From: an uncultured Lentimicrobiaceae bacterium
GTDB taxonomy: Bacteria > Bacteroidota > Bacteroidia > Bacteroidales > WCHB1-69
NCBI GenBank assembly: GCA_964598505.1
Contig: CAZRCF010000001.1
Span: 23,479 to 71,479, forward strand
DNA: 48,001 bases
Direction of reading: 5' to 3'
Below the pieces are notes generated by a model. The model did not search any database, had not been told where the DNA came from, and saw nothing but the letters and a program-made list of their open reading frames with translations. Within the stretch, counting starts at the first letter, position 1. Each line of letters begins with the position of its first letter. The translations under genes were made by a program, and so were the position numbers. Shown piece by piece: positions 1 to 48,001 of this stretch.

Positions 1-1
1 A

Positions 2-703
2 ACATCTGGTTCTAGTGGTAGTTCAGGCTCATCTGGTAGTAGTGGAAGTTCTGGTTCTTCTGGAATAAGCGGATCTTCAGGAAGTTCAGGTTCTAGTGGT
101 AGTTCTGGAATAAGCGGATCTTCAGGAAGTTCAGGTTCTAGTGGATCTTCTGGAATAAGCGGATCTTCTGGTAGTAGTGGAAGTTCTGGTTCATCTGGAA
201 CACGAGGTACATCTGGTAGTTCTGGAACATCTGGTTCTAGTGGTAGTTCAGGCTCATCTGGTAGTAGTGGAAGTTCTGGTAGTTCAGGAGCTGCGGGAGG
301 TTCAGGTTCATCTGGAACATCTGGAACATCAGGATTAGCAGGAACTTCTGGAACATCAGGCTCAGGTGTTGGAAGTGTAGTTGAAGTACAAGATTCTGGA
401 CATACATTAACAACAGCTGATGTAGGAAAAATATTTACTTGTAATTCTGCAACTGAACAAACTTTTAATTTACCTAGTGTAACTGTATCTAATGCAGGAA
501 TCCAATTTACATTTGTAAAATTGGGTGTGGGTTCTCTTGTAATTCATGCTGCAGATTCAGATACGATTGAAGATTCTGGCGCAGGTTTATCAATTTATTG
601 TAGTGATTTATATTCTGCCACTATTACTTTATTATTAATAAGTGAAACACAATGGATAATTAATAGTGGTGCAACTGGAATTTGGATAACAACTACTGTA
701 TAA
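2..703 (+). CDS. 5'-truncated Gly/Ser/Thr-repeat protein with a beta-rich C-terminal domain (tail fibre/appendage-like)
   Basis: The frame is open from base 2 (TSGSSGSSG...) through GVGSVVEVQDSGHTLTTADVGKIFTCNS...IWITTTV to TAA at 703. The track ORF 521..703 is only its tail. Confidence 0.75.
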   Translation, partial: TSGSSGSSGSSGSSGSSGSSGISGSSGSSGSSGSSGISGSSGSSGSSGSSGISGSSGSSGSSGSSGTRGTSGSSGTSGSSGSSGSSGSSGSSGSSGAAGGSGSSGTSGTSGLAGTSGTSGSGVGSVVEVQDSGHTLTTADVGKIFTCNSATEQTFNLPSVTVSNAGIQFTFVKLGVGSLVIHAADSDTIEDSGAGLSIYCSDLYSATITLLLISETQWIINSGATGIWITTTV

Positions 704-727
704 ATAAATTATAAAATATTAATTAAA

Positions 728-765
728 AATGAGTGATGAATTAATTTCTTAATTTATCACTCATT
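728..765. terminator. Intergenic hairpin, putative terminator/processing stem
   Basis: 17-bp stem AATGAGTGATGAATTAA / TTAATTTATCACTCATT with one G-U pair and a 4-nt loop, lying between two CDSs. Confidence 0.6.
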
Positions 766-792
766 AATTTAAAAATTATAAAGGAGTTTATT

Positions 793-1797
793 ATGAATGT
801 TCCGCCGTATGGAGACACTTTCAAGAAAGCGATGTTACATTTTGCAAATTTAAAAGTAAAAGCACAAGATACACCAGATATGACTGTGTATGTTTCAGCT
901 GGTGGATTTTGGAGTTATACATCAACTGGAGCTAGTTATATTGAATATGCTGGTGGAGATTCTTCAGCAATTTCAAAACCAGGATCGAATGCTAAATTTG
1001 TTATTATAGCATTAAATACAACTGGAGGACTTGTTGTTTTAGATGGAGATATAGCATCATCGCCTGTTCTACCAGTATTGCCTAGAGGGAGATTTCCTCT
1101 TGCAGCAATTTATATAACTTCTGCAGATACTACTATTACGGAAGATATGGTTTATGATATTCGACCAATGTTTGAAATTGGTATTAAAGATCATAGAGAC
1201 CTTCAATCAAATTCCGTAGCAGATTCACATCCCGCTTCAGTAATTACTTTTACTCCTGGTGGAAGTGGATTGTCATCTACAAATGTGCAAGATGCTATTT
1301 TAGAACTTAAAACATTTTTTGATAATAATTATTCAACTTCCGGAACATCAGGTAGTGGAACTAGTGGAACATCAGGCAGTGGAACTAGTGGAACTTCAGG
1401 TATATCTGGAGATGCTGGTTCTTCTGGAACATCGGGTTCTTCTGGAACTTCTGGTGTTGGATCAGCTGGTACTTCTGGTTCATCTGGAACTTCTGGTGAG
1501 GATGGTTCCTCTGGAACATCTGGTGATTCTGGTTCATCTGGTACCTCTGGAATAAATGGTACAAGTGGAAGCTCAGGTACAAGTGGAAGTTCTGGTTCTT
1601 CTGGAACATCTGGAACTCGAGGTACTTCTGGTATTAATGGTATAGATGGTCTTGCTGGTCTCGATGGAACATCCGGTTCTTCTGGAACATCCGGTTCTTC
1701 TGGTTCTTCTGGAACCTCTGGTTCTTCAGGATCTTCTGGAACCTCTGGAATTGATGGAACTTCTGGTTCTTCTGGAACATCTGGTTCTACTCCATAA
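793..1797 (+). CDS. Virion structural protein: N-terminal domain paralogous to 1883..2770, plus C-terminal SGTSG repeats
   Basis: AAGGAG RBS. The N-terminal ~140 aa align by eye with the next ORF (AQD..MTV..SAGGFWSY...PVLP.LP..R.P.A). The C-terminal ~150 aa are a GTSGSS low-complexity repeat. Confidence 0.7.
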   Translation: MNVPPYGDTFKKAMLHFANLKVKAQDTPDMTVYVSAGGFWSYTSTGASYIEYAGGDSSAISKPGSNAKFVIIALNTTGGLVVLDGDIASSPVLPVLPRGRFPLAAIYITSADTTITEDMVYDIRPMFEIGIKDHRDLQSNSVADSHPASVITFTPGGSGLSSTNVQDAILELKTFFDNNYSTSGTSGSGTSGTSGSGTSGTSGISGDAGSSGTSGSSGTSGVGSAGTSGSSGTSGEDGSSGTSGDSGSSGTSGINGTSGSSGTSGSSGSSGTSGTRGTSGINGIDGLAGLDGTSGSSGTSGSSGSSGTSGSSGSSGTSGIDGTSGSSGTSGSTP

Positions 1798-1804
1798 TTT
1801 AAAC

Positions 1805-1844
1805 AAGTAATCTCTAGTTAATTTATCTTAACTAGAGATTACTT
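1805..1844. terminator. Intergenic perfect hairpin
   Basis: 17-bp perfect stem AAGTAATCTCTAGTTAA / TTAACTAGAGATTACTT with a 6-nt loop. Confidence 0.65.
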
Positions 1845-1882
1845 AAATATATTAAAAATTTATAACGGAGGAATTTTATATT

Positions 1883-2770
1883 ATGAATATTCCGCTTTAT
1901 GGCGATGAGAATAGAAAATTATTTGGAAATATGGCTACCCTTTATCCGAGTGCTCAAGATGCTACAAATATGACAGTTAAAATATCAGCTGGTGGATTTT
2001 GGAGTTATTTGGAAGGTGTTGCTTCATATGTTGAATATGTTGGTGGTAATTCTCCTGCAATTGTTGCTCCTTCAACAAACGCAAAATGGGTTATTGTAGC
2101 TTTAACTTCAGTTGGAATGGTTGTAAATATTGATGGGACTGAATCTTCAACTCCAGTTTTACCAACACTTCCTGCTAATAGGTATCCGATTGCATTAGTT
2201 TATGTAAATTCAACAGATACTAAACTTACAAATGAATTTATATTTGATGCTAGACCAATTTTTTCAAATGCAGTTAGATCACATTCAGATTTAATGAATT
2301 TAACTGGATTAGGTTGTCATCCAATTTCAGCTATTACAAATCTTGAAACTACAATTGCTGGACTTGTCACATCAACAGATCTTTCAGATGGACTTGCGGA
2401 TAAAGCTGATACTGGTGGCACATCTGCTGCTAATTTTAAATTAAATCAAGATCATACAGGTACACCATCTAGCGATGCTGCTATTGAAGTTGAAAGAGGT
2501 TCAGCAACTAATGTTTATATTAGATGGAATGAAGATGGAACAAATGGTGAGTGGGAATATACGAATAATGGAACAGATTGGTATAATTTATCTGGAGCAT
2601 ATTATAATGATGGAAGTCAGGATATTATGTTGAAAGTTTATAGTCAAACATCTGCACCTACTTTGGATGCTGGTAAAGCAGCTCTTTGGATCGACACAGA
2701 TGATTCTAATAAAGTTTATTTAATTTTTAAACCAACTGGGTTGACTCAAGTTAAAGTTCAGTTAACATAA
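1883..2770 (+). CDS. Virion structural (tail/fibre-associated) protein, paralog of 793..1797
   Basis: GGAGG RBS. Shares the N-terminal domain with 793..1797. The C-terminus (IEVERG...IRWNE...WEYTNNG; SAPTLDAGKAALWIDT) resembles fibre-type modules. Confidence 0.65.
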   Translation: MNIPLYGDENRKLFGNMATLYPSAQDATNMTVKISAGGFWSYLEGVASYVEYVGGNSPAIVAPSTNAKWVIVALTSVGMVVNIDGTESSTPVLPTLPANRYPIALVYVNSTDTKLTNEFIFDARPIFSNAVRSHSDLMNLTGLGCHPISAITNLETTIAGLVTSTDLSDGLADKADTGGTSAANFKLNQDHTGTPSSDAAIEVERGSATNVYIRWNEDGTNGEWEYTNNGTDWYNLSGAYYNDGSQDIMLKVYSQTSAPTLDAGKAALWIDTDDSNKVYLIFKPTGLTQVKVQLT

Positions 2771-2772
2771 AG

Positions 2773-2815
2773 ATATGAGGCGGCAAGATCACTATAGAAT
2801 CTTGCCGCCTCATAT
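2773..2815. repeat. Hairpin carrying the CGGCAAGAT/ATCTTGCCG core (copy 1)
   Basis: 17-bp perfect stem ATATGAGGCGGCAAGAT / ATCTTGCCGCCTCATAT with a 9-nt loop. Confidence 0.8.
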
Positions 2816-2903
2816 AAAAAATGAGAACCCTTCTACAATTTTGTAAGTGATTATTTTTGTTAACTATATATTATAGGAAGAATACTTTTTAAGGAGAAGA
2901 ATC

Positions 2904-3245
2904 ATGGCCGACCAGTTTAAAATTCAGGAAGCAGTTACTTTTGTTCAAGCAACCCCACCCGAAACTTTCAGATTAATGGATGTTACTATTGATAATATAC
3001 CAGTTGCTTATGAGCATGGTAAGGTACTTGCAACTGCAGCAGTTATTGATCTTAAAGTTGCAGAAGAAGTAAATATTTTTATTATGAATTGTGCAACAGG
3101 TGTATCTGTTAAAGTTGGTGGAACTACAAATCCAGCTTTATCAAATGTTACTCATTTTTCATATAAAGGTAACAAAACATCTATTTGGGTGTCGAATTCT
3201 GGAACAGAAGATGTTTCAATTAGTTATGCAACATGTAGTCTATAA
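2904..3245 (+). CDS. Hypothetical beta-rich protein, probably structural
   Basis: AAGGAG RBS; 113 aa ORF. Confidence 0.6.
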   Translation: MADQFKIQEAVTFVQATPPETFRLMDVTIDNIPVAYEHGKVLATAAVIDLKVAEEVNIFIMNCATGVSVKVGGTTNPALSNVTHFSYKGNKTSIWVSNSGTEDVSISYATCSL

Positions 3246-3259
3246 TAAGGACTTTTAAT

Positions 3260-3448
3260 ATGATTTCAATAAGTAAATTATTTGAAGATGCTAATGTTCA
3301 CGCAGAACATCCAAGTGGAATAGTGGCACCTTTTGGAATTATTAATCCGAGTGAAAAAAATAAAATTACTTTAGGTCAGTTTCAAAATATGAACAAGCTT
3401 GATCTCGATAGTCAGGCAAAAGAAATGAATAGACTTCGAGGCGATTAA
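3260..3448 (+). CDS. Small protein with MISISKLFE leader (putative head-packaged protein)
   Basis: AAGGA RBS; the N-terminus matches the repeated leader family. Confidence 0.6.
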   Translation: MISISKLFEDANVHAEHPSGIVAPFGIINPSEKNKITLGQFQNMNKLDLDSQAKEMNRLRGD

Positions 3449-3463
3449 ATAACTCTTTAGGGG

Positions 3464-5113
3464 GTGATAACAATTTATATTCACAACTTCTATGCCGATT
3501 TATTACTCTCCGTAAGAGTATTATTTGATAATCATATATTTCAAAATAGAGATTACGTAAAAAGATATGAGTTTAATATGGGCAATAGAACAATTCAATT
3601 GCCCAAAGATTATAAACCAAATTATGAGTTTCCAAATATAATTGTTACTCTTAATGATGATACTCCAAGTTATGGTCAACGTCCGGATGTGTCTCAAAAG
3701 ATATCAGGATTTAATTTAGATCAAATACCAGTTCTTTATAATCAGACAAATGGTGATGTTTTATGTGTTCAAGAAGAAATGGTAAATGTTCCTATTACTT
3801 GTACAATTAATTGTGAATCCCAGTTTCAAGCAAAAGAGATTGCCGCTATAATAAAAAGATGGTTACCAGTAAATAAGTTTATTACATTCTTACAATTTAC
3901 TTCGTATTTGGAAGTATCACAAGAATTCTTATCTACAAATCATTTTGATCCGGCAATTCATGTAATATCTAATCTTTATACTAAATTAAATCATAGAACT
4001 GGAGATATCGATTATTGTTATTCTTTACAATATGAACCTTTTATACGACTTGATTCAGTTTCAACATCAATTCCGGATTCAACTCAAAGATCATTTCAGG
4101 TATCTGTTGATATTACATTTATGATTCAACAACCATTATATATGTTCAATGATAGACTTCAGACACCGATGGAAAGGATCAATATTAATATTAATCCATT
4201 ATCTAAGTTTGAACCAATTAGTGATTTTCCAACTAGTAAAATGATTAATGGATTAAATGCTGATGTCGCAGAACTTAAAAAAGGTTTCATTAGAAGGACA
4301 TTTCTTGTAGTAGATAACAATGTTGTGGAAACTGTATTAAATTTGGATTATGTAGTTCTTACATCTGATCAAGTTACAAACACATCTACTGGTGGGCAAA
4401 ATATTGCTGCGACTAAAGGAGCTGATGATTTTATTTATATTACTTTAAGAACCAGCGAGACAAAATATAGAACAAATATGAATACAATTCCATCTCCTGA
4501 TGGAGTTAATATTGTATTAAGTACAGATGAATATTTGAAAGTAACAAAAGATCTTGCCGGTACAATAACAGTTATATTACATAAAATAACTCAGAGAATA
4601 ACAGTTCAATTTGCTCTAACGGATCTACAATTAACAACTGCATACTCGTACAATTTATTTAGCGGGAATAATATGTTGTTGGATTATGAAGATTATACAT
4701 TAGATACGACTGCTAATTCTGTTACATTTAGTTTTGATAACAGTCAATTTTCATCTTATACACCATCAACTACAAATCCTTTAATAGTTCAGTTCTGTTT
4801 GAAAGATATTCCAGATGCTAAATCTCCATATGGTATTCCACCAAAAGTTGGATTGATGAAAGTATTTAATATTTCTCAAATAGCGGCTGAAATAACTTGG
4901 TCTTCTGATGAGGAAACAACCACACAAGTAGAGTATGGAACTACTATAGAATATGGTGCTTTCTCATCTTTAAAAGAAAAACTTACAATTCTACATCATG
5001 TTGTTTTACCTAGTTTAGGACCAAATACAACATATCATTATCGGGTAAAAGTTACAAATTTAATAGGTGAAGAATATTTATCTGAAGATTTTAGTTTTAG
5101 TACTTTAGTATAG
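3464..5113 (+). CDS. Structural protein (possible neck/tail-terminator-like N-domain) with a C-terminal fibronectin-III-like domain
   Basis: The C-terminus AEITWSSDEETTTQVEYGTT...HHVVLPSLGPNTTYHYRVKV...SEDFSFST is an FN3/purple-acid-phosphatase-N-type pattern. The N-domain assignment is a guess from context. Confidence 0.5.
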   Translation: MITIYIHNFYADLLLSVRVLFDNHIFQNRDYVKRYEFNMGNRTIQLPKDYKPNYEFPNIIVTLNDDTPSYGQRPDVSQKISGFNLDQIPVLYNQTNGDVLCVQEEMVNVPITCTINCESQFQAKEIAAIIKRWLPVNKFITFLQFTSYLEVSQEFLSTNHFDPAIHVISNLYTKLNHRTGDIDYCYSLQYEPFIRLDSVSTSIPDSTQRSFQVSVDITFMIQQPLYMFNDRLQTPMERINININPLSKFEPISDFPTSKMINGLNADVAELKKGFIRRTFLVVDNNVVETVLNLDYVVLTSDQVTNTSTGGQNIAATKGADDFIYITLRTSETKYRTNMNTIPSPDGVNIVLSTDEYLKVTKDLAGTITVILHKITQRITVQFALTDLQLTTAYSYNLFSGNNMLLDYEDYTLDTTANSVTFSFDNSQFSSYTPSTTNPLIVQFCLKDIPDAKSPYGIPPKVGLMKVFNISQIAAEITWSSDEETTTQVEYGTTIEYGAFSSLKEKLTILHHVVLPSLGPNTTYHYRVKVTNLIGEEYLSEDFSFSTLV

Positions 5114-5125
5114 AGGTAATTAAAT

Positions 5126-5722
5126 ATGATTGCAATTACAAAAGTTTTATTTGAAATTATACCACAAACATTATATGGACAAATAGTTCCACCTGCAGTC
5201 AAAGGTGCACAAACAATTCAACAGAATCCTGCACCTAATATAACAACCGCTGCTAAAGGTTTAGTTAAACCATATACAAATACTGGTGCTTTAAAAACTC
5301 CTGCTGGATTTCCAGTTGCACAAGCTCCTGTTCAAGTTGCTCGAGCTGCTCCAGTAGTTGCACAGTCACAACCAGTTGTACAGGCTCCAGTTATAGCTCA
5401 ACCTCAGGTTCAAACAATACCTGCTCCACAAGTGACTGCTGGTGGTGTTCCGGTTCCTCAAGTTGTTGGGGGACAAAAAGCAGTTGAATCTGAACTTGCA
5501 CATAATGCAGAAGCAAAATCAGTTCAACAAAATGTTTCTGGATCACAAGCCACTGGAGAATTATTAAAAAGAGGGGCACAATCGGCTGGTGAAGCAGTTG
5601 GAAATATGGGTAAAAAAGTTGCTGAATTCGCACACGAAAGTCCATTGGCAGCTGGTATTGGTGCTGGTGCAATTGGTGCGCTTGGAATACGAAAATTAAT
5701 TAGTAGAAATAAACCAGCTTAA
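5126..5722 (+). CDS. Leader-bearing P/Q/V/A-rich protein with a C-terminal membrane-anchor-like segment
   Basis: MIAITKVLFE leader; C-terminus KKVAEFAHESPLAAGIGAGAIGALGIRKLISRNK. Confidence 0.7.
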   Translation: MIAITKVLFEIIPQTLYGQIVPPAVKGAQTIQQNPAPNITTAAKGLVKPYTNTGALKTPAGFPVAQAPVQVARAAPVVAQSQPVVQAPVIAQPQVQTIPAPQVTAGGVPVPQVVGGQKAVESELAHNAEAKSVQQNVSGSQATGELLKRGAQSAGEAVGNMGKKVAEFAHESPLAAGIGAGAIGALGIRKLISRNKPA

Positions 5723-5745
5723 AAATATTTTAAAGGAGAAGAAAC

Positions 5746-6291
5746 ATGCTTACAGAAGTAATAAGCAAATTAGATCGAGTCGTTTTAGAACTTGCTCTTA
5801 AAGATGCAATTTATGATATGTGTTTTTATGAGGGCGAAGAAATATCAAACATTCTTGAAAGTTACTTACAAAATGTAATTGCCAAAACAAATACAGAAGA
5901 ACAAAATACTATGTTTTTCGAATTAGCAATGCCTTATATTGAATCATCGATCATGGTATATGGTGCTGGTCTTTATGAAGGAACACCTGAAATGATTGCT
6001 CCTGCTGATAAAAATACAATGCAGCAGAAATTGGGTGGTCCTAAAGGTCCTTTGGTAGGAACTCAAATGATTGATAAGAATCGTGCATTGGTTCATAAAC
6101 TTCATGAATCTGAAGAAACTATTTGGGAAGATGTTGCAAAAATAATATTTGAAGAAGGAATTCTTGAAGCTGGAATTAAGAAAGCAAAAGGAAAAGGTAA
6201 GGGATTAGTATCCACAAAGTCTTCATTTGGAAAAAATTTACACTTTAAACTTCCAGAAGGTGGAACACCTAATCCTCCTGAAAACAAATAA
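5746..6291 (+). CDS. Hypothetical protein; N-domain paralogous to 16698..17360
   Basis: DAIYDMCFYE..ISNILESY versus DAFKDMCMYE..IIKILENY. Confidence 0.65.
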   Translation: MLTEVISKLDRVVLELALKDAIYDMCFYEGEEISNILESYLQNVIAKTNTEEQNTMFFELAMPYIESSIMVYGAGLYEGTPEMIAPADKNTMQQKLGGPKGPLVGTQMIDKNRALVHKLHESEETIWEDVAKIIFEEGILEAGIKKAKGKGKGLVSTKSSFGKNLHFKLPEGGTPNPPENK

Positions 6292-6314
6292 TAAAAATTC
6301 TAAGGAGTAATAAT

Positions 6315-6659
6315 ATGAATCTTAATGAATTAATTTTAGAATCAATCAAAACAAGTATAAGTACTAAAAAAGATCAAACTTCAGTACAATATGGTGGAGA
6401 TAAGAAAGCATCTATTAAGGATGCTAATGTTGATAATAAGAACCAATCCTCACTTGAAGCAGGTCTTAAAGGAAAATTATCCAAGAATAACACAAATCCC
6501 CAAGGCGAAGGTGGTAAGGATCTAATTGCACGAAATCCAGATTTAGCAGCTATTGTTGCTGCTGCAGTTGCTGCTGTTCAAAAAGCAGGACAGGGATCAG
6601 TTCAAAATACCAATCCTTCGGTTCCTAAATTTACACCACCTGAGCCTGCGACTAAATAG
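6315..6659 (+). CDS. Hypothetical protein with MNLNELILES leader
   Basis: AAGGAG RBS; contains RNPDLAAIVAAAVAAV, a degenerate form of the ENPG anchor motif. Confidence 0.65.
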   Translation: MNLNELILESIKTSISTKKDQTSVQYGGDKKASIKDANVDNKNQSSLEAGLKGKLSKNNTNPQGEGGKDLIARNPDLAAIVAAAVAAVQKAGQGSVQNTNPSVPKFTPPEPATK

Positions 6660-6668
6660 GGGGTACAT

Positions 6669-7091
6669 ATGATTTCGATTGTTAAGTATATAAGTGAAGT
6701 TGGTGATTTTTCAACATATGCTCCAGAACAACAAGGTCCTTTAACAGGTGCTTATAAATATTGGACAGGTGGTAGAACAGGAGCAGATGTTAAAGAAATG
6801 GCAAAACGAGCTTCTGAAAAAACTGCTGGTGAATGGGCAGAGAGATTGAGAAAACATATGGCTACACACACTCCTGGAAATACTACAGGAGCAGCTGGTG
6901 ATATGTCTGGATCTGAAGCAGCTGGAATTGCTCTTAAAAAAGGTGCACAATCTGCTGGTGAAGCAGTTGGAAGTTTGGGTAAGAAAGCCGCTGAGTTCGC
7001 TGGCGAACATGCTGGTGCTGCTGGGCTGATTGCCGGTGGTCTTGGAGCGGCAGCTATACTTGCTGCTCGAAGGAAAAAAGCACAACAATAA
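6669..7091 (+). CDS. Leader-bearing tail-anchored protein, paralog of 5126..5722
   Basis: MISIVKYISE leader; shares LK(K/R)GAQSAGEAVG..GKK.AEFA.E, followed by a hydrophobic run and RRKK. Confidence 0.7.
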   Translation: MISIVKYISEVGDFSTYAPEQQGPLTGAYKYWTGGRTGADVKEMAKRASEKTAGEWAERLRKHMATHTPGNTTGAAGDMSGSEAAGIALKKGAQSAGEAVGSLGKKAAEFAGEHAGAAGLIAGGLGAAAILAARRKKAQQ

Positions 7092-7129
7092 AAATATTTT
7101 AATTAAAACCTAATGGAGGAAAAGTTTAT

Positions 7130-7417
7130 ATGAATATTCAAGAAATAATTGATAACTCTATCGATTCAGTAATCAAAGAAGATGTAAAAGAAGATGCTAA
7201 AGAAGCTGCTTCTAATATAAAAGAAAAATTAGTTTCTGCTGGTAAAAAAGTTGCCGAAGGTGCAGAAGATGCTGGTGAAAAAGCAAAAGGGATGGCAGCT
7301 AAAGTTGCTGAAATAGTAAAAGAAAATCCTGGAATATCTGCTGCTGTTGCTGCTTCTCTTGCAGCTGGTGTTGGTGCACTTGCATTAAGAAAGAAACTGA
7401 AGAGCGCTTCTAAGTAA
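7130..7417 (+). CDS. Tail-anchored ElaB/YqjD-like small protein (array member)
   Basis: K/E/A-rich helix followed by VKENPGISAAVAASLAAGVGALALRKKLK. Confidence 0.7.
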   Translation: MNIQEIIDNSIDSVIKEDVKEDAKEAASNIKEKLVSAGKKVAEGAEDAGEKAKGMAAKVAEIVKENPGISAAVAASLAAGVGALALRKKLKSASK

Positions 7418-7433
7418 ATATAAGGAGACAATT

Positions 7434-7775
7434 ATGTCATTAGATGTTAATAAGATTATAATGAGTTCTTTAGATGAAGTTGTTCTTTCTGAAGGTGTAA
7501 TTGACGATCTTAAAGATAAAATAGCACTTCATGGTATAAAAGATATAGATAATATTGAAGTTGCAAAAACTGGTGGCCATGCCGCTAAACTTTTATTTAA
7601 AGGTGGAGAACCGGAATTAGCTGCTGGTGTTGGTGCTAGAACCTTGAGAGCTCAAATTCAAGAGAATCCTGGTTTATCAGCAGCTGTTGTAGCAGCTCTT
7701 GCAGCTGGTGCTGGTGGTCTTGCACTCAGAAAGAAACTTAAAAAAGCTAAAGAAGCTAAGGAAAATAACGATTAA
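7434..7775 (+). CDS. Tail-anchored array member
   Basis: MSLDVNKIIMSS leader; IQENPGLSAAVVAALAAGAGGLALRKKLKK. Confidence 0.7.
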   Translation: MSLDVNKIIMSSLDEVVLSEGVIDDLKDKIALHGIKDIDNIEVAKTGGHAAKLLFKGGEPELAAGVGARTLRAQIQENPGLSAAVVAALAAGAGGLALRKKLKKAKEAKENND

Positions 7776-7786
7776 GGGAGATTATT

Positions 7787-8188
7787 ATGGCACTTGATGT
7801 GAATAAGATTATTGAAGAATCTCTCAAAGAAGCAAATGCACCTATTACAGAATCTTTACAAGGTGGTATGGAAGCCGCAAAAAGAAGTGGAAAAGCAGCA
7901 GTTGATATTTTTAGAGGTGGATCTAGTCAAGATGAAGCACAGGTTGGAGCAGATACTTTTGCTCAAGCAGCAAAGAAAATTGGTGAGGGTGAACCCGAAT
8001 CAATTGTTGCTGCACACTATCTGAAAAAGGCTAGTGCTGCTGCCGGTGAAACTGGTATAGGCTCAAAAATAGCTAGTATTGTAAAAGAGAATCCTGGAAT
8101 ATCTGCTGCCGCTGCTGCCGCTTTAGCAGCTGGTGTTGGTGCACTTGCGTTGAGAAGAAAGTTGAAGAAAATGAAGGACGCTAAATAA
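7787..8188 (+). CDS. Tail-anchored array member
   Basis: MALDVNKIIEES leader; VKENPGISAAAAAALAAGVGALALRRKLKK. Confidence 0.7.
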   Translation: MALDVNKIIEESLKEANAPITESLQGGMEAAKRSGKAAVDIFRGGSSQDEAQVGADTFAQAAKKIGEGEPESIVAAHYLKKASAAAGETGIGSKIASIVKENPGISAAAAAALAAGVGALALRRKLKKMKDAK

Positions 8189-8204
8189 TTACGAGGTAAT
8201 ATTT

Positions 8205-8633
8205 ATGACACTTGATGTGAATAAAATTATTAGTGAATCTATAAATGAAGTTATTACCGAAACATCAGGAGGTGCCGTTGCTGGCACTCTTCTTGGAGTG
8301 GGATCTACTATTTCGATACCATTACCAGGTAGTACAATAGCTGGAGGAATAGCTGGAGGAATGTCTGGTAGTAAATTATCAGAACATATGAAAACTCCAG
8401 GAGAAAAAATATCAGATGCCACAGAAGAAGCAAAAGAGAAATTAAAATCTGCTGGTAAGAAAATTTCAGCTAGTGCAGAAGATGTAAAAGATAAAGCAGC
8501 TTTAATGGGTAAAAAGATAGTTGATATTGTCAAAGAGAATCCTGGAATATCTGCTGCTGCTGCCGCTTTAGCAGCTGGTGTTGGTGCACTTGCGTTGAGA
8601 AAGAAATTGAAGAAAGCAAAAGAATCAAAATAA
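8205..8633 (+). CDS. Tail-anchored array member with an extra glycine-zipper segment
   Basis: MTLDVNKIISES leader; GGAVAGTLLGVG...AGGIAGGMSG; VKENPGISAAAAALAAGVGALALRKKLKK. Confidence 0.7.
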   Translation: MTLDVNKIISESINEVITETSGGAVAGTLLGVGSTISIPLPGSTIAGGIAGGMSGSKLSEHMKTPGEKISDATEEAKEKLKSAGKKISASAEDVKDKAALMGKKIVDIVKENPGISAAAAALAAGVGALALRKKLKKAKESK

Positions 8634-8664
8634 TAATCTAATTAATTTTTGGAGGAATAGAATT

Positions 8665-8964
8665 ATGTTTGAAAAAGTAAATGCATTGTTAGAATCAGAA
8701 GGTACGGAACTTGTTGAGAAACACGAAAATGTTATTGTGGAAGCAATGACTTTGGTTAATGATTTTCAGAAGAATATCAAAGCCTTCATTTTGAATAATC
8801 CTAGTGAGTTCATTGGTGAGAATACTGATGATACTTATAAGAATATGAGAGTATTCACAGAGGTAGCTTTATCTCAGTATGTTTCTGAAATATCTAATCT
8901 TTATGGTTCGGCTATTCAGGAACAAGTTGTAATCGAAGACAAGGGCCTTCAGGAATATTTGTAG
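8665..8964 (+). CDS. Hypothetical acidic protein with an NALLES leader
   Basis: GGAGG RBS; 99 aa. Confidence 0.65.
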   Translation: MFEKVNALLESEGTELVEKHENVIVEAMTLVNDFQKNIKAFILNNPSEFIGENTDDTYKNMRVFTEVALSQYVSEISNLYGSAIQEQVVIEDKGLQEYL

Positions 8965-8972
8965 GATTTTAT

Positions 8973-9248
8973 ATGACTATGAAATTTGATGCTTTATTGA
9001 ATGAAGTTGATCAAGATACTCTTGCGAGATTATCCGTTGCAGTGACGGCAGGTGTTATTTCTGCCGTCGCAGCAAGAAAATTATACAAGCAATATAAAGA
9101 TAATCAACTATTAAGAAAATATGGTGGAGCGCAAGAAGAAGATAAGCATCAAAGTCTTGGTAATGATCTTAGGAGTATAATTCCTGATTTAGTAGATATC
9201 AACGCTACAAGACATTTTATTGATGCTAAAAAACACATAGGTAGATAA
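8973..9248 (+). CDS. Small protein with a hydrophobic segment followed by RKLYK
   Basis: MTMKFDALLNE, then LSVAVTAGVISAVAARKLYK. Confidence 0.6.
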   Translation: MTMKFDALLNEVDQDTLARLSVAVTAGVISAVAARKLYKQYKDNQLLRKYGGAQEEDKHQSLGNDLRSIIPDLVDINATRHFIDAKKHIGR

Positions 9249-9252
9249 AACT

Positions 9253-9492
9253 ATGATAACTGTATCAAAATTATTTTTAATAGAAGAAGGAATATTTAAT
9301 TGGGCAAGAGGAAGTATAGGTAGCAGATTTAGTGGAAGTCGAGCAGCACAGATGAATCGATCTACACCAAGACCTTTAGAGACTGGTGCTGTAAAAGTAG
9401 AAAAACTTAAACAAGCACAATCTCCGATGGTAGAAGCTGCTCCGAAGAAGCCTGTTGGATTTGGTTTAAAACCATCTGGTATAACAACTTGA
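9253..9492 (+). CDS. Small basic protein with MITVSKLFLIEE leader
   Basis: The leader is followed by GIFNWARG; this is the last + strand gene before a convergent hairpin. Confidence 0.6.
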   Translation: MITVSKLFLIEEGIFNWARGSIGSRFSGSRAAQMNRSTPRPLETGAVKVEKLKQAQSPMVEAAPKKPVGFGLKPSGITT

Positions 9493-9500
9493 ATAAAAAA

Positions 9501-9542
9501 ATTCCACCGGCAAGATCTAGTTAAAGATCTTGCCGGTGGAAT
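9501..9542. terminator. Hairpin between convergent genes carrying the AGATCTTGCCG core (copy 2)
   Basis: 18-bp perfect stem ATTCCACCGGCAAGATCT / AGATCTTGCCGGTGGAAT. The A-tract at 9495-9501 gives a U-tail for the minus-strand transcript. Confidence 0.8.
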
Positions 9543-9547
9543 AGTAT

Positions 9548-10867
9548 TCAATTAATTTTTATTTGTGTTATACTTCCAAATGTTGAATCTAAGGTTGAAT
9601 AATCACCATCTTTGGTTATAATAAATACAAGCGGAAGATTGTTTTTTATCCACTCATAATTTTTGTAGCAACTTTCGATATCAGAACACATATCTGTTAA
9701 GCTTATAACCATGCTTAATTCATCTTTATCCTTGTCCCAATATTCTGTTTTAATTTCATCAAATAAGTATCTGTGAGATGTTCCACCTCGTCCTTGATAT
9801 CCAGTTTTACTTATGAAGTCATAGAAATTACCAATATTATCTTTGGTAAATTCTTGACGCTGGTGTATTTGTGTATCATGAGTGATTAATTTTATAATTT
9901 TAAAATATCTCATGCTATTTTCAATGACGCTGGAAAACTTCTTTAAACTTTTATCTGAAATTGAACCAGATGTATCTACACCGATAATTAAAGTACCTGT
10001 TCCTTCACTATCTTCAATCATTGCATATCCTGGAAGATTTATTTTATGGGGAATGAAGTATTTATTTAAACATCGCCAGGTACGTTCATCTGGTTTCATA
10101 ATTACATTTGTTTTAATTGCTTTTTCAACTAGAGTTTCCCAAGGAATTTCAACCTTTAAAATTCTATCTAAGTATGATACTAGATAGCTTGGTGAATCAC
10201 CTTTGGATTTAATATTTTCAAAAATGGCTCTAGCTTCAGCAACAATCTGATCAGTTAATGCAGCCTTAATGTTTTCATCTTCATCTAATGCAGATGAAAT
10301 ACCACCAAGGTTAGTAACAACTGTGAATAAGTAATTTCCTGCACCGTCAGTTACGTCAATTGACATTTCGCCGGTTTGATTATACTTAACAGAATTTGGA
10401 TGATTTTTAATCCAATCATATGCATATTCAACAGTGCAGTCATATCGTTGATTGTATAAGTCTTCAATTATATTATATTGATTGTTATATGGTTTAATTA
10501 TACTATCCATTTTCTTTAAGAATACTTCAATAACGTGATCGCACGCAATGTTCCATATATTAAAATCTCTATCACCTCTTCTTATTCCATGTTTATTTAG
10601 AATATGAAGAAGTTCATGACAGAGAATGAAAACCAAATTATTATAAGTATAATCAGATTTTAACAAATAGTGTTCATTAACATGGATTGCACCACTTTCT
10701 AACTTAGAAGGATCATTTAGATTAAATTTAACAAACGCTTCTATTTGTGGTGAAAGAGGTTCAATTTCCCATGCAAATTTATTAGCCATCATTCCAAAGA
10801 AGAATAGAGAATTTGTAAAAAGCTTTAATTTAGCTTTTCTAATTAATAAATCGATTGTTGTATACAT
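9548..10867 (-). CDS. DUF2201-type HExxH metallopeptidase-like plus vWA domain protein
   Basis: FILCHELLHIL...WNIACDHVI; vWA MIDAS-like IGVDTSGSIS and GRGGTSH; adjacent to an AAA ATPase. Confidence 0.85.
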   Translation of the reverse strand: MYTTIDLLIRKAKLKLFTNSLFFFGMMANKFAWEIEPLSPQIEAFVKFNLNDPSKLESGAIHVNEHYLLKSDYTYNNLVFILCHELLHILNKHGIRRGDRDFNIWNIACDHVIEVFLKKMDSIIKPYNNQYNIIEDLYNQRYDCTVEYAYDWIKNHPNSVKYNQTGEMSIDVTDGAGNYLFTVVTNLGGISSALDEDENIKAALTDQIVAEARAIFENIKSKGDSPSYLVSYLDRILKVEIPWETLVEKAIKTNVIMKPDERTWRCLNKYFIPHKINLPGYAMIEDSEGTGTLIIGVDTSGSISDKSLKKFSSVIENSMRYFKIIKLITHDTQIHQRQEFTKDNIGNFYDFISKTGYQGRGGTSHRYLFDEIKTEYWDKDKDELSMVISLTDMCSDIESCYKNYEWIKNNLPLVFIITKDGDYSTLDSTFGSITQIKIN

Positions 10868-10872
10868 ATTTA

Positions 10873-12051
10873 TTATACTCCCATATCAGAAGTGATGTCT
10901 ACGATCTCCTTTAATGTTGACCTTGTCAAATCTGGTTCGGTCTTTTGAAGTTGAGCAATAATTTTGTTGAGAATATTTTTCTTATTTGTAGCTTTTTCAA
11001 ATTGTCTTATTTCTTTAATTATCATGATTGAAAGCTCTGATGCATCTTTCATAAATAATCCAATTAAATGTGAAATATTCGGCAAGAACTTATCACGATC
11101 ACTTCTACCGATATAATTTGTTGTTAAAGCATAAGCTAATGCATAAGTTTTAACAGATTCAGTTGGAAGTTGATATTCCTTATAATTTGCAAGAATGTTA
11201 TCAATGTCAAATTCAGAATAAATTTTATAGTATGTTGCGAATTCAGAAGCTCCTTCTTTTCCAACATAACCTGAACCAAGATACAAACAAGTATCAGTTC
11301 CTATAATTTTTTTATGATATTCTTCTCTTGATTTAACTTCATTTGCAAATCTCGTCCAAGATCTAGGTGATCCCCAAGCAACATCAACTTGTTCTTCTTC
11401 ATGGAAGAATTTTTGATATTGAAGATTTCCTAAGAAAGAAATAAATGCTGGATGAACTCTAGTTTCTTCTTTGAGAGCGAAATTCATTTTCCAACCATTA
11501 AAATCTGTATAAACGGGCATTAGAACACATCTGTTAACAATAGCACTAAACATTGATTTAGCTCCAGATTTACTACTTGTATTTCCAGCCATTACCATTG
11601 CACAATTATTTGGAATTTTATAACCTCTTAATGATCGTTCAGTAAAAAGCTCATATAATAATCCCATGTGAATTGGACTTAACAAATGTGCATCATCCAA
11701 TAGCCATACAACTATGGAATCTTTTTTTTGTTCAGATACATCATATAGAACTTTCATAATATCAGGAAATGACCAAATTGTTCCAAGAACTGGTTTTCCA
11801 TTAATCATAATTGTATCAAATTGTGGAATACCACCAGTTTCTTCAATTGGTTTTAATGCAAGATGGGTCGATACTACTCCAAATTCATATTCTTTACTTA
11901 GATAATGAATACTGGCTGTTTTTCCACCACCTGGTGCGCCACATATAAATGGAATACCAACATCAATTCCTTGTGTTTGTAAATGACAGTTCCATAGAAC
12001 CTCATTAATAACTTCGTGCAGTGCTTTTGAATTTTGAGAATCGTTAAACAT
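10873..12051 (-). CDS. MoxR-type AAA+ ATPase
   Basis: Walker A GAPGGGKT, Walker B LLDDA, sensor region VMAGN, arginine finger SAIVNRC; GGAGG RBS on the minus strand. Confidence 0.85.
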   Translation of the reverse strand: MFNDSQNSKALHEVINEVLWNCHLQTQGIDVGIPFICGAPGGGKTASIHYLSKEYEFGVVSTHLALKPIEETGGIPQFDTIMINGKPVLGTIWSFPDIMKVLYDVSEQKKDSIVVWLLDDAHLLSPIHMGLLYELFTERSLRGYKIPNNCAMVMAGNTSSKSGAKSMFSAIVNRCVLMPVYTDFNGWKMNFALKEETRVHPAFISFLGNLQYQKFFHEEEQVDVAWGSPRSWTRFANEVKSREEYHKKIIGTDTCLYLGSGYVGKEGASEFATYYKIYSEFDIDNILANYKEYQLPTESVKTYALAYALTTNYIGRSDRDKFLPNISHLIGLFMKDASELSIMIIKEIRQFEKATNKKNILNKIIAQLQKTEPDLTRSTLKEIVDITSDMGV

Positions 12052-12102
12052 TTAGCCTCCTTGGATGATTGTTTAATAAATAAAAATATTTATATCTGTA
12101 TT

Positions 12103-12113
12103 ATTTCTATATA
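12103..12113 (-). promoter_or_regulatory. TATATAGAAAT motif upstream of the AAA ATPase
   Basis: Exact reverse-complement copy of the repeated intergenic motif, ~50 nt upstream of the start at 12051. Confidence 0.55.
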
Positions 12114-12150
12114 AAAATTGTGAATATTAAAAAAGTAGAGAGAAGAAAAT

Positions 12151-12516
12151 ATGAGAAAACAAACAATTTCTTTAGTAGATCATTTTTCATCCCAATCTTC
12201 AGATGTAAAAGGAATATTTAAAGAATTCGCGAAACCTATTTTAAGTAATGTTTTCTTTACGAATCTTGCCGCTCTTCGTTTAGAATCCGACTTTTATGAA
12301 TTTACAAATGATCGTTGGATGCAAAGACCTACAATTTTTTGTATGGATAACTATGATGAACCGATGTTATATCCAATAATTATGTTGGTAAACAATATTA
12401 AGACTTTTCTTGAATTTACACCAGATAGATTTGTACCAACAGTTAAGAATCAAAGAATTATTATTGCACCATATAGATCAACAATTAATAAAATATTAAG
12501 TACCTCAAATTCGTGA
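12151..12516 (+). CDS. Hypothetical protein
   Basis: 121 aa ORF with no recognised motif. Confidence 0.6.
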   Translation: MRKQTISLVDHFSSQSSDVKGIFKEFAKPILSNVFFTNLAALRLESDFYEFTNDRWMQRPTIFCMDNYDEPMLYPIIMLVNNIKTFLEFTPDRFVPTVKNQRIIIAPYRSTINKILSTSNS

Positions 12517-12526
12517 TAATTTTTTA

Positions 12527-13531
12527 GTGGAGATGATATCTATGCCAGATCTAGACAAACAATTTCAACCATCATTTTTTTCAGATACTGATGTAAATTC
12601 AATTCTGAAAGCAGATGAGCAGAAAATCCTTATGATCAAAAAAGTCGCAAAATCTGCAGATTTATATAACTCGTTTAAGGAAGATTTTAGTAATTATCTT
12701 ACTAAGATGCCGGCAAATGCAGTTAAAGAAAGTTGCAGAAATTTATTAAATAAGGACTTAATATATTTGGGAGTTGCTAAGACTAAACCAGACAATGTAG
12801 TTGTTAGACCAATGATAACAACTACTGATAAACTTGCTGGGATTATTCTAGACTCTCAACAGCTTGGAGTCGATCCAACGACTGGTATTGCTGACTCAAT
12901 TGACGAATGTATTTACGCAACGTATTTTGGACTTGTTAGATCTGTTGTTTTACTCAACAAATCTGAAATTAGACAGAATAAGGACCTTCATAAATTACTA
13001 TCTACATATTTATATTTCCTGTTTTTGAAGGTGATTGGTTCTGATAAATTATATTCCGAAAAACAAAAAGCGTTAGTTCACATGTTGTCTATTTATATTT
13101 ATTATAAACATTATCTCAAAGAAAGACATTCTTATATATTAACAATTTTACAAAGAGATTATGAAAAGTTTATCGGCAAAGAATATATTGAAGAGTTCTT
13201 GCCGGTATTAGAGAATGTACAAAATTATACATCTCTTAAAGAGTTTCCAAAAATGCTTATAGATACAAAAGTAATAAATGAATCACCAAATGTTATGATA
13301 ATGTCTCTTTTAAAAATGTTAAAACCAATGGGATTTTATTCATTGGTTGGTCCATTAGACTATTTTATTCCTCTGGTTATTACTACAAAATATCCGGTTG
13401 AATTTATAGGAGCTAAAGCACCAACAAATGATAAGATTCAAAATGCAGTAGAAGATATTATGTCAAAATATATTGATTCAATTTCATATGATTTGACAGC
13501 TGTTGGAAAATTCGAAGTTAAAAATATTTAG
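12527..13531 (+). CDS. Hypothetical helical protein
   Basis: 334 aa ORF; the true start may be ATG at 12542, after GGAG. Confidence 0.7.
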   Translation: MEMISMPDLDKQFQPSFFSDTDVNSILKADEQKILMIKKVAKSADLYNSFKEDFSNYLTKMPANAVKESCRNLLNKDLIYLGVAKTKPDNVVVRPMITTTDKLAGIILDSQQLGVDPTTGIADSIDECIYATYFGLVRSVVLLNKSEIRQNKDLHKLLSTYLYFLFLKVIGSDKLYSEKQKALVHMLSIYIYYKHYLKERHSYILTILQRDYEKFIGKEYIEEFLPVLENVQNYTSLKEFPKMLIDTKVINESPNVMIMSLLKMLKPMGFYSLVGPLDYFIPLVITTKYPVEFIGAKAPTNDKIQNAVEDIMSKYIDSISYDLTAVGKFEVKNI

Positions 13532-13561
13532 ATTCTATTCTATAAGGAGGATATTGAAATT

Positions 13562-14995
13562 ATGTCATTGTCTAATGCTTTTTATCTTGAAGTTGCTAAA
13601 GGTAATGTAACTGGTTACACCGCGAAAGAGATTATTGGTTTGAATGGGGCTGTTGCTGAAACTGAAGATGTTTGGAATCAGGGTGGTTCAATCACTCAGG
13701 TTGCTACCGCAGCAGTTTTGTATATTTCATCAACAAATGTTCTTGATGTAACTCAGTATGTTACTGTTACAGGTCTTGATGACAATTATGATGAAATTAC
13801 TGAGGTAATTGGTCCATTGACTGGTAAAGTTAGAGTTGCTGGAACTGTACCTTTTTTGAGAGTGAATAGTGCAACTATGTCTACAACACTAGGTAATGCT
13901 GGTGTTACAACTGCAGCACTGTTATATGCATCTTCATCTGATGCTGCAGATGTTGGTCAAATTGTTACAGTTACAGGTCTTAATGCGGATTCTGAAGTAA
14001 TTACTGAAACATTTACTCTGAATGGCCAAACTAAAATCACTGGAACGAAATATTTCTTGAGTGTGATCAGTGCTACAATATCTGCCGCAGCAGCGGGTAC
14101 AGTTTATGTGTATTTTACAAGTGCTATTGTAACTGGTATTCCTAGTGTTACAACTACAATACAAGCACTTATTCCTATGGCTCTTGCTGGTAAAGTATAT
14201 GTATTTTATGCGGTTGCTGTTGATGCTGGTGGTGTTCCAACCAATCTTGCTAAAGTCCAGGCTGCTATTGACATTGCTACTTTACAGGCATATAATGCAA
14301 TTTATACAGTACCAAGAAACAAAAACTTATATATGACAAGTTTGCGTTATCGATCAACAGCTGCAGCAGGAGCATTTGATGTTATTTTGTCTGTTATTAG
14401 AAAAGTTTATGGTGGATCAAATGAAACAATTAAAATATTAAAATATGTAGATCAAGCAACAACAAAATATACAGATGGTCAAATGATATTTACTGATCAA
14501 CCTGTTATATTCCCAGCTAAGTCTGAAATGAGAATTACTGCGAATCTTGCTGGTGGTACAGCTCTCAATCTTACGATTGAATCTAATTTTGTTGAAGAGG
14601 TTATAACCGCTGTTCCTAATACAGTATCAGTTATGACTAAGGTTGAATATCTCGCATATCTTGCTGCAAGTGGTCCGGCTACATTAGCTACCCAGAATTA
14701 TTGGTTGATTGGTCTTGATTCGCTTCCAAGCGTAGCACCCACGACTGTAAATCTTGATGATGTTCTGACTACGATTACTGGAGCTGCACTTATTTATACT
14801 GTTGCAGCTGACACTGAAGTTGCTTTTGATATTTCATATTTCACTAGTGGTAAATTAGTATTAACTGATAAGAAAGCAGTTGTAACTATTTTGCGTTGCG
14901 TTGATAGCACTGCCGCTGTTAAATATGTTCTTGCACCAGTTAACACTTTGTTTAGTCTTGGTAATGTTAAGAAAGTATCTTATTTGAAAGTCTAA
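13562..14995 (+). CDS. Beta-rich virion structural protein, paralog of 15025..16179, with an internal duplication
   Basis: AAGGAGG RBS; two copies of the LY.SS...VTGL....ITE...G..FL.V.SAT module; C-terminus nearly identical to the next gene (VKYVLAPVNTLFSLG.VKKVSYLKV). Confidence 0.7.
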   Translation: MSLSNAFYLEVAKGNVTGYTAKEIIGLNGAVAETEDVWNQGGSITQVATAAVLYISSTNVLDVTQYVTVTGLDDNYDEITEVIGPLTGKVRVAGTVPFLRVNSATMSTTLGNAGVTTAALLYASSSDAADVGQIVTVTGLNADSEVITETFTLNGQTKITGTKYFLSVISATISAAAAGTVYVYFTSAIVTGIPSVTTTIQALIPMALAGKVYVFYAVAVDAGGVPTNLAKVQAAIDIATLQAYNAIYTVPRNKNLYMTSLRYRSTAAAGAFDVILSVIRKVYGGSNETIKILKYVDQATTKYTDGQMIFTDQPVIFPAKSEMRITANLAGGTALNLTIESNFVEEVITAVPNTVSVMTKVEYLAYLAASGPATLATQNYWLIGLDSLPSVAPTTVNLDDVLTTITGAALIYTVAADTEVAFDISYFTSGKLVLTDKKAVVTILRCVDSTAAVKYVLAPVNTLFSLGNVKKVSYLKV

Positions 14996-15024
14996 ATTCA
15001 TAATTTATAGGAGGAATTTAAAAT

Positions 15025-16179
15025 ATGTCATTACCCATTACAGTTGTTAATGATTTTTATCTTGAAGTTACCAAAGGAAATATTGCTGGATTTGTTGCAA
15101 AAGATCTTTTGGGTATGAATGCTGCGGTTGGTGGAACTGAAGATGTTTGGAATCAGGGTGGTTCAATTACACAAGTTTCTACAGCTGCTCTTTTATATGT
15201 TTCTTCTACAGCTGCAGCAGATGCTGCATTGGCTGTTGTTATCACTGGTCTTGATGCCAATTATGATGAAATTACAGAAACTATTTTAACTGCTACGCCG
15301 GATGGACAAATTAGAGCCGCTGGTACAAAGGCATTTCTAAGAGTCAATTCTGTAACTATGGCTGTAGCTCCAGCTGGTAAAGTTTATGTATATTATGCAA
15401 CAGCAGCTGGTGTAGGAACTGGTATTCCTGCCGATGCTACTAAAATACAAGCAGCTGTTGATATTGCTGGAACTCAAGCATATAATGCTATTTATACAGT
15501 ACCAAGAAATAAAACTTGGTATATGACTGGTTTGCGTTATCGTTCAACAGGTTCTGTTGCTACACATAATGTTATCCTTTCTGTTATTAGAAAAATTTAT
15601 GGAGGATCAAACGAAACTGTTAAAACTGTGAAATATGTAGATTTAGCAACAACACTTTACACAGATGAACAGATTCAGTTTGTTGATCAGCCAGTTATAT
15701 TCCCAGCCAAATCTGATATTAGAATTGCTGCTGGTCTTTCTGGTGGTACAGCTCTTGACATTGCTATTGAAGTAAATTTTGTTGAAGAGTCCGTAGAAGT
15801 TACACCCTCAGTTGTTACTGTTATGAATAAAGCTGAATATCTTGCATATCTTGCTTTAGGTCCTACACTAGCTTCTCAGAATTATTGGTTAATTGGACTT
15901 GATGAACTTCCAGCTACACTTCCTACGACTGCAAATCTTGATGATGTTGTAGCTACGATTACTGGATTGTCAACTGGTTATACTGTTGCAGCTGACACTG
16001 AAGTTGCTTTTGATATTGCATATTTTTCAAGTGGTAAATTAGCAGTAACTGACAAGAAAGCAATACTAACGATTATGCGTTGTATTGATAATGGTGGTGT
16101 TGTTAAATATGTTCTCGCACCAGTTAATACTTTGTTTAGTTTAGGTGGTGTTAAGAAAGTGTCTTATTTGAAGGTCTAA
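15025..16179 (+). CDS. Beta-rich virion structural protein, tandem paralog
   Basis: Shares EDVWNQGGSITQV, AYNAIYTVPRNK and QNYWLIGLD with the preceding gene. Confidence 0.7.
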   Translation: MSLPITVVNDFYLEVTKGNIAGFVAKDLLGMNAAVGGTEDVWNQGGSITQVSTAALLYVSSTAAADAALAVVITGLDANYDEITETILTATPDGQIRAAGTKAFLRVNSVTMAVAPAGKVYVYYATAAGVGTGIPADATKIQAAVDIAGTQAYNAIYTVPRNKTWYMTGLRYRSTGSVATHNVILSVIRKIYGGSNETVKTVKYVDLATTLYTDEQIQFVDQPVIFPAKSDIRIAAGLSGGTALDIAIEVNFVEESVEVTPSVVTVMNKAEYLAYLALGPTLASQNYWLIGLDELPATLPTTANLDDVVATITGLSTGYTVAADTEVAFDIAYFSSGKLAVTDKKAILTIMRCIDNGGVVKYVLAPVNTLFSLGGVKKVSYLKV

Positions 16180-16185
16180 AAATCT

Positions 16186-16227
16186 ATAAAGAGGAAGTAA
16201 GGCTATTAAACCTTACTTCCTCTTTAT
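16186..16227. terminator. Intergenic perfect hairpin
   Basis: 17-bp stem ATAAAGAGGAAGTAAGG / CCTTACTTCCTCTTTAT with loop CTATTAAA. Confidence 0.65.
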
Positions 16228-16241
16228 CTTGAGAGGGAATT

Positions 16242-16673
16242 ATGATATCAATAATTAAATATTTTAATAATCCAAATTTGATTTGTGAAACAACAGAAGA
16301 TATTCCAGTAAAAGATAAAACCTTTTTAAGATGTGCTGTTACTAAATTTTTTGCAGAAAATCCAAATCCTGATGATAATGATTTTCATGCTTTGGCCGAT
16401 AAATTGAAAATATCCCCGCATGAGCTAGAAGAGGTAGGATATGAACTACTAACTGGCTTATTAAAAGGTGTGGGTAAACATAAAGAAGTTCCTGTTACTA
16501 AATTTGATTCTGAACAGATCAAGATGGGACTTGAAGTAGAAAAAGAGCATACTGATTCACCAGCTATTGCTCAACAGATTGCGAAAGATCATCTGGCAGA
16601 GATTCCAGATTATTATACAAGATTAAAGAAGATGGAAGATGAAGCTAAAAAATCAATGGGTAAGAAAGACTAA
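16242..16673 (+). CDS. DUF5661-like protein with a leader
   Basis: MISIIKYF leader; C-terminal EQIKMGLEVEKEHT...IAKDHLAEIPDYYTRLKKME, recalled as the DUF5661 viral pattern. Confidence 0.65.
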   Translation: MISIIKYFNNPNLICETTEDIPVKDKTFLRCAVTKFFAENPNPDDNDFHALADKLKISPHELEEVGYELLTGLLKGVGKHKEVPVTKFDSEQIKMGLEVEKEHTDSPAIAQQIAKDHLAEIPDYYTRLKKMEDEAKKSMGKKD

Positions 16674-16697
16674 TTATATAAGGGAGAATAAATAAAT

Positions 16698-17360
16698 ATG
16701 AAAACAGATAACGCAATTTTTGATATGATATTTGAAGATGCTTTTAAAGATATGTGTATGTATGAAGATCAAGAAACTATTATTAAGATTCTTGAAAATT
16801 ATATTAGTTGTATCGATAATAAGACTTATGACTCACAAGCAATTTCAGATTTATTTGAAACATTAGATTCTTATATTCAACATGGTATAAATATTTATTC
16901 TTCTGCAGAAGTGCTTGAGGAAGGTAGAGTTTTAGATGCAGCTAATTCAGCATTTAAATCTAAAGTAAAAGAAGGATCTAGCAAATATAATGTTAGAGAT
17001 GCTTATGGAACTTTTAAAACTTCTCTCAATGCTGCTAAAGGAATGAAGATTGGTGAAGCTAAAGATGCGGCTAAAATGGTTGGTAGTACTGCTCTTAATA
17101 TCGGCAAACAAGCAGTTGGATCTGCTGGTAAATATTTAGCGGGTGGATACAGTGCTGCTAATGCTGCTTTAAAAGAACATCTTCTTAAAAGCGATTATTT
17201 AAAGAATTTAAAAGATGCAGGTACAAATACTTTTGAAAAAAATAATCCGTATAGAGTAAAGCGTGATAAACCTGAAGAAAATGAACAAGAAGTGCCACAA
17301 GCTCTTAAAACCAATGTTACAGGTTTCCGTGGACCGAATCTTGTATTAAATAAAGCTTAG
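16698..17360 (+). CDS. Hypothetical protein; N-domain paralogous to 5746..6291
   Basis: Shared D.CxYE...ILE.Y domain followed by a K/A/G-rich helix. Confidence 0.65.
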   Translation: MKTDNAIFDMIFEDAFKDMCMYEDQETIIKILENYISCIDNKTYDSQAISDLFETLDSYIQHGINIYSSAEVLEEGRVLDAANSAFKSKVKEGSSKYNVRDAYGTFKTSLNAAKGMKIGEAKDAAKMVGSTALNIGKQAVGSAGKYLAGGYSAANAALKEHLLKSDYLKNLKDAGTNTFEKNNPYRVKRDKPEENEQEVPQALKTNVTGFRGPNLVLNKA

Positions 17361-17379
17361 ATAATAAAAGGATTTCATT

Positions 17380-17709
17380 ATGATTAATGTAAGTTATCTT
17401 TTTGAAGCTCTTGCCGATAATAAAGTTTCTAAAGTTGAGGTCTCTAAAAACTATATAATTCAGGATTTAAAAGATAGACCTCCTGAAGAAGATATTGAAG
17501 CTTATCGTCGTAAAATTACATATGATAAGGATGGCAATAAACATATAATTAATCTTGCAATTCTTAAAGGTGGTGGCACTAAAGCTACTTCTGTTTGGCA
17601 TACTAAAAAGGAAGGTTCTGCAAGATCTATGTTGAGTCGAACAAAGAAAAATGATCCAGAAAAAGTTCATATAAAAGATGATCCAGAAGATGATCATATA
17701 AAAGGATAG
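17380..17709 (+). CDS. Hypothetical protein with MINVSYLFE leader
   Basis: Leader motif; AAGGA RBS. Confidence 0.65.
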   Translation: MINVSYLFEALADNKVSKVEVSKNYIIQDLKDRPPEEDIEAYRRKITYDKDGNKHIINLAILKGGGTKATSVWHTKKEGSARSMLSRTKKNDPEKVHIKDDPEDDHIKG

Positions 17710-17711
17710 GT

Positions 17712-17855
17712 ATGATAAGCTTAAGACGTTTATTTGAAGGATTCTTAACAGGATTTGAATATGATTATAATTCTAAGACAGAACCTTCTGCTAAAAACTT
17801 TTCAATGTCTAAGTTTTATAAGAATCTTCGACTAAAAAAGGTTATTAAAAAATAG
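17712..17855 (+). CDS. 47-aa basic peptide with MISLRRLFE leader (not in ORF track)
   Basis: MISLRRLFEGFLTGFEYDYNSKTEPSAKNFSMSKFYKNLRLKKVIKK; fills the gap between its neighbours exactly. Confidence 0.6.
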   Translation: MISLRRLFEGFLTGFEYDYNSKTEPSAKNFSMSKFYKNLRLKKVIKK

Positions 17856-17864
17856 GTGAAAATT

Positions 17865-18200
17865 ATGTTTCAATATTTAAAAACATGTTGGAAACAGGTA
17901 GCTACTGTTGTTGGAGTTTTAGCTATTATAACAAGTATTATAACGTTCTATGCTACATTAGCTAAGACAGAAGATCTTAAAAAGGTTGAAGCAAAAGTAG
18001 ATGCAACATCTCAAAAAGTTAAAGAGATTGTAGTTCAACAAAATGTTTTAAAAATAAATTCAATTAGTGAACAAATGATAAAAACTAGATATTTAATGAA
18101 ATCATATCCTAATGATAAAGAAATTAAAGAAGATTATAAGACGTTACAAAAAGAAAAAGAAAAAGCACAACAAGATCTTGATGCAAGTATAAAACAATAA
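17865..18200 (+). CDS. Single N-terminal TM plus coiled-coil protein (holin/XhlA-like architecture)
   Basis: VATVVGVLAIITSIITFYATL then a coiled coil. ATG 17865 after AGGTGA is preferred over GTG 17856. Confidence 0.5.
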   Translation: MFQYLKTCWKQVATVVGVLAIITSIITFYATLAKTEDLKKVEAKVDATSQKVKEIVVQQNVLKINSISEQMIKTRYLMKSYPNDKEIKEDYKTLQKEKEKAQQDLDASIKQ

Positions 18201-18213
18201 AGGAGAACTAATA

Positions 18214-18750
18214 ATGCTCTCTGTAGGATATTTATTTGAAGAAGCACTTATAGAAGAATCAATATATAGTGATACTAAAGACGCTCTTTCCAAATATTTT
18301 GGAATTTCTAAAGTCCAAGATTTTATAGACATTTCTAAAAAAGTAGTTAAAGATGGAATTAAAACACTTTCTATAAAAGAGCAAACGGTTTATAGAGGAC
18401 TATTTGATGATCCAGCTGTCAAAGACTATATTTCTGCCGCTCGACGAGCTGGTGAAAGAGATGGTTGGATAAGAGGTGGAATTGGTGGAGGACTCATTGG
18501 TGGTACAACAGGTGCAGCTACTGGAGGTATAATTGGAGCAGCCAGTGGAATGGGTGGTGGTGGAACTACTGCTATGTTTATTTCATTAGGACTTCTTGGA
18601 GCTGCCGCTGGAGGTGCTGCTATTGGTTGGACATATTCTAGAGTTAAAAGTCTTTTATCAAAATGGCAGGCAGAAGATGATGTAGTTGTATTGGGTAGAG
18701 TTGGCGGTAAAATTGGTCAGACTACTCCAATTGTTAAATCCGATATGTAA
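18214..18750 (+). CDS. Glycine-zipper membrane protein with a leader
   Basis: MLSVGYLFEE; GGIGGGLIGGTTGAATGGIIGAASG...LGLLGAAAGGAAIGW. Confidence 0.65.
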   Translation: MLSVGYLFEEALIEESIYSDTKDALSKYFGISKVQDFIDISKKVVKDGIKTLSIKEQTVYRGLFDDPAVKDYISAARRAGERDGWIRGGIGGGLIGGTTGAATGGIIGAASGMGGGGTTAMFISLGLLGAAAGGAAIGWTYSRVKSLLSKWQAEDDVVVLGRVGGKIGQTTPIVKSDM

Positions 18751-18759
18751 GGAGCAAAT

Positions 18760-19317
18760 ATGATTTCCATATCTTATTTGTTTGAGAATGCACAAATAGA
18801 TTTTCCAACTGGTCGTCAGAATAATCATTCCGATTGTGGGAGTACTTCTGTTCAAACCATGTTAGCATTTTATGGTATTGATGAACGACAGGACGATCTA
18901 GACAAAGAATTAAAATTATCTAAAGATGGTGTAGAATATTCAAACATGATTAAGTTGTTTAATAAAAAAGGTTTGAAAACCAGCTTTAGCCGCATGAATC
19001 AAGATGATTTAAAAAATTTCTTAAATCAAAATATACCTATTATAATTTTAATTCAGGCATATAAGAATAACAATAAAAATTATTCAAAAGACAATTATGA
19101 AGATGGGCATTATGTTACTGTAACCGGTTATGATGATATTAAATTTATTATAGAAGATCCATCTTTAAATAATAAAGTTGGTTATATTCCATTTGATGAA
19201 TTAGACGTTAGATGGCATGGTATGGGTGAAAATAAAGAAAAATTGGATTTTTATGGTCTTGCTGTATACGGCAAAGAATCAAAATATAATCCAACTGAGA
19301 TAACAAAAGTGAAATAA
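18760..19317 (+). CDS. Peptidase C39-like cysteine protease with a leader
   Basis: Q-x5-C (RQNNHSDCG), His in DGHYVTV and Asp in IEDPS; MISISYLFE leader. Confidence 0.8.
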   Translation: MISISYLFENAQIDFPTGRQNNHSDCGSTSVQTMLAFYGIDERQDDLDKELKLSKDGVEYSNMIKLFNKKGLKTSFSRMNQDDLKNFLNQNIPIIILIQAYKNNNKNYSKDNYEDGHYVTVTGYDDIKFIIEDPSLNNKVGYIPFDELDVRWHGMGENKEKLDFYGLAVYGKESKYNPTEITKVK

Positions 19318-19334
19318 TTCTTTAGGAGATAAAT

Positions 19335-19529
19335 ATGAATACAAATAGTTTAGGTGTTGTTATATGTGAAATTATGGGAGATCCATTTTTTAGGAAGACT
19401 GATAATTCTGGTGGTAATCGTATAAGAAATATTTTTGGACAAAATAAAACAAATAAGGGTATAACTCCTAAGATGTCTTTGCCACCAATAAAAGATCTAA
19501 TCGAAAAGTTTAAAAATAGAAAGAAGTAA
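19335..19529 (+). CDS. Small basic protein with an SLGVVICE leader
   Basis: AGGAG RBS; leader similar to 21502 and 23970. Confidence 0.55.
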   Translation: MNTNSLGVVICEIMGDPFFRKTDNSGGNRIRNIFGQNKTNKGITPKMSLPPIKDLIEKFKNRKK

Positions 19530-19531
19530 AA

Positions 19532-19894
19532 ATGAAAAATATAATAAATGATAATGTAACTAAAAAGAAACATGCAATTTATGATAGTGTGAATCTTGAA
19601 ATTGTAGACACTAATGCTTTAAGATTAAAAGATATCAATTTTACAATGGGTGGACATTATTATGTTTATCCTAATTTAATTGATGAAAATAAAATAGCTC
19701 TGGATGATTGTATGGATAAAGATAATATAATTGCTACTTCCATACATGAATTTGTTGAGCGTACTTTTATGAAATTTTATGGTATTAGTTATGAACCGGC
19801 TCACAAACTAAGTAATGATGTCGAAGTAATAGTTCGTAAATTTATTGCTGAAAAGCTGCCAGAGCTGGATAAAACTTTTATTAAAGGTCGTTAA
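19532..19894 (+). CDS. Hypothetical protein with a zincin-like HExxE...H motif
   Basis: TSIHEFVERTFM...YEPAHKLS. Confidence 0.5.
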   Translation: MKNIINDNVTKKKHAIYDSVNLEIVDTNALRLKDINFTMGGHYYVYPNLIDENKIALDDCMDKDNIIATSIHEFVERTFMKFYGISYEPAHKLSNDVEVIVRKFIAEKLPELDKTFIKGR

Positions 19895-19962
19895 AAACTT
19901 GACGGATTCGCTGGTGTCAGTTGGGGCTATGCTTTAACTGGTCCGGTTAGTCCGTCAAGTTT
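19895..19962 (+). ncRNA. Long GC-rich imperfect stem-loop (structured RNA or processing-site candidate)
   Basis: 12-bp perfect outer stem AAACTTGACGGA / TCCGTCAAGTTT continues through several G-U pairs to a 3-nt loop. Confidence 0.4.
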
Positions 19963-19986
19963 GAAGAAAATAAAAAGGAGAAAGTC

Positions 19987-20841
19987 GTGGCTGGAGGATC
20001 ATTAATAGATCGAGAATTTATTGGCACTATTTTACCGGCAAAAGATTCAGCACACCAAGGTAAATATAAAGTAAATGTTCCAGAACTTCAACCACATATG
20101 AAAGATTCAACTGGAATTTGGTGTAAGAATCATACTTGTAAGAATCGAGTAACACCATCTCAAAATGGTGTTTATGGATCTTACTACCCATTACATCCTG
20201 GGATATCAGTGATTGTGAAATTTTTTGCCAATCATATCGAATCAGGATATATTGATAGAATAATTTCAGACGCATATCCTGAAACTTTGCCGTATGAAAT
20301 AATTGAAAGAGATGATTATTATCAAATCATAAGAACACCAAAACACAATAATTTGATAGCAATATATGAAGGTGATTCTGCTTCTAAAAATGTACCAAAG
20401 AATTCAATTCATATTTATTATAATGAAACAAGAACAACCGTAGTAATTGATGAAACAGGAATTAATGTTAAAACCGATGATAATATTAATATCACTGTTG
20501 GAAAGAATTGTAAAATAACAGTAACTGGAACAGCAGACATTAAAGTGACCGGTAATACAAATATTGAAACTTCTGCTGATGCTAATATTAAAGCCGCTGG
20601 AAAAGTTAATGTTCAAGCTGGTGGTGATGCTAATGTTAAATCTGGAGCAAATTTAAATCTTGACGGAGGATCTGTTGTTAATATTAAAGGTGGATCAGCT
20701 ATTAATCTTCAAGCTCCAGCAATCAATATGAATGGAACAGCAGCAGCTGCGGGTACAGCTACCGCTGCAGCTCTTGCCGATCTTCCAACATTAATAACAA
20801 GAACAGATTATAAATACTTCACAAAAAGCGCAGGGAATTAA
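19987..20841 (+). CDS. Baseplate hub/central spike, T4 gp5/VgrG-like (OB fold plus beta-helix)
   Basis: N-terminal FIGTI...QGKYKVNVPEL...WC...GSYYPL.PG..VIVKF; C-terminal 8-residue beta-helix repeats (NITVGKNCKITVTGTADIKVTGNTNIE...); AAGGAG RBS before GTG. Confidence 0.8.
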   Translation: MAGGSLIDREFIGTILPAKDSAHQGKYKVNVPELQPHMKDSTGIWCKNHTCKNRVTPSQNGVYGSYYPLHPGISVIVKFFANHIESGYIDRIISDAYPETLPYEIIERDDYYQIIRTPKHNNLIAIYEGDSASKNVPKNSIHIYYNETRTTVVIDETGINVKTDDNINITVGKNCKITVTGTADIKVTGNTNIETSADANIKAAGKVNVQAGGDANVKSGANLNLDGGSVVNIKGGSAINLQAPAINMNGTAAAAGTATAAALADLPTLITRTDYKYFTKSAGN

Positions 20842-20844
20842 ACT

Positions 20845-21495
20845 ATGTTAATTAATTATAATCAAACTTTAAAGATATTAACAGAAGATGTTGATAATAT
20901 TGATACTCTTATCGTTAATCATCTTGGTAGAGTAAGTGCGGCTAATGATCATCCTTCTATTTCAAATAAGTTTAAACCTAAGCCGTTAGGCATTATTATA
21001 TCCGATTCATACAACAACCCTTTTTTCCCTATCCGACCAATGCCTAGGATAGATTCTGCCAAGATTGATTTATTTTTAATCTATAAAAGATTTAGGGAAT
21101 TGTATTCTCAATTCGAAGTTACTTTATTACCTTGGCATTTTGTAATAGAATTCATTAAAGATAGATATTATGTATTCAATACTAGACCGATTGATATGTT
21201 CTTTCCGGTTAATAATCAAGATGTTATGAATCGGCAAGATCTATGGGATGATGTCACAAAGACATTTATGAAGAATTATATCTTTGATATTAAAGAAGCT
21301 ATTCATATTTTAGTTGTTGGAGATAGTAATATAGATGTTTATACTAAAAAGTTTTATGAGCTTCTTGGTCGATTTTGTATTGTTCCGAATATTAGATATT
21401 TTAAGATAGCAAATATAGATTATGAAACAATTGTTCCTTTGAATATGGGACGTAAGTTTAATCTAAGTTTGACTACGAAATTTGTTAGGAGATAG
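20845..21495 (+). CDS. Amidase_2/PGRP-fold protein, apparently catalytically degenerate
   Basis: GIIISDS, PWHFVIE...NTRP and AIHILVVGDSN follow the amidase pattern but lack the canonical Zn ligands. Confidence 0.45.
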   Translation: MLINYNQTLKILTEDVDNIDTLIVNHLGRVSAANDHPSISNKFKPKPLGIIISDSYNNPFFPIRPMPRIDSAKIDLFLIYKRFRELYSQFEVTLLPWHFVIEFIKDRYYVFNTRPIDMFFPVNNQDVMNRQDLWDDVTKTFMKNYIFDIKEAIHILVVGDSNIDVYTKKFYELLGRFCIVPNIRYFKIANIDYETIVPLNMGRKFNLSLTTKFVRR

Positions 21496-21501
21496 AATAT
21501 T

Positions 21502-21777
21502 ATGATCAGTATTACGAAAAGTTTAGGTGCAGTAATTTGTAACAATTTAAACGAGGGTATATTAGATACAATTAATAGTAAACTTGTTAATTCAAAATTT
21601 GGTAAAGCAGTTGATAATATTAATGATAGAATAGACAAGTCATTGCAGAAGACAGCACCTGGTAGAGTATATATGGGACTTGAAAATAAAACTACTGACT
21701 TAGTTAATAAAGCTAGTAATAAACTTAGTAATTTAAATGATCAATTACATCGAAGGAATTTTAAAATAAGGAGATAA
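21502..21777 (+). CDS. Basic helical protein with leader MISITKSLGAVICNNLNE
   Basis: Leader nearly identical to that of 23970..24173. Confidence 0.65.
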   Translation: MISITKSLGAVICNNLNEGILDTINSKLVNSKFGKAVDNINDRIDKSLQKTAPGRVYMGLENKTTDLVNKASNKLSNLNDQLHRRNFKIRR

Positions 21778-21779
21778 AT

Positions 21780-21959
21780 ATGATAGCATTACATGAGATG
21801 TTTATTTATTCGATATCGAATTGGGGTGAGAAAACTCCACGATCAACTTATGAAACTGATGGAAAAAAAGATTGGTCGGTTATGAAAGATAGTAATCTCC
21901 TAATTAGAGATGAAGGAATTGAAACGTTCAATTCAGAGAATTCTAAGGCGGTGAAATAA
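21780..21959 (+). CDS. 59-aa protein (not in ORF track)
   Basis: AAGGAG RBS; MIALHEMFIYSISNWGEKTPRST...; fills the gap between its neighbours. Confidence 0.55.
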   Translation: MIALHEMFIYSISNWGEKTPRSTYETDGKKDWSVMKDSNLLIRDEGIETFNSENSKAVK

Positions 21960-21961
21960 CT

Positions 21962-22624
21962 ATGAATAATAAATTATTTGGAGCAGTAGTTGCTACTAAT
22001 TTAATTAATATTAATGAAGGCAATTTTGCTGATACTGCAAGAGCTGTTAATAAAAAATTACCTTCGGTTGTACATGGAGTAGGAAGCTTTGGTAGATATG
22101 TTGGAAATCAAATAGAGAAAGCTGGAAGTGGAATTAATAAATTTGGGAAAGATCCAAAAACAAAGTCTAAATATGGTGAAGTTAAGGGCACTTGGAATAA
22201 TATTTCTCAAACTTTAAAGAAAGCATCAGATGCAAGTGGTGGAGCTGCTCGTAAAATTGTAAGAGGTACTGGAACTGTTATTAAAAAAGCAGGAGAAGGA
22301 ATAGATTATGTTGGTAAACAACTTGTAAAGGGTGGTCGAAGATGGAATTTTTCTAGAAAACTTTCTGTCATAAATAAAAAAGAAGCTGATGAGAAACAGC
22401 AACAGAAAGAGCATGATAAAACATTAAAAGATCTTGAAAAAAAGAAAGAAGTATCAGAAAAACAAGTTGAAACAGATTTAATTCCTGATAAAGTTAAATA
22501 TAAATTTGGTCTTAAAAAGTCGGTTGATGAAGCAGAAACTCAAGCAAAAATAAAAGATATAAATAATCCTACTCCCACTCCTCCAAAGAGTAAATTTTCA
22601 CTAAAATTAGCTCCAAATCCGTAA
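21962..22624 (+). CDS. K/G-rich helical protein with a LFGAVVATNLININE leader
   Basis: Amphipathic basic repeats and a coiled-coil C-terminus. Confidence 0.65.
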   Translation: MNNKLFGAVVATNLININEGNFADTARAVNKKLPSVVHGVGSFGRYVGNQIEKAGSGINKFGKDPKTKSKYGEVKGTWNNISQTLKKASDASGGAARKIVRGTGTVIKKAGEGIDYVGKQLVKGGRRWNFSRKLSVINKKEADEKQQQKEHDKTLKDLEKKKEVSEKQVETDLIPDKVKYKFGLKKSVDEAETQAKIKDINNPTPTPPKSKFSLKLAPNP

Positions 22625-22650
22625 AAATAAATTCCTTTAACTTCTAATTT

Positions 22651-22661
22651 TATATAGAAAT
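22651..22661 (+). promoter_or_regulatory. TATATAGAAAT motif
   Basis: Exact copy upstream of the sigma-like gene. Confidence 0.55.
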
Positions 22662-22718
22662 ATTATTATTGGAAAAGAATTATTTCTTTTTCATATCTTA
22701 GTAGTGGAGGGAGGCACA

Positions 22719-23960
22719 GTGTATCTGGAAAGTTCGGAAATAGCGGAAGAGCAACCAACCTCAGATTTAGATATTTCTTATAAACTTTTGCATCGATATG
22801 CATATGATGCATTTGATAGAGCGTCTAAAAGTGAAAGTATAGTAATTGATTCAAAGATGATTGATCAATATTGGGAAGATTTGAAGCGTCAGTATTTTCT
22901 ACAACTTAATACTAGGACGCTAACAGTAAGAGGATTATATCTCTTATATCAAACCGCAAATGCTCTTTCCGCATATAATACCAACATATTAAAAATGTCT
23001 AATATTCAGTTTCGTTCAAGAATATTATTCCCTTATTTAATATATATTTTACAGCAACATCTTCCAGATTCACGAAAATTTTTACAAGCCACGATTAGAA
23101 ATGTCTATGATCGAATTAAAAGAGGTTCTGAAAAATTAGTAAATGTTTATGTTAATTCTTTTTATTTAGACCAAGATGTAATTAAATATAATGTTTTATT
23201 AGAATTTCTTGGAAATGGATTTAAAAAATTCGATCCACTAACTGTGGGTAATATTGATGCATTTTATAGAAATATGTTTGGTAATATCTTTCATTTTTAT
23301 TTTATGAAGAAGCAAGATACGAGCAAGATATATACCAACTTTTGGGATATTGAAAATATATTGAGTACATCTAATTCGTCAACAAGATTAAATCTTTACA
23401 AACAAGTACTATATAATCTTCAGGTTGATAAGTATTATAAGACCTCGCCGATATACATACAACTAGGAATGAATTACCGTATATTTAAAAACGTAATAGT
23501 TAATAATGAATTCCAAGATGTATACATGGCCGCTTGTAATAAAACAAGATCAATATATAAAGTAACTAATCCAGAATATAAACTAATTAAAATGTACAAC
23601 GCTGATTTAATTAATGAAGATACAATGGAAAAGATTAAGAAATTGCCTACCATATTTAAGTTATTAAAATGTGTTCATATAGCTAATTCTAAATCTAAAC
23701 CATATAATGATATGATGATTAAACCAGAAGTTGTTAAATCAGTTATTCTTGATGAACTATCTTATCCATTTAAAAATGTATTCTCCGATGGGTATTTACA
23801 ACCAATATTAACTAGAATTGCTAACAATTTTGTTGATTTGGTTTTAAGTGGCGAATATATCAATTTAATGACTTTAACTAATGTCAGGATTGATCAGATA
23901 AGCTTCGTCGAACAACTGAAAAAATTTGTGAAAATATGTATTAATGAAACTCAATCTTAA
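22719..23960 (+). CDS. Protein with a T4 gp55-like sigma region-2 motif (putative phage sigma factor)
   Basis: LLEFLGNGFKKFDPLTVGNIDAFYRNMFGNIF aligns ungapped with T4 gp55 [32 protein letters not shown] (recalled from memory). GTG 22719 follows GGAGGGAGG. Confidence 0.45.
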   Translation: MYLESSEIAEEQPTSDLDISYKLLHRYAYDAFDRASKSESIVIDSKMIDQYWEDLKRQYFLQLNTRTLTVRGLYLLYQTANALSAYNTNILKMSNIQFRSRILFPYLIYILQQHLPDSRKFLQATIRNVYDRIKRGSEKLVNVYVNSFYLDQDVIKYNVLLEFLGNGFKKFDPLTVGNIDAFYRNMFGNIFHFYFMKKQDTSKIYTNFWDIENILSTSNSSTRLNLYKQVLYNLQVDKYYKTSPIYIQLGMNYRIFKNVIVNNEFQDVYMAACNKTRSIYKVTNPEYKLIKMYNADLINEDTMEKIKKLPTIFKLLKCVHIANSKSKPYNDMMIKPEVVKSVILDELSYPFKNVFSDGYLQPILTRIANNFVDLVLSGEYINLMTLTNVRIDQISFVEQLKKFVKICINETQS

Positions 23961-23969
23961 GGAGTTATT

Positions 23970-24173
23970 ATGATTAGTATTACGAAAAGTTTAGGTGCAG
24001 TGATTTGTACTAGCTTAAATGAAGGATTCTTAGACACTATTAAGAATAAAATAAAATCAACCACATTAGATAATAAAGAGAAACAGACAGCCCATGGAGT
24101 AATTGGTGATCATAAAAATGCAGAGAAGAAAATTCTAATGTTGGGGTATATTAAAAATCTGAAAAGAAAATAG
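23970..24173 (+). CDS. Small basic protein with leader MISITKSLGAVICTSLNE
   Basis: AAGGAG RBS; leader paralogous to 21502. Confidence 0.65.
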   Translation: MISITKSLGAVICTSLNEGFLDTIKNKIKSTTLDNKEKQTAHGVIGDHKNAEKKILMLGYIKNLKRK

Positions 24174-24200
24174 TAAGAAAATAAAGAGGCGAAAAAGAAA

Positions 24201-24689
24201 ATGGCAGAACCTGGTACAATAACTAAACCAGAGATACAAATAGAATTAAGTGATCGACAGAAAGCATTAGATGCCCAAATTGATCATCTTGATAGATTTA
24301 TTACAGATCTTACTTCTCATAAATTATCACTAGAGAATGCAAATAGACAGATCGAACAAATGGCTATTGCTGAAACAGATGCTTCAAAAAGAGCAAAATA
24401 CTATATATCTATACGAATGAATATTGAACTTCTAACAAAAATATTTGATTCAATTTCAAAAATAGAAAGTATTAAATATAATTATAATAAAGAAATTGAT
24501 GATGTTATTGTGGGCAAAATTAAACTTATTGCAATCGATATTCGTAAGCTCGAAGAAGCTTTAAAAGATGGTAGTGGTGATTTGGTAGGATTTTTTGAAA
24601 AACTGGGAACAGCTATGGCAAAAGTTGGTAAAGGCGAATCAATTCCAGCTCAAGCCGTTATAACAAATGATCCAGAATATAAGTTGTAA
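24201..24689 (+). CDS. Coiled-coil hypothetical protein
   Basis: GAGG RBS; heptad-like helix. Confidence 0.65.
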   Translation: MAEPGTITKPEIQIELSDRQKALDAQIDHLDRFITDLTSHKLSLENANRQIEQMAIAETDASKRAKYYISIRMNIELLTKIFDSISKIESIKYNYNKEIDDVIVGKIKLIAIDIRKLEEALKDGSGDLVGFFEKLGTAMAKVGKGESIPAQAVITNDPEYKL

Positions 24690-24710
24690 AAGAGGAGGTT
24701 TTATTATTAT

Positions 24711-25313
24711 ATGATTTCCATTATAAGGGCTGGAATTAACCCTGAACAATCGTCTGGAAGTCGGTGTATGAATGGTTTAGAGGATGATACATCTGAAGAA
24801 CCTGGTATCAAAAGTATTAAACGCATTATTATTATTAAGAAAATAGATCCGGAAGAATTTGAAGATAGGGAGAATGATATGGATAAAAACGAAGAAAAAA
24901 TTGATATGTCTCCAGAGGAATTAGATGATGCCGAAAACGATCTTCCACCAGAGATAGATAATATGTCTATGGAAGAACTTGGTTTAGATGATTCTGATCT
25001 TGATGATATTGATGATGAAAACTCAACCGATAATGAAGGAGAAGATATGACAGAAGAAGAATTGAAAGCTCTTGAAGCGGATGTTCCTCCGGAAGTACAC
25101 ACCATGAAAGATGAAGATCTTGAAGGTGATGAAGATCTTGACGATGATGAAGTTCCCGAGGGTGAATTAGCCGAAAAAGATAAAATAGACGAAAAAGATA
25201 AAGCACCCGAAGTTAAAGTAGATAAAGATGATCTTGATGAAGATATAGATCTGGATGCTAAAGTCGATAAGAAAAAAGACAAGAAAAAGGATGATATGGA
25301 TGACTACCTCTAA
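24711..25313 (+). CDS. Highly acidic low-complexity protein with a MISII leader
   Basis: About 78 of 200 residues are D/E (hand count); AGGAGG RBS. Confidence 0.7.
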   Translation: MISIIRAGINPEQSSGSRCMNGLEDDTSEEPGIKSIKRIIIIKKIDPEEFEDRENDMDKNEEKIDMSPEELDDAENDLPPEIDNMSMEELGLDDSDLDDIDDENSTDNEGEDMTEEELKALEADVPPEVHTMKDEDLEGDEDLDDDEVPEGELAEKDKIDEKDKAPEVKVDKDDLDEDIDLDAKVDKKKDKKKDDMDDYL

Positions 25314-25452
25314 TATCCCTTCAGATGATAAAATTGATTTGAATCAAATTGTATCTGAATTTATTAACTATGTTAATGAAGATAGTCCTAATTTAAGTAC
25401 AGACCCGAATATAAAAAGGGTTAAAATTATTAAACCAGATGGACAAGGTTGA
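25300..25452 (+). CDS. 50-aa protein overlapping the end of the acidic protein gene
   Basis: MTTSNIPSDDKIDLNQIVSEFINYVNE...NIKRVKIIKPDGQG; echoes both the DVNKII.ES leader and the IKSIKRIIIIK motif of the upstream gene. Confidence 0.45.
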   Translation: MTTSNIPSDDKIDLNQIVSEFINYVNEDSPNLSTDPNIKRVKIIKPDGQG

Positions 25453-25521
25453 AGTAGGAAAGAACCATGTTCATAGTTTATGAACTAAAATAGTTTTATA
25501 GAAATAGAAAATGGAGGCGAA

Positions 25522-26919
25522 ATGGCTAGAGCCAAAAAAGAAGAAACAAGTAACACATCTGTAAATTTAGATTCATCTCAATTTGATGCAGCACCCGTAG
25601 ATTTTGCAGAGAAGTTAGGAACTGCATTTGATCACGTTATAACATCACAATATGGTTACGCGAGAGCTCCAAAACCGTATATTACGCCTTTTGGAATTCA
25701 ACACTTAGACGCCTTGTTGGGAGGCGGTATAATATCTTCAGCACCTGTTGTTCTGAGTTCAACTCCGGAAACAGGTAAGTCAACTTTTGCTTTTCAGTTT
25801 GCCAAAACATTTCAGACGCTTTATCCAAATTCAATTACTGTTTATTTGGATGTTGAAGGAGCAGCTAATGCTTCCGGATCAGTAGGGGCGGATGGTGTTG
25901 CTAATAACGCATCAAGAATGCAGATTTTTGCAATTGATGAAAAGAGATTTCGTTACGAACCAATTATTATTGACATATATGGTTTCTTTAATATGATTGA
26001 AACTTTAGTTGGAATTAAGAAAGCATTTGAAGAGAAGTTACAGAAAGAGTTTAAGATAATGATTATTTGGGATAGTATCGCTGCAACACCTTGTTCTAAA
26101 CTTGCAGAGGTTGATGATCCAAATCGCATAATCGGATTACGAGCTCGTCAATTATCTTTTTGTATTGAAAAGTATGCACCCTTATTAGCATACAATCGAA
26201 TTACTTTCTTAACAATAGATCAGGTTCGTGCAAATCTTCAGTTAGAAGGGCAGTATGTTGCGAAAGAGAAATCTGTGGGAACATGGAATGATTATAAAGC
26301 TGCATCATCTATTATAGCTTTTAATCATAAAGTTGGTCAATGGTTATTTCTATCGAGAAAAGCAGCCATTAATCCAAGTGATGGAATGGGAATTACTGGT
26401 TGGTATTTGGGAATATATACTGAGAAAAATAAACTTGCACCATCACAGGAAGCAATTACGTGTGTATTTGATAAGCGGACAGGTCTTCATAAGTTCTGGA
26501 GTGAATATACTTTCATGGCAGAAATGACAAGATCTGAATTAAAGTATTTTAAAGAAGAAAAGAATCTTTGTTATCCGTTAGCAATACGCAAGTCCGGTCC
26601 ACAGGTTCATCTTGAATTTATAGATCCAATTACTGGAAATACGCAATATAAATCTGATAACTTTTATCGAAAGAATGCTCTCGATAAATATAATTCAGAT
26701 GAAGAATTCAAAAAAGCATTTGACTATGTCATGTCCATTTCTGCCGAACAACGAATTACAAATGGATTATTTCAATTACGAAATACTGGAGCAATTGAAG
26801 TTAGTGTAGCTCCTGATGAAATCTTAGATGATATTAGTACTCCTCCTGAGAGTGAAATTACTGGTGAAATAAAAGCTGAAGAAAAACCGGAAGTAACATA
26901 TGAGTCAGTATTTAATTAA
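25522..26919 (+). CDS. uvsX: RecA/UvsX-like recombinase
   Basis: PFGIQHLDALLGGG, Walker A STPETGKS, VYLDVEG, Walker B IIWDSIAA, GLRAR, IDQVRAN, KNKL. Confidence 0.85.
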   Translation: MARAKKEETSNTSVNLDSSQFDAAPVDFAEKLGTAFDHVITSQYGYARAPKPYITPFGIQHLDALLGGGIISSAPVVLSSTPETGKSTFAFQFAKTFQTLYPNSITVYLDVEGAANASGSVGADGVANNASRMQIFAIDEKRFRYEPIIIDIYGFFNMIETLVGIKKAFEEKLQKEFKIMIIWDSIAATPCSKLAEVDDPNRIIGLRARQLSFCIEKYAPLLAYNRITFLTIDQVRANLQLEGQYVAKEKSVGTWNDYKAASSIIAFNHKVGQWLFLSRKAAINPSDGMGITGWYLGIYTEKNKLAPSQEAITCVFDKRTGLHKFWSEYTFMAEMTRSELKYFKEEKNLCYPLAIRKSGPQVHLEFIDPITGNTQYKSDNFYRKNALDKYNSDEEFKKAFDYVMSISAEQRITNGLFQLRNTGAIEVSVAPDEILDDISTPPESEITGEIKAEEKPEVTYESVFN

Positions 26920-26935
26920 TTTGGAGATTTAAATT

Positions 26936-27883
26936 ATGGACGTACGATTTTTAAAAGGTATCAGCGAAGCATATGTTATGGATTCTGATTTGAATCAAGA
27001 GCCAGATCAGATTTTCGAAGAACTTTATGATGTTGTAAAATTTCTTCAAACATACGATAATGAACTTTATAACGAATTATATGAAGGAACTAAACTTCAA
27101 CAACAGCGTATACTAAAGAACTATCTTGATATTTCTTTTGAACAAGAAGAACAACCCTTAACAGAAGATATTGTTTTGACAACTGGTGCTGTTATATCAT
27201 TTATTGTAGCAACAATCTTCGGCAAATCTATTGCTAAAGGAATTACAAAAACTTTATCAGTTATTGGTAAAGCGATGGAAACTTTTGGAAATTGGGTATC
27301 CCGTCAAGGGAAATATCAACAAGTTAGATATGCAATAATTCAAGAAAACACTAGAAAATGTTATGCTAAATGTGGTATTCAAAAACCATCTGATATCCAT
27401 GTGCTTACATACGTTTCGATTAAAGCAGGGTCTGCTTCAGGTGGTGAAAAGACGGTTGCTCAAGGAATGTGTTTGAGAGAATGTTATATTGGTGAATTAA
27501 TTGAAACTATTGCACTTCATATGGAAAATTATTTTGCATGTCTTAAGAAAACTGGAAGTTTTGATGTAGTACAGAAAACCGATTCTGATGATATTATGAA
27601 AATGGTTTCTAGTACTAATGTTGCTGCTGCTTGTGAAAGTTATTATACTGCTGCTAAAGAAGCACTTGATAATTTTTATAAAGTTCTTGAATTAGTTTAT
27701 GATTCGTATTCTGAAGCTGATATGCGGCTTGAGAAGGTTAATGCTCTTAGAACTAGAATTTATACAGCAAGACAAACTGTCCAAAATATAGGACAAAAAG
27801 AAATTCAGAGATATGAACGTCCTGCGTTCAAACCTCAACAGAAACAAAATTCAAATACTAAACCAAATTTTAGGAGGAATTAA
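26936..27883 (+). CDS. Probable processed head protein with a hydrophobic segment after LTE
   Basis: Acidic N-terminal propeptide-like region, then PLTE-DIVLTTGAVISFIVATIFG; several Cys. Confidence 0.55.
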   Translation: MDVRFLKGISEAYVMDSDLNQEPDQIFEELYDVVKFLQTYDNELYNELYEGTKLQQQRILKNYLDISFEQEEQPLTEDIVLTTGAVISFIVATIFGKSIAKGITKTLSVIGKAMETFGNWVSRQGKYQQVRYAIIQENTRKCYAKCGIQKPSDIHVLTYVSIKAGSASGGEKTVAQGMCLRECYIGELIETIALHMENYFACLKKTGSFDVVQKTDSDDIMKMVSSTNVAAACESYYTAAKEALDNFYKVLELVYDSYSEADMRLEKVNALRTRIYTARQTVQNIGQKEIQRYERPAFKPQQKQNSNTKPNFRRN

Positions 27884-27886
27884 AAC

Positions 27887-28132
27887 ATGTCAGACGAAAA
27901 AATTGTTACCGAAGCTTATGGAACTTCACGGATTGCTAGAAGTCGCATAGAAAAGATGGGCGCACTTAAAGGTGCATTTGCAATTAGTATTGCTAGATCA
28001 AGTAAAGATCCATTGTATGAACGAATGATCAAATTCAAAAAAGCATACAAAGTTGTTAAAGCTCAGCTTATGCGTAAGTATGGTATTAAAGGTCAAATGG
28101 CTGCTCGTAAGGCTGCTACTTTGCATAAATAA
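27887..28132 (+). CDS. Small basic protein
   Basis: AGGAGG RBS; IVTE then an R/K-rich helix (SKDPLYERMIKFKK). Confidence 0.65.
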   Translation: MSDEKIVTEAYGTSRIARSRIEKMGALKGAFAISIARSSKDPLYERMIKFKKAYKVVKAQLMRKYGIKGQMAARKAATLHK

Positions 28133-28140
28133 ATTTTAAA

Positions 28141-28174
28141 AATTTGAGGGAGATAGAAATGTCTCCCTCAAATT
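28141..28174 (+). terminator. Intergenic hairpin
   Basis: AATTTGAGGGAGAT / GTCTCCCTCAAATT: 13 Watson-Crick pairs plus one G-U. Confidence 0.65.
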
Positions 28175-28189
28175 TGGTTGTTCATAAAT

Positions 28190-28228
28190 TATATAGAAAT
28201 TATAAATTCTCTGATTTCATATAGAAAT
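28190..28228 (+). promoter_or_regulatory. Two YATATAGAAAT motifs upstream of the Cas4-like gene
   Basis: TATATAGAAAT at 28190-28200 and CATATAGAAAT at 28218-28228. Confidence 0.6.
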
Positions 28229-28278
28229 AATAGAAGATATAATTTTTATTTAATTAATAATCGACCCGGAGGCAATAA

Positions 28279-29274
28279 ATGACGCAGTTCAATGATTTAA
28301 TGAAAATGTTAGAAGTATCAGATTTTAATTCTACTCAAGTAGTTGCACAAACAGAGGAAGTTCCACAACCAATTTTTCCGAAAGAAGAAACGCAATCAAT
28401 TGAATCTTCTTATGAGATCTTGCCGAATCTTCCAACAGATTACGAACCATTTAATATTGATAAATTTACTAAAGAACTTTACGAAAAGTCAGCCGTTAAA
28501 AATCAATTGTACAGAGAATCAATTCAGAATATTAGTGCATATGATATTTCATCTGGATGTATAAGAGAGATTATTTATAAATTAAATAATACACCAGTGG
28601 AGTCTTTTGCCGATAAATGGTTACCTATATTAATGAGATCAACAATAGGAACTGCAATTCATGAATTTATTCAAAACAATACTAATCAATTTACTGAAAG
28701 AGAAGTTTCTTTAAAGATTCCATCAATTAGATTCTCAGGAAGATTAGATAATCTAATTGGTCCAAATATGTTAATTGAAATTAAAAGCTGTCCATATTCA
28801 GACTATGAGAAAATCATATCAACTAGAAAACCAAGGCTTACTGACTTTTATCAGTCAATGACCTATAAATATATTTTAGAAAATTATTTAGAAGAAGCAA
28901 GAGATCCGAAAATTAAAGTTCGAAGAGGAACATTAAAACCTAAATTTGATAAATATGATATTAAAACAATTCAATTCATTTATGTTGCTCATGATGTAAC
29001 TGCGACGGATGTAGATTCTTTTGGAGAGATTTTAGAAAGAATTAAGCAATTAAAACGTTTACTTAATTCTAAATCTAATTCATTCTTCTTTATAACTACA
29101 ATGACTGTAGATGTTACAAATGGAGTTGCTGCTCCATTTCTTGAGTATGTTGATAATAAAATTAAAGCTATAAATGATTATATGAATAAACAACAATTGC
29201 CAGATTTAAGTGATCCTTATGTGGATAAGAAAAGTTGTTTCTTTTGTACTTATTCTAGGATATGTGGCAAATAA
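28279..29274 (+). CDS. Stand-alone Cas4-like PD-(D/E)xK exonuclease with four putative Fe-S Cys
   Basis: SAYDISSGC, GTAIHE, SGRLD, IEIKS, Q...Y, C-terminal CFFCTYSRIC. Confidence 0.8.
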   Translation: MTQFNDLMKMLEVSDFNSTQVVAQTEEVPQPIFPKEETQSIESSYEILPNLPTDYEPFNIDKFTKELYEKSAVKNQLYRESIQNISAYDISSGCIREIIYKLNNTPVESFADKWLPILMRSTIGTAIHEFIQNNTNQFTEREVSLKIPSIRFSGRLDNLIGPNMLIEIKSCPYSDYEKIISTRKPRLTDFYQSMTYKYILENYLEEARDPKIKVRRGTLKPKFDKYDIKTIQFIYVAHDVTATDVDSFGEILERIKQLKRLLNSKSNSFFFITTMTVDVTNGVAAPFLEYVDNKIKAINDYMNKQQLPDLSDPYVDKKSCFFCTYSRICGK

Positions 29275-29319
29275 GATTAGAGGAGAAAAAGAATTAATGG
29301 AAAGAGGATTTTAAAATAA

Positions 29320-29355
29320 TTTATTCCCAGAAGTTTAAACACTTCTGGGAATAAA
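29320..29355 (+). terminator. Intergenic perfect hairpin
   Basis: 15-bp stem TTTATTCCCAGAAGT / ACTTCTGGGAATAAA, loop TTAAAC, with a T-rich run shortly after. Confidence 0.7.
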
Positions 29356-29379
29356 AATATTTTTTGTTTAGGGGATTTT

Positions 29380-29538
29380 ATGATTTATATAAAGCCAGAT
29401 TATTGTGCTGATCAAGATTTAATATGTTTAAAATGTGAACTTTTTAAAGATAATAAATGTTCATTATTAGAAGAGCATATTGAAACATTACAAAGAGTTA
29501 ATGATCGAAAGAAACTAATAAAAGAGGATAAATTATGA
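29380..29538 (+). CDS. 52-aa Cys-containing protein (not in ORF track)
   Basis: GGGGA RBS; MIYIKPDYCADQDLICLKCELFKDNKCSLL...; ATGA overlap with the next gene. Confidence 0.55.
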   Translation: MIYIKPDYCADQDLICLKCELFKDNKCSLLEEHIETLQRVNDRKKLIKEDKL

Positions 29539-29990
29539 TTAGTTTAAGCTATTTGTTTGAGCAAGAAGAATCTACTAAAGGGAAATATAAAGTCCCTATG
29601 ATTGAGAAATTAAAAACTCATAAATTAAATCCTAAAACAAATAGGATGAAAAACTTTAGAACTCACAAATATTTATTTACAGATATCCCACCGGAAGAAA
29701 GAACTACTAAAAATCTTCCAAGATATTCAACTAAAAAAGCTAAAGTTCGTTTTCAAGATTGGTTAATGATTGATGCCAAAAAGAGACAACCAGATCATAA
29801 TAGTTTAAGTTGGGGTTGGTCTTCAAATGGAAGTTGTTATGGATGGTCACATAGAGCAATGTATGGTTTTAAAATTGGTGACACTGTAAAATCAGATACA
29901 ATTGGAAACGAAGGTGGAAAAGAATATGTAATTAAAACAAAAGAACAAGCAGAAGAAGCTGCTAAAAAATTTGCAGATGGAGTTAGCTAA
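29535..29990 (+). CDS. Basic hypothetical protein with MISLSYLFE leader
   Basis: Leader; YGWSHRAMYGFKIGD motif. Confidence 0.65.
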   Translation: MISLSYLFEQEESTKGKYKVPMIEKLKTHKLNPKTNRMKNFRTHKYLFTDIPPEERTTKNLPRYSTKKAKVRFQDWLMIDAKKRQPDHNSLSWGWSSNGSCYGWSHRAMYGFKIGDTVKSDTIGNEGGKEYVIKTKEQAEEAAKKFADGVS

Positions 29991-30688
29991 TGATGAAACT
30001 TTCTTATTTATTTGAAAATTCAAGACAAGCTGGAAAAACTACACAAGCTATGGTTGATCATTTTCAGAAGAGAACAAATTTCCATATTGAATTAGTAAGA
30101 AAATATCTTCAAAAGATTATAGATCTTAATGATTCTAGACTTGATAATTATATATTAGAAAAAGAAAAAATGCATGATCAAAGTAAATTTAAAGAACCTG
30201 AATTATCTCCTTATATTATTTTAACATGGTCTTATCATCAGAAAGATCTAAATAAGAAATTTAATCCTTCAGAAGATATTAAAACTAAGATGCAAATTGC
30301 GAGTTTTCACCATGTTAAAAATAATGAACATCATGTAGAAGCATGGGACGAAAATTCTAAAGTTGATTCTATAAATCGAGCAGATAGAGACACACCACCA
30401 GAAAAGATAGTTGATGGTACTAAAATGCCTTTAACTTATGTTGCTAGTATGGTCGCGGATTGGTGTGCAATGTCTGAAGAAAAAAAGACATGTCCATATG
30501 AATGGGCAAAAAAGAATATTAACGTTCGTTGGAAGCTCAATAAAGAACAAGAGAAATTAATCTATGATCTTTTAGATAAGATCTGGGAAAATAGTTGGGA
30601 GGGGGAAAGTTTTAAAACACATCAGATAAGACTGATGAATAAATGCGAAATTAACAGGAGGATTAAATGTCCGCAAAAAAGAAAGTAG
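29990..30688 (+). CDS. DUF5662/HD-like protein with a KLSYLFE leader
   Basis: HDQSKF..PE, HHVKNNEHH, MPLTYV..MVADWCAMS. Confidence 0.6.
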   Translation: MMKLSYLFENSRQAGKTTQAMVDHFQKRTNFHIELVRKYLQKIIDLNDSRLDNYILEKEKMHDQSKFKEPELSPYIILTWSYHQKDLNKKFNPSEDIKTKMQIASFHHVKNNEHHVEAWDENSKVDSINRADRDTPPEKIVDGTKMPLTYVASMVADWCAMSEEKKTCPYEWAKKNINVRWKLNKEQEKLIYDLLDKIWENSWEGESFKTHQIRLMNKCEINRRIKCPQKRK

Positions 30689-30756
30689 TTCCTGCTAAGA
30701 AAGCGCCTGCCAAGAAAGCAGCTGCTCCGGCAAAAAAAAGCTCTAAAAAGAAATAG
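30667..30756 (+). CDS. 29-aa Lys/Ala/Pro-rich histone-H1-like peptide (not in ORF track)
   Basis: AGGAGG RBS 6 nt before ATG; MSAKKKVVPAKKAPAKKAAAPAKKSSKKK. Confidence 0.65.
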   Translation: MSAKKKVVPAKKAPAKKAAAPAKKSSKKK

Positions 30757-30849
30757 GTTATAATACGCAATGGGTGAACATTGTGATAAGATTTACCCTC
30801 TCCATTGTTGTGGTGTTCACTTGTTGCTTATTTAAATAAAACAAAATCG

Positions 30850-30879
30850 AAACGCCCGCCTCCGAAGAGACGGACGTTT
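30850..30879 (-). terminator. Rho-independent terminator with a C(UUCG)G tetraloop
   Basis: Minus strand AAACGTCCGTCTC-TTCG-GAGGCGGGCGTTT followed by CGATTTTGTTTT; two G-U pairs form only on this strand. Confidence 0.8.
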
Positions 30880-30894
30880 GGTGAAGTACTCTGT

Positions 30895-31275
30895 TTATGA
30901 AGCAGCTTCAAAATCCGGCGCAGGTTCAACTCTTGGTCTGAGAATCCTTTCGGGTTCTTTTGCAGGAGCGAATCTTACCGAAACATCGTTTGCTGTTTTC
31001 TTTGTCTTATTGTAGATCGCATCAGCTTGTTTAAGGATGAACTCCTCATACGCAGCTAACTGATCCGGTTGTATAGCGGCTTTCATGCCACCATAACCGA
31101 TCAAAGATACCAGTGCAAACTTCGCCACACCTTTAATAGTGAGACCAGATGTTTTTACTAAGGTTGAGCCACCGTCAATAGGTACAAGCGTCATTGCTAA
31201 CGCTAAACCTGCCAACAAAGGCATTCCTTCGTACACCGCGAAATTTACGACTTTTTTAATTGTTGTATTTTCCAT
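30895..31275 (-). CDS. GC-richer small membrane protein, stand-alone transcription unit
   Basis: AAAGGAG RBS before MENTT (31275); two hydrophobic segments; 43-48% GC in three 60-nt lines counted. Confidence 0.7.
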   Translation of the reverse strand: MENTTIKKVVNFAVYEGMPLLAGLALAMTLVPIDGGSTLVKTSGLTIKGVAKFALVSLIGYGGMKAAIQPDQLAAYEEFILKQADAIYNKTKKTANDVSVRFAPAKEPERILRPRVEPAPDFEAAS

Positions 31276-31347
31276 GATAATATCTCCTTTCAAGAGAGTA
31301 CTTCAATCTGACTGTAATCCCAATGGGTGTCCAGATCTACTAATATA

Positions 31348-31435
31348 ATTTCTATATGAAGATCTTGAATACCAGAAAAATGACATATTTCATATAGAAA
31401 TTATATGAGTAAAACGCGTATTTTTATATAGAAAT
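31348..31435. promoter_or_regulatory. Divergent promoter region with three YATATAGAAAT motifs
   Basis: Minus-strand copy at 31348-31358; plus-strand copies at 31391-31401 and 31425-31435. Confidence 0.65.
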
Positions 31436-31469
31436 AAGGTTTAAAAATGTAATAAAATGGAGGCAAAAA

Positions 31470-32762
31470 ATGAACAATGAGTGCTTTGTAATCGGCGCTT
31501 GGGTCGATACCAAAGAAAAAGAATTAAATCTAATTAACGTAATTAAAGATATTAAGAGTAAAGGTTATCCAGTTTGCTTAGTAACACATTGCGCGGTATC
31601 TACTAAGATACAAGAATTGGTTGATTATTTTATTTTTGAAAAAGAGAACATATTAAGTCTTAATTGGAGATTAACATTTTGGCGAATGAAAGATGGTGTT
31701 AAAGAAGAAAAACCATCATTAGTTGCATACCATGGTGTTGCATGTTTAATGAATATTAGAAATGCAGTTGATTTATTATTAGCTAAAAATCAATTTAAAT
31801 ATATACATTATAGAGAAGCAGATTTAACATATGATTTTGATAAGTATATGGAAGTATTTAAAAATGAAATGTTAGCTAAAGATATGAAATCTTTATTTGT
31901 TCATTATCAAGATGAACGATATAGAACTGATATTTTTTCTGTAGATATTAATTGGTATAATACAGTTGTTCCTAGAGTTCAATCTTGGGAAGAATATATA
32001 GCCACCCCAAGTTCTGGTAATTTGATTCTTGAATATTGGTTATCTGAACAAATTGATAAAGTTACAAATCCTAGTGATTTTGTTTTCATTAAAGATTTAC
32101 CAATTGGTAATAAATGGACTCAAGCGCATTATGTTGATTGGGATGCAGATTCTAGGACACCGTTAGATTTTGTTGATGCACCACCTATATTATTCATGAG
32201 TGAAAATAGAAAAGAAAGCTTCATGAAAGTTCTTGAATTATTATATAAGAATAGAAAGACAAATCCTCAGATTGTGGAAGTTGGTGTAACAAGACAATTA
32301 AGTAATTTGAGCGACGGTGATTCAACAAGTATATGGGCTTGGTATATTTCAAAATATTCTGGTTCATATCATGGTTGTGATATTTCAAAAGATAGTTTAA
32401 AGAATTGCGAGATAACTTTACGCAAATATATTGGTAAAGAAAATGATAAATCACAATCAATATTTTTAACTTGTAAGGATGGACTTGAATTCTTAAATAA
32501 TTATAATAAACCAATTGATTTATTATATTTAGATACTTGTGATTGGGTTAGGGGTTCTTATGAATCAGGAATATATCATTTAAAACTTTTATTGGAAGCT
32601 GCTAACAAAATTACAATAGGTGGATATCTTATGTTTGATGATACCTTTGATGTTGATTCATTTGAAGGTAAAGCGGAGATAGTGATACCATATTTATTAG
32701 GTGGAAATAATTTTACATGTATTCATAAAGGGTATCAATTTATATTCCGCAGAGATGTCTAA
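31470..32762 (+). CDS. Two-domain protein: unknown (glycosyltransferase-like?) N-domain plus class I SAM methyltransferase (Methyltransf_24-like)
   Basis: IVEVGVTR, YHGCDIS, PIDLLYLDT, GGYLMFDD, GKAE in the C-terminal half. Confidence 0.6.
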   Translation: MNNECFVIGAWVDTKEKELNLINVIKDIKSKGYPVCLVTHCAVSTKIQELVDYFIFEKENILSLNWRLTFWRMKDGVKEEKPSLVAYHGVACLMNIRNAVDLLLAKNQFKYIHYREADLTYDFDKYMEVFKNEMLAKDMKSLFVHYQDERYRTDIFSVDINWYNTVVPRVQSWEEYIATPSSGNLILEYWLSEQIDKVTNPSDFVFIKDLPIGNKWTQAHYVDWDADSRTPLDFVDAPPILFMSENRKESFMKVLELLYKNRKTNPQIVEVGVTRQLSNLSDGDSTSIWAWYISKYSGSYHGCDISKDSLKNCEITLRKYIGKENDKSQSIFLTCKDGLEFLNNYNKPIDLLYLDTCDWVRGSYESGIYHLKLLLEAANKITIGGYLMFDDTFDVDSFEGKAEIVIPYLLGGNNFTCIHKGYQFIFRRDV

Positions 32763-32773
32763 AGGAGTTAATT

Positions 32774-33655
32774 ATGGATTTTAACGAATTGTTATTAGAG
32801 GTGTCAAAATTTAGAAGCGAAATTTTGAAAGATATTGATCGAAATTTTGATCTTATAAAGAAAGATAAAAAAGATCTTGCCGCCAAAAAAGAATTAGTAA
32901 AGAATATTAAAGAATTTGCGAGTGTTAAGAATATAATACTAACGGTAAAGAAAGATTATTTTAATGCTGCTGTTATTCCATTATACAATCAATCGCTCTC
33001 GATGGATCTTTTAAATATCTTTAAAGATTATAAACCTGAAGGTGATATAAAAGATATTGAAGTTGTTGATGAACCTTCTAAATATATTATAAAATTATAT
33101 ATTATATTTGGCGAAGAACTTATCGATAAATTTTCTGCAAGAGAATTAACGGCAATTCTCTTGCATGAACTTGGTCATAGTTTTACATACACTTCTAATT
33201 TACCAAGAATTTTATTATCATTATTTCAGAAAAGTGTTGGAATTGTTGGAGTAACATTACGATATCCGCTCTTATGGATATTTAATTTAATTACAATTCC
33301 GGCTTATTTGGCATCAACATTGATTATTATAACAGTTGTAAGATCGTTAACTTTTATAGAACACAGAAGTGAATATAAAGCAGATCAATTTGCTGTTAAA
33401 TATGGATATGGTGATGAAATGGTCAAAGTATTATATATACTTCACGGCAAAGAAAAAGAAGAGGCTTCTAAGGAAGCTTGGTGGAAGAAAATTTGGAATT
33501 TTATTGAAGATATTTTTTCACCTTCATCACATCCAACAAGTTCAAATAGAATTAAAGAAGTTAATACGCATTTAATAAACGAATATAAGAAACTTTATCC
33601 AAAGTTATCAAATGAATTAAATATAATTTTAAAAGATATTACTAAAAGTTCATAA
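32774..33655 (+). CDS. M48-family Zn metallopeptidase
   Basis: ELTAILLHELGH, a hydrophobic segment, SEYKADQFA..YGYG, HP....RI; N-terminus MDFNELLLE. Confidence 0.8.
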   Translation: MDFNELLLEVSKFRSEILKDIDRNFDLIKKDKKDLAAKKELVKNIKEFASVKNIILTVKKDYFNAAVIPLYNQSLSMDLLNIFKDYKPEGDIKDIEVVDEPSKYIIKLYIIFGEELIDKFSARELTAILLHELGHSFTYTSNLPRILLSLFQKSVGIVGVTLRYPLLWIFNLITIPAYLASTLIIITVVRSLTFIEHRSEYKADQFAVKYGYGDEMVKVLYILHGKEKEEASKEAWWKKIWNFIEDIFSPSSHPTSSNRIKEVNTHLINEYKKLYPKLSNELNIILKDITKSS

Positions 33656-33674
33656 AAGAAGTGAGGTGATATAG

Positions 33675-35819
33675 GTGAATATAACCGGACAAGGACAATA
33701 TTCAAAACAGATTGCTGCACTTAGAGATCCCACAAAGATTGAAAATATGCAGCACAAATTAATATTTATATATCCAATGTTATTTGCTGATAAAATTAAG
33801 GTTCCGAATAGCCAATCTTTTGAAGCCTCAATGAGAGATTTTCTCTCTGTTACTTTTTTATCAGATATATTTATTCAAAATACATTTAATACTATTCAAT
33901 TGGCTAATCAAATTCGACCACTTTGGGATGAAAATAGACAAGCTATTGATCCAACTTTAGCAATTGCAAGAGCAACAAGTAATCAACAATACGGAGTTTA
34001 TACTACTCCAACAAGTTCACAATATCCAATTGGTCCAGAACATCAGGGGACAATTCAACAAAAAATTAATCAAAAAACGGCGGTTATTCAACATCTTCTT
34101 AAAACCGATCCAAAACTTGCTAAAACTCGACCTTTTATTGAAACAATTACTCTTGGTAATATGATCGATGTTCCTGTTATTGTTGGGACAGCTCAATACC
34201 CAGTTGATACACTTACTTTAATGTACGTATTAATTGCAGCAATTGGATTAAATAAAAAACTTACAAGTGAAGCAGATCTTGAAGTAATTTTTGATGAACT
34301 TGAAAAACTTGATGAAAGGAAATATTGGAATCTTTTAACAAACATTACTAGAACTTCAAAAAATCCAGAGGATTTAGCTGATTGGTTTCGTGGAAAAATA
34401 TCTTCTGGTTTAACTACACTTAGTAGTTGGAAGAAAACTCCTGCAATTGTTTCTAAGACATCTAGAAATTGGGCAGTGGGGTTAAATAAAAGAAAAGAAA
34501 ACCCACCAGAATTGGGAAAACAAAACCATCAACTTGCTCCATTACTTCTTAATAAAACTGATTTAGATCAAACTAAATTATATTTTAAGTTTGTTTTAAA
34601 TCCAGATTTTGCCAGAACACGATATGGAATTGATGCTTCAAAAGGTGAAGATAAATTACAAGATTTATCTGCTGTAAAATTTAAAACAGAATTCACTCAT
34701 ATTAAGAAAATTACATTGGCAAATTTCTCAGAGTATGTTGGTTCTGTAGGAACATCACTTTTACATTCTGTAACAAATCTTATATCAACTGGGATGTCAG
34801 CTACTGCCGATATATCTAAATTAAAAGCCGAAATAATTGATACGAATATGTTTGAAAAAATTGAACCACATTTAGATCAAATTCTTAGTGGAATTGATAT
34901 GGGATTGAAGAAAAGTTCTATAGAGTCTTCAAGAAACAAAATTAATATTTTAAAGGAATTATGTAAAATTCCTTCCGCAGAACACATATCAGATTTTTCG
35001 AAAAAAGGTATTGAAACAAGCGTTGTATTTGGGGATTTTGATTTAGATAAGTTTAAACAATTTACAAAATTCTTTGAACAATTTGCAACTGTTAGCGCTT
35101 CATTATCTACAAAAATGGAAAATGAAATTAAGTATTTGTCTAATGAAAATGAACAGCATATAATAATGTCACATTTTGATAATCTTAAAAATGAAATTGG
35201 AGATTCAATTAAAGAATTTTTCAAGTATTATCGAGATGATTTAAATACTTCACAAGAAGAATCTCATTTACAACATGTAACTGGACAAGATGCAACTGTT
35301 ATTAATGAACGAGGAATAACAAGTTTTGAAACAGGATTAATCAAAATATTTTATTTTATTTTATTAGCACAACTCCAAGCATCATTGTGCAAGTTTATTT
35401 TAACTGCAGATGTAGATCTTGAAATGGTTACCAATGAAGTTACTGCATGGCCAAATTATACACTTGTTCTTCCACTTGAAATTGTAACAGCTTTACATGC
35501 AGCTGTCATGGGTATAAGTTGGGAACATATGTTACTGGGTGGAAAACCTGGTCAATCATTGACTAGGGAAGATTCACCATTGGACAAAGGAGCTATAAAT
35601 TCAAGAGGAATTATACAAATTAATGAAGGATATATTAAAGGCATTATTAAATTCATCAGTAGACGCCTTGTTATACCAAATTTAATTGTAGTTGATGCTA
35701 AACGCGGAGAAATATATTATAAACTTATGAATCAAACTGATATTAATAAGCAAAAATTATCAACGATTGATACATTCGTTCAATCGAAATTAAATCGTCA
35801 AATGACTTCACAATTTTAA
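33675..35819 (+). CDS. Large hypothetical protein, probably a virion protein
   Basis: 714 aa ORF; GAGGTG RBS before GTG; no motif recognised with confidence. Confidence 0.6.
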   Translation: MNITGQGQYSKQIAALRDPTKIENMQHKLIFIYPMLFADKIKVPNSQSFEASMRDFLSVTFLSDIFIQNTFNTIQLANQIRPLWDENRQAIDPTLAIARATSNQQYGVYTTPTSSQYPIGPEHQGTIQQKINQKTAVIQHLLKTDPKLAKTRPFIETITLGNMIDVPVIVGTAQYPVDTLTLMYVLIAAIGLNKKLTSEADLEVIFDELEKLDERKYWNLLTNITRTSKNPEDLADWFRGKISSGLTTLSSWKKTPAIVSKTSRNWAVGLNKRKENPPELGKQNHQLAPLLLNKTDLDQTKLYFKFVLNPDFARTRYGIDASKGEDKLQDLSAVKFKTEFTHIKKITLANFSEYVGSVGTSLLHSVTNLISTGMSATADISKLKAEIIDTNMFEKIEPHLDQILSGIDMGLKKSSIESSRNKINILKELCKIPSAEHISDFSKKGIETSVVFGDFDLDKFKQFTKFFEQFATVSASLSTKMENEIKYLSNENEQHIIMSHFDNLKNEIGDSIKEFFKYYRDDLNTSQEESHLQHVTGQDATVINERGITSFETGLIKIFYFILLAQLQASLCKFILTADVDLEMVTNEVTAWPNYTLVLPLEIVTALHAAVMGISWEHMLLGGKPGQSLTREDSPLDKGAINSRGIIQINEGYIKGIIKFISRRLVIPNLIVVDAKRGEIYYKLMNQTDINKQKLSTIDTFVQSKLNRQMTSQF

Positions 35820-35832
35820 GGAGGAATTTTAA

Positions 35833-36555
35833 ATGCAACTATTGGCCGAAAATTATAATTTTGATGCAATGGTCGAATCACAGAACGCATTGCGGAAGAT
35901 CCAAGAATCGAAGAGTAAGAAAATAAATCATTTAGAGTTAATTCAAGAAGGGATTCAAAAAGCATCTGCTGGTTCTGAATTTTTTGAAGCTTATGATTCG
36001 TTATTATGGGAAGGCAAAGTAAAAATTGATATGCTTTATTTTGATCAACTTTTACAAAAAATTGAAGAATCAGAACAAGTTTATGAAGCTCTGGGAAGCT
36101 ATTTCAAAAATATTCGACAGATTTATGAATTTGTTAATTTGAAACCAGAGATATATGGTAAAGGTTTGGATTACTCACTTCTTGAGAAATCGAATGAAAC
36201 ACAACATCAGTTATTGTCTAATGTTATTTATGAATATTTTGATAAGAATTTTTATTCATTATCAGTTGAACAACGCAAACAAAAATATCTTGAGGAATCT
36301 CGTGAACTTGCTAAACATTTGATTTCTGAAGGTACTGAACCAGAGGAAGCAATTTCTTTTAGCACAAAAGTTAGCATTGTTGAAAGTTTATTACAGAAGA
36401 TTGCATTTCCGTTTGCCGTTTGGTCAAGAATTAATTATCTTACAGAATCAGATGATTATCGTAAAGTTTTCGATCAAGAAGCTTTAGTAGATTTGGTAGA
36501 TTCTTTTGAGAAGAAAGTACATTCATTATCTAAAGTTGTGAGTGCTGTTGTCTAA
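35833..36555 (+). CDS. Hypothetical helical acidic protein
   Basis: AAGGAGG RBS; 240 aa. Confidence 0.65.
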   Translation: MQLLAENYNFDAMVESQNALRKIQESKSKKINHLELIQEGIQKASAGSEFFEAYDSLLWEGKVKIDMLYFDQLLQKIEESEQVYEALGSYFKNIRQIYEFVNLKPEIYGKGLDYSLLEKSNETQHQLLSNVIYEYFDKNFYSLSVEQRKQKYLEESRELAKHLISEGTEPEEAISFSTKVSIVESLLQKIAFPFAVWSRINYLTESDDYRKVFDQEALVDLVDSFEKKVHSLSKVVSAVV

Positions 36556-36583
36556 AATTATAGAAGTTTATAAGGGAGAGAAT

Positions 36584-37831
36584 ATGTCCAAACAAGTTTT
36601 ATTAATATATGATCAATTAGATAAAAATGTACAATCAGATCCAACACTCTTGACTAAACTACATGGTGAATTGAGTAAGATGGTATCCGCAACATATCAG
36701 CAGGCGATGGCTTCTGATGAAGGATATTGTTTTAAATTTACTCTTCCAACAACAGCTGTTATGGGATTATTTACTCTTTTAAAATTAGATCAAGCATCAG
36801 TAGGGAGAGCATTTCAATCTGATTGGAAGTTTCCAAATCATGCAGTTATGTATAATGATCCATATTATCAAATATTGTTACTCATCACCTATTATGGAAT
36901 TCGTCGGAATGACGATCAAATGATTAACAATGCATTATTACTATTATTAGAAAAGATCTGGAATGGTCGAAAATATGCTTATATCAAATATTGTGATAAG
37001 CGAATAATGGGTTATTTAGTAAACCACATGGTAAATAAAAAACATAATGTTGCTAGATTCGATACACCATTAGCTCTTATGAAAGATTATTTTGTGCCAA
37101 CATTGATGAAAAAATATAGACCAGAGATAGCTAGCGATGCTTATAGATTGCGACAATTATTTATGCAATGTTGGGCAAGAGTTGATCAAATGTTTATATT
37201 TAATCCAGTCATTGATATCAATACTGGGGAAAAGAGAGCTCAAGGTGGTTTACTACCGATGTATATGAAAGCTAAGGCTGAAGGATTATATCAGTCTACA
37301 CCAACTGTTATGAAAGGCGATTCAGATGAAGAGCCAGGATTCGATCAATATTCTACAATGCATAATCGCGATAGTATAGTAACATCAACTGCTGATTTTA
37401 TTACAATGAATTCAAAAGCAACTTATCCTCAATCTTTTATTGATGAAGTTAATAAGAATACAAAAGTTTCATCAAAGGTAATTGAGCAAATGTTAGTTGC
37501 TTTGCATAATCATAAAAATTATGATTTGATTCATGATGCTTTAGCGGTTATATTATCTAGAACAAAAGTTGTAGATAAAAATGATATTTGTAATAAAGAA
37601 TTTGCGAATAATGTGAAAAGAAATATAGTTTCATCTAAAAATACAGAAGAGATACGAAAGTTACAAAAAGTATTATCTATGTTAACTTCTAAAATCTTTT
37701 CGGAGAATTTAAGTATTAATTTAGATAATTATGGTAAGGCGCAACAGATGCAAATTCAGAATGTTGTGTTACATGGGTTAATTCATAACTTACAGAAACA
37801 CAATTGCCAGAATCTTATTGATATAGGTTAA
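36584..37831 (+). CDS. Hypothetical helical protein
   Basis: ATG 36584 follows AAGGGAG; the track start at 36542 overlaps the previous gene. Confidence 0.65.
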   Translation: MSKQVLLIYDQLDKNVQSDPTLLTKLHGELSKMVSATYQQAMASDEGYCFKFTLPTTAVMGLFTLLKLDQASVGRAFQSDWKFPNHAVMYNDPYYQILLLITYYGIRRNDDQMINNALLLLLEKIWNGRKYAYIKYCDKRIMGYLVNHMVNKKHNVARFDTPLALMKDYFVPTLMKKYRPEIASDAYRLRQLFMQCWARVDQMFIFNPVIDINTGEKRAQGGLLPMYMKAKAEGLYQSTPTVMKGDSDEEPGFDQYSTMHNRDSIVTSTADFITMNSKATYPQSFIDEVNKNTKVSSKVIEQMLVALHNHKNYDLIHDALAVILSRTKVVDKNDICNKEFANNVKRNIVSSKNTEEIRKLQKVLSMLTSKIFSENLSINLDNYGKAQQMQIQNVVLHGLIHNLQKHNCQNLIDIG

Positions 37832-37835
37832 ATAT

Positions 37836-37874
37836 TTAATCGGCAAGATCTTTAAACTAGATCTTGCCGATTAA
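37836..37874. repeat. Hairpin with the AGATCTTGCCG core (copy 3)
   Basis: 16-bp perfect stem TTAATCGGCAAGATCT / AGATCTTGCCGATTAA, loop TTAAACT; abuts the next RBS. Confidence 0.8.
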
Positions 37875-37884
37875 GGAGAAAACT

Positions 37885-38991
37885 ATGGGAATTTTAGATA
37901 CGGTCACAAGTAGTATTTTTAAGAGTAGTGGAGGATCTATTACTGAAGATTTATTTGGCTATCAAGGAGCTACTTTAATTGGATATTTAGATTCAGTTTT
38001 TGCAGCAGGTCAACCACATGCTGATGTTATAAAATATTTTTATCAGCAATTATATCGAGATTTTGCACCAGATATTAATGGTTATACAATGGTGTTTTTT
38101 ATACCACCACATTTGTCTGGTTATCAAAATAACATAAATTTAGAAGGTCTTGACATGTTGTATGATCAAATTGATCCAAATAGTTATATGAGTACTGTTG
38201 GTAAAATTATGACATTTGCTGCAGTTGATTTTACACCTCCACAGAGTCAAGTTAGAACGGAAAGTGTATCTACACGTTCAGGTTCGATACCAATAGCTTC
38301 AGAAGTGTCCGAATCAGAAACGTGTTCGATTACTTTTATAGATAATAGTAATCTAGATATTTATATGTTTCATCATCTTTGGGTTGAATATATTCGTGAA
38401 ATTCTTGAAGGAACAGTCGAACCACAAGATATATATTATGATACTCTTAGAATTAAAGATAAACAAACAGGTAAAATAACTGAAACAGGTGATCCAGTTG
38501 ATAGTGATTTTTATGGTGCAATTGATTATGCAGCCGCTTTTTATATTGTTAAATATAGACCAGATATGAAAACAGTTACATACATTTCAAAATGTGTTGG
38601 TGTATTTCCCCAGAGCTTGCCGAACAAAGAATTAATAGGATCAAGAGCAACTAATGAAATTGTAACTCTCCCATTTACATATTCTTGTAGTGGATTTCGA
38701 GAAGCATTATATCATGAACAATCAACTGGTATGTGGATTTTTGATGAATTAGATACAATACTTCAAAGATTTTCCTCTAAACCTAGTGAAGGGTTGTTTG
38801 GTGGTTTCTTGGGAGAAGTTCTTAATAATGTTATTGGTCCAACAAGTGGAGTTCTTAAAAACTTAACAAGTAATGCTGCTACTCTTGGTGGAATTACAGG
38901 AGCTACACAAACAGGGCTTTCAAATATGTGGTCATCTATCAAAGGTGTAGCTCAACCAAATGGATTTTCTAAAATTTTCAGTGTAAAATAA
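37885..38991 (+). CDS. Tail tube / baseplate-tube junction-like protein
   Basis: FTPPQ...SETCSITFIDNSNLDIYMFHHLWVEY...GVFPQSL...LPFTYS resembles the tube fold, and the gene sits next to the baseplate gene. ATG 37885 follows AAGGAG. Confidence 0.55.
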   Translation: MGILDTVTSSIFKSSGGSITEDLFGYQGATLIGYLDSVFAAGQPHADVIKYFYQQLYRDFAPDINGYTMVFFIPPHLSGYQNNINLEGLDMLYDQIDPNSYMSTVGKIMTFAAVDFTPPQSQVRTESVSTRSGSIPIASEVSESETCSITFIDNSNLDIYMFHHLWVEYIREILEGTVEPQDIYYDTLRIKDKQTGKITETGDPVDSDFYGAIDYAAAFYIVKYRPDMKTVTYISKCVGVFPQSLPNKELIGSRATNEIVTLPFTYSCSGFREALYHEQSTGMWIFDELDTILQRFSSKPSEGLFGGFLGEVLNNVIGPTSGVLKNLTSNAATLGGITGATQTGLSNMWSSIKGVAQPNGFSKIFSVK

Positions 38992-39012
38992 ATAATTTTT
39001 TGAGGATAAAAA

Positions 39013-42000
39013 ATGGCATCGACTCTACCAGATCTTAGTTATACAACTCCTGAGGAGTTTGTAAATTATTATTATGAGAAGCTTAAAACAGATTTAAGTG
39101 TGTATGATTTACAAATTAGTAAAGTTGGTTTTGTTGGTTATTTTTTAAACCTTCTTGGATATACACATTTTGATTTAAAACAATATTATGATAGTTTATT
39201 TAAAGAGTCTTTTGTTGGAACGTCACAGACAGAAGAAAGTCAATATTTACATGCATCAAATTATGGATATATTCCTACTTTTGCAAATGCTGCAAATGCT
39301 ACAGGAACGCTGCAATTTGATATGGTTAATTGGTTACCTAGAAGACAATCTAATGTTGTTAGAAGAGAAGTTATTATAGGTTATAATACAACATTGGGAG
39401 AATATACCCCGTTATCTAGTACATTTAAATTAGAGGATATACAATTTTCAATAGATTCAATCTATAAATTTGTCGAAATAGAGGATAATGGTTCTTATTA
39501 TTATTATACAGATATTATAACTTCAGATGGTACAAAAATTACTCTACCATCATCATCATTTTCAATTGTAGTCCCATTATATTCTACGACACAATATACC
39601 AAAAAAGAAATTTCGTTTGAGATCAAACCATATAATTTTGGTTCGTATCAAACATATTATTTTGGAATTGATTCAGGATACTATATTTCTGATCTTGAAG
39701 TTTATGTGACAGAAGTAGGATCAACAGTCGAAGAACAATATGATATCAAATATACGAAATACCTTGAAAAGGGAAATGACAAAAGTGTTTTTTTAAGAAA
39801 AATAACATCGATAGATTATGTTATTGAGTTTGGTTCGGGTGTTCGAGGAAATTGGATTTCTGGTGCCAGTATAAGAATAGTTATTAAAACAACAAGAGGA
39901 ACTGCTGGAAATTTAATAGATAAAACAAATCAAAAATTGCAGATTACAGGTAATACTTTATCATTTGATTATATTCTTGAATCAACAAGTCTTTTAACAT
40001 CTATAAATTCAACAGTTTTACAACAACCGCTTGTTGATTTTGATTATGCTGAAAGTGGGCGCAATCCACTTAGTGGAGAAGATTTACGAGATGCAATTGT
40101 GAATTTTATACAAACTCGTGAAAATTTAATTAGTCAGCAGGATTTTTATAATATTGCTGCTGATTATTTTGATGATTTTAAATTTCTTTTTAAGAAGTTT
40201 AATATATATGATAATATTTTTCATCTTTGTAGATCTTTTAGAGATCGAAATCAGACAATTTTTTATACTACAAATCATACAGAACAAGTAATGAATTTAA
40301 AAATAACATCAGGTTCAAGTTATGATATTACTGCAACTCCTTTAGCTGGAACAGGAACATTAGTATCCGGAGTATATGGATATTTCGTTATATCTATTGA
40401 TGCGTGGGGACATTCTGAACCATCTAAAATAGTTCAGGCAACTGTAAATAGTGGTGCAGGAGAAAATTCTGTTACTATTACTTGGGATATAGTTCCATAT
40501 GCAACAAAATATCGAGTCTATGGAAGAGCATCAACTTTTAGAGATCAATATTGGGAAGTAGATGATGATGGTAGTTTAACATATTCAATTATTGATGATG
40601 GAACTTCTGGAACTGCTGATACTGAACCAATATCATATGAATTACAAGAGATATATTATAGACCATTATTTACAATAGAAAGTCGAAACTTTATAAGTCC
40701 TTATGTATTTAAAGGAAACACTAGAATGAATTATTATGATGGTTATCTCATGAAAGATCTTTCTAGAATTGAGTTTGCTGAGATACTTCCTGAATCGAGT
40801 ACACTTGGTACGGGTTTTGATATTCCAATGGTATATCTGAATTTGGAATATGATGAAAGTTCTTATAAAACTGTTGTTAAACTAAAATCTTATCAAACAA
40901 TAGGAAATTTAGTTTTTTCAATATCTGTATTTGGTGAAAATTTTGATATTGTTGGTAAACGAATGACATGTTTTCCATTACCCCCAGATGTTCTTTGTCC
41001 TAACTATTTCGTATACGAATATACTGATGTCGATACATTCGGAATATTTGAAAAAGAAATACAAATGGAGATAAAAGGAGGAACTGCAAGTTCGATCATT
41101 ACTAATAGTATTGAACCATATACAATTGGAGCAGGAGAAGATATATTAAAAATTAAATGTAATGACATCTCAGAAGGATATATTGACTCATTTATTACTG
41201 TTACTCTTACAACTGGAGTTGTAACTGCTACTCAAATTGTAACAGATATAAATAATACTGTTGGTCTTATAGGACTTAATATTGCCTCTGTTTATGTAGA
41301 TGATGATGGGAATAATAGAGTTAATATTACACCACCAAGTGCAACTGTTACTAATGTTTTTATTGGTGAAACCTCAACATGTTTATTTGTTCTTGGACTC
41401 ACTGGAAGCGATACAGAACCTGCTGCTTTAAATGGACCAATAACATCTCTTAAATTTGTATGTAGAACCAATAAATTTTACCAATTAATAGATACATCAG
41501 ATCAATTAAAATTAATGAGATATAATTCCGGTGATGATTCATATATTATTAATGTTCCAGTTGTTGATGATATTACGTTTGATACAGATCCAGATTATTA
41601 TCTTGATAAGATTAAAAATTTTATTATAGATTCATCATTTAGTGAAAATAGAATGATTACGGACAATGTTCAATGTAGATTTTTAAATTCATATATGATT
41701 GAATCACCATTTATAGAATCAATATTTATTCAAAGTGGAGAAATATTTTCTAATAAAGAATATGAATTTCTTGGCTCCGTTATTGAAACCCTATCGTCTC
41801 CTCCTATTGTAGCTTTAAATGGTTCTCGTTATCGAGTTTCTACTTCTCCAGTTGGTGGAAGTGAATTTGAAGGACATTCTAATGAAATAGCATCTTATAT
41901 TACTGGTGCATGGGAATTTTATTCACCCATACTAAATGATTTCATTTTAGATAGTAACACAAACATTTATTACAGATGGAATTCAAATACTTCAACATGG

Positions 42001-42402
42001 GATAATATTCCAAAAATAATTTTACCATTATGTATGAGAATTGAAGCCAAAGCTGATAAAACTTATACTCAGAAAAATAATATTGATATAGCTACTGAAA
42101 GAGAAAATTTAACATTATCTATTGCTGAATTCTTACAAAAAGGATTTAGCGGTTCTAATATTATATTTTATAATAGTTTAATAACTGAATTCGTTCATAC
42201 TGGTAGAGCTTTTATTAAATCTGTAAAAGTTTATGTTACAGATTCTTCGAATGTTCCAAATGAAATGGATAATGGTATTGAAGTTAAAAGTGATAATGAT
42301 ATTTTTGCTGGTTTAAAAGATAAACTTGATATTGTTAAATATGTTCCACCAATGATATATTGGGATGTTGATAATATTGATATTGTAATTAATGTTGAAT
42401 AG
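39013..42402 (+). CDS. Baseplate wedge protein, T4 gp6-like N-terminus with inserted decoration domains
   Basis: LNLLGY...ESFVGTSQ...HASNYGYIPTFANAA; IEFGSGVRG; TTRGTAGN; GRNPLSGEDLR...RENLISQQDF. Confidence 0.75.
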   Translation: MASTLPDLSYTTPEEFVNYYYEKLKTDLSVYDLQISKVGFVGYFLNLLGYTHFDLKQYYDSLFKESFVGTSQTEESQYLHASNYGYIPTFANAANATGTLQFDMVNWLPRRQSNVVRREVIIGYNTTLGEYTPLSSTFKLEDIQFSIDSIYKFVEIEDNGSYYYYTDIITSDGTKITLPSSSFSIVVPLYSTTQYTKKEISFEIKPYNFGSYQTYYFGIDSGYYISDLEVYVTEVGSTVEEQYDIKYTKYLEKGNDKSVFLRKITSIDYVIEFGSGVRGNWISGASIRIVIKTTRGTAGNLIDKTNQKLQITGNTLSFDYILESTSLLTSINSTVLQQPLVDFDYAESGRNPLSGEDLRDAIVNFIQTRENLISQQDFYNIAADYFDDFKFLFKKFNIYDNIFHLCRSFRDRNQTIFYTTNHTEQVMNLKITSGSSYDITATPLAGTGTLVSGVYGYFVISIDAWGHSEPSKIVQATVNSGAGENSVTITWDIVPYATKYRVYGRASTFRDQYWEVDDDGSLTYSIIDDGTSGTADTEPISYELQEIYYRPLFTIESRNFISPYVFKGNTRMNYYDGYLMKDLSRIEFAEILPESSTLGTGFDIPMVYLNLEYDESSYKTVVKLKSYQTIGNLVFSISVFGENFDIVGKRMTCFPLPPDVLCPNYFVYEYTDVDTFGIFEKEIQMEIKGGTASSIITNSIEPYTIGAGEDILKIKCNDISEGYIDSFITVTLTTGVVTATQIVTDINNTVGLIGLNIASVYVDDDGNNRVNITPPSATVTNVFIGETSTCLFVLGLTGSDTEPAALNGPITSLKFVCRTNKFYQLIDTSDQLKLMRYNSGDDSYIINVPVVDDITFDTDPDYYLDKIKNFIIDSSFSENRMITDNVQCRFLNSYMIESPFIESIFIQSGEIFSNKEYEFLGSVIETLSSPPIVALNGSRYRVSTSPVGGSEFEGHSNEIASYITGAWEFYSPILNDFILDSNTNIYYRWNSNTSTWDNIPKIILPLCMRIEAKADKTYTQKNNIDIATERENLTLSIAEFLQKGFSGSNIIFYNSLITEFVHTGRAFIKSVKVYVTDSSNVPNEMDNGIEVKSDNDIFAGLKDKLDIVKYVPPMIYWDVDNIDIVINVE

Positions 42403-42407
42403 TTTGG

Positions 42408-42454
42408 AACCGGCAAGATCTCTTTAAAATAATTTTATCTAGATCTTGCCGGTT
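42408..42454. repeat. Hairpin with the AGATCTTGCCG core (copy 4)
   Basis: 14-bp perfect stem AACCGGCAAGATCT / AGATCTTGCCGGTT with a 19-nt AT-rich loop. Confidence 0.8.
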
Positions 42455-42473
42455 AGAAAAGTGGAGGCTAAAA

Positions 42474-44441
42474 ATGATACAAATTCCTGGGACAAATACA
42501 CAACCTGGTGTTATTATTAATCCAGCTGTTGTTAATAATATATTACTAAAACAAGATTACAATACTTTGAATATGCTTCAAGAAACAAATGAAGTAGATA
42601 TTAATGATTATAATGTTAATGAGTGGATGAAATGCAGACAGAACCCTCTTTATTTTATACTCAATTATGTATACTTTAAAGAATATGGTGGTAAACAACT
42701 TTATTCGAAACAGTATATGCATAATAAATTAAGACGAGTTATAAGAGTAATATTTCGTCATCATATGGCTATGTTAATGGCCTCGAGACAGTTAGGGAAA
42801 TCAACAATTTCATCTGCTATCTTAGCCTGGGCTCTTATCTTTTATCCGGATAATAGAGCCGCAATCTTTAATTTTCAAAAAAGTGCTGCACAAGAAAATC
42901 TAAATAAAGTTAAATTTATAATTAAGAATCTTCCACCATGGTTGAAGATGACAGTTCCTAATGCATCTAGAAGCGAAATTAAGACTTATTTAGAATTAAA
43001 AAACGGATCAAGAATCGATACATTCTATCCTTCAACAACAGCTTCACCGGATACATTGTCTCGTTCTATATCTGTTCCAATTATTTATATTGATGAAGTT
43101 GCATTTATTCCTCATATGCAGGAAATATATGGATCTGCACAACCTACTATTTCTAAAGCTAGAGAACAAGCTATTAAGAATGATTATCCATATTTTATTC
43201 TAATGACTTCAACCCCAAACGGTGTTGATGATACTGGAAAATTTTTTTATGAGATGTATGATAAAGCAGTTGAATCAGATAATTTATTTATAGCGGATAA
43301 TGAAACTGGAATCGAAGATTGGGCAGAAACAGCAGGAAATATAATTGACGATGATTCTAAGAATAGTTTTATAAGAGTTAGATATCATTGGTCTGAAGAT
43401 ACTTCTAAACAAATAGGGTGGTATGAGCAACAAAAGAAAGAGCTTAATTTTAATACAAGACAAATTAATCAGGAACTTGACTTGTTATTTGTTGGAGGAA
43501 CAGATTGTATCTTTGACGATGAGACACTTCAGAAGTTTATTTATGTTAAACGTGATGCTGTAATTGATTTAAAACATCAAGCTAAATTAGATATCTTTCA
43601 AACTGATTTTGATCAGAAGGATTATTATTTGGTTGGAGTTGATACTGCAAGCTCTATTAAAGGAGCTTTTAATGCTATTGAAATCTTCACTTATAAAGAT
43701 TTTAGACAAGTTGCAGAAATGAATGTTCGATTAGCATCTTCAACAAAATATGGTGAAGTTCTTGATGATTTATTTAAATGGTTATATAAGATAGTTGGAT
43801 CAAGAATTATATTATGCATTGAAAATAATACAATTGGAAAACCAATTATTGAGCACTTACTTTATCATGTTAAAGATTTTAATTACATGCCGTATATTTA
43901 TAAAGATTTTAAAAAGAGTGAAATACCTGGTCAGAATATTGATATGCAAGATCATGAATGGGGAATCAACACGAACACGCGTACAAAAGAGCTTATGGTT
44001 TCTTTGCTTTATGATTTATTAAAAGAAGATCCGAGCAGATTGAAGTCGCAAGATTTGATTGCACAAATGAGTGCAATTCAAAGAAGTAATCGTGGGACAA
44101 TTCGTAGCTCAGGTTATAGCGATATGTTTATGTCAAGTTGTTTTTGTGCTTATGGCAGGAAAATGACAGAACTTCAGATCTTGCCGCAATTAGACTATTC
44201 GAATGTACAAATTTCACAAAATTTCTTTAATAGTATTAAATCTGCCGCTGACATGATGAATACAAAGTTAATTATTAAAAGTGATAATAAAAATCAAGTT
44301 AGTGAATTTATTAGTAGACCAAGAACTGTTCAAGAAGATGATGCTATAACTCAACAATTCCATCAACAAGCTAACAAACAAGAGGGTGGAATGACAAATG
44401 ATGATTGGAAAATTTATATGCCAATTATGACTGATTTTTAA
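42474..44441 (+). CDS. terL: Terminase large subunit, T4 gp17-like
   Basis: EWMKCRQNPLYFI, Walker A ASRQLGKS, Walker B IYIDEVAF, TSTPNG, nuclease GVDTAS, IENN, DMFMS. Confidence 0.92.
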   Translation: MIQIPGTNTQPGVIINPAVVNNILLKQDYNTLNMLQETNEVDINDYNVNEWMKCRQNPLYFILNYVYFKEYGGKQLYSKQYMHNKLRRVIRVIFRHHMAMLMASRQLGKSTISSAILAWALIFYPDNRAAIFNFQKSAAQENLNKVKFIIKNLPPWLKMTVPNASRSEIKTYLELKNGSRIDTFYPSTTASPDTLSRSISVPIIYIDEVAFIPHMQEIYGSAQPTISKAREQAIKNDYPYFILMTSTPNGVDDTGKFFYEMYDKAVESDNLFIADNETGIEDWAETAGNIIDDDSKNSFIRVRYHWSEDTSKQIGWYEQQKKELNFNTRQINQELDLLFVGGTDCIFDDETLQKFIYVKRDAVIDLKHQAKLDIFQTDFDQKDYYLVGVDTASSIKGAFNAIEIFTYKDFRQVAEMNVRLASSTKYGEVLDDLFKWLYKIVGSRIILCIENNTIGKPIIEHLLYHVKDFNYMPYIYKDFKKSEIPGQNIDMQDHEWGINTNTRTKELMVSLLYDLLKEDPSRLKSQDLIAQMSAIQRSNRGTIRSSGYSDMFMSSCFCAYGRKMTELQILPQLDYSNVQISQNFFNSIKSAADMMNTKLIIKSDNKNQVSEFISRPRTVQEDDAITQQFHQQANKQEGGMTNDDWKIYMPIMTDF

Positions 44442-44466
44442 TTAATCTATAAAGAGGTTATTGATT

Positions 44467-47400
44467 ATGGCTGGTCCAAATATACCAGGATTAAATGAAC
44501 AAGTTATGCGACAAATGATGCGACAGAGAAGTAGTCGTCAAAATGCACCTGTTAATTCTCCTGCTGGAGGATTAGCAGAAGACGAATATATGAATTATAA
44601 AAAAATGGCAACACCTGCTATGAAAAAAATGATGTGGCCATCTTTGGCACTTTCGTTAATTACTGACCCATCTATTAGTGGAACTTTTGCAAAAGGTGCA
44701 GGAATGATTTCACCTGCTGCTGGAAAGTTTTTGGGCGCAGCTGGTGGAAATCTTGGACCTTTGGGCGCATTAGGTTATCTCGGACCAAAAGTTATTTCAG
44801 AAGGCTTAAAGGGTCGAAGACATGCCTATGAAAAAACACAACCACGGATGGGTGGAATGGCTGGTAATACTTTGAAAGGTCTTGAATTAGCTAGTTCTAT
44901 AGATTACTTAATGAGACTTCCAGGTTGGGCCAGTGTTCTTGGGGGAATGTCACAAAAAACATTATTAGGTAAGAGTCCTCGTATTGCAAATTGGTTAACA
45001 GGTTCTGCTGGTAGTGTTATGGCAGGAAAAGGCAGTCAAGCTGTAGCAGGTGGTGGAATTTTAAGTTCACTTTATAGTGGATTAAAGACAGGAGCTGATA
45101 AATTAACTCGAGGACAAATTTCTAGTGCTATGTCAAATGCCGCTAAAAAAGGTGGTATAGGTGGTGCTGCGGCTAGTGGAGCTGGATTACTTGATAAAGG
45201 AATATCTGGATTATTAGGTTCACCAATGGGTGTGATGATGGGAATGGCAGGACTTCAGGTCGGGTTATCTATTTATAAATCTGTTAAAATGGCAAAACTG
45301 ACACCAACTAGACAAGCACCTGATAAGTACGCATCAAAATTTTATAATCCCAATCAAACTAATGCTTCACTTACTAAAATTTTAACTATGAATCCAGCTG
45401 CAAGAGATCCACAATCAATGGGATTTGTTCTTCAGCAGAAAACATTTATGGTCCAACAACTTATAGTTCAAGAGTTGATGAGACTTAATATGCAAGTTGC
45501 CGGCTTTAGAGGAGAATATCATACTGAAAATGATTTTGTTCGTCAAGAAAAAGAAAAAGGCGAAGGTAATTTTAGTGAAAAATATGGAACTGATGTTTAT
45601 GGTGAAGATGATCGTGGTGTTATTATGCGAGGTCTTGATAAATTATCACACACTGTAACTAAAGCTAAAAATACTTTTGATCCTTTCACTCAATTGACTA
45701 ATTTTGCATTTGGATTATTACGCGGCAAAATGATTTTACCGGGAACAGAAGTAAGTAAAATTGCAAAGATATATGGTTACGATAATGAATCTAAAATGAT
45801 GAAAGAAAGATCAGAATCATTTGGAACCGCAATGGACCAAACTAGACTTTTACACACACCTGGTAGATCCGTTCTTGAAATGGCACAAACCTATGAATCA
45901 AAAATGATGGCACTTGGTGTCGCTCAATTTGATCTTAATAGATATATGTTAGCTGAATTAATGACAATTAGAATATCTGGTTATGGTATATCAGAAAATA
46001 TTCTTCATCGGAAAGAGCCGGGAGTTTTTAAACAGTTTATGACGGATATGTTTGAAAAACTTAATCCTATGAATCTTCCTGGTGTTAATGCTATTTGGAA
46101 TCTTGGAAAAGCAGCAATCAAAGGAATAACATCTGTTCCAAAATTAGCTGAAAAAATGTTTGCTGGGGCTCAAAAAGGAATTGCAGGTGGTATTTCTTGG
46201 TTGGGTGGAGAGAGCTATACTTCTATGAGAGATGATAAAGAATTACGTAAAGCATCAGGATTAGAAAAAGATTATTCACTTCGGTCACAAGAATATATGG
46301 CAATTGGATTGCCCGCAATTCAAGCAGAAATGAAACAAGTTCAAGTTGAACAATTAGAATCACTTCGAAATTTAGTTGAAATTCAAACGCAAGTGCTTGA
46401 AATATCTGGTGGAGGGCATGCGTATCAGGCAATAACAGGAAAACAGGGATTATTAGTTTGGGATTCTGAAATGCAAAGATATTTAGCACCAGATGAATTA
46501 GATAAAGCTAAAAAAGGTCGTCGAACAAAGATGGCTGGTGTTAAAGAAGAAGCTTTTAAAGAAGGTCCTGTTGGTAAATTGATGTATATGCTTGATGCAT
46601 TTTTTAATCCTAATAAAGCTGCTGGTTTTGGGAGAGGTAAAGCAAGACAACAAAAATATGAAGATTTTATGGGTGGAATAGAACAATCTGTTTTTGGTAA
46701 ACGGAAAACACTTAGATCATCAAAACAAGTATATGCAGCAGAAATGCCAATGACAAGCTTACAACCAACTACTACAACTTTAGAATCTTCACCGGAAGCA
46801 GAAAATCAAAGACGACAATTCGCATATGAATTGACCAAAAAAGGACAAGAAATATTAGCAGGTCTTGGAATGACTGCTATACCTGCACTTGGAGCAGCAT
46901 TAATAAGTTTACCAATATCTGGTCTTATTGCAGTAGGAGCATCCCTTAGTTATCTTCTTGTAAGATTTAAGCAAAAGAAAAAAGTAGCAGAAAAGATGAA
47001 AGCTACCATGGGATATGCAACCTCTGAAGAAGAAATATTTGCAAAAGTTTTTGCAGAAGCAGGACTTTCAACAGCAGATCAAGTTGCTAAGCATGGTATT
47101 GGTGAATTAGGAGCAGGTGGACGCATAAGTGGACTACCGGAATCTCCACAAAATAAAATGCTTAAAGAGCTTCGAATTATTAAATCATATCTTGGTGATA
47201 GTAAAAAGAATAGTATTTTTACATTATTGCAACCAGGGACACCTGATATTGCTGAAGTGACTATTGTTGATAGTGTAAATAAAAAACCAGTTTTTATTGG
47301 TGGTGATGATCCTAATTCTCATATGGGAACATTATATAATATTCAAGATTATATGATGAATACACAAGGTGATTTATTACAAGCTGTTGCCGGTGGAAAA

Positions 47401-48001
47401 GCTAAAGGTGGACCTATTGATAAAAATGCACCGGTTTTGGTTGGTGAAGAAGGTCCTGAAATCTTAATGCCAAAATCTGCTGGAGTTATTATTCCAAATA
47501 ATAAAATTCGTAAATTTGGTAAAGGTGGATTATTAGATTCACTATCAGGTGTATTACCAGGTGCCCACGAATTATCAATGCAAGGAAAACTTGGTGAATT
47601 AGAAGTAAAGAAAGAAAAGAAAGAAGACTCTGATTGGAAAAAAGATGTTGTTAATCTTTTATCTGGAATTCTTAAGAAACCACTAAAACTTATTGTAGAT
47701 AAAAAAGAAAAAGAAGGTGGTATTTGGGATTTTCTTAAAGATAATATTGGAACAATTCTTAAAGGTGGTGGAGTATTATTGACTGGATTACTTGGTAAAT
47801 TTCTTTGGGATATGCTTTCTGATGAAACAAAAGAAAGTATAAAAAATGGTATGGGTACTATATTTAAAGGTATTGGAGGATTTCTTTTAGATCAATTTGG
47901 AGAAATGTCTTCTTTTGGTAAAATAGGAACATTTGCTATTGCAGGTGCTGGGATTGGTTCACTCGGTGGTCCAATAGGAATTATTAACGGAGCTCTTATT
48001 G
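44467..48001 (+). CDS. Tape-measure-like protein, 3'-truncated (not in ORF track)
   Basis: ATG 44467 after AGAGG; no in-frame stop was found in the stretches read up to the window end (>1170 codons). Gly/Ala-rich helices with hydrophobic segments; AKGGPI...VLVGEEGPEILMP...IIPN near 47401. Confidence 0.75.
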   Translation, partial: MAGPNIPGLNEQVMRQMMRQRSSRQNAPVNSPAGGLAEDEYMNYKKMATPAMKKMMWPSLALSLITDPSISGTFAKGAGMISPAAGKFLGAAGGNLGPLGALGYLGPKVISEGLKGRRHAYEKTQPRMGGMAGNTLKGLELASSIDYLMRLPGWASVLGGMSQKTLLGKSPRIANWLTGSAGSVMAGKGSQAVAGGGILSSLYSGLKTGADKLTRGQISSAMSNAAKKGGIGGAAASGAGLLDKGISGLLGSPMGVMMGMAGLQVGLSIYKSVKMAKLTPTRQAPDKYASKFYNPNQTNASLTKILTMNPAARDPQSMGFVLQQKTFMVQQLIVQELMRLNMQVAGFRGEYHTENDFVRQEKEKGEGNFSEKYGTDVYGEDDRGVIMRGLDKLSHTVTKAKNTFDPFTQLTNFAFGLLRGKMILPGTEVSKIAKIYGYDNESKMMKERSESFGTAMDQTRLLHTPGRSVLEMAQTYESKMMALGVAQFDLNRYMLAELMTIRISGYGISENILHRKEPGVFKQFMTDMFEKLNPMNLPGVNAIWNLGKAAIKGITSVPKLAEKMFAGAQKGIAGGISWLGGESYTSMRDDKELRKASGLEKDYSLRSQEYMAIGLPAIQAEMKQVQVEQLESLRNLVEIQTQVLEISGGGHAYQAITGKQGLLVWDSEMQRYLAPDELDKAKKGRRTKMAGVKEEAFKEGPVGKLMYMLDAFFNPNKAAGFGRGKARQQKYEDFMGGIEQSVFGKRKTLRSSKQVYAAEMPMTSLQPTTTTLESSPEAENQRRQFAYELTKKGQEILAGLGMTAIPALGAALISLPISGLIAVGASLSYLLVRFKQKKKVAEKMKATMGYATSEEEIFAKVFAEAGLSTADQVAKHGIGELGAGGRISGLPESPQNKMLKELRIIKSYLGDSKKNSIFTLLQPGTPDIAEVTIVDSVNKKPVFIGGDDPNSHMGTLYNIQDYMMNTQGDLLQAVAGGKAKGGPIDKNAPVLVGEEGPEILMPKSAGVIIPNNKIRKFGKGGLLDSLSGVLPGAHELSMQGKLGELEVKKEKKEDSDWKKDVVNLLSGILKKPLKLIVDKKEKEGGIWDFLKDNIGTILKGGGVLLTGLLGKFLWDMLSDETKESIKNGMGTIFKGIGGFLLDQFGEMSSFGKIGTFAIAGAGIGSLGGPIGIINGALI

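Follow-up and report, generated by a model that had tools for sequence, protein, structure and literature searches.

The DNA-uptake sequences of competent bacteria (DUS of Neisseriaceae and USS of Pasteurellaceae) are short asymmetric words of 9-12 nt that are hugely over-represented, occur in both orientations and in several reading frames, and form intergenic inverted pairs that double as terminator-type hairpins. Within genes, one of the orientations looks commoner as a result of coding constraints, and the copies lean towards gene termini (van Passel 2008, PMC2346458). A second comparison is offered by the giant phages phiKZ and 201phi2-1, which possess their own multisubunit RNA polymerases and carry many intergenic terminators built on one conserved stem sequence (PMC10914365, PMC11512511); the phiKZ motif, BCCYCCCCHWWDGGGRRGGBYTTAT, consists of a C-rich/G-rich stem followed by TTAT (PMC10914365). 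The word discussed below shares the listed properties of the uptake sequences, including the greater number of sense copies in genes through coding cost, but its carrier is a lineage of lytic-type jumbo phages and not a competent bacterium. With phiKZ it has in common that its hairpins, which lie right after stop codons, share one stem sequence; a subset of them carry a T-tract and then a promoter-like motif, most are without a U-tract, and the stem itself, on direct comparison, differs from the phiKZ motif. As far as could be found, the uptake-like pattern known from bacterial DNA-uptake sequences has not been described for a virus, and we found no report in the literature of the phiKZ half-stem being enriched as single copies inside genes.

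The window analysed here, a stretch of 48,001 nt that forms part of a 205-kb jumbo-phage contig, contains 11 exact copies of AGATCTTGCCG/CGGCAAGATCT (seven on the plus and four on the minus strand), where dinucleotide-preserving shuffles predict 0.01. With one mismatch allowed the count is 19 against 0.35 expected, and for the core TCTTGCCG it is 18 against 0.30; the word is the top over-represented k-mer of the window at k = 8-11 (Table 1). An earlier note on this DNA had described the word from a manual scan, and its observation is confirmed in full: all 11 copies were recovered exactly where it had placed them, the three hairpins that it had listed with exact arms (9508/9525, 37841/37859 and 42411/42441) are exact, and the near-exact fourth (2781/2798) pairs over 9 bp of the word plus GAGG/CCTC. 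The outer stems of these hairpins differ and yet pair, as it had claimed, around loops of 5-19 nt in the window, the partial copies that it had noticed correspond to the core TCTTGCCG at 11080, 12264, 13197, 17409 and 20772, and the five exact singles within coding sequences all lie in the reading frames described and use codons rare in the clade (usage ATC 8%, TTG 13%, CCG 9%, GCC 7%). The same note had proposed, as grounds for refutation, a codon-preserving null and a comparison of synonymous positions in relatives; the in-gene copies lie far above the former and are conserved in the latter, so that both outcomes favour the finding.

Table 1. Copies of the word, and hairpins formed by it, in the 48,001-nt window
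Coordinates	Strand	Feature	Remarks
2773..2815	.	Intergenic hairpin, near-exact arms CGGCAAGAT / ATCTTGCCG, outer stem ATATGAGG/CCTCATAT	RNA fold -28.7 kcal/mol
4549..4559	+	Exact single in CDS 3464-5113, K-D-L-A-G, without local partner	Exact copy in L019 orthologue
9501..9542	.	Perfect 18-bp hairpin, 6-nt loop	RNA fold -32.1 kcal/mol
11080..11090	-	Position-3 variant AGTTCTTGCCG (one mismatch), sense orientation, AAA ATPase gene 10873-12051 (minus strand)	
12264..12271	+	Core 8-mer TCTTGCCG only, in CDS 12151-12516	
13194..13204	+	One-mismatch copy AGTTCTTGCCG in CDS 12527-13531	Same variant at L045 orthologous site
17406..17416	+	One-mismatch copy AGCTCTTGCCG in CDS 17380-17709	
17618..17628	-	Antisense copy AGATCTTGCAG with one mismatch, CDS 17380-17709	
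20769..20779	+	One-mismatch copy AGCTCTTGCCG in CDS 19987-20841	
21232..21242	-	Exact single, antisense in CDS 20845-21495	
28415..28425	+	Exact single in Cas4-like nuclease gene 28279-29274, E-I-L-P	
32872..32882	+	Exact single in M48-peptidase-like gene 32774-33655, K-D-L-A-A	
37836..37874	.	Hairpin, 16-bp stem, 7-nt loop	RNA fold -23.3 kcal/mol
38612..38622	+	One-mismatch copy AGAGCTTGCCG in tail-tube-like gene	
42408..42454	.	Hairpin, 14-bp stem, long loop partly self-pairing	RNA fold -23.4 kcal/mol
44176..44186	+	Exact single in large terminase gene, CAG ATC TTG CCG = Q568-I-L-P571	

In the form AG[A/C/T]TCTTGCCG, the word is common to an entire jumbo-phage clade, uncultivated and found at freshwater and engineered anoxic sites, whose large terminases (TerL) are 57-83% identical and whose genes include an RNA polymerase beta'-like fragment, a DNA polymerase B and an SSB, together with LAGLIDADG endonucleases and interrupted genes. 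Like phiKZ, the clade has an RNA polymerase of its own, of which an RNA_pol_Rpb1_2 fragment is encoded, outside the window, by two members (L025 and L106). The word is restricted to this one clade: wherever protein homology allowed a test, the low-GC matches from IMG/VR and GTDB all encode homologues of clade proteins, and the remaining low-GC loci, which have no homologues in the partial clade set, include some with phage-type genes (DNA polymerase B, SSB, RNA polymerase fragment). Neither the outgroups (TerL 34% and 23%) nor cultured phages have a matching hairpin, and the word was found in no unrelated phage of IMG/VR or INPHARED. A scan of GTDB with one genome for each of 185,579 species, which sees only the inverted pair, found repeated pairs in no genuine bacterial genome, in contrast to DUS and USS; they occur only in three 'MAGs' with incompatible taxonomic labels, whose word-bearing contigs are mis-binned relatives of the window phage, and the other matches are single in each case and come mostly from higher-GC genomes. 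In the paper library searched, the word turned up only within primer or construct sequences that, judged by paper titles, seem unrelated, and we take AGATCTTGCCG, whose sequence is unlike the cores of DUS and USS, to be no known dialect of either.

Enrichment inside genes was assessed over ~628 kb of non-redundant clade sequence, with hairpins masked and against a codon-aware null. Exact copies number 29 in sense against 0.273 expected (106x) and 7 in antisense against 0.100 expected (70x), and this comparable enrichment means that the sense-strand bias of the singles is an effect of coding cost; the enrichment is thus neutral with respect to orientation, on the basis of seven antisense copies. 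The 36 exact singles amount to ~25 distinct sites, a count that corrects only roughly for the non-independence of orthologous sites, and position-3 variants of the word stand 75-87x above the same null. No complementary partner lies near the in-gene copies, which lean towards gene termini, and single copies are about as dense in coding as in intergenic DNA.

Individual sites are conserved at the level of synonymous codons. In TerL, eight of the 20 distinct orthologues aligned have the exact word, and L047 and L069 carry it too; of the 20 aligned loci, 14 retain ATC and 17 retain CCG, codons with a general usage of 8% and 9%. The string xAG ATC TTG CCG is kept among lineages with only 60-83% protein identity while adjacent codons vary synonymously, and the frame AGATC-NN-GCCG is retained even where residue 570 changes; some sites persist over deep divergence and force an amino-acid change (TerL A570L). 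Elsewhere, the L019 orthologue of the gene with the 4549 single (56% amino-acid identity) has an exact copy in a similar place (~1,085 vs 1,121 nt into the gene), and at 32872 the orthologues in L074 and L080 match the word exactly and that in L023 departs from it at one base, in both cases between diverged flanks; at the site orthologous to 17618, L045 has the exact word (608), likewise in antisense. Sites also turn over between lineages. The locus L106, which was anchored on the RNA polymerase gene and not on the word, is an unbiased replicate of the pattern: its 21 kb contain one hairpin, and two exact singles lie within genes.

Between genes, the word is almost always present as inverted pairs that form the nearly invariant inner 11 bp of a hairpin; there are 97 hairpins with word arms in the clade, mostly with 6-nt loops, and of 10 exact intergenic singles only ~4 are without any nearby partner. 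The hairpins start 0-15 nt 3' of stop codons and never lie between divergent genes. Their outer stems covary, with two-sided changes that keep the pairing in 17-24 of 54 sequences, and compensatory changes within the word itself are seen in L013, L024, L053, L058, L069, L082, L083 and L089. By their anatomy they resemble terminators or hairpins at transcript 3' ends, because TTTT follows about a quarter of them (22 of 78 co-directional hairpins, ~28%) and many of these (10 of 22) are then followed by the promoter-like motif TTTCATATAGAAATWAT; the majority are without a T-tract. The gap to the next gene has a median of 50 nt behind T-tract hairpins against 19.5 nt otherwise (p = 0.002).

The hairpins of the window conform to this layout and recur in relatives. 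The one at 2773 lies 2 nt past the stop of CDS 1883-2770 and has a counterpart at the same position in L019; that at 9501 separates the convergent genes 9253-9492 (+) and 9548-10867 (-), with a T-run on the minus strand, and has counterparts in L031, L045, L004 and L059. The hairpin at 37836 lies 3 nt past the stop of CDS 36542-37831 and ends at the Shine-Dalgarno sequence of the tail-tube-like gene; nearly all relatives have a hairpin here, ~4.6 kb upstream of TerL. Finally, that at 42408 lies 5 nt past the stop of CDS 39013-42402 and 19 nt ahead of the TerL start, and is present in 17 of 17 aligned relatives, among which L082, L086 and L089 show compensatory changes in the arms.

The reading that we prefer, with a probability of about one half, is that the word is lineage-specific and works at two levels, as hairpin stems at gene 3' ends and as a tag in duplex DNA. 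At the intergenic level, the inverted pair would supply the inner part of a 14-20-bp hairpin behind the stop codon; hairpins with a T-tract would be terminators at the borders of transcription units, and those without, lying within operons, would act as attenuators or RNA stabilisers. At the in-gene level, unpaired singles in either orientation would be kept despite rare codons and amino-acid changes, and since a hairpin role cannot explain them, we infer a sequence-specific factor that recognises the word in duplex DNA, probably phage-encoded and inherited with the phage. The word might then be a 'self' tag that acts through site density, as uptake sequences or Chi do, with nuclease protection or attenuation, packaging and genome organisation as candidate roles; Pfam and PHROGs scans of the window yielded no DNA-binding candidate for its reader. 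The interpretation of the earlier note is thereby partly supported: the uptake-sequence-like distribution that it proposed, with singles that lie in genes in various frames and in either orientation and with intergenic hairpins made of inverted pairs, holds, and the sense and antisense enrichment, the rare synonymous codons in TerL and the single-clade restriction point to the DNA-level signal belonging to the phage that it envisaged, whereas its suggestion of a host uptake signal is countered by the repeated pairs being confined to mis-binned phage contigs. Beyond what that note had described are the placement of the hairpins at gene 3' ends, the promoter-like motif behind some of them, the clade's own RNA polymerase and the explanation of the sense-strand bias by coding cost. 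Because neither uptake machinery nor a drive of recombination into the host applies, the force by which the word accumulates must differ from that behind DUS and USS.

Other scattered genomic words resemble this one in part. Chi sites are words of 5-8 nt, set by the host enzyme (RecBCD/AddAB) and strongly skewed with replication direction; they share with the clade word an asymmetric, over-represented sequence, a density of about one site per few kilobases and a partial reliance on codon choice, but the clade word specifies ten bases, is a property of the phages and is equally enriched in both orientations after coding correction, and a Chi site is not supported. The stoperators of mycobacteriophage L5 and the C1 operators of phage P1 are repressor sites of temperate phages, asymmetric stretches of 13-17 bp bound by one phage protein and scattered by the dozen across the genome, short intergenic gaps included, as here; stoperators, however, are oriented with transcription and rare inside genes, whereas the clade word is without orientation dependence beyond the codon-aware null, has its 36 exact in-gene singles and is obligatorily paired between genes, which argues against sites of this type. 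HIP1 (GCGATCGC), an 8-bp palindrome of cyanobacterial genomes, is ~100-fold enriched in coding and non-coding DNA; it resembles the clade word in this degree of enrichment and in containing GATC, and differs from it in that the latter is asymmetric, longer and viral. To our knowledge, the function of HIP1 and the force that maintains it are still unknown.

Four other explanations have to be weighed against the two-level reading. The hairpins could simply be a terminator or processing signal of the clade for its phage RNA polymerase or an RNA-binding factor, as in phiKZ, with the gene singles being secondary (pause sites, long-range partners that tune termination, or decoys). Their place at gene 3' ends, the covarying stems, the terminator-promoter units, the clade's own polymerase and the sequence-conserved terminator motif of phiKZ and 201phi2-1 would all suit this, and internal stem mismatches on the sense strand lean towards G.U (8 vs 2 A.C), although not significantly (p = 0.11). 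A reader of sense RNA does not, however, predict the antisense enrichment, the singles lie kilobases away from hairpins, the loops TTAACT and AGTTAA occur in both orientations relative to transcription, and most hairpins are without a U-tract while TerL and similar genes need read-through; we consider such an exclusively RNA-based role unlikely. We regard as decidedly unlikely that sequence-biased repair or gene conversion, akin to very-short-patch repair or the maintenance of HIP1, turns near-matches into the word with no function at individual sites, pairs persisting as useful hairpins: the turnover of sites, the orientation-neutral enrichment, the similar density of singles in coding and intergenic DNA and the GATC within the word are compatible with it, but no repair or methylase candidate was seen, near-cognates with an expectation high enough to test show no depletion (2 position 10 variants vs 1.6-2.1 expected), ten specified bases are long for known repair specificities, and some sites persist across deep divergence and force a change in the protein.

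A very unlikely origin is the host, whose own DNA-uptake sequence or Chi-like site the phage would have copied in order to exploit or evade RecBCD/AddAB, competence or CRISPR adaptation. The DUS/USS-like distribution and a spacing of ~one site per 3-4 kb, which is similar to the density of Chi in E. coli, speak for it; the GTDB scan and the phage databases speak against it, as does the constancy of the word among phages that range from 26 to 35% in GC and down to 57% in TerL identity and so presumably infect different hosts. Its ten specified bases make it longer than known Chi sites, and its sequence is unlike the known DUS and USS. Lastly, many near-identical intergenic palindromes, in a clade with LAGLIDADG endonucleases and interrupted genes, could bring to mind REP- or MITE-like elements mobilised by a transposase or homing endonuclease, but this we hold to be extremely improbable: hairpin positions are conserved at 57-83% TerL identity and it is at these fixed positions that the loops and outer stems have diverged, the in-frame half copies inside genes are impossible by insertion, neither RAYT nor IS200-like genes were seen in the window, and in the TerL region no presence/absence polymorphism of whole hairpins was seen between near-identical genomes.

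Three smaller points concern the window itself. The word is evenly spaced along it (no gap >5 kb; P = 0.001), a regularity that other loci did not replicate and that does not establish a function limited by distance. The copy at 38612 is kept in relatives, for which peptide conservation alone may be the cause, and a one-mismatch match at 25133, within a coding tandem repeat of 18 nt, is probably due to chance.

The word AGATCTTGCCG (reverse complement CGGCAAGATCT) is under selection as a sequence within, though not outside, this phage lineage, in both orientations and where it has no partner, and between genes its copies are paired into hairpins whose pairing is selected too. In the window it occurs exactly 11 times (seven on the plus strand and four on the minus), against 0.01 expected from dinucleotide-preserving shuffles, and 19 times with at most one mismatch (0.35 expected), and its core 8-mer TCTTGCCG, with 18 copies where 0.30 are expected, is the most over-represented k-mer of the window for k = 8–11. 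Our recount placed each copy where the earlier note had put it. Six of the exact copies are taken up by three perfect intergenic hairpins, the word hairpins of the window having predicted RNA stabilities of -23 to -32 kcal/mol, and five lie unpaired within coding sequences, in differing frames; a one-mismatch copy at 25133, within a coding tandem repeat, is probably due to chance. Copies are evenly spaced in the window, where gaps stay at or below 5 kb (P = 0.001), a regularity that was not replicated in 11 other loci. The other over-represented k-mers of the window stem from collagen-like Gly-X-Y coding repeats (period 9/18/27, with GGTTCTTCTGG eight times) in paralogous tail-fibre-like genes.

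Coordinates of the word hairpins, related motifs, and selected genes in the window
Feature	Position	Strand	Remark
Word hairpin, intergenic	2773-2815		fourth hairpin, near-exact word arms
Word hairpin, intergenic	9501-9542		perfect, exact arms
Word hairpin, intergenic	37836-37874		perfect, exact arms
Word hairpin, intergenic	42408-42454		perfect, exact arms
Exact word copy in TerL	44176-44186		Q568-I-L-P571
Wordless hairpin, intergenic	728-765		strong
Wordless hairpin, intergenic	1795-1854		strong
Wordless hairpin, intergenic	16186-16227		strong
Wordless hairpin, intergenic	28140-28175		strong
Wordless hairpin, intergenic	29320-29355		strong
Wordless hairpin, intergenic	31338-31411		strong
Second motif, exact	12103-12112	-	
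Second motif, exact	22652-22661		
Second motif, exact	28191-28200		
Second motif, exact	28219-28228		
Second motif, exact	31348-31357	-	
Second motif, exact	31392-31401		
Second motif, exact	31426-31435		
Second motif, one mismatch	25496		TTATAGAAAT, upstream of UvsX
Gly-X-Y coding repeats	1-700		
Gly-X-Y coding repeats	1340-1790		
DUF2201 metallopeptidase/VWA-like gene	9548-10867	-	adjoins the MoxR-like gene (Pfam)
MoxR-like AAA ATPase gene	10873-12051	-	Pfam
DUF5661/DUF5662 protein	16242-16673		
C39-type peptidase	18760-19317		
Tad6-like protein gene	29535-29990		151 aa
DUF5661/DUF5662 protein	29990-30688		

None of 50,697 deposited phage genomes is closely related to the window, which covers roughly one quarter of the source genome and codes for a T4-type large terminase (TerL), a tail-tube-like protein, collagen-like fibre proteins, UvsX, a Cas4-like nuclease, an M48 peptidase, a DUF2201/MoxR pair, and a Tad6-like protein. 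A metagenome contig of 205,069 bp encodes the terminase of the window; the runs listed with that sequence are of aquatic, freshwater, sediment, or unspecified metagenomic origin. Among relatives, the gene products include DNA polymerase B, SSB, RecQ-like and DEAD helicases, a split class II ribonucleotide reductase, and an RNA polymerase beta'-like fragment, and the clade is one of jumbo phages with transcription and replication genes of their own.

As far as the searches reached, the word is confined to this clade. The inverted pair CGGCAAGATCT-N(4-30)-AGATCTTGCCG was searched in IMG/VR, where it matched 8 contigs (5 of them low in GC), and in one genome each of 185,579 species (GTDB), where it matched 47 stretches. 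The multi-copy low-GC loci came from three 'MAGs' labelled Nitrospiraceae, Bacteroidetes, and Patescibacteria. Of their word-bearing contigs, many encode homologues (55–84% amino acid identity) of proteins of the window or of other clade members, and others hold phage-type replication and transcription genes; these contigs are probably mis-binned phage contigs. The other inverted-pair matches were single occurrences, for the most part in higher-GC genomes, and some of them include a doubled 16-bp palindrome (described below). A terminase-anchored search, independent of the word, gave 22 metagenome loci with TerL 57–83% identical, and nearly all of them contain it. Neither the word nor a shared dialect of it is present in relatives with 34% and 23% identical TerL, a wider TerL profile search of IMG/VR returned no intermediate relatives, and no cultured phage has the word hairpin. 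That the word is common to other phages was rejected, every low-GC IMG/VR match tested being a clade member, and in the literature it was found only in apparent primer sequences. In an independent locus, anchored on the RNA polymerase gene (L106), 21 kb contain a single hairpin and two exact copies within genes, one of these in ribonucleotide reductase. Since the word is constant in phages spanning 26–35% GC and 57% TerL identity, and absent elsewhere, its putative reader is probably inherited with the phage. The word is a diagnostic signature of an uncultivated jumbo-phage clade, and one that exposed phage contigs in three public 'bacterial' MAGs.

Two side observations arose from these searches. 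The loci L019–L064 derive from GenBank CAZFOG01, JAGVVH01, and JALNZW01, and clade contigs also occur in JAKPKU01 and CAYSWG01; the clade contigs in these 'MAGs', labelled Nitrospiraceae, Bacteroidetes, Patescibacteria, Cloacimonadota, and Geobacteraceae, carry terminase, tail tube, DNA polymerase B, SSB, and an RNA polymerase fragment, and are probably binning errors. A perfect 16-bp palindrome, CGGCAAGATCTTGCCG, stands in two close copies in the loci L012, L026, L028, L033, and L060 (about 50–68% GC), the carriers being unrelated bacteria labelled Geopsychrobacter, Pelovirga, Sphingomonas, and a Deltaproteobacteria MAG, with one 63%-GC viral contig; so doubled, it resembles a transcription-factor operator and probably lacks any link to the phage word.

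The single copies within genes are the part for which a role in hairpins gives no account. In the window, 5 sense and 2 antisense in-gene copies stand against 0.067 and 0.023 expected from a codon-preserving shuffle over ORF calls. The clade set amounts to about 628 kb of non-redundant sequence with 182 exact copies and 97 hairpins; here an analytic null, conditioned on each protein sequence and on clade codon usage and with the hairpins masked, predicts 0.273 sense and 0.100 antisense copies, against 29 (106-fold) and a modest 7 (70-fold), so that the in-gene copies exceed the codon-aware null that the earlier note had named as its test. Because enrichment is similar in both orientations, the sense excess is what coding cost alone predicts, and the enrichment itself is orientation-neutral. 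A pass over the peptide contexts able to encode the word, with hairpins unmasked, found it exact in 20 of 32 x-D-L-A-(G-starting codon) contexts and in 10 of 23 I-L-P contexts; the codons ATC, TTG, CCG, and GCC each make up 7–13% of the usage for their amino acid. There are about 25 distinct in-gene sites, biased towards gene termini, the same lean that uptake sequences have (PMC2346458). Hidden local hairpins were rejected, the best complementary partner within 80 nt being no better than for random positions, as were a protein motif, the word being read in three frames and both orientations, and GATC avoidance or restriction-site logic, GATC not being depleted.

At the TerL site, exact xAG ATC TTG CCG is found in 8 of 20 distinct orthologues with the flanking Leu, Thr, and Asp codons free to vary, and the conservation at synonymous positions on which the earlier note had staked its DNA-level signal is borne out there. 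Other orthologues retain AGATC-NN-GCCG where residue 570 is Ala, Val, Ser, or Met, and three use the fully AT-rich synonyms CAA ATT TTA CCA; of the 20 loci, 14 preserve ATC and 17 preserve CCG. As Ala is the majority at residue 570 in a five-sequence TerL alignment, the word may have imposed Leu where it is present. Word sites in the genes for the M48 peptidase and a 549-aa protein are likewise common to relatives with diverged flanks. Position 3 of the word tolerates C (87-fold enriched) and T (75-fold) and the GCCG end is strict, so that the word can be written AG[A/C/T]TCTTGCCG; the next base is usually not T, with two A/T bases after it. Such sites indicate that, in core genes of the phage, selection at the DNA level can prevail over both codon choice and protein sequence.

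Between genes, the hairpins stand between co-directional or convergent genes and, among the 97 of the clade, never between divergent pairs; they begin 0–15 nt past the stop codon upstream, and most end 10–30 nt short of the next start. Loops are of 6 nt in 54, typically of 5–8 nt, and of 18–20 nt in 12, at least some of which self-pair, and stems reach 0–10 bp past the word. The hairpins ahead of the tail-tube-like gene and TerL keep their positions in nearly all relatives, with differing loops and outer stems. In the 54 six-loop hairpins, outer stem columns change on both sides with pairing kept in 17–24, the 11 inner pairs are nearly invariant, and the covariation score of 0.268 exceeds that of shuffles (0.114) and of slid registers (no more than 0.10). 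Compensatory double changes within the word are rare but clear (AGGTCT/AGACCT, AGCTCT/AGAGCT, AGTTCT/AGAACT, TTGCTG/CAGCAA, TCTCGCCG/CGGCGAGA, and TCTGGCCG/CGGCCAGA), and, together with the covarying outer stems and invariant inner pairs, they indicate that both pairing and sequence are selected. At least five hairpins of like kind in the window are wordless (-20 to -24 kcal/mol for four folded), so that word hairpins are one class of gene-end hairpin among several; no known RNA family or tRNA was matched. In one clade relative (L044, 1227-1242) the arms overlap via an AGATCT palindrome to give a loop-less 16-bp palindrome 2 nt past a stop codon.

The word is predicted to mark transcription-unit borders. 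TTTT follows 22 of the 78 co-directional hairpins, the gap to the next gene having a median of 50 nt with TTTT and 19.5 nt without (Mann–Whitney p = 0.002), and in 10 of these 22 the gap contains TTTCATATAGAAATWAT, a succession that constitutes a predicted terminator–promoter arrangement. This second motif, (T/C)ATATAGAAAT(A/T) with the longer form TTTCATATAGAAATWAT in relatives, where it comes after T-tract terminator hairpins, is intergenic and upstream of genes in all seven of its exact window copies, for instance of the Cas4-like gene and the gene at 31470, and is probably the promoter of the clade. The word itself was rejected as a promoter: it has no fixed geometry upstream of genes, its in-gene copies are far from starts, and the promoter positions are taken by TTTCATATAGAAATWAT. 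Hairpins without TTTT run up to the Shine–Dalgarno sequence of the following gene and leave no promoter-like motif in the interval, which implies that TerL and like genes are transcribed through them; rather than terminating fully, they would attenuate transcription, stabilise RNA ends, or serve as processing sites. Sequence-conserved terminator hairpins are known in the giant phages phiKZ and 201phi2-1, which have polymerases of their own (PMC10914365, PMC11512511), and are the nearest known relative of the hairpin half of the system. This half would be a new member of the giant-phage conserved-terminator class.

We favour, at a probability of about one half, an explanation on two levels, in which the word is read on duplex DNA and also forms hairpins between genes. 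For a word that is orientation-neutral and unpaired, a protein binding duplex DNA would be the simplest reader, and copies between genes would occur in pairs since each pair yields two tags together with a useful 3' hairpin of the transcript, the reason commonly given for uptake-sequence terminators. Density-dependent roles would fit best: attenuation or exclusion of a nuclease in the manner of Chi or, alternatively, recruitment of packaging or condensation machinery, or marking of phage DNA for the phage's own enzymes. More tentatively, a phage-encoded protein may read AG[A/C/T]TCTTGCCG on the duplex as a tag of self-DNA, at about one site per 3–5 kb, to protect, package, or organise it; this would be an analogue of uptake sequences and Chi evolved in a jumbo-phage clade, strong enough to shape codons and residues in essential genes, terminase and ribonucleotide reductase among them. 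The small conserved proteins of the window offered no DNA-binding domain as a candidate for the sequence-specific reader that the word predicts. An 'HNH endonuclease' (phrog_1314) by the 9508 hairpin, considered as a nickase, was discarded, since Pfam identifies it as the DUF2201 metallopeptidase/VWA-like protein and the PHROG label is misleading.

A terminator system acting in RNA only, with single copies secondary, would draw on a weak G.U excess among the few mismatches (G.U to A.C, 24:21 overall and 8:2 internal, p = 0.11), but it is unlikely given the antisense in-gene enrichment, the single copies without partners, and hairpin loops that occur in both orientations. Neutral repair or conversion drive as the source of the copies seems less probable still. 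The host uptake signal once suggested found no footing in the GTDB scan, which gave only mis-binned phage contigs and single chance matches, and we regard a host-imposed word as improbable; a mobile palindrome is the least credible of all. Over-represented words such as uptake sequences, Chi, KOPS, and HIP1 have been described in cellular genomes, where they reveal machines reading site density. We know of no over-represented recognition word intrinsic to a virus lineage, a literature search for such an equivalent found none, and the in-gene half has, to our knowledge, no viral precedent. In appearance the word is of the DUS/USS type; unlike these, it has a phage as carrier and a new sequence, and no word-bearing competent host was found.

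TerL matches in several loci (L047, L080, L082–L086, and L091) are longer than the window gene or split, and in L106 the class II ribonucleotide reductase (14225-17791) is in two pieces with LAGLIDADG endonuclease genes close by; introns or inteins are probably common in the clade. At the one split point looked at, that of L047, the TerL word site lies elsewhere. The Tad6-like protein matches Pfam Tad6, a type I Thoeris inhibitor (E = 5e-14), and its gene is a candidate anti-defence gene.

Follow-up and report, generated by a model that had tools for sequence, protein, structure and literature searches.

A nine-residue N-terminal tag with the consensus M-I-S-I-S-Y-L-F-E is found on at least 16 proteins of an uncultured 205-kb phage, and the best explanation, which we consider probable, is that it serves as a T4-like capsid-targeting and propeptide leader. 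The window analysed here, a stretch of 48,001 nucleotides, is part of this phage, for which metagenomes are the only source. The 16 tagged genes lie within about 68 kb; fifteen are in the window (Table 1) and the sixteenth copy (MISIIKYLSE, L001:17862) lies just beyond it.

The shared N-terminus and the proteins that carry it

An initial annotation had listed 15 N-termini with a shared MISI-x-YLFE leader, and all of them read back at the coordinates that it gave. Each of the 15 ATGs has a Shine-Dalgarno site of the AGGAG/GGAG type 6-10 nt before it and an upstream in-frame stop 1-7 codons away, indicating that the tagged starts are real. The motif is present, but its full form, M-I-S-x-x-[YK]-L-F-E, occurs in only 9-11 of the 15. 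The leaders of 16242, 21502 and 23970 are longer and end in I-C-E or L-N-E at residues 16-18, that of 21780 consists of MIALHE only, and 24711 has MISIIRAG with no [LI]xE nearby; four "MISI" proteins (16242, 21502, 23970 and 24711) are without LFE within 12 residues.

I-[SATN]-[ILV] follows the initiator Met in 13 of the 57 window genes, against 0 of 279 internal Met residues of the same proteins (Fisher p = 2.8e-11). In a six-frame scan of the window, every plus-strand match to MI[SATN][ILV] is an ORF start, and the two remaining MI matches, on the minus strand, fall in stop-interrupted frames. An [LI]xE ending at residues 5-14 is found in 26 of the 57 genes, compared with a background of 10.4% (p = 1e-11). 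Taken alone, [LI]xE is a low-information motif. Judged from these sequences, the leader seems to have two parts, MISI and [LI]FE, and further leader classes seem to end in [LI]xE.

The bodies had been described as unrelated, and this is borne out by BLASTP, in which the 16 tagged proteins of this phage form at least 14 families. The 5126 body, which ends in a hydrophobic Gly/Ala-rich stretch and then a basic tail, is paralogous to that of 6669 in the same analysis. Pfam identifies the bodies of 18760 (Peptidase_C39), 29535 (Tad6-like domain), 29990 (DUF5662) and 16242 (DUF5661). The Tad6 Pfam family comprises ThsB-binding Thoeris inhibitors, and orthologues of 29535 retain the tag. Among the cargo families, that of 17380 is the most widespread in metagenomes, with 17 distinct members in the sample. 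The "HD-like" label attached earlier to the DUF5662 protein could not be verified; its model is confident and all-alpha, with no PDB match. A true HD-domain cargo with the tag is found in a relative (L009).

Table 1. Features of the window; a slash precedes the residue following the leader
Position	Strand	Length (aa)	N-terminus	Description
3260..3448	+	62	MISISKLFE/D	Tagged; tag kept in orthologue of another phage (L011, MISISYLFENPNVQSEHPSG)
5126..5722	+	198	MIAITKVLFE/I	Tagged; Pro/Ala/Val/Gln-rich, pI 10
6315..9248	+			Seven small genes, second leader class; starts 6315, 7130, 7434, 7787, 8205, 8665, 8973
6669..7091	+	140	MISIVKYISE/V	Tagged; C-terminal Gly/Ala hydrophobic stretch and basic tail as in 5126
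9253..9492	+	79	MITVSKLFLIE/E	Tagged; basic (pI 10.7)
16242..16673	+	143	MISIIKYFNNPNLICE/T	Tagged, long leader; DUF5661 body (PF18905, 1e-18)
17380..17709	+	109	MINVSYLFE/A	Tagged
17712..17855	+	47	MISLRRLFE/G	Tagged; basic (pI 10.1)
18214..18750	+	178	MLSVGYLFE/E	Tagged; Gly-rich hydrophobic segment, glycine-zipper-like
18760..19317	+	185	MISISYLFE/N	Tagged; C39 (double-glycine-type) cysteine peptidase (Pfam, 1e-15)
19335..19529	+	64	MNTNSLGVVICE/I	Basic; third leader variant
19987..20841	+			gp5-like baseplate hub protein (phrog_13211, 4e-10); no tag; tail gene amid tagged genes
21502..21777	+	91	MISITKSLGAVICNNLNE/G	Tagged, extended leader; basic
21780..21959	+	59	MIALHE/M	Partial tag; orthologues MISIMES, MIAIHEM, MIALNEI
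21962..22624	+	220	MNNKLFGAVVATNLININE/G	Basic; third leader variant (as 19335)
23970..24173	+	67	MISITKSLGAVICTSLNE/G	Tagged; basic
24711..25313	+	200	MISIIRAG	Very acidic (pI 4.1); orthologues keep MISI part
25522..26919	+			UvsX-like recombinase (phrog_97, 1e-29); no tag; negative control
29535..29990	+	151	MISLSYLFE/Q	Tagged; Tad6-like C-terminal domain (PF25188, 5e-14, 53 bits vs cutoff 27)
29990..30688	+	232	MMKLSYLFE/N	Tagged; DUF5662 body (PF18907, 1.6e-22); invariant His/Asp residues
32774..33655	+		MDFNELLLE/VS	M48-family metallopeptidase (PF01435, 6.5e-10); class-2 N-terminus; orthologue MEEFKELIFE/VS
42474..44441	+			Large terminase (TerL), gp17-like; no tag; 23-27% identity to T4-type phages; synteny anchor

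Modularity of the tag and the head module of related phages

A 27-nt degenerate tag pattern matched 65 metagenome stretches, and the distinct tagged proteins number 107 in all, in 48 body families. About 36 cluster representatives of DUF5662, at least 55% identical, carry M[ML][ST][IL]xYLFE followed by a linker of about 12 residues; more distant DUF5662 homologues are without the tag and start at the body (..M.DHF..RTN.HI.LV). Similarly, the tag is present in 20 C39 clusters, and the leaderless P0260-P0264 have the same body and start MI[IK]LDFPT. Distant homologues in two independent families thus begin where the tag ends, indicating that it is a detachable N-terminal module. In AF2 models of both proteins the tag is placed outside the fold: pLDDT is 52 at residues 1-10 of the DUF5662 protein and below 50 at residues 1-7 of the C39 protein (84.8 overall), and above 90 in either body. 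The C39 model matches 6mpz/3k8u in Foldseek (E 6e-8, TM 0.82-0.84). Among the 36 tagged DUF5662 representatives L7 is conserved at 97%, F8 at 100% and E9 at 100%, equal to invariant body residues. In a set of 80 anchored non-redundant leaders, Leu occupies P3 in 74 cases, Phe occupies P2 in 70 and Glu occupies P1 in every one, and P1' varies among Q/E/N/S/A/G/V, conservation ending directly after E.

The head module was read in two syntenic relatives, and the protease and capsid genes of the window phage are predicted by synteny with these. Synteny runs from TerL onward (identities of 60% for TerL, 61% for a 613-aa protein and 51% for a 780-aa protein), and in both relatives a T4-type head module lies 8-15 kb past TerL, with genes for a portal (Portal_T4, weak), a small acidic protein, a prohead protease and a capsid protein in succession. 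The protease matches phrog_207 (3e-15), T4 gp21 (BLASTP, 4e-10) and Pfam S80 (26.8 bits vs a cutoff of 23.4), and S77 weakly. The capsid protein is gp23-like and matches phrog_20655; five of 39 family members match Pfam Gp23. These proteins have related N-termini: MLLVEVLFE/Q, MFLCEILSE/Q and MLVFE/Q in the scaffold-like acidic protein preceding the protease, and ..KYNFIFE/T, ..RYNFIFE/R, ..NYYFIFE/Q and MQTGILFE/Y in the protease, and M-x(1-6)-[LI]FE/NYE in the capsid protein. This parallels T4, in which gp67 (MEGLIE), gp21 (MNEPQLLIE), gp22 (MLKEQLIAE) and gp24 (MAKINELLRE) have an N-terminal [LI]xE of their own, as do IPII/IPIII (MKTYQEFIAE).

In the mechanism that we propose, the N-terminal half of the tag, M-I-S-I-x-Y, in which hydrophobic and polar residues alternate, would anchor the protein in the scaffolding core while the prohead assembles. 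The [LI]-F-E end would be the cleavage site of the phage's gp21-family (S77/S80) prohead serine protease, cutting after Glu and freeing the mature protein within the head, from which the cargo would exit with the DNA at infection. This cargo may include small basic or acidic proteins, Gly/Ala-rich membrane-type proteins, the C39 and probably the M48 peptidase, the DUF5662 putative metalloenzyme, the Tad6-like protein and also an HD phosphohydrolase in relatives. Cleavage after Glu is common to all known proteases of the gp21/gp175 family (PMC5694885). In the T4 capsid-targeting sequence (CTS), targeting is directed by residues 4 and 7 and processing by residues 8 and 10 (P3 and P1) (PMC9026906). 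The modularity of the tag, the invariance of L-F-E with a break after E, the gp21-family protease in syntenic relatives, the N-terminal [LI]-F-E of the head-module proteins and the tag-free tail, replication and packaging proteins are as expected from the capsid-targeting reading, which the initial annotation had also put forward; we infer the physical packaging, cleavage and ejection of the tagged proteins.

The capsid protein itself also points to a different, though unlikely, reading. In this lineage it starts M-x(1-6)-[LI]FENYE.F, with an invariant E7 and at least 90% conservation of F6, N8 and Y9, and in the DUF5662 and C39 leaders, too, E is most often followed by Asn. LFENYE looks equivalent, by eye only, to IFENQE of T4 gp23, which lies inside the 65-residue delta piece and off the mapped maturation cleavage site, so LFE could be a scaffold-binding element and not a cleavage site. 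The tag would then target the prohead but stay on, mimicking the delta-domain N-terminus of the capsid protein (M-x-x-x-LFENYE) and binding the same scaffold or core partner. However, the end of conservation exactly at E, with P1' unconstrained across cargo families, is more in line with a scissile bond than with a longer binding helix. Furthermore, P3 = L/I and P1 = E are what directs processing in the T4 CTS (PMC9026906), and the protease has NFIFE near its own N-terminus, comparable to LIE-9 of T4 gp21.

Gene context and other possible roles of the tag

The tail fibres, gp5-like hub, tube-like protein, Cas4-like nuclease, MoxR ATPase, DnaB, RNR and RNAP beta'-like protein all lack the tag, and a 45-kb stretch of a T4-like Flavobacterium phage, scanned as a control, has no copy of it. 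The tag is also absent from TerL and UvsX, in agreement with the earlier statement that replication and assembly enzymes lack the leader. Tagged genes adjoin RNR and RNAP genes in a relative and lie among tail and baseplate genes here; gene context is therefore not head-specific.

The gp5-like hub gene is flanked by tagged genes, the window encodes an M48 peptidase in addition to the genuine C39-fold one, and several bodies have Gly/Ala-rich hydrophobic segments. This would be in keeping with an address for another destination, be it the tail lumen or baseplate, the membrane, or export with the leader processed by the phage's C39 or M48 peptidase, but such a role is quite improbable. Like the double-glycine leaders cut by C39 domains of PCAT/ABC exporters, the tag forms a short leader at the N-termini of diverse small proteins; unlike them, its boundary is without Gly-Gly, and no ABC transporter was identified in the scanned set of window genes. 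The C39 peptidase has a tag of its own, indicating that it is cargo and not the processing enzyme, and the leaderless homologues show the tag to be an add-on. By inspection, the nine residues, which have neither a basic n-region nor a long hydrophobic core, are unlike Sec, Tat or lipoprotein signals, and Glu, invariant at the boundary, matches the specificity of the gp21 family. Propeptides are not known from T4-type tails.

Synonymous codons vary among the tag copies (Ser TCA/TCG/TCC/TCT and AGT/AGC; Leu TTA/TTG/CTT; Ile ATT/ATA/ATC; Glu GAA/GAG), indicating that the tag is a peptide motif and not a DNA repeat and that selection on it acts on the peptide and not on the DNA. It is thus very improbable that the shared start acts as a translational or regulatory element (a 5' coding-region mRNA signal or expression-tuning nascent peptide) or a recombination handle for cassette swapping: although in this AT-rich genome it coincides exactly with the start codon of numerous closely spaced genes, and one syntenic slot holds different bodies (Tad6-like here, an unrelated 150-aa protein at L017:9222), Ser is encoded by both TCN and AGY and Leu by both TTR and CTN, it is the amino acids that are conserved, L-F-E being invariant in homologues down to about 55% identity, and L-F-E recurs close to the N-terminus in the head protease, the scaffold-like protein and the capsid protein.

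Known systems and further leader classes

The T4 CTS, found on IPI, IPII, IPIII and Alt and removed by gp21, resembles the tag in that it spans about 10 residues from Met1, ends in [LI]-x-E (IPII/IPIII MKTYQEFIAE/A vs MISISYLFE/x here) and is common to otherwise unrelated proteins, and this lineage has gp17-, gp20-, gp21- and gp23-type head genes. Small basic proteins are among the cargo in both cases, and a candidate anti-defence protein here is comparable to T4 IPI*, an injected restriction inhibitor (PMC3012670). Unlike the T4 cargo, that of this phage and its relatives includes recognisable enzymes (C39 peptidase, HD hydrolase, DUF5662). Beyond the [LI]-x-E end the two tags have no sequence similarity, and the present one is nearly invariant across a deep clade of uncultured jumbo phages in which capsid protein identity falls to about 50%. 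The claim of a scale beyond T4's three IPs is supported by the numbers, three IPs plus Alt compared with 16 tagged genes in this phage alone and 48 or more cargo families across the lineage, but the contrast was overstated, since diverse and variable CTS-bearing proteins are already known from T-even phages (PMC3012670, PMC9026906).

The phiKZ-like giant phages (phiKZ, 201phi2-1 and SPN3US, with the S80 proteases gp175/gp245) are also jumbo phages with many candidate ejection proteins, and their protease, of the same superfamily as the one here (Pfam S80 above cutoff), cuts after Glu (PMC5694885). Their motif is [S/A/G]-x-E, their propeptides, on head and ejection proteins, are often longer than 100 residues with no common leader, and only 8 of about 50 head proteins are processed in SPN3US (PMC5694885). 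In contrast, P3 here is Leu/Ile, which is also the case in T4, and the proteins share one short consensus tag. The cargo-loading peptides of encapsulins are short terminal peptides that send unrelated cargo into an HK97-fold shell. Unlike the tag, they are usually C-terminal, uncleaved and bind the shell protein directly, and encapsulins are cellular nanocompartments with neither DNA nor ejection.

The second leader class, that of the cluster of seven small genes, follows M-x-[LF]-[DN]-x-[NE]-x-[IL]-[IL]-x-E (e.g., MNLNELILE, MALDVNKIIEE) and resembles the T4 gp24 propeptide MAKINELLRE. Four of these genes (7130-8205) have a C-terminal ENPGISAA...GALALRKKLKK segment in common. The third leader variant, at 19335, is related to the second half of the 21502/23970 leader.

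A shared leader at gene starts

All fifteen N-termini that the initial annotation had listed as sharing a leader (genes 3260, 5126, 6669, 9253, 16242, 17380, 17712, 18214, 18760, 21502, 21780, 23970, 24711, 29535 and 29990, named by their start coordinates) were read back from the sequence at those positions. The leader, or tag, is the nine-residue start M-I-S-I-S-Y-L-F-E, composed of a MISI part and an [LI]FE part, in which L7 is P3 and E9 is P1. Each of the fifteen tag ATGs is preceded by an AGGAG/GGAG-type ribosome-binding site, with an in-frame stop 1-7 codons upstream. I-[SATN]-[ILV] follows the Met at 13 of 57 initiators versus 0 of 279 internal Met residues of the same proteins (Fisher p = 2.8e-11), and in a six-frame scan the plus-strand MI[SATN][ILV] matches all lie at ORF starts, the two remaining MI matches falling in minus-strand frames broken by stops. 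A sixteenth copy, MISIIKYLSE, opens a 90-aa protein just beyond the window, downstream of the SLT-domain protein (L001:17862, in a locus that extends past the window). Synonymous codons vary among the copies (Ser TCA/TCG/TCC/TCT and AGT/AGC; Leu TTA/TTG/CTT; Ile ATT/ATA/ATC; Glu GAA/GAG), indicating that selection acts on the peptide; on this ground the idea that the shared start stems from a promoter or a repeated DNA element was rejected.

The bodies behind the tag had been described as unrelated, and this view is borne out, as the 16 tagged proteins fall into at least 14 BLASTP families. Pfam recognizes Peptidase_C39 (18760), a Tad6-like domain (29535), DUF5662 (29990) and DUF5661 (16242); other bodies are small and basic, very acidic (24711 only, pI 4.1) or glycine-zipper-like (18214), and the 5126 and 6669 proteins end in a Gly/Ala-rich hydrophobic stretch followed by a basic tail. 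Six paralogues (5126-5722, 6669-7091, 7130-8633) have such a C-terminal stretch of ~20 residues followed by RKKLKK-type residues, e.g., ENPGISAAVAASLAAGVGALALRKKLK; the segment looks like a tail-anchor transmembrane segment, and these proteins may be membrane-inserting ejection proteins. The 24711-25313 product (200 aa) consists mostly of D/E-rich repeats and may act as a DNA mimic or as an internal protein that balances charge; its orthologues retain MISIIR.G without a nearby [LI]xE.

At the end of the tag, [LI]-x-E occurs within 12 residues in 11 of the 15 window proteins and at residues 16-18 in three more, leaving 24711 without it. Four MISI proteins lack a nearby LFE, and one of them, 24711, has no [LI]xE in that region at all; MISI and LFE may therefore be separable signals.

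The recognizable replication and assembly enzymes had been said to lack the leader, and none of TerL, UvsX and the MoxR ATPase is tagged; the tag is likewise absent from the tail fibers, the hub, the tube-like protein and the Cas4-like nuclease, and in relatives from DnaB, the class II ribonucleotide reductase (RNR) and an RNA polymerase (RNAP) beta'-like protein. This absence from tail, replication and packaging genes is the pattern expected of head-interior proteins. The tagged genes here are interspersed with tail and baseplate genes, and gene context is not decisive for a head location; the T4 ip genes are likewise dispersed among non-structural genes. In the 285-kb relative, three tagged genes stand beside a class II-like RNR of 902 aa and a protein of 592 aa resembling, by eye, a multisubunit RNAP beta' fragment (L009:4858-9791), and one tagged gene beside these RNR/RNAP genes encodes a genuine HD-domain protein.

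Spread and detachability of the tag

A degenerate form of the tag (M-I-[S/T..]-I-[S/T..]-Y-L-F-E) was found at 6 sites on 4 IMG/VR contigs of 48-285 kb and on 65 stretches of metagenome contigs, several of these contigs being 150-285 kb long, and many loci carry 3-6 tagged genes each; as a control, 45 kb of a T4-like Flavobacterium phage gave no match. Strict MISISYLFE matches in metagenomes have an upstream stop within 20 codons in 29 of 37 cases, and tag matches in the window and its relatives lie at most 14 codons from one. Pooled, the distinct tagged proteins number 107, and their bodies form 48 families. Anchored on the Glu, 80 leaders yield the logo M-I-S-[IVL]-S-Y-L-F-E, with Leu (74/80) or Ile (4/80) at P3, Phe at P2 (70/80) and Glu at P1 (80/80), and conservation falls away sharply at P1' (Q/E/N/S/A/G/V). 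These leaders are 9 (61 cases), 10 (16) or 11 (3) residues long; versions of 16-18 residues occur in three window genes. A 29-column leader profile run against 1.84 billion representative proteins returned five matches at E <= 0.001, of which three are homologous to proteins in the window and the other two are repetitive; a nine-residue motif is too short for a library of this size.

The tag is kept among orthologues of the 29535 protein (MISLSYLFEQ, MISLNCLFEQ, MLSLYYLFER, MIALTNLFEQ, MISITYLFES) and of the 29990 protein (MMKLSYLFEN, MLNISYLFEN, MLSVNCLFEN, MLSIGFLFED). The DUF5662 protein recovered 114 database clusters: the closest (~>=55% identity) nearly all begin with M[ML][ST][IL]xYLFE and a linker of ~12 residues, more distant ones start directly at the body (..M.DHF..RTN.HI.LV), and in a few the leader is altered (e.g., MRLNNYLNE, MRTIDRYLSE, MKPYSPLFE). 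Across 36 tagged representatives, L7 is conserved in 97% and F8 and E9 in 100%, which equals the conservation of the body's invariant His/Asp residues. Similarly, 20 clusters of the C39 family begin with M[IL]S[VI][SA][YF]LFE[NT]K-LDFPT, and in the next five (P0260-P0264) the same body starts at MI[IK]LDFPT with the leader absent. The tag also lies outside the fold in AlphaFold2 models, with pLDDT 52 at residues 1-10 of the DUF5662 protein (body >90) and <50 at residues 1-7 of the C39 protein. The tag is a strongly selected module that can be detached from its body. One DUF5662 homologue (P0001) has the leader and linker region in tandem duplicate (MMKLSYLFENARQAGKTTQVMIEFSYLFENSRRAGKTTQAM...).

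The C39 body has the double-glycine-peptidase fold (Foldseek E 6e-8, TM 0.82-0.84 to 6mpz/3k8u). For the DUF5662 protein (29990-30688) the label HD-like found no support: neither a sequence-profile search of the PDB nor Foldseek gave a match, the best Foldseek comparison having E 0.98 and TM <0.25. Its model (mdef106277fa5) is all-alpha and confident (pLDDT 87), with the invariant residues H32, H62-D63, H108, H114-H115, D157 and E164; as the PDB search showed nothing like it, it may represent a new metal-dependent enzyme fold.

T4-type head genes and the probable function of the leader

No head module is contained in the window and its readable flanks, and one was read instead by walking along a relative. 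Synteny with the window, starting at UvsX and reaching past TerL, is seen in a 285-kb IMG/VR phage and in a 117-kb contig of an NCBI MAG, with identities to the window of 60% for TerL (in the 285-kb phage), 61% for a 613-aa protein and 51% for a 780-aa protein. Head genes are found ~8-15 kb past TerL in both syntenic relatives (L025 and L027); three more distant relatives have such genes as well. As a query for related loci, the 780-aa window protein yielded no relative, and none of the 120 capsid homologue matches listed was assignable to a 205-kb contig that shares window proteins.

Genes of the window and of the head module read in its relatives
Feature	Location	Strand	Size	Match
Tail fibers	793-1797 and upstream			
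gp5-like baseplate hub	19987-20841	+		
UvsX-like recombinase	25522-26919	+		
Cas4-like nuclease	28279-29274			
M48 metallopeptidase	32774-33655	+		
Tail-tube-like protein	37864-38991			
Large terminase, gp17/T4-type, distant	42474-44441	+		23-27% identity to Shewanella, Flavobacterium, Escherichia T4-like phages
SLT-domain protein	crosses window end		1923 aa	
Portal	first in head module		684-702 aa	Portal_T4, weak
Acidic protein	second in head module		134-162 aa	
Protease	third in head module		254-258 aa	phrog_207 3e-15; Peptidase_S80 26.8 bits (cutoff 23.4); Peptidase_S77 weak
Major head protein	fourth in head module		528-535 aa	phrog_20655; Pfam Gp23 in 5/39 family members

The relatives' protease (e.g., L027:9184-9960) also matches T4 gp21, the T4 prohead protease, in BLASTP (4e-10, 26% over 182 residues). 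The portal, protease and major head protein matches in the relatives thus argue for a T4-type head assembly with a gp21-family protease in this lineage, and every characterized protease of that family cleaves after Glu (PMC5694885). The head proteins bear the tag's last three residues, in part as variants, at their own starts (a slash is placed after the Glu): MLLVEVLFE/Q, MFLCEILSE/Q and MLVFE/Q in the acidic protein; MAKIPIRKYNFIFE/T, ..KRYNFIFE/R, ..NYYFIFE/Q and MQTGILFE/Y in the protease; and M-x(1-6)-[LI]FENYE.F in the capsid protein, with E7 invariant in the 120 clusters listed. About 20 capsid homologue clusters (P0198-P0220) have a length of just 295-306 aa, matching the N-terminal 55-57%; in many relatives an intron, intein or endonuclease insertion may interrupt the major capsid gene. 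The DnaB-like helicase of the 285-kb relative (L025:12160-15195) is split into halves of 296 and 328 aa by a 267-aa HNH-type ORF, and in L027 it is an undivided 640-aa gene.

In T4, [LI]-x-E is found near the N-termini of gp67 (MEGLIE), gp21 (MNEPQLLIE), gp22 (MLKEQLIAE), gp24 (MAKINELLRE) and IPII/IPIII (MKTYQEFIAE/A), and the IPI leader of 19 residues ends in ITE/A. The capsid-targeting sequence (CTS) of the T4 internal proteins is 10-19 residues long, with residues 4 and 7 serving targeting and residues 8 and 10 (P3, P1) serving processing (PMC9026906), and the diverse internal proteins of T-even phages have the CTS alone in common (PMC3012670, PMC9026906). The new tag is laid out in the same way: its N-terminal half alternates between hydrophobic and polar residues (I2, I4, Y6 and F8 share one face), and its end, L7-x-E9, is invariant. 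Like a T4-type CTS it is short, sits at the extreme N-terminus, ends in [L/I]-x-E and precedes unrelated, detachable bodies. Giant phages of the phiKZ type also process many head proteins after Glu, but their S80 propeptides are long and protein-specific with a small P3 ([S/A/G]-x-E) (PMC5694885); the tag, a common 9-mer with Leu/Ile at P3, does not match them. Nor does it resemble, by inspection, a Sec, Tat or lipoprotein signal, having no basic n-region, 10-20-residue hydrophobic core, A-x-A site or lipobox.

The tag is probably best explained as a T4-like capsid-targeting propeptide: it would keep its protein inside the core of the prohead, cleavage after L-F-E by the gp21-family protease would follow, and the mature protein would be ejected with the DNA. 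That the tag instead targets without being cleaved, its LFE mimicking the scaffold-binding N-terminus of the capsid protein, seems unlikely. The capsid LFENYE does resemble, by eye only, the IFENQE inside the delta piece of T4 gp23, but hhalign, run with the capsid family against T4 gp23 as a single sequence, gave no significant match, and the relationship of the family to gp23 is based on the Pfam Gp23 matches of those 5 of 39 members and on PHROGs. Another destination, or export through the C39 or M48 enzymes, is improbable: the boundary is L-F-E and not the Gly-Gly (or Gly-Ala/Ser) of double-glycine, C39-processed leaders; neither the Pfam/PHROGs scans of window genes nor the precomputed gene calls turned up an ABC transporter; and the peptidases themselves bear leaders. 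The codon variation contradicts a translational or recombinational element, which is very improbable.

Glu-terminated starts extend beyond the tag itself. [LI]-x-E ends at residues 5-14 in 26 of 57 window genes versus 10.4% in equal internal windows of the same proteins (p = 1e-11). A second leader class, M-x-[LF]-[DN]-x-[NE]-x-[IL]-[IL]-x-E, is carried by seven small proteins (6315-9248) and the M48 peptidase (e.g., MNLNELILE, MALDVNKIIEE, MTLDVNKIISE, MFEKVNALLE, MDFNELLLE) and is like the T4 gp24 propeptide; the M48 peptidase starts MDFNELLLE/VS and its orthologue MEEFKELIFE/VS. A third class, ..[LF]G[AV]V[IV][CA]..[LI]xE/G, is found at 19335-19529, at 21962-22624 and as the second half of the 21502-21777 and 23970-24173 leaders. 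These small basic proteins are clustered just downstream of the gp5-like hub gene, with the MISI prefix present or absent, and the leader is kept in relatives (L017:1039-1661, L019:1843-2733).

Candidate cargo and the uncultured phage

A broader proposal, made tentatively, is that the whole clade uses one universal nine-residue tag, copied from the first residues of the capsid protein's scaffold-binding N-terminus, to preload the capsid with a large repertoire of exchangeable proteins acting at injection. Among the cargo would be a Tad6-like inhibitor of Thoeris (ThsB), HD/DUF5662 metal-dependent enzymes, C39/M48 peptidases, an acidic protein resembling a DNA mimic and Gly/Ala-rich proteins that insert into membranes, comprising at least 48 families, an order of magnitude beyond T4, and the tag would be a natural, portable signal for loading into the capsid. 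The principle is already known; what is new is the sequence of the tag, the fact that it hardly varies within a deep clade of uncultured jumbo phages, its scale (16 genes in ~68 kb and at least 48 candidate cargo families) and a putative cargo with recognizable enzymes and a Tad6-like domain, from the family of ThsB-binding Thoeris inhibitors. A literature search found no paper that mentions DUF5662, and none on such a leader in jumbo phages.

If the tag works in this way, the ejected proteome of an uncultured jumbo-phage lineage, usually hidden unless the host is cultured and virion proteomics done, would be readable from N-termini alone. Dozens of uncharacterized families, together with DUF5661, DUF5662, the Tad6-like protein and the C39, M48 and HD enzymes, would then act in the first seconds of infection, making the tagged proteins prime candidates for anti-defense and host takeover; a Thoeris inhibitor that arrives ready-made alongside the DNA would add something new to counter-defense. 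The T4 CTS principle would be extended well past the T-even phages, providing a second, very short packaging tag, testable for loading foreign proteins into capsids. Even if neither cleaved nor packaged, the tag would still be a strongly selected, modular N-terminal signal on about a quarter of the region's genes.

Window proteins also occur on a 205,069-bp ENA metagenome contig (ERZ27262927 k141_123413), a 97-kb JGI contig and Logan contigs, indicating that the window is part of an uncultured jumbo phage. The samples in which these contigs occur are from anaerobic digesters, sludge and sediment. Megablast of 17 kb of the window against INPHARED gave no match, cultured phages thus showing no similarity at the DNA level, and tblastn searches for cultured relatives with the DUF5662 and Tad6-like proteins gave none either. 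TerL alone has matches among cultured phages, distant and of T4 type, and there is thus no cultured relative with virion proteomics; when Flavobacterium phage immuto supplied its head, tail and TerL proteins as phmmer queries against every ORF collected, TerL was likewise the sole match. Assigning a host from MAG labels was rejected because the labels contradict one another (Nitrospiraceae, Clostridium, Bacteroidetes, Geobacteraceae, Neomarinimicrobiota, Chloroherpeton; loci L095-L103), which suggests that the MAG-binned contigs of this lineage are probably mis-binned phage DNA.

The window is AT-rich (29-37% GC) and coding is nearly all on the plus strand, the minus-strand genes being a 126-aa ORF (30895-31275) and a pair (9548-12051) of a MoxR-type AAA ATPase (phrog_1297) and a DUF2201_N/DUF2201 protein (VWA-like, putative metallopeptidase). 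PDB sequence searches with 13562, 33675 and 29535 as queries returned nothing useful. The adjoining genes 13562-14995 (477 aa) and 15025-16179 (384 aa) are phrog_8198 paralogues with the common N-terminus ..FYLEV.KGN. Also paralogous are 5746-6291 and 16698-17360, which share the N-terminal motif KD[AM]..MC[FM]YE and each adjoin a cluster of tagged genes.

Follow-up and report, generated by a model that had tools for sequence, protein, structure and literature searches.

A giant freshwater phage carries an array of small genes that is conserved as a row, yet fast-changing. We focused on this array in a window of DNA (the whole stretch analysed, 48,001 nucleotides). Full-length products are built from three modules. 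A short N-terminal tag comes first, then a Lys/Glu/Ala middle that varies and is amphipathic or disordered, and finally a C-terminus related to DUF883_C. Together, tag and anchor suggest virion-borne proteins planted in the host membrane, and it is plausible that the array proteins are virion cargo. Consistent with the preliminary description, which knew of no precedent, a literature search found no description of such phage arrays.

The array is a tandem family of small paralogous proteins

The array comprises six tightly packed plus-strand genes with a full tail, starting at positions 5126, 6669, 7130, 7434, 7787 and 8205. At the C-terminus, each encodes a Lys/Glu/Ala helix followed by (D/E)-(N/H)-P, a hydrophobic Ala/Gly helix 17-19 residues long and then a polybasic tail. 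The preliminary description listed these elements for the six genes, and all are present. It also listed two degenerate genes, 6315 and 8973, and this assignment stands. All eight ORFs were confirmed on the plus strand, with AGGAG-type ribosome-binding sites and spacers of 4-38 nt. Three further genes of the same operon (5746, 8665 and 9253) have a similar N-terminus and no tail.

Genes 5126 (5126..5722, +; 198 aa) and 6669 (6669..7091, +; 140 aa) belong to subfamily A. The former opens with the 10-aa tag MIAITKVLFE; its middle is rich in P/Q/A/V, and SGSQATGELLKRGAQSAGEAVG..KKVAEFAHESP leads into an A/G zipper helix that is followed by the tail RKLISRNKPA. Its orthologues include P0004, P0014, P0017 and P0021. 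The latter has the tag MISIVKYISE and the tail ..AEFAGEHAGAAGLIAGGLGAAAILAARRKKAQQ. Gene 5746 (5746..6291, +; 181 aa) is an acidic, tail-less member with conserved orthologues in contigs L002, L013 and L017. Its N-domain (residues 1-73) is fused to a DUF883_C-like tail in the relative P0096 (BLASTP E=2e-14). Degenerate gene 6315 (6315..6659, +; 114 aa) has the leader MNLNELILES and retains RNPDLAAIVAAAVAAV; its 26-residue tail is non-basic and Pro-rich, and its DNA is still within the repeat family of the array (D1).

Subfamily C includes the minimal gene 7130 (7130..7417; 95 aa) and genes 7434 (7434..7775; 113 aa), 7787 (7787..8188; 133 aa) and 8205 (8205..8633; 142 aa), each on the plus strand. 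Gene 7434 combines a MSLDVNKIIMSSLDEV leader, IQENPGLS, the zipper and RKKLKKAKEAKENND. In the AF2 model of the gene 8205 product, a helix (residues 5-22) and a disordered stretch (22-66) precede helices 69-89 and 91-111, a kink at P113 and a continuous C-terminal helix (113-141, pLDDT 82-95).

Gene 8665 (8665..8964, +; 99 aa, pI 4.3) is acidic and tail-less, with the leader MFEKVNALLESE and a conserved orthologue in all four loci described below. In degenerate gene 8973 (8973..9248, +; 91 aa), the A/G hydrophobic run and RKLYKQYK lie immediately behind the leader (residues 16-42). The final operon gene (9253..9492, +; 79 aa, pI 10.7) has the tag MITVSKLFLIEE and no hydrophobic run. The array ends at 9492. 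Beyond this point, a strong hairpin (9501..9542, no strand assigned; 18-bp stem, core GGCAAGATC...GATCTTGCC) separates the array from a convergent DUF2201 gene, and is likely a bidirectional terminator.

Among paralogues, DNA identity is 67-87% across 84-nt tail segments and 69-83% across 48-nt leader segments. Genes 5126 and 6669 share a 114-nt segment that is 74% identical. Four related freshwater jumbo-phage contigs (L002, L013, L017 and L010/L011, where L010 and L011 are one phage) carry the array in synteny, each at the same genomic position. A family profile search of 1.84 billion proteins identified 347 clusters at 50% identity (E<=1e-3). Hence, the array is not due to chance. These data show that the locus is a tandem family of small paralogous proteins, members of which are gained and lost.

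The C-terminal module resembles the DUF883 glycine zipper

In the six full-tailed genes, the uncharged run of 17-19 residues follows the motif ...KK-x-AE(I/F)-(V/A)-(K/G/H)-E-(N/H/S)-(P/A) and precedes a basic tail (RKKLKK.., RKLISRNK or RRKKAQQ). The preliminary description likened the proteins to ElaB and YqjD of the DUF883 family. The motifs that it quoted for E. coli ElaB, YqjD and YgaM are correct, as read from NC_000913. The likeness held for the C-terminal module and failed for the N-domain and the curated thresholds. Briefly, the C-terminal ~45 residues matched DUF883_C with an hhalign probability of 92-94% (P 2e-7 to 5e-7, 42-49 columns). The profile score was 42-44, compared to 11.4 +/- 2.5 (max 20.9) in block-preserving shuffles. 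This difference supports a DUF883_C likeness that, as judged from sequence, extends beyond composition and beyond a generic 'helix + TM + basic' layout.

Gene 7130 alone scored 15.9 bits against the DUF883 HMM (P=3.9e-7, hmm 38-113), whilst 250 block shuffles reached a maximum of 9.2 bits. For the same gene, hhalign gave 80% (P=1.4e-5), and there was a weak PRK10132/YgaM-type match (E=1.2). ElaB (101 aa) can be aligned to residues 17-92 of its product, the N-terminal helix being matched by eye only. Subfamily A alone matched DUF883 weakly (21%, P=1e-3). Relatives with (D/E)-(H/N)-P-W gave sub-threshold PF19029 matches (20/137), and intermediates with (K/E)(H/N)PW...GIGAG connect the phage family and DUF883. 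No window protein matched PF05957 or PF19029 at a useful E-value. The N-terminal DUF883 domain was not detected in the window proteins (E=6.5; P=0.079). In YqjD, this domain is the ribosome-binding part. Hence, the earlier proposal of ribosome tethering is without support.

Proteins of the DUF883 family (ElaB, YqjD and YgaM; PF05957 and PF19029, 'DUF883 C-terminal glycine zipper region') are helical, ~100 residues long, and have a C-terminus made up of helix-(V)-x-E-x-P, a transmembrane helix rich in Gly and Ala, and basic residues. The window proteins share this plan but fall under every curated DUF883 threshold. In addition, the window genes have Gly where DUF883 has Trp behind Pro; some relatives have W or Y there. 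The phage C-terminal tail has ~11 residues and a net charge of ~+5, compared to 4.7 residues and +2.4 (RR) in DUF883, and the middle is variable or disordered. The genes are also phage-encoded, in tandem and equipped with a portable N-terminal tag. Ala and Gly make up a larger share of the phage helix (0.64 vs 0.41), and the homology depends on ~45 Ala/Gly-rich residues.

The hydrophobic run matches the ElaB anchor on the Kyte-Doolittle scale (1.8-1.9 vs 1.85). On the summed Hessa scale, the best 19-mer gives +1.6 to +1.9, compared to +2.4 in the ElaB anchor. By these predictions, the array helix can span a membrane, as the ElaB anchor does. Low-hydrophobicity TM segments of E. coli tail-anchored proteins may insert unassisted (PMC6794478). 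As a counterpoint, Ala/Gly helices are also able to mediate soluble protein-protein packing. Across the 347 clusters, both the kink at Pro and the uncharged helix of 17-19 residues are retained, and the module is repeated 3-5 times within the longer proteins P0090 and P0205.

The N-terminal tag resembles a T4 capsid-targeting sequence

The leader has two forms: a sharply bounded 10-mer, MI(S/A)I(T/V)K(Y/V)(L/I)xE, and a ~19-residue helix, MxLDVNKIIxES(I/L)xEVIxE. In T4, the N-terminus of IPII and IPIII is MKTYQEFIAE. The spacing M-x-x-hydrophobic-x-x-hydrophobic-hydrophobic-x-E is common to MKTYQEFIAE, MISIVKYISE and MIAITKVLFE, and the tag ends in (L/I)-x-E, the cleavage consensus. Conservation drops abruptly past E10 (37 distinct N-termini). 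In the family, 160/172 members have (L/I/V/M)-x-E inside the first 22 residues. Codons for Ser in the tag vary between TCA, TCC and AGT. Hence, selection acts on the tag peptide and not on a DNA motif.

Unrelated proteins also start with this tag. Elsewhere in the window, it heads a C39 peptidase and a Tad6-like anti-Thoeris protein, and the N-terminus of an M48 peptidase is related to it; DUF5661 and DUF5662 proteins bear the tag too. Conversely, the tag is absent from the TerL, UvsX-like, tube, hub, fibre, ATPase and DUF2201 proteins. The tag is portable, being borne by unrelated proteins.

The phage backbone is distantly T4-like (TerL 23-27% identical, a gp5-like hub and a UvsX-like protein), and the array is located in a structural-gene block. 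Neither a prohead protease nor a portal or major capsid gene could be identified in 62 kb (the window, L006 and L010). Hence, a T4-type protease in this phage is an assumption. The phage encodes a C39 peptidase, of the class removing double-glycine leaders, and this points to another processing route. The subfamily C leader is in register with the DUF883 N-terminal helix (P=0.079); it may be that helix, inherited, and cleavage would then be unnecessary.

Discussion

We tentatively favour, as a real possibility, capsid-targeted internal proteins that are ejected and then enter the host inner membrane via the glycine-zipper anchor. Packaging, cleavage and insertion are each what we infer. The tag would act like the T4 capsid-targeting sequence, so that the proteins enter the prohead core. 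A prohead protease would remove the tag behind (L/I)-x-E. The mature basic proteins would reside with the packaged DNA and be ejected upon infection. After leaving the tail tube, the zipper helix, which is marginally hydrophobic, would insert unaided into the host inner membrane, with the membrane potential favouring entry of the polybasic tail. Inserted proteins might oligomerise via small-xxx-small faces, with the oligomers lining or stabilising the pore through which DNA enters, resealing that pore, or doing both. Amphipathic K/E/A helices would rest on the membrane surface. The turnover of array members between related phages would be in line with adaptation to the envelopes or defences of their hosts.

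Parallels exist for parts of this scheme. T4-type phages encode internal proteins in hypervariable loci. Like T4 IPI, IPII and IPIII (and Alt), the array has a 10-residue tag with identical hydrophobic spacing and an (L/I)-x-E end, on otherwise unrelated small proteins that include an anti-defence-type protein. Also shared are clustered genes that turn over and mature proteins predicted here to be basic once the tag is removed. The T4 internal proteins are a diverse set with the targeting sequence as sole common feature (PMC3012670). However, they have no hydrophobic C-terminal anchor, their packaging and cleavage were shown directly, and the phage studied here is only distantly T4-like. The proposed principle is that of T7 gp14/15/16, P22 gp7/16/20 and N4-like ejection proteins. 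These are virion-borne, exit with DNA, insert into or span the host envelope and build a trans-envelope conduit. There is no sequence relationship, and those proteins are large, single-copy and from podoviruses, whereas the array belongs to a jumbo phage with a contractile tail and encodes small paralogues in multiple copies. Tde1, an Agrobacterium T6SS effector delivered by a contractile injection machine, has consecutive small-xxx-small motifs, and its glycine zipper is needed to permeabilise the target cytoplasmic membrane (PMC10240207). However, that zipper is N-terminal, and Tde1 is a toxin with no homology to the phage proteins. Internal proteins of the phiKZ/SPN3US type have the cleavage motif (S/A/G)-x-E and variable propeptides. 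These giant myoviruses package many processed paralogous internal proteins, none of which is described as having a tail anchor. Similarity to these families is not significant (a faint phiKZ_IP match, E=0.019, in one relative only).

Alternatively, the proteins could be made late and stay unpackaged, acting inside the infected cell while tail-anchored in the inner membrane like ElaB and YqjD. They could protect or remodel stressed membrane, or recruit a partner there. The N-terminal helix could instead tether assembling proheads to the membrane until protease cleavage frees them; in favour of this, T4 proheads begin on the inner membrane. Among relatives, only DUF883 proteins have been characterised, and these are tail-anchored and face the cytoplasm. 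In addition, the gene 7130 product can be aligned with ElaB across most of its length, and the subfamily C leader matches the position of the DUF883 N-terminal helix, albeit weakly. Unassisted insertion from the cytoplasm (PMC6794478) also fits. We nevertheless consider this reading rather doubtful. It leaves unexplained a 10-aa tag on many unrelated proteins and the T4 capsid-targeting likeness, the long basic tail would be harder to translocate outward from the cytoplasm than that of DUF883, and the DUF883 N-domain was not detected. If the products were ordinary internal head (core or 'inner body') proteins, zipper and tail would serve packing between proteins and neutralise DNA charge within the capsid, with no membrane role. 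The T4-like tag and the predicted basic, Lys-rich mature proteins fit this, as do T4 internal-protein lysines that contact packaged DNA (PMC3012670) and the large paralogous families of internal proteins that giant phages package. It is unlikely, given the position-specific similarity of the module to a known membrane anchor, the repeated internal hydrophobic segments of P0090 and P0205, and maintenance of kink and uncharged helix in 347 clusters.

The proteins are small, have a single hydrophobic helix and a basic, highly charged C-terminus, and are encoded among late genes. Such proteins might also control lysis timing as a holin/antiholin-like set, or exclude superinfection by blocking incoming DNA at the membrane. 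This is very unlikely. There is no endolysin or spanin nearby, and the one lytic domain detected belongs to a 1923-aa virion-type protein encoded 35 kb away. Furthermore, the paralogues number at least six, each with a soluble stretch of 60-170 residues at the N-terminus, PHROG and Pfam give no holin match, and the shared tag is left unexplained. Lastly, the DUF883 likeness could be convergence or a low-complexity artefact, with the tails acting as generic signals for sorting or anchoring at the C-terminus, similar in kind to LPXTG or PEP-CTERM. Weak matches to Gram_pos_anchor, LAETG and VPLPA-CTERM models (E 0.07-2) are in line with this, and Ala/Gly-rich composition may inflate profile scores. 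However, block-preserving shuffles abolish the signal, a Sec signal peptide is absent, every sorting-signal match is far under cut-off, and the (K/E)(H/N)PW...GIGAG intermediates bridge both families, making this explanation highly improbable.

An array of genes with a shared C-terminus

Judged from its genes, the phage is a contractile-tailed jumbo phage, T4-like only distantly. The window belongs to a 256.7-kb metagenomic contig, and contigs of 205 kb (ERZ27262927 k141_123413) and 97 kb derive from the same phage. The source is freshwater metagenomes, and the G+C content is approximately 31%. The phage is abundant in lake samples, with 99% of the locus contained in run X1. A gp5-like hub, a UvsX-like recombinase and a tail-tube protein are encoded. 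Identity of TerL to the T4-type and Flavobacterium 'immuto' phages is 23–27%. The window contains no tRNA genes.

We focused on 11 tightly packed genes at positions 5126–9492, within a + strand structural block. Genes are named here by their start positions. Six (5126, 6669, 7130, 7434, 7787 and 8205) have a common C-terminus, confirming the tandem array of the preliminary description. Briefly, a K/E/A helix is followed by (D/E)-(N/H/S)-P, an uncharged Ala/Gly run of 17–19 residues and a polybasic tail. These anchors and the ElaB anchor are equal in hydrophobicity. Two further genes had been called degenerate, and both are: 6315 is a decayed copy, while in 8973 a hydrophobic-plus-basic element comes straight after the leader. 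The DNA retains traces of duplication, with identities of 67–87% between tail segments and 69–83% between leader segments.

Four related phages have the array in a syntenic position. The tail-less frame, consisting of orthologues of 5746, 6315, 8665, 8973 and 9253, is kept throughout, and a locus has between 3 and 6 tail-bearing members. Domains have also been shuffled: in P0096, a relative from public protein data, a 5746-type N-domain and the tail occur in one protein. Two other relatives, P0090 (710 aa) and P0205 (422 aa), carry the (K/E)(E/H)(N/H)P, zipper and basic module three to five times per polypeptide. The repeats point either to fused arrays or to membrane proteins of the multi-pass kind. 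With KKHPWTSAGIGAG, P0205 stands between the phage tails and DUF883_C. An exhaustive profile search gave a family of 347 clusters, 68 of them at E≤1e-10, and most of the matches read have such a leader, a variable middle and a tail. One locus was found in IMG/VR using the alignment of subfamily A (5126 and 6669). In related contig L017 (7719–8492; P0041), the subfamily A orthologue ends ...ENPLAAGVALGGAWNEKIIK, and the zipper end and basic tail are gone, which illustrates the decay of members.

The C-terminal module resembles DUF883_C

The proposed likeness to DUF883 proteins held for the C-terminal module, at the level of profiles and above shuffled controls. It did not extend to curated thresholds or to the N-terminal domain. 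Thus, no window protein matched PF19029 (DUF883_C; gathering score 27 bits) at E≤10. Relatives scored 12–18 bits, below the threshold (17.6 bits and E=0.003 for P0134), and 20 of 137 had sub-threshold matches at E≤0.1, the best being 1.9e-5. With NCBIfam, the best DUF883-type match of the array proteins was E=1.2, to a model that ElaB matches at 3.5e-14; as a control, ElaB matched its own model at 4.5e-62.

Comparison of profiles gave a clearer picture. The family profile aligned with E. coli ElaB, YqjD and YgaM at 78% (P=1.8e-5). Using hhalign, the C-termini of 172 members matched 120 enterobacterial DUF883 proteins at 92–94% (P 2e-7 to 5e-7), with a score of 42–44 over 42 columns. With the subfamily comparison below included, the range was 92.4–94.0% (P 1.4e-7 to 5e-7) over 42–49 columns. 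For control purposes, columns were shuffled within the pre-helix, transmembrane and tail blocks, which were kept apart (n=60). These shuffles scored 11.4 ± 2.5 (maximum 20.9) and the reversed profile scored 18. That convergence or artefact explains the resemblance to DUF883 is highly improbable in our estimation. We conclude that the anchor module either is remotely related to DUF883_C or mimics its structure very closely.

The signal differs between members. Subfamily C (7130, 7434, 7787 and 8205) matched DUF883 at 94% over 49 columns. Subfamily A alone matched weakly (21%, P=1e-3) and is tied to subfamily C at 97%. As a single sequence, 7130 scored 15.9 bits (P=3.9e-7) against the DUF883 HMM, over positions 38–113 of the HMM only, and 80% by hhalign; block shuffles of 7130 reached at most 9.2 bits. 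The 9.1 bits of 8205 alone did not rise above its shuffles (maximum 10.3). Compared with the (Y/F)-V-x-E-x-P-W motif, the window genes have (I/F)-(V/A)-K-E-N-P-G. Hence, they have retained E and P and lost W. Relatives such as P0087, P0134, P0147 and P0173 do have W or Y, and (D/E)(H/N)PW variants exist. In ElaB, YqjD and YgaM, the single transmembrane helix ends within 2–3 basic residues of the C-terminus. The DUF883 tail has 4.7 residues with a charge of +2.4, whereas the tail of the phage family has a mean of 10.9 residues and +4.9.

AlphaFold2 (AF2) modelling of 8205 predicted a helix at 5–22, disorder at 22–66 and then two helices; beyond a kink at Pro113, the C-terminal part is a single long helix (pLDDT 82–95). 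Overall, the model is of low confidence (pLDDT 61.6, pTM 0.28). The family profile found nothing among PDB sequences. Searches of Pfam, PHROGs and NCBIfam with the array proteins returned no significant family; weak matches to Apolipoprotein, Gram_pos_anchor, GvpQ, tape measure and F0F1 subunit b reflect K/E/A helices and a hydrophobic tail. Matches to sorting signals were far below cut-offs (Gram_pos_anchor, E~0.1; LAETG, E=0.07; VPLPA-CTERM, E=2).

The N-terminal DUF883 domain (PF05957) was not detected in the array proteins, the one match being at E=6.5 on 8205. It is through this domain that YqjD is reported to bind ribosomes. Ribosome binding, and with it the earlier suggestion that the proteins tether host ribosomes, cannot be inferred. 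We also compared the subfamily C leader with the DUF883 N-terminal helix LLSETLEEVL. The register was as expected and the match was not significant (P=0.079).

A short N-terminal tag is shared with unrelated proteins

Array proteins have no Sec signal peptides; their N-termini are acidic amphipathic helices. Two types of leader were recognised. The type 1 tag, MI(S/A)I(T/V)K(Y/V)(L/I)xE, has 10 residues, and its conservation collapses right after E10 (37 distinct N-termini). The type 2 leader, MxLDVNKIIxES(I/L)xEVIxE, is an amphipathic acidic helix of ~19 residues with up to three I-x-E sites. Synonymous codons differ between copies. Hence, selection acts on the tag peptide, and we reject a motif at the DNA level, such as a promoter or ribosome-binding context. 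T4 late promoters (TATAAATA) were also considered and none was placed upstream of the array genes.

Examples of the type 1 tag, such as MISIVKYISE and MIAITKVLFE, have the spacing of MKTYQEFIAE, the capsid-targeting sequence of T4 IPII and IPIII (T4 record). The (L/I)-x-E ending is common to the tag and MKTYQEFIAE. This ending is the gp21 cleavage consensus. We regard the likeness as a similarity of pattern, with no demonstrable homology.

The tag or related forms also occur outside the array, at window positions 3260, 16242, 17380, 18214, 18760, 21502, 23970, 24711, 29535 and 29990, and at 17862 in L006, a contig that extends the window. These forms (MISISKLFE, MISISYLFE, MISIIKY.. and similar) usually end in (L/I)-x-E. 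Pfam identifies the tagged products as a C39 peptidase (18760; E=1e-15), a Tad6-like anti-Thoeris protein, that is, a Thoeris inhibitor (29535; E=5e-14), DUF5661 (16242) and DUF5662 (29990). An M48 peptidase (32774; Pfam) has a related N-terminus. The tag is absent from recognised tail, packaging and replication proteins. Genes bearing it may define a 'tagged' proteome, possibly of capsid cargo.

The internal proteins of T4 are defined by a short N-terminal tag common to unrelated small proteins (PMC3012670). Presence of the tag on unrelated small proteins here is the main support for the view, already taken in the preliminary description, that the array encodes virion cargo; we infer that it may do so. 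No gp21-type prohead protease or capsid gene was recognised in the 62 kb examined. Extension by 10 kb on each side of the window added only genes for tail fibres, a gene for a 1923-aa SLT protein and unassigned genes. The C39 peptidase class removes double-glycine leaders, and the phage-encoded C39 peptidase at 18760 offers an alternative processing enzyme.

Possible roles of the array proteins

Inner-membrane crossing by contractile-tailed phages is poorly understood, and we know of no small self-inserting ejected proteins for them. Tentatively, we favour tag-packaged, trimmed and ejected proteins with a zipper helix that inserts into the host inner membrane. The tag would bring the proteins into the prohead and then be trimmed off. 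The mature proteins, being basic, would travel with the DNA. At ejection, the marginally hydrophobic zipper helix would insert into the inner membrane and oligomerise, and the oligomers would form, stabilise or reseal the entry site. This reading agrees with three published results. In E. coli, tail-anchored proteins may insert without help if their transmembrane segments are of low hydrophobicity (PMC6794478). A T6SS-delivered effector permeabilises the cytoplasmic membrane of its target via a glycine zipper (PMC10240207). Podovirus ejection proteins build envelope conduits.

Among other explanations, ElaB-like tail-anchored proteins that are not packaged and that act in the infected cell or anchor proheads to the membrane are, in our judgement, somewhat unlikely. 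Should the proteins work within the cell, they would represent the first homologues of the ElaB/YqjD stress proteins from phages. A purely internal role, in the head or in DNA binding, is improbable. Functions in lysis or exclusion are very unlikely; the array proteins matched no holin profile in Pfam or PHROGs, and the array neighbourhood contains no endolysin or spanin genes.

The reading of ejected, self-inserting proteins can be extended to a fuller scenario, which we consider doubtful as a whole. A freshwater jumbo-phage lineage would have taken up the ElaB/YqjD anchor module, joined a capsid-targeting tag to it and multiplied the product into a diversifying array. Self-inserting tail-anchored proteins injected by the virion would enter the inner membrane from outside, where they would build the site of genome entry, reseal it or recruit host factors to it. 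The tag would mark a broad injected 'cargo proteome' including Tad6-like anti-defence proteins and peptidases.

The array combines known kinds, namely a putative DUF883-type anchor and predicted T4-type tagged internal proteins. In line with the preliminary description, we found no earlier account of such a phage array. Searches of 50,697 GenBank phage records with the locus and four members (blastn and tblastn) found no relative in cultured phages, and YqjD matched only fragments of host DNA in these records, with no genuine phage gene. A full-text literature search for DUF883 and phage found no description of phage-encoded DUF883 proteins. The 347-cluster family, with its putative T4-like packaging tag and DUF883-type glycine-zipper anchor, would be a testable candidate for inner-membrane crossing. 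DUF883_C would emerge as a portable membrane-insertion unit that phages reuse. If the tag is a capsid-targeting signal, the injected cargo of uncultured jumbo phages would be predictable from sequence alone. The tag, found on a Tad6-like protein and two peptidases, is also a possible packaging handle for engineering.

Genomic neighbourhood of the array

Upstream of the array are collagen-like and laminin-G tail-fibre genes and a gene for a 549-aa FN3-ended protein (3464–5113). The GTG start of the latter is doubtful: L011 and L012, other contigs of this phage, place the start later and give 511 aa, and L010 keeps 549 aa. The N-terminal MITIYIHNFY.. is therefore probably not a tag. Downstream, on the − strand and convergent to the array, are genes for a DUF2201 putative metallopeptidase/VWA protein and a MoxR-like AAA ATPase (9548–12051). 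This pair is kept at the same position in all four related loci. In L013, a relative from IMG/VR, an inserted 349-aa ORF (14480–15529), missing from the window, separates the array from the DUF2201 gene. The 1923-aa protein is encoded immediately after TerL and crosses the window end (44467 to beyond 48001, equivalent to L006 11994–17765). It combines a lytic transglycosylase (SLT) domain with a C-terminal part that resembles tail fibres or tail lysins. A circular or concatemeric genome of ~54 kb was considered as two loci each had a '780 aa' gene. We rejected this, as those two proteins bear no relation to each other and no overlap exists between the ends.

A palindromic hairpin with the core GGCAAGATC...GATCTTGCC recurs at boundaries between genes, among them those directly preceding the genes for the tail tube and TerL. 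Hairpins are at 2773–2815, 9501–9542, 37842–37868 and 42412–42450, with half-sites at 4550, 21233, 28416, 32873 and 44177. There are 12 matches compared with 0.23 expected. The hairpins probably form a family, specific to the phage, of terminators or regulatory stem-loops. Two paralogue pairs were also noted. Small proteins encoded at 21502–21777 and 23970–24173 both start MISITKSLGAVIC..LNEG. Those encoded at 13562–14995 (477 aa) and 15025–16179 (384 aa) have a common N-terminal FYLEV(A/T)KGN(V/I), and both match phrog_8198, to which no function is assigned.
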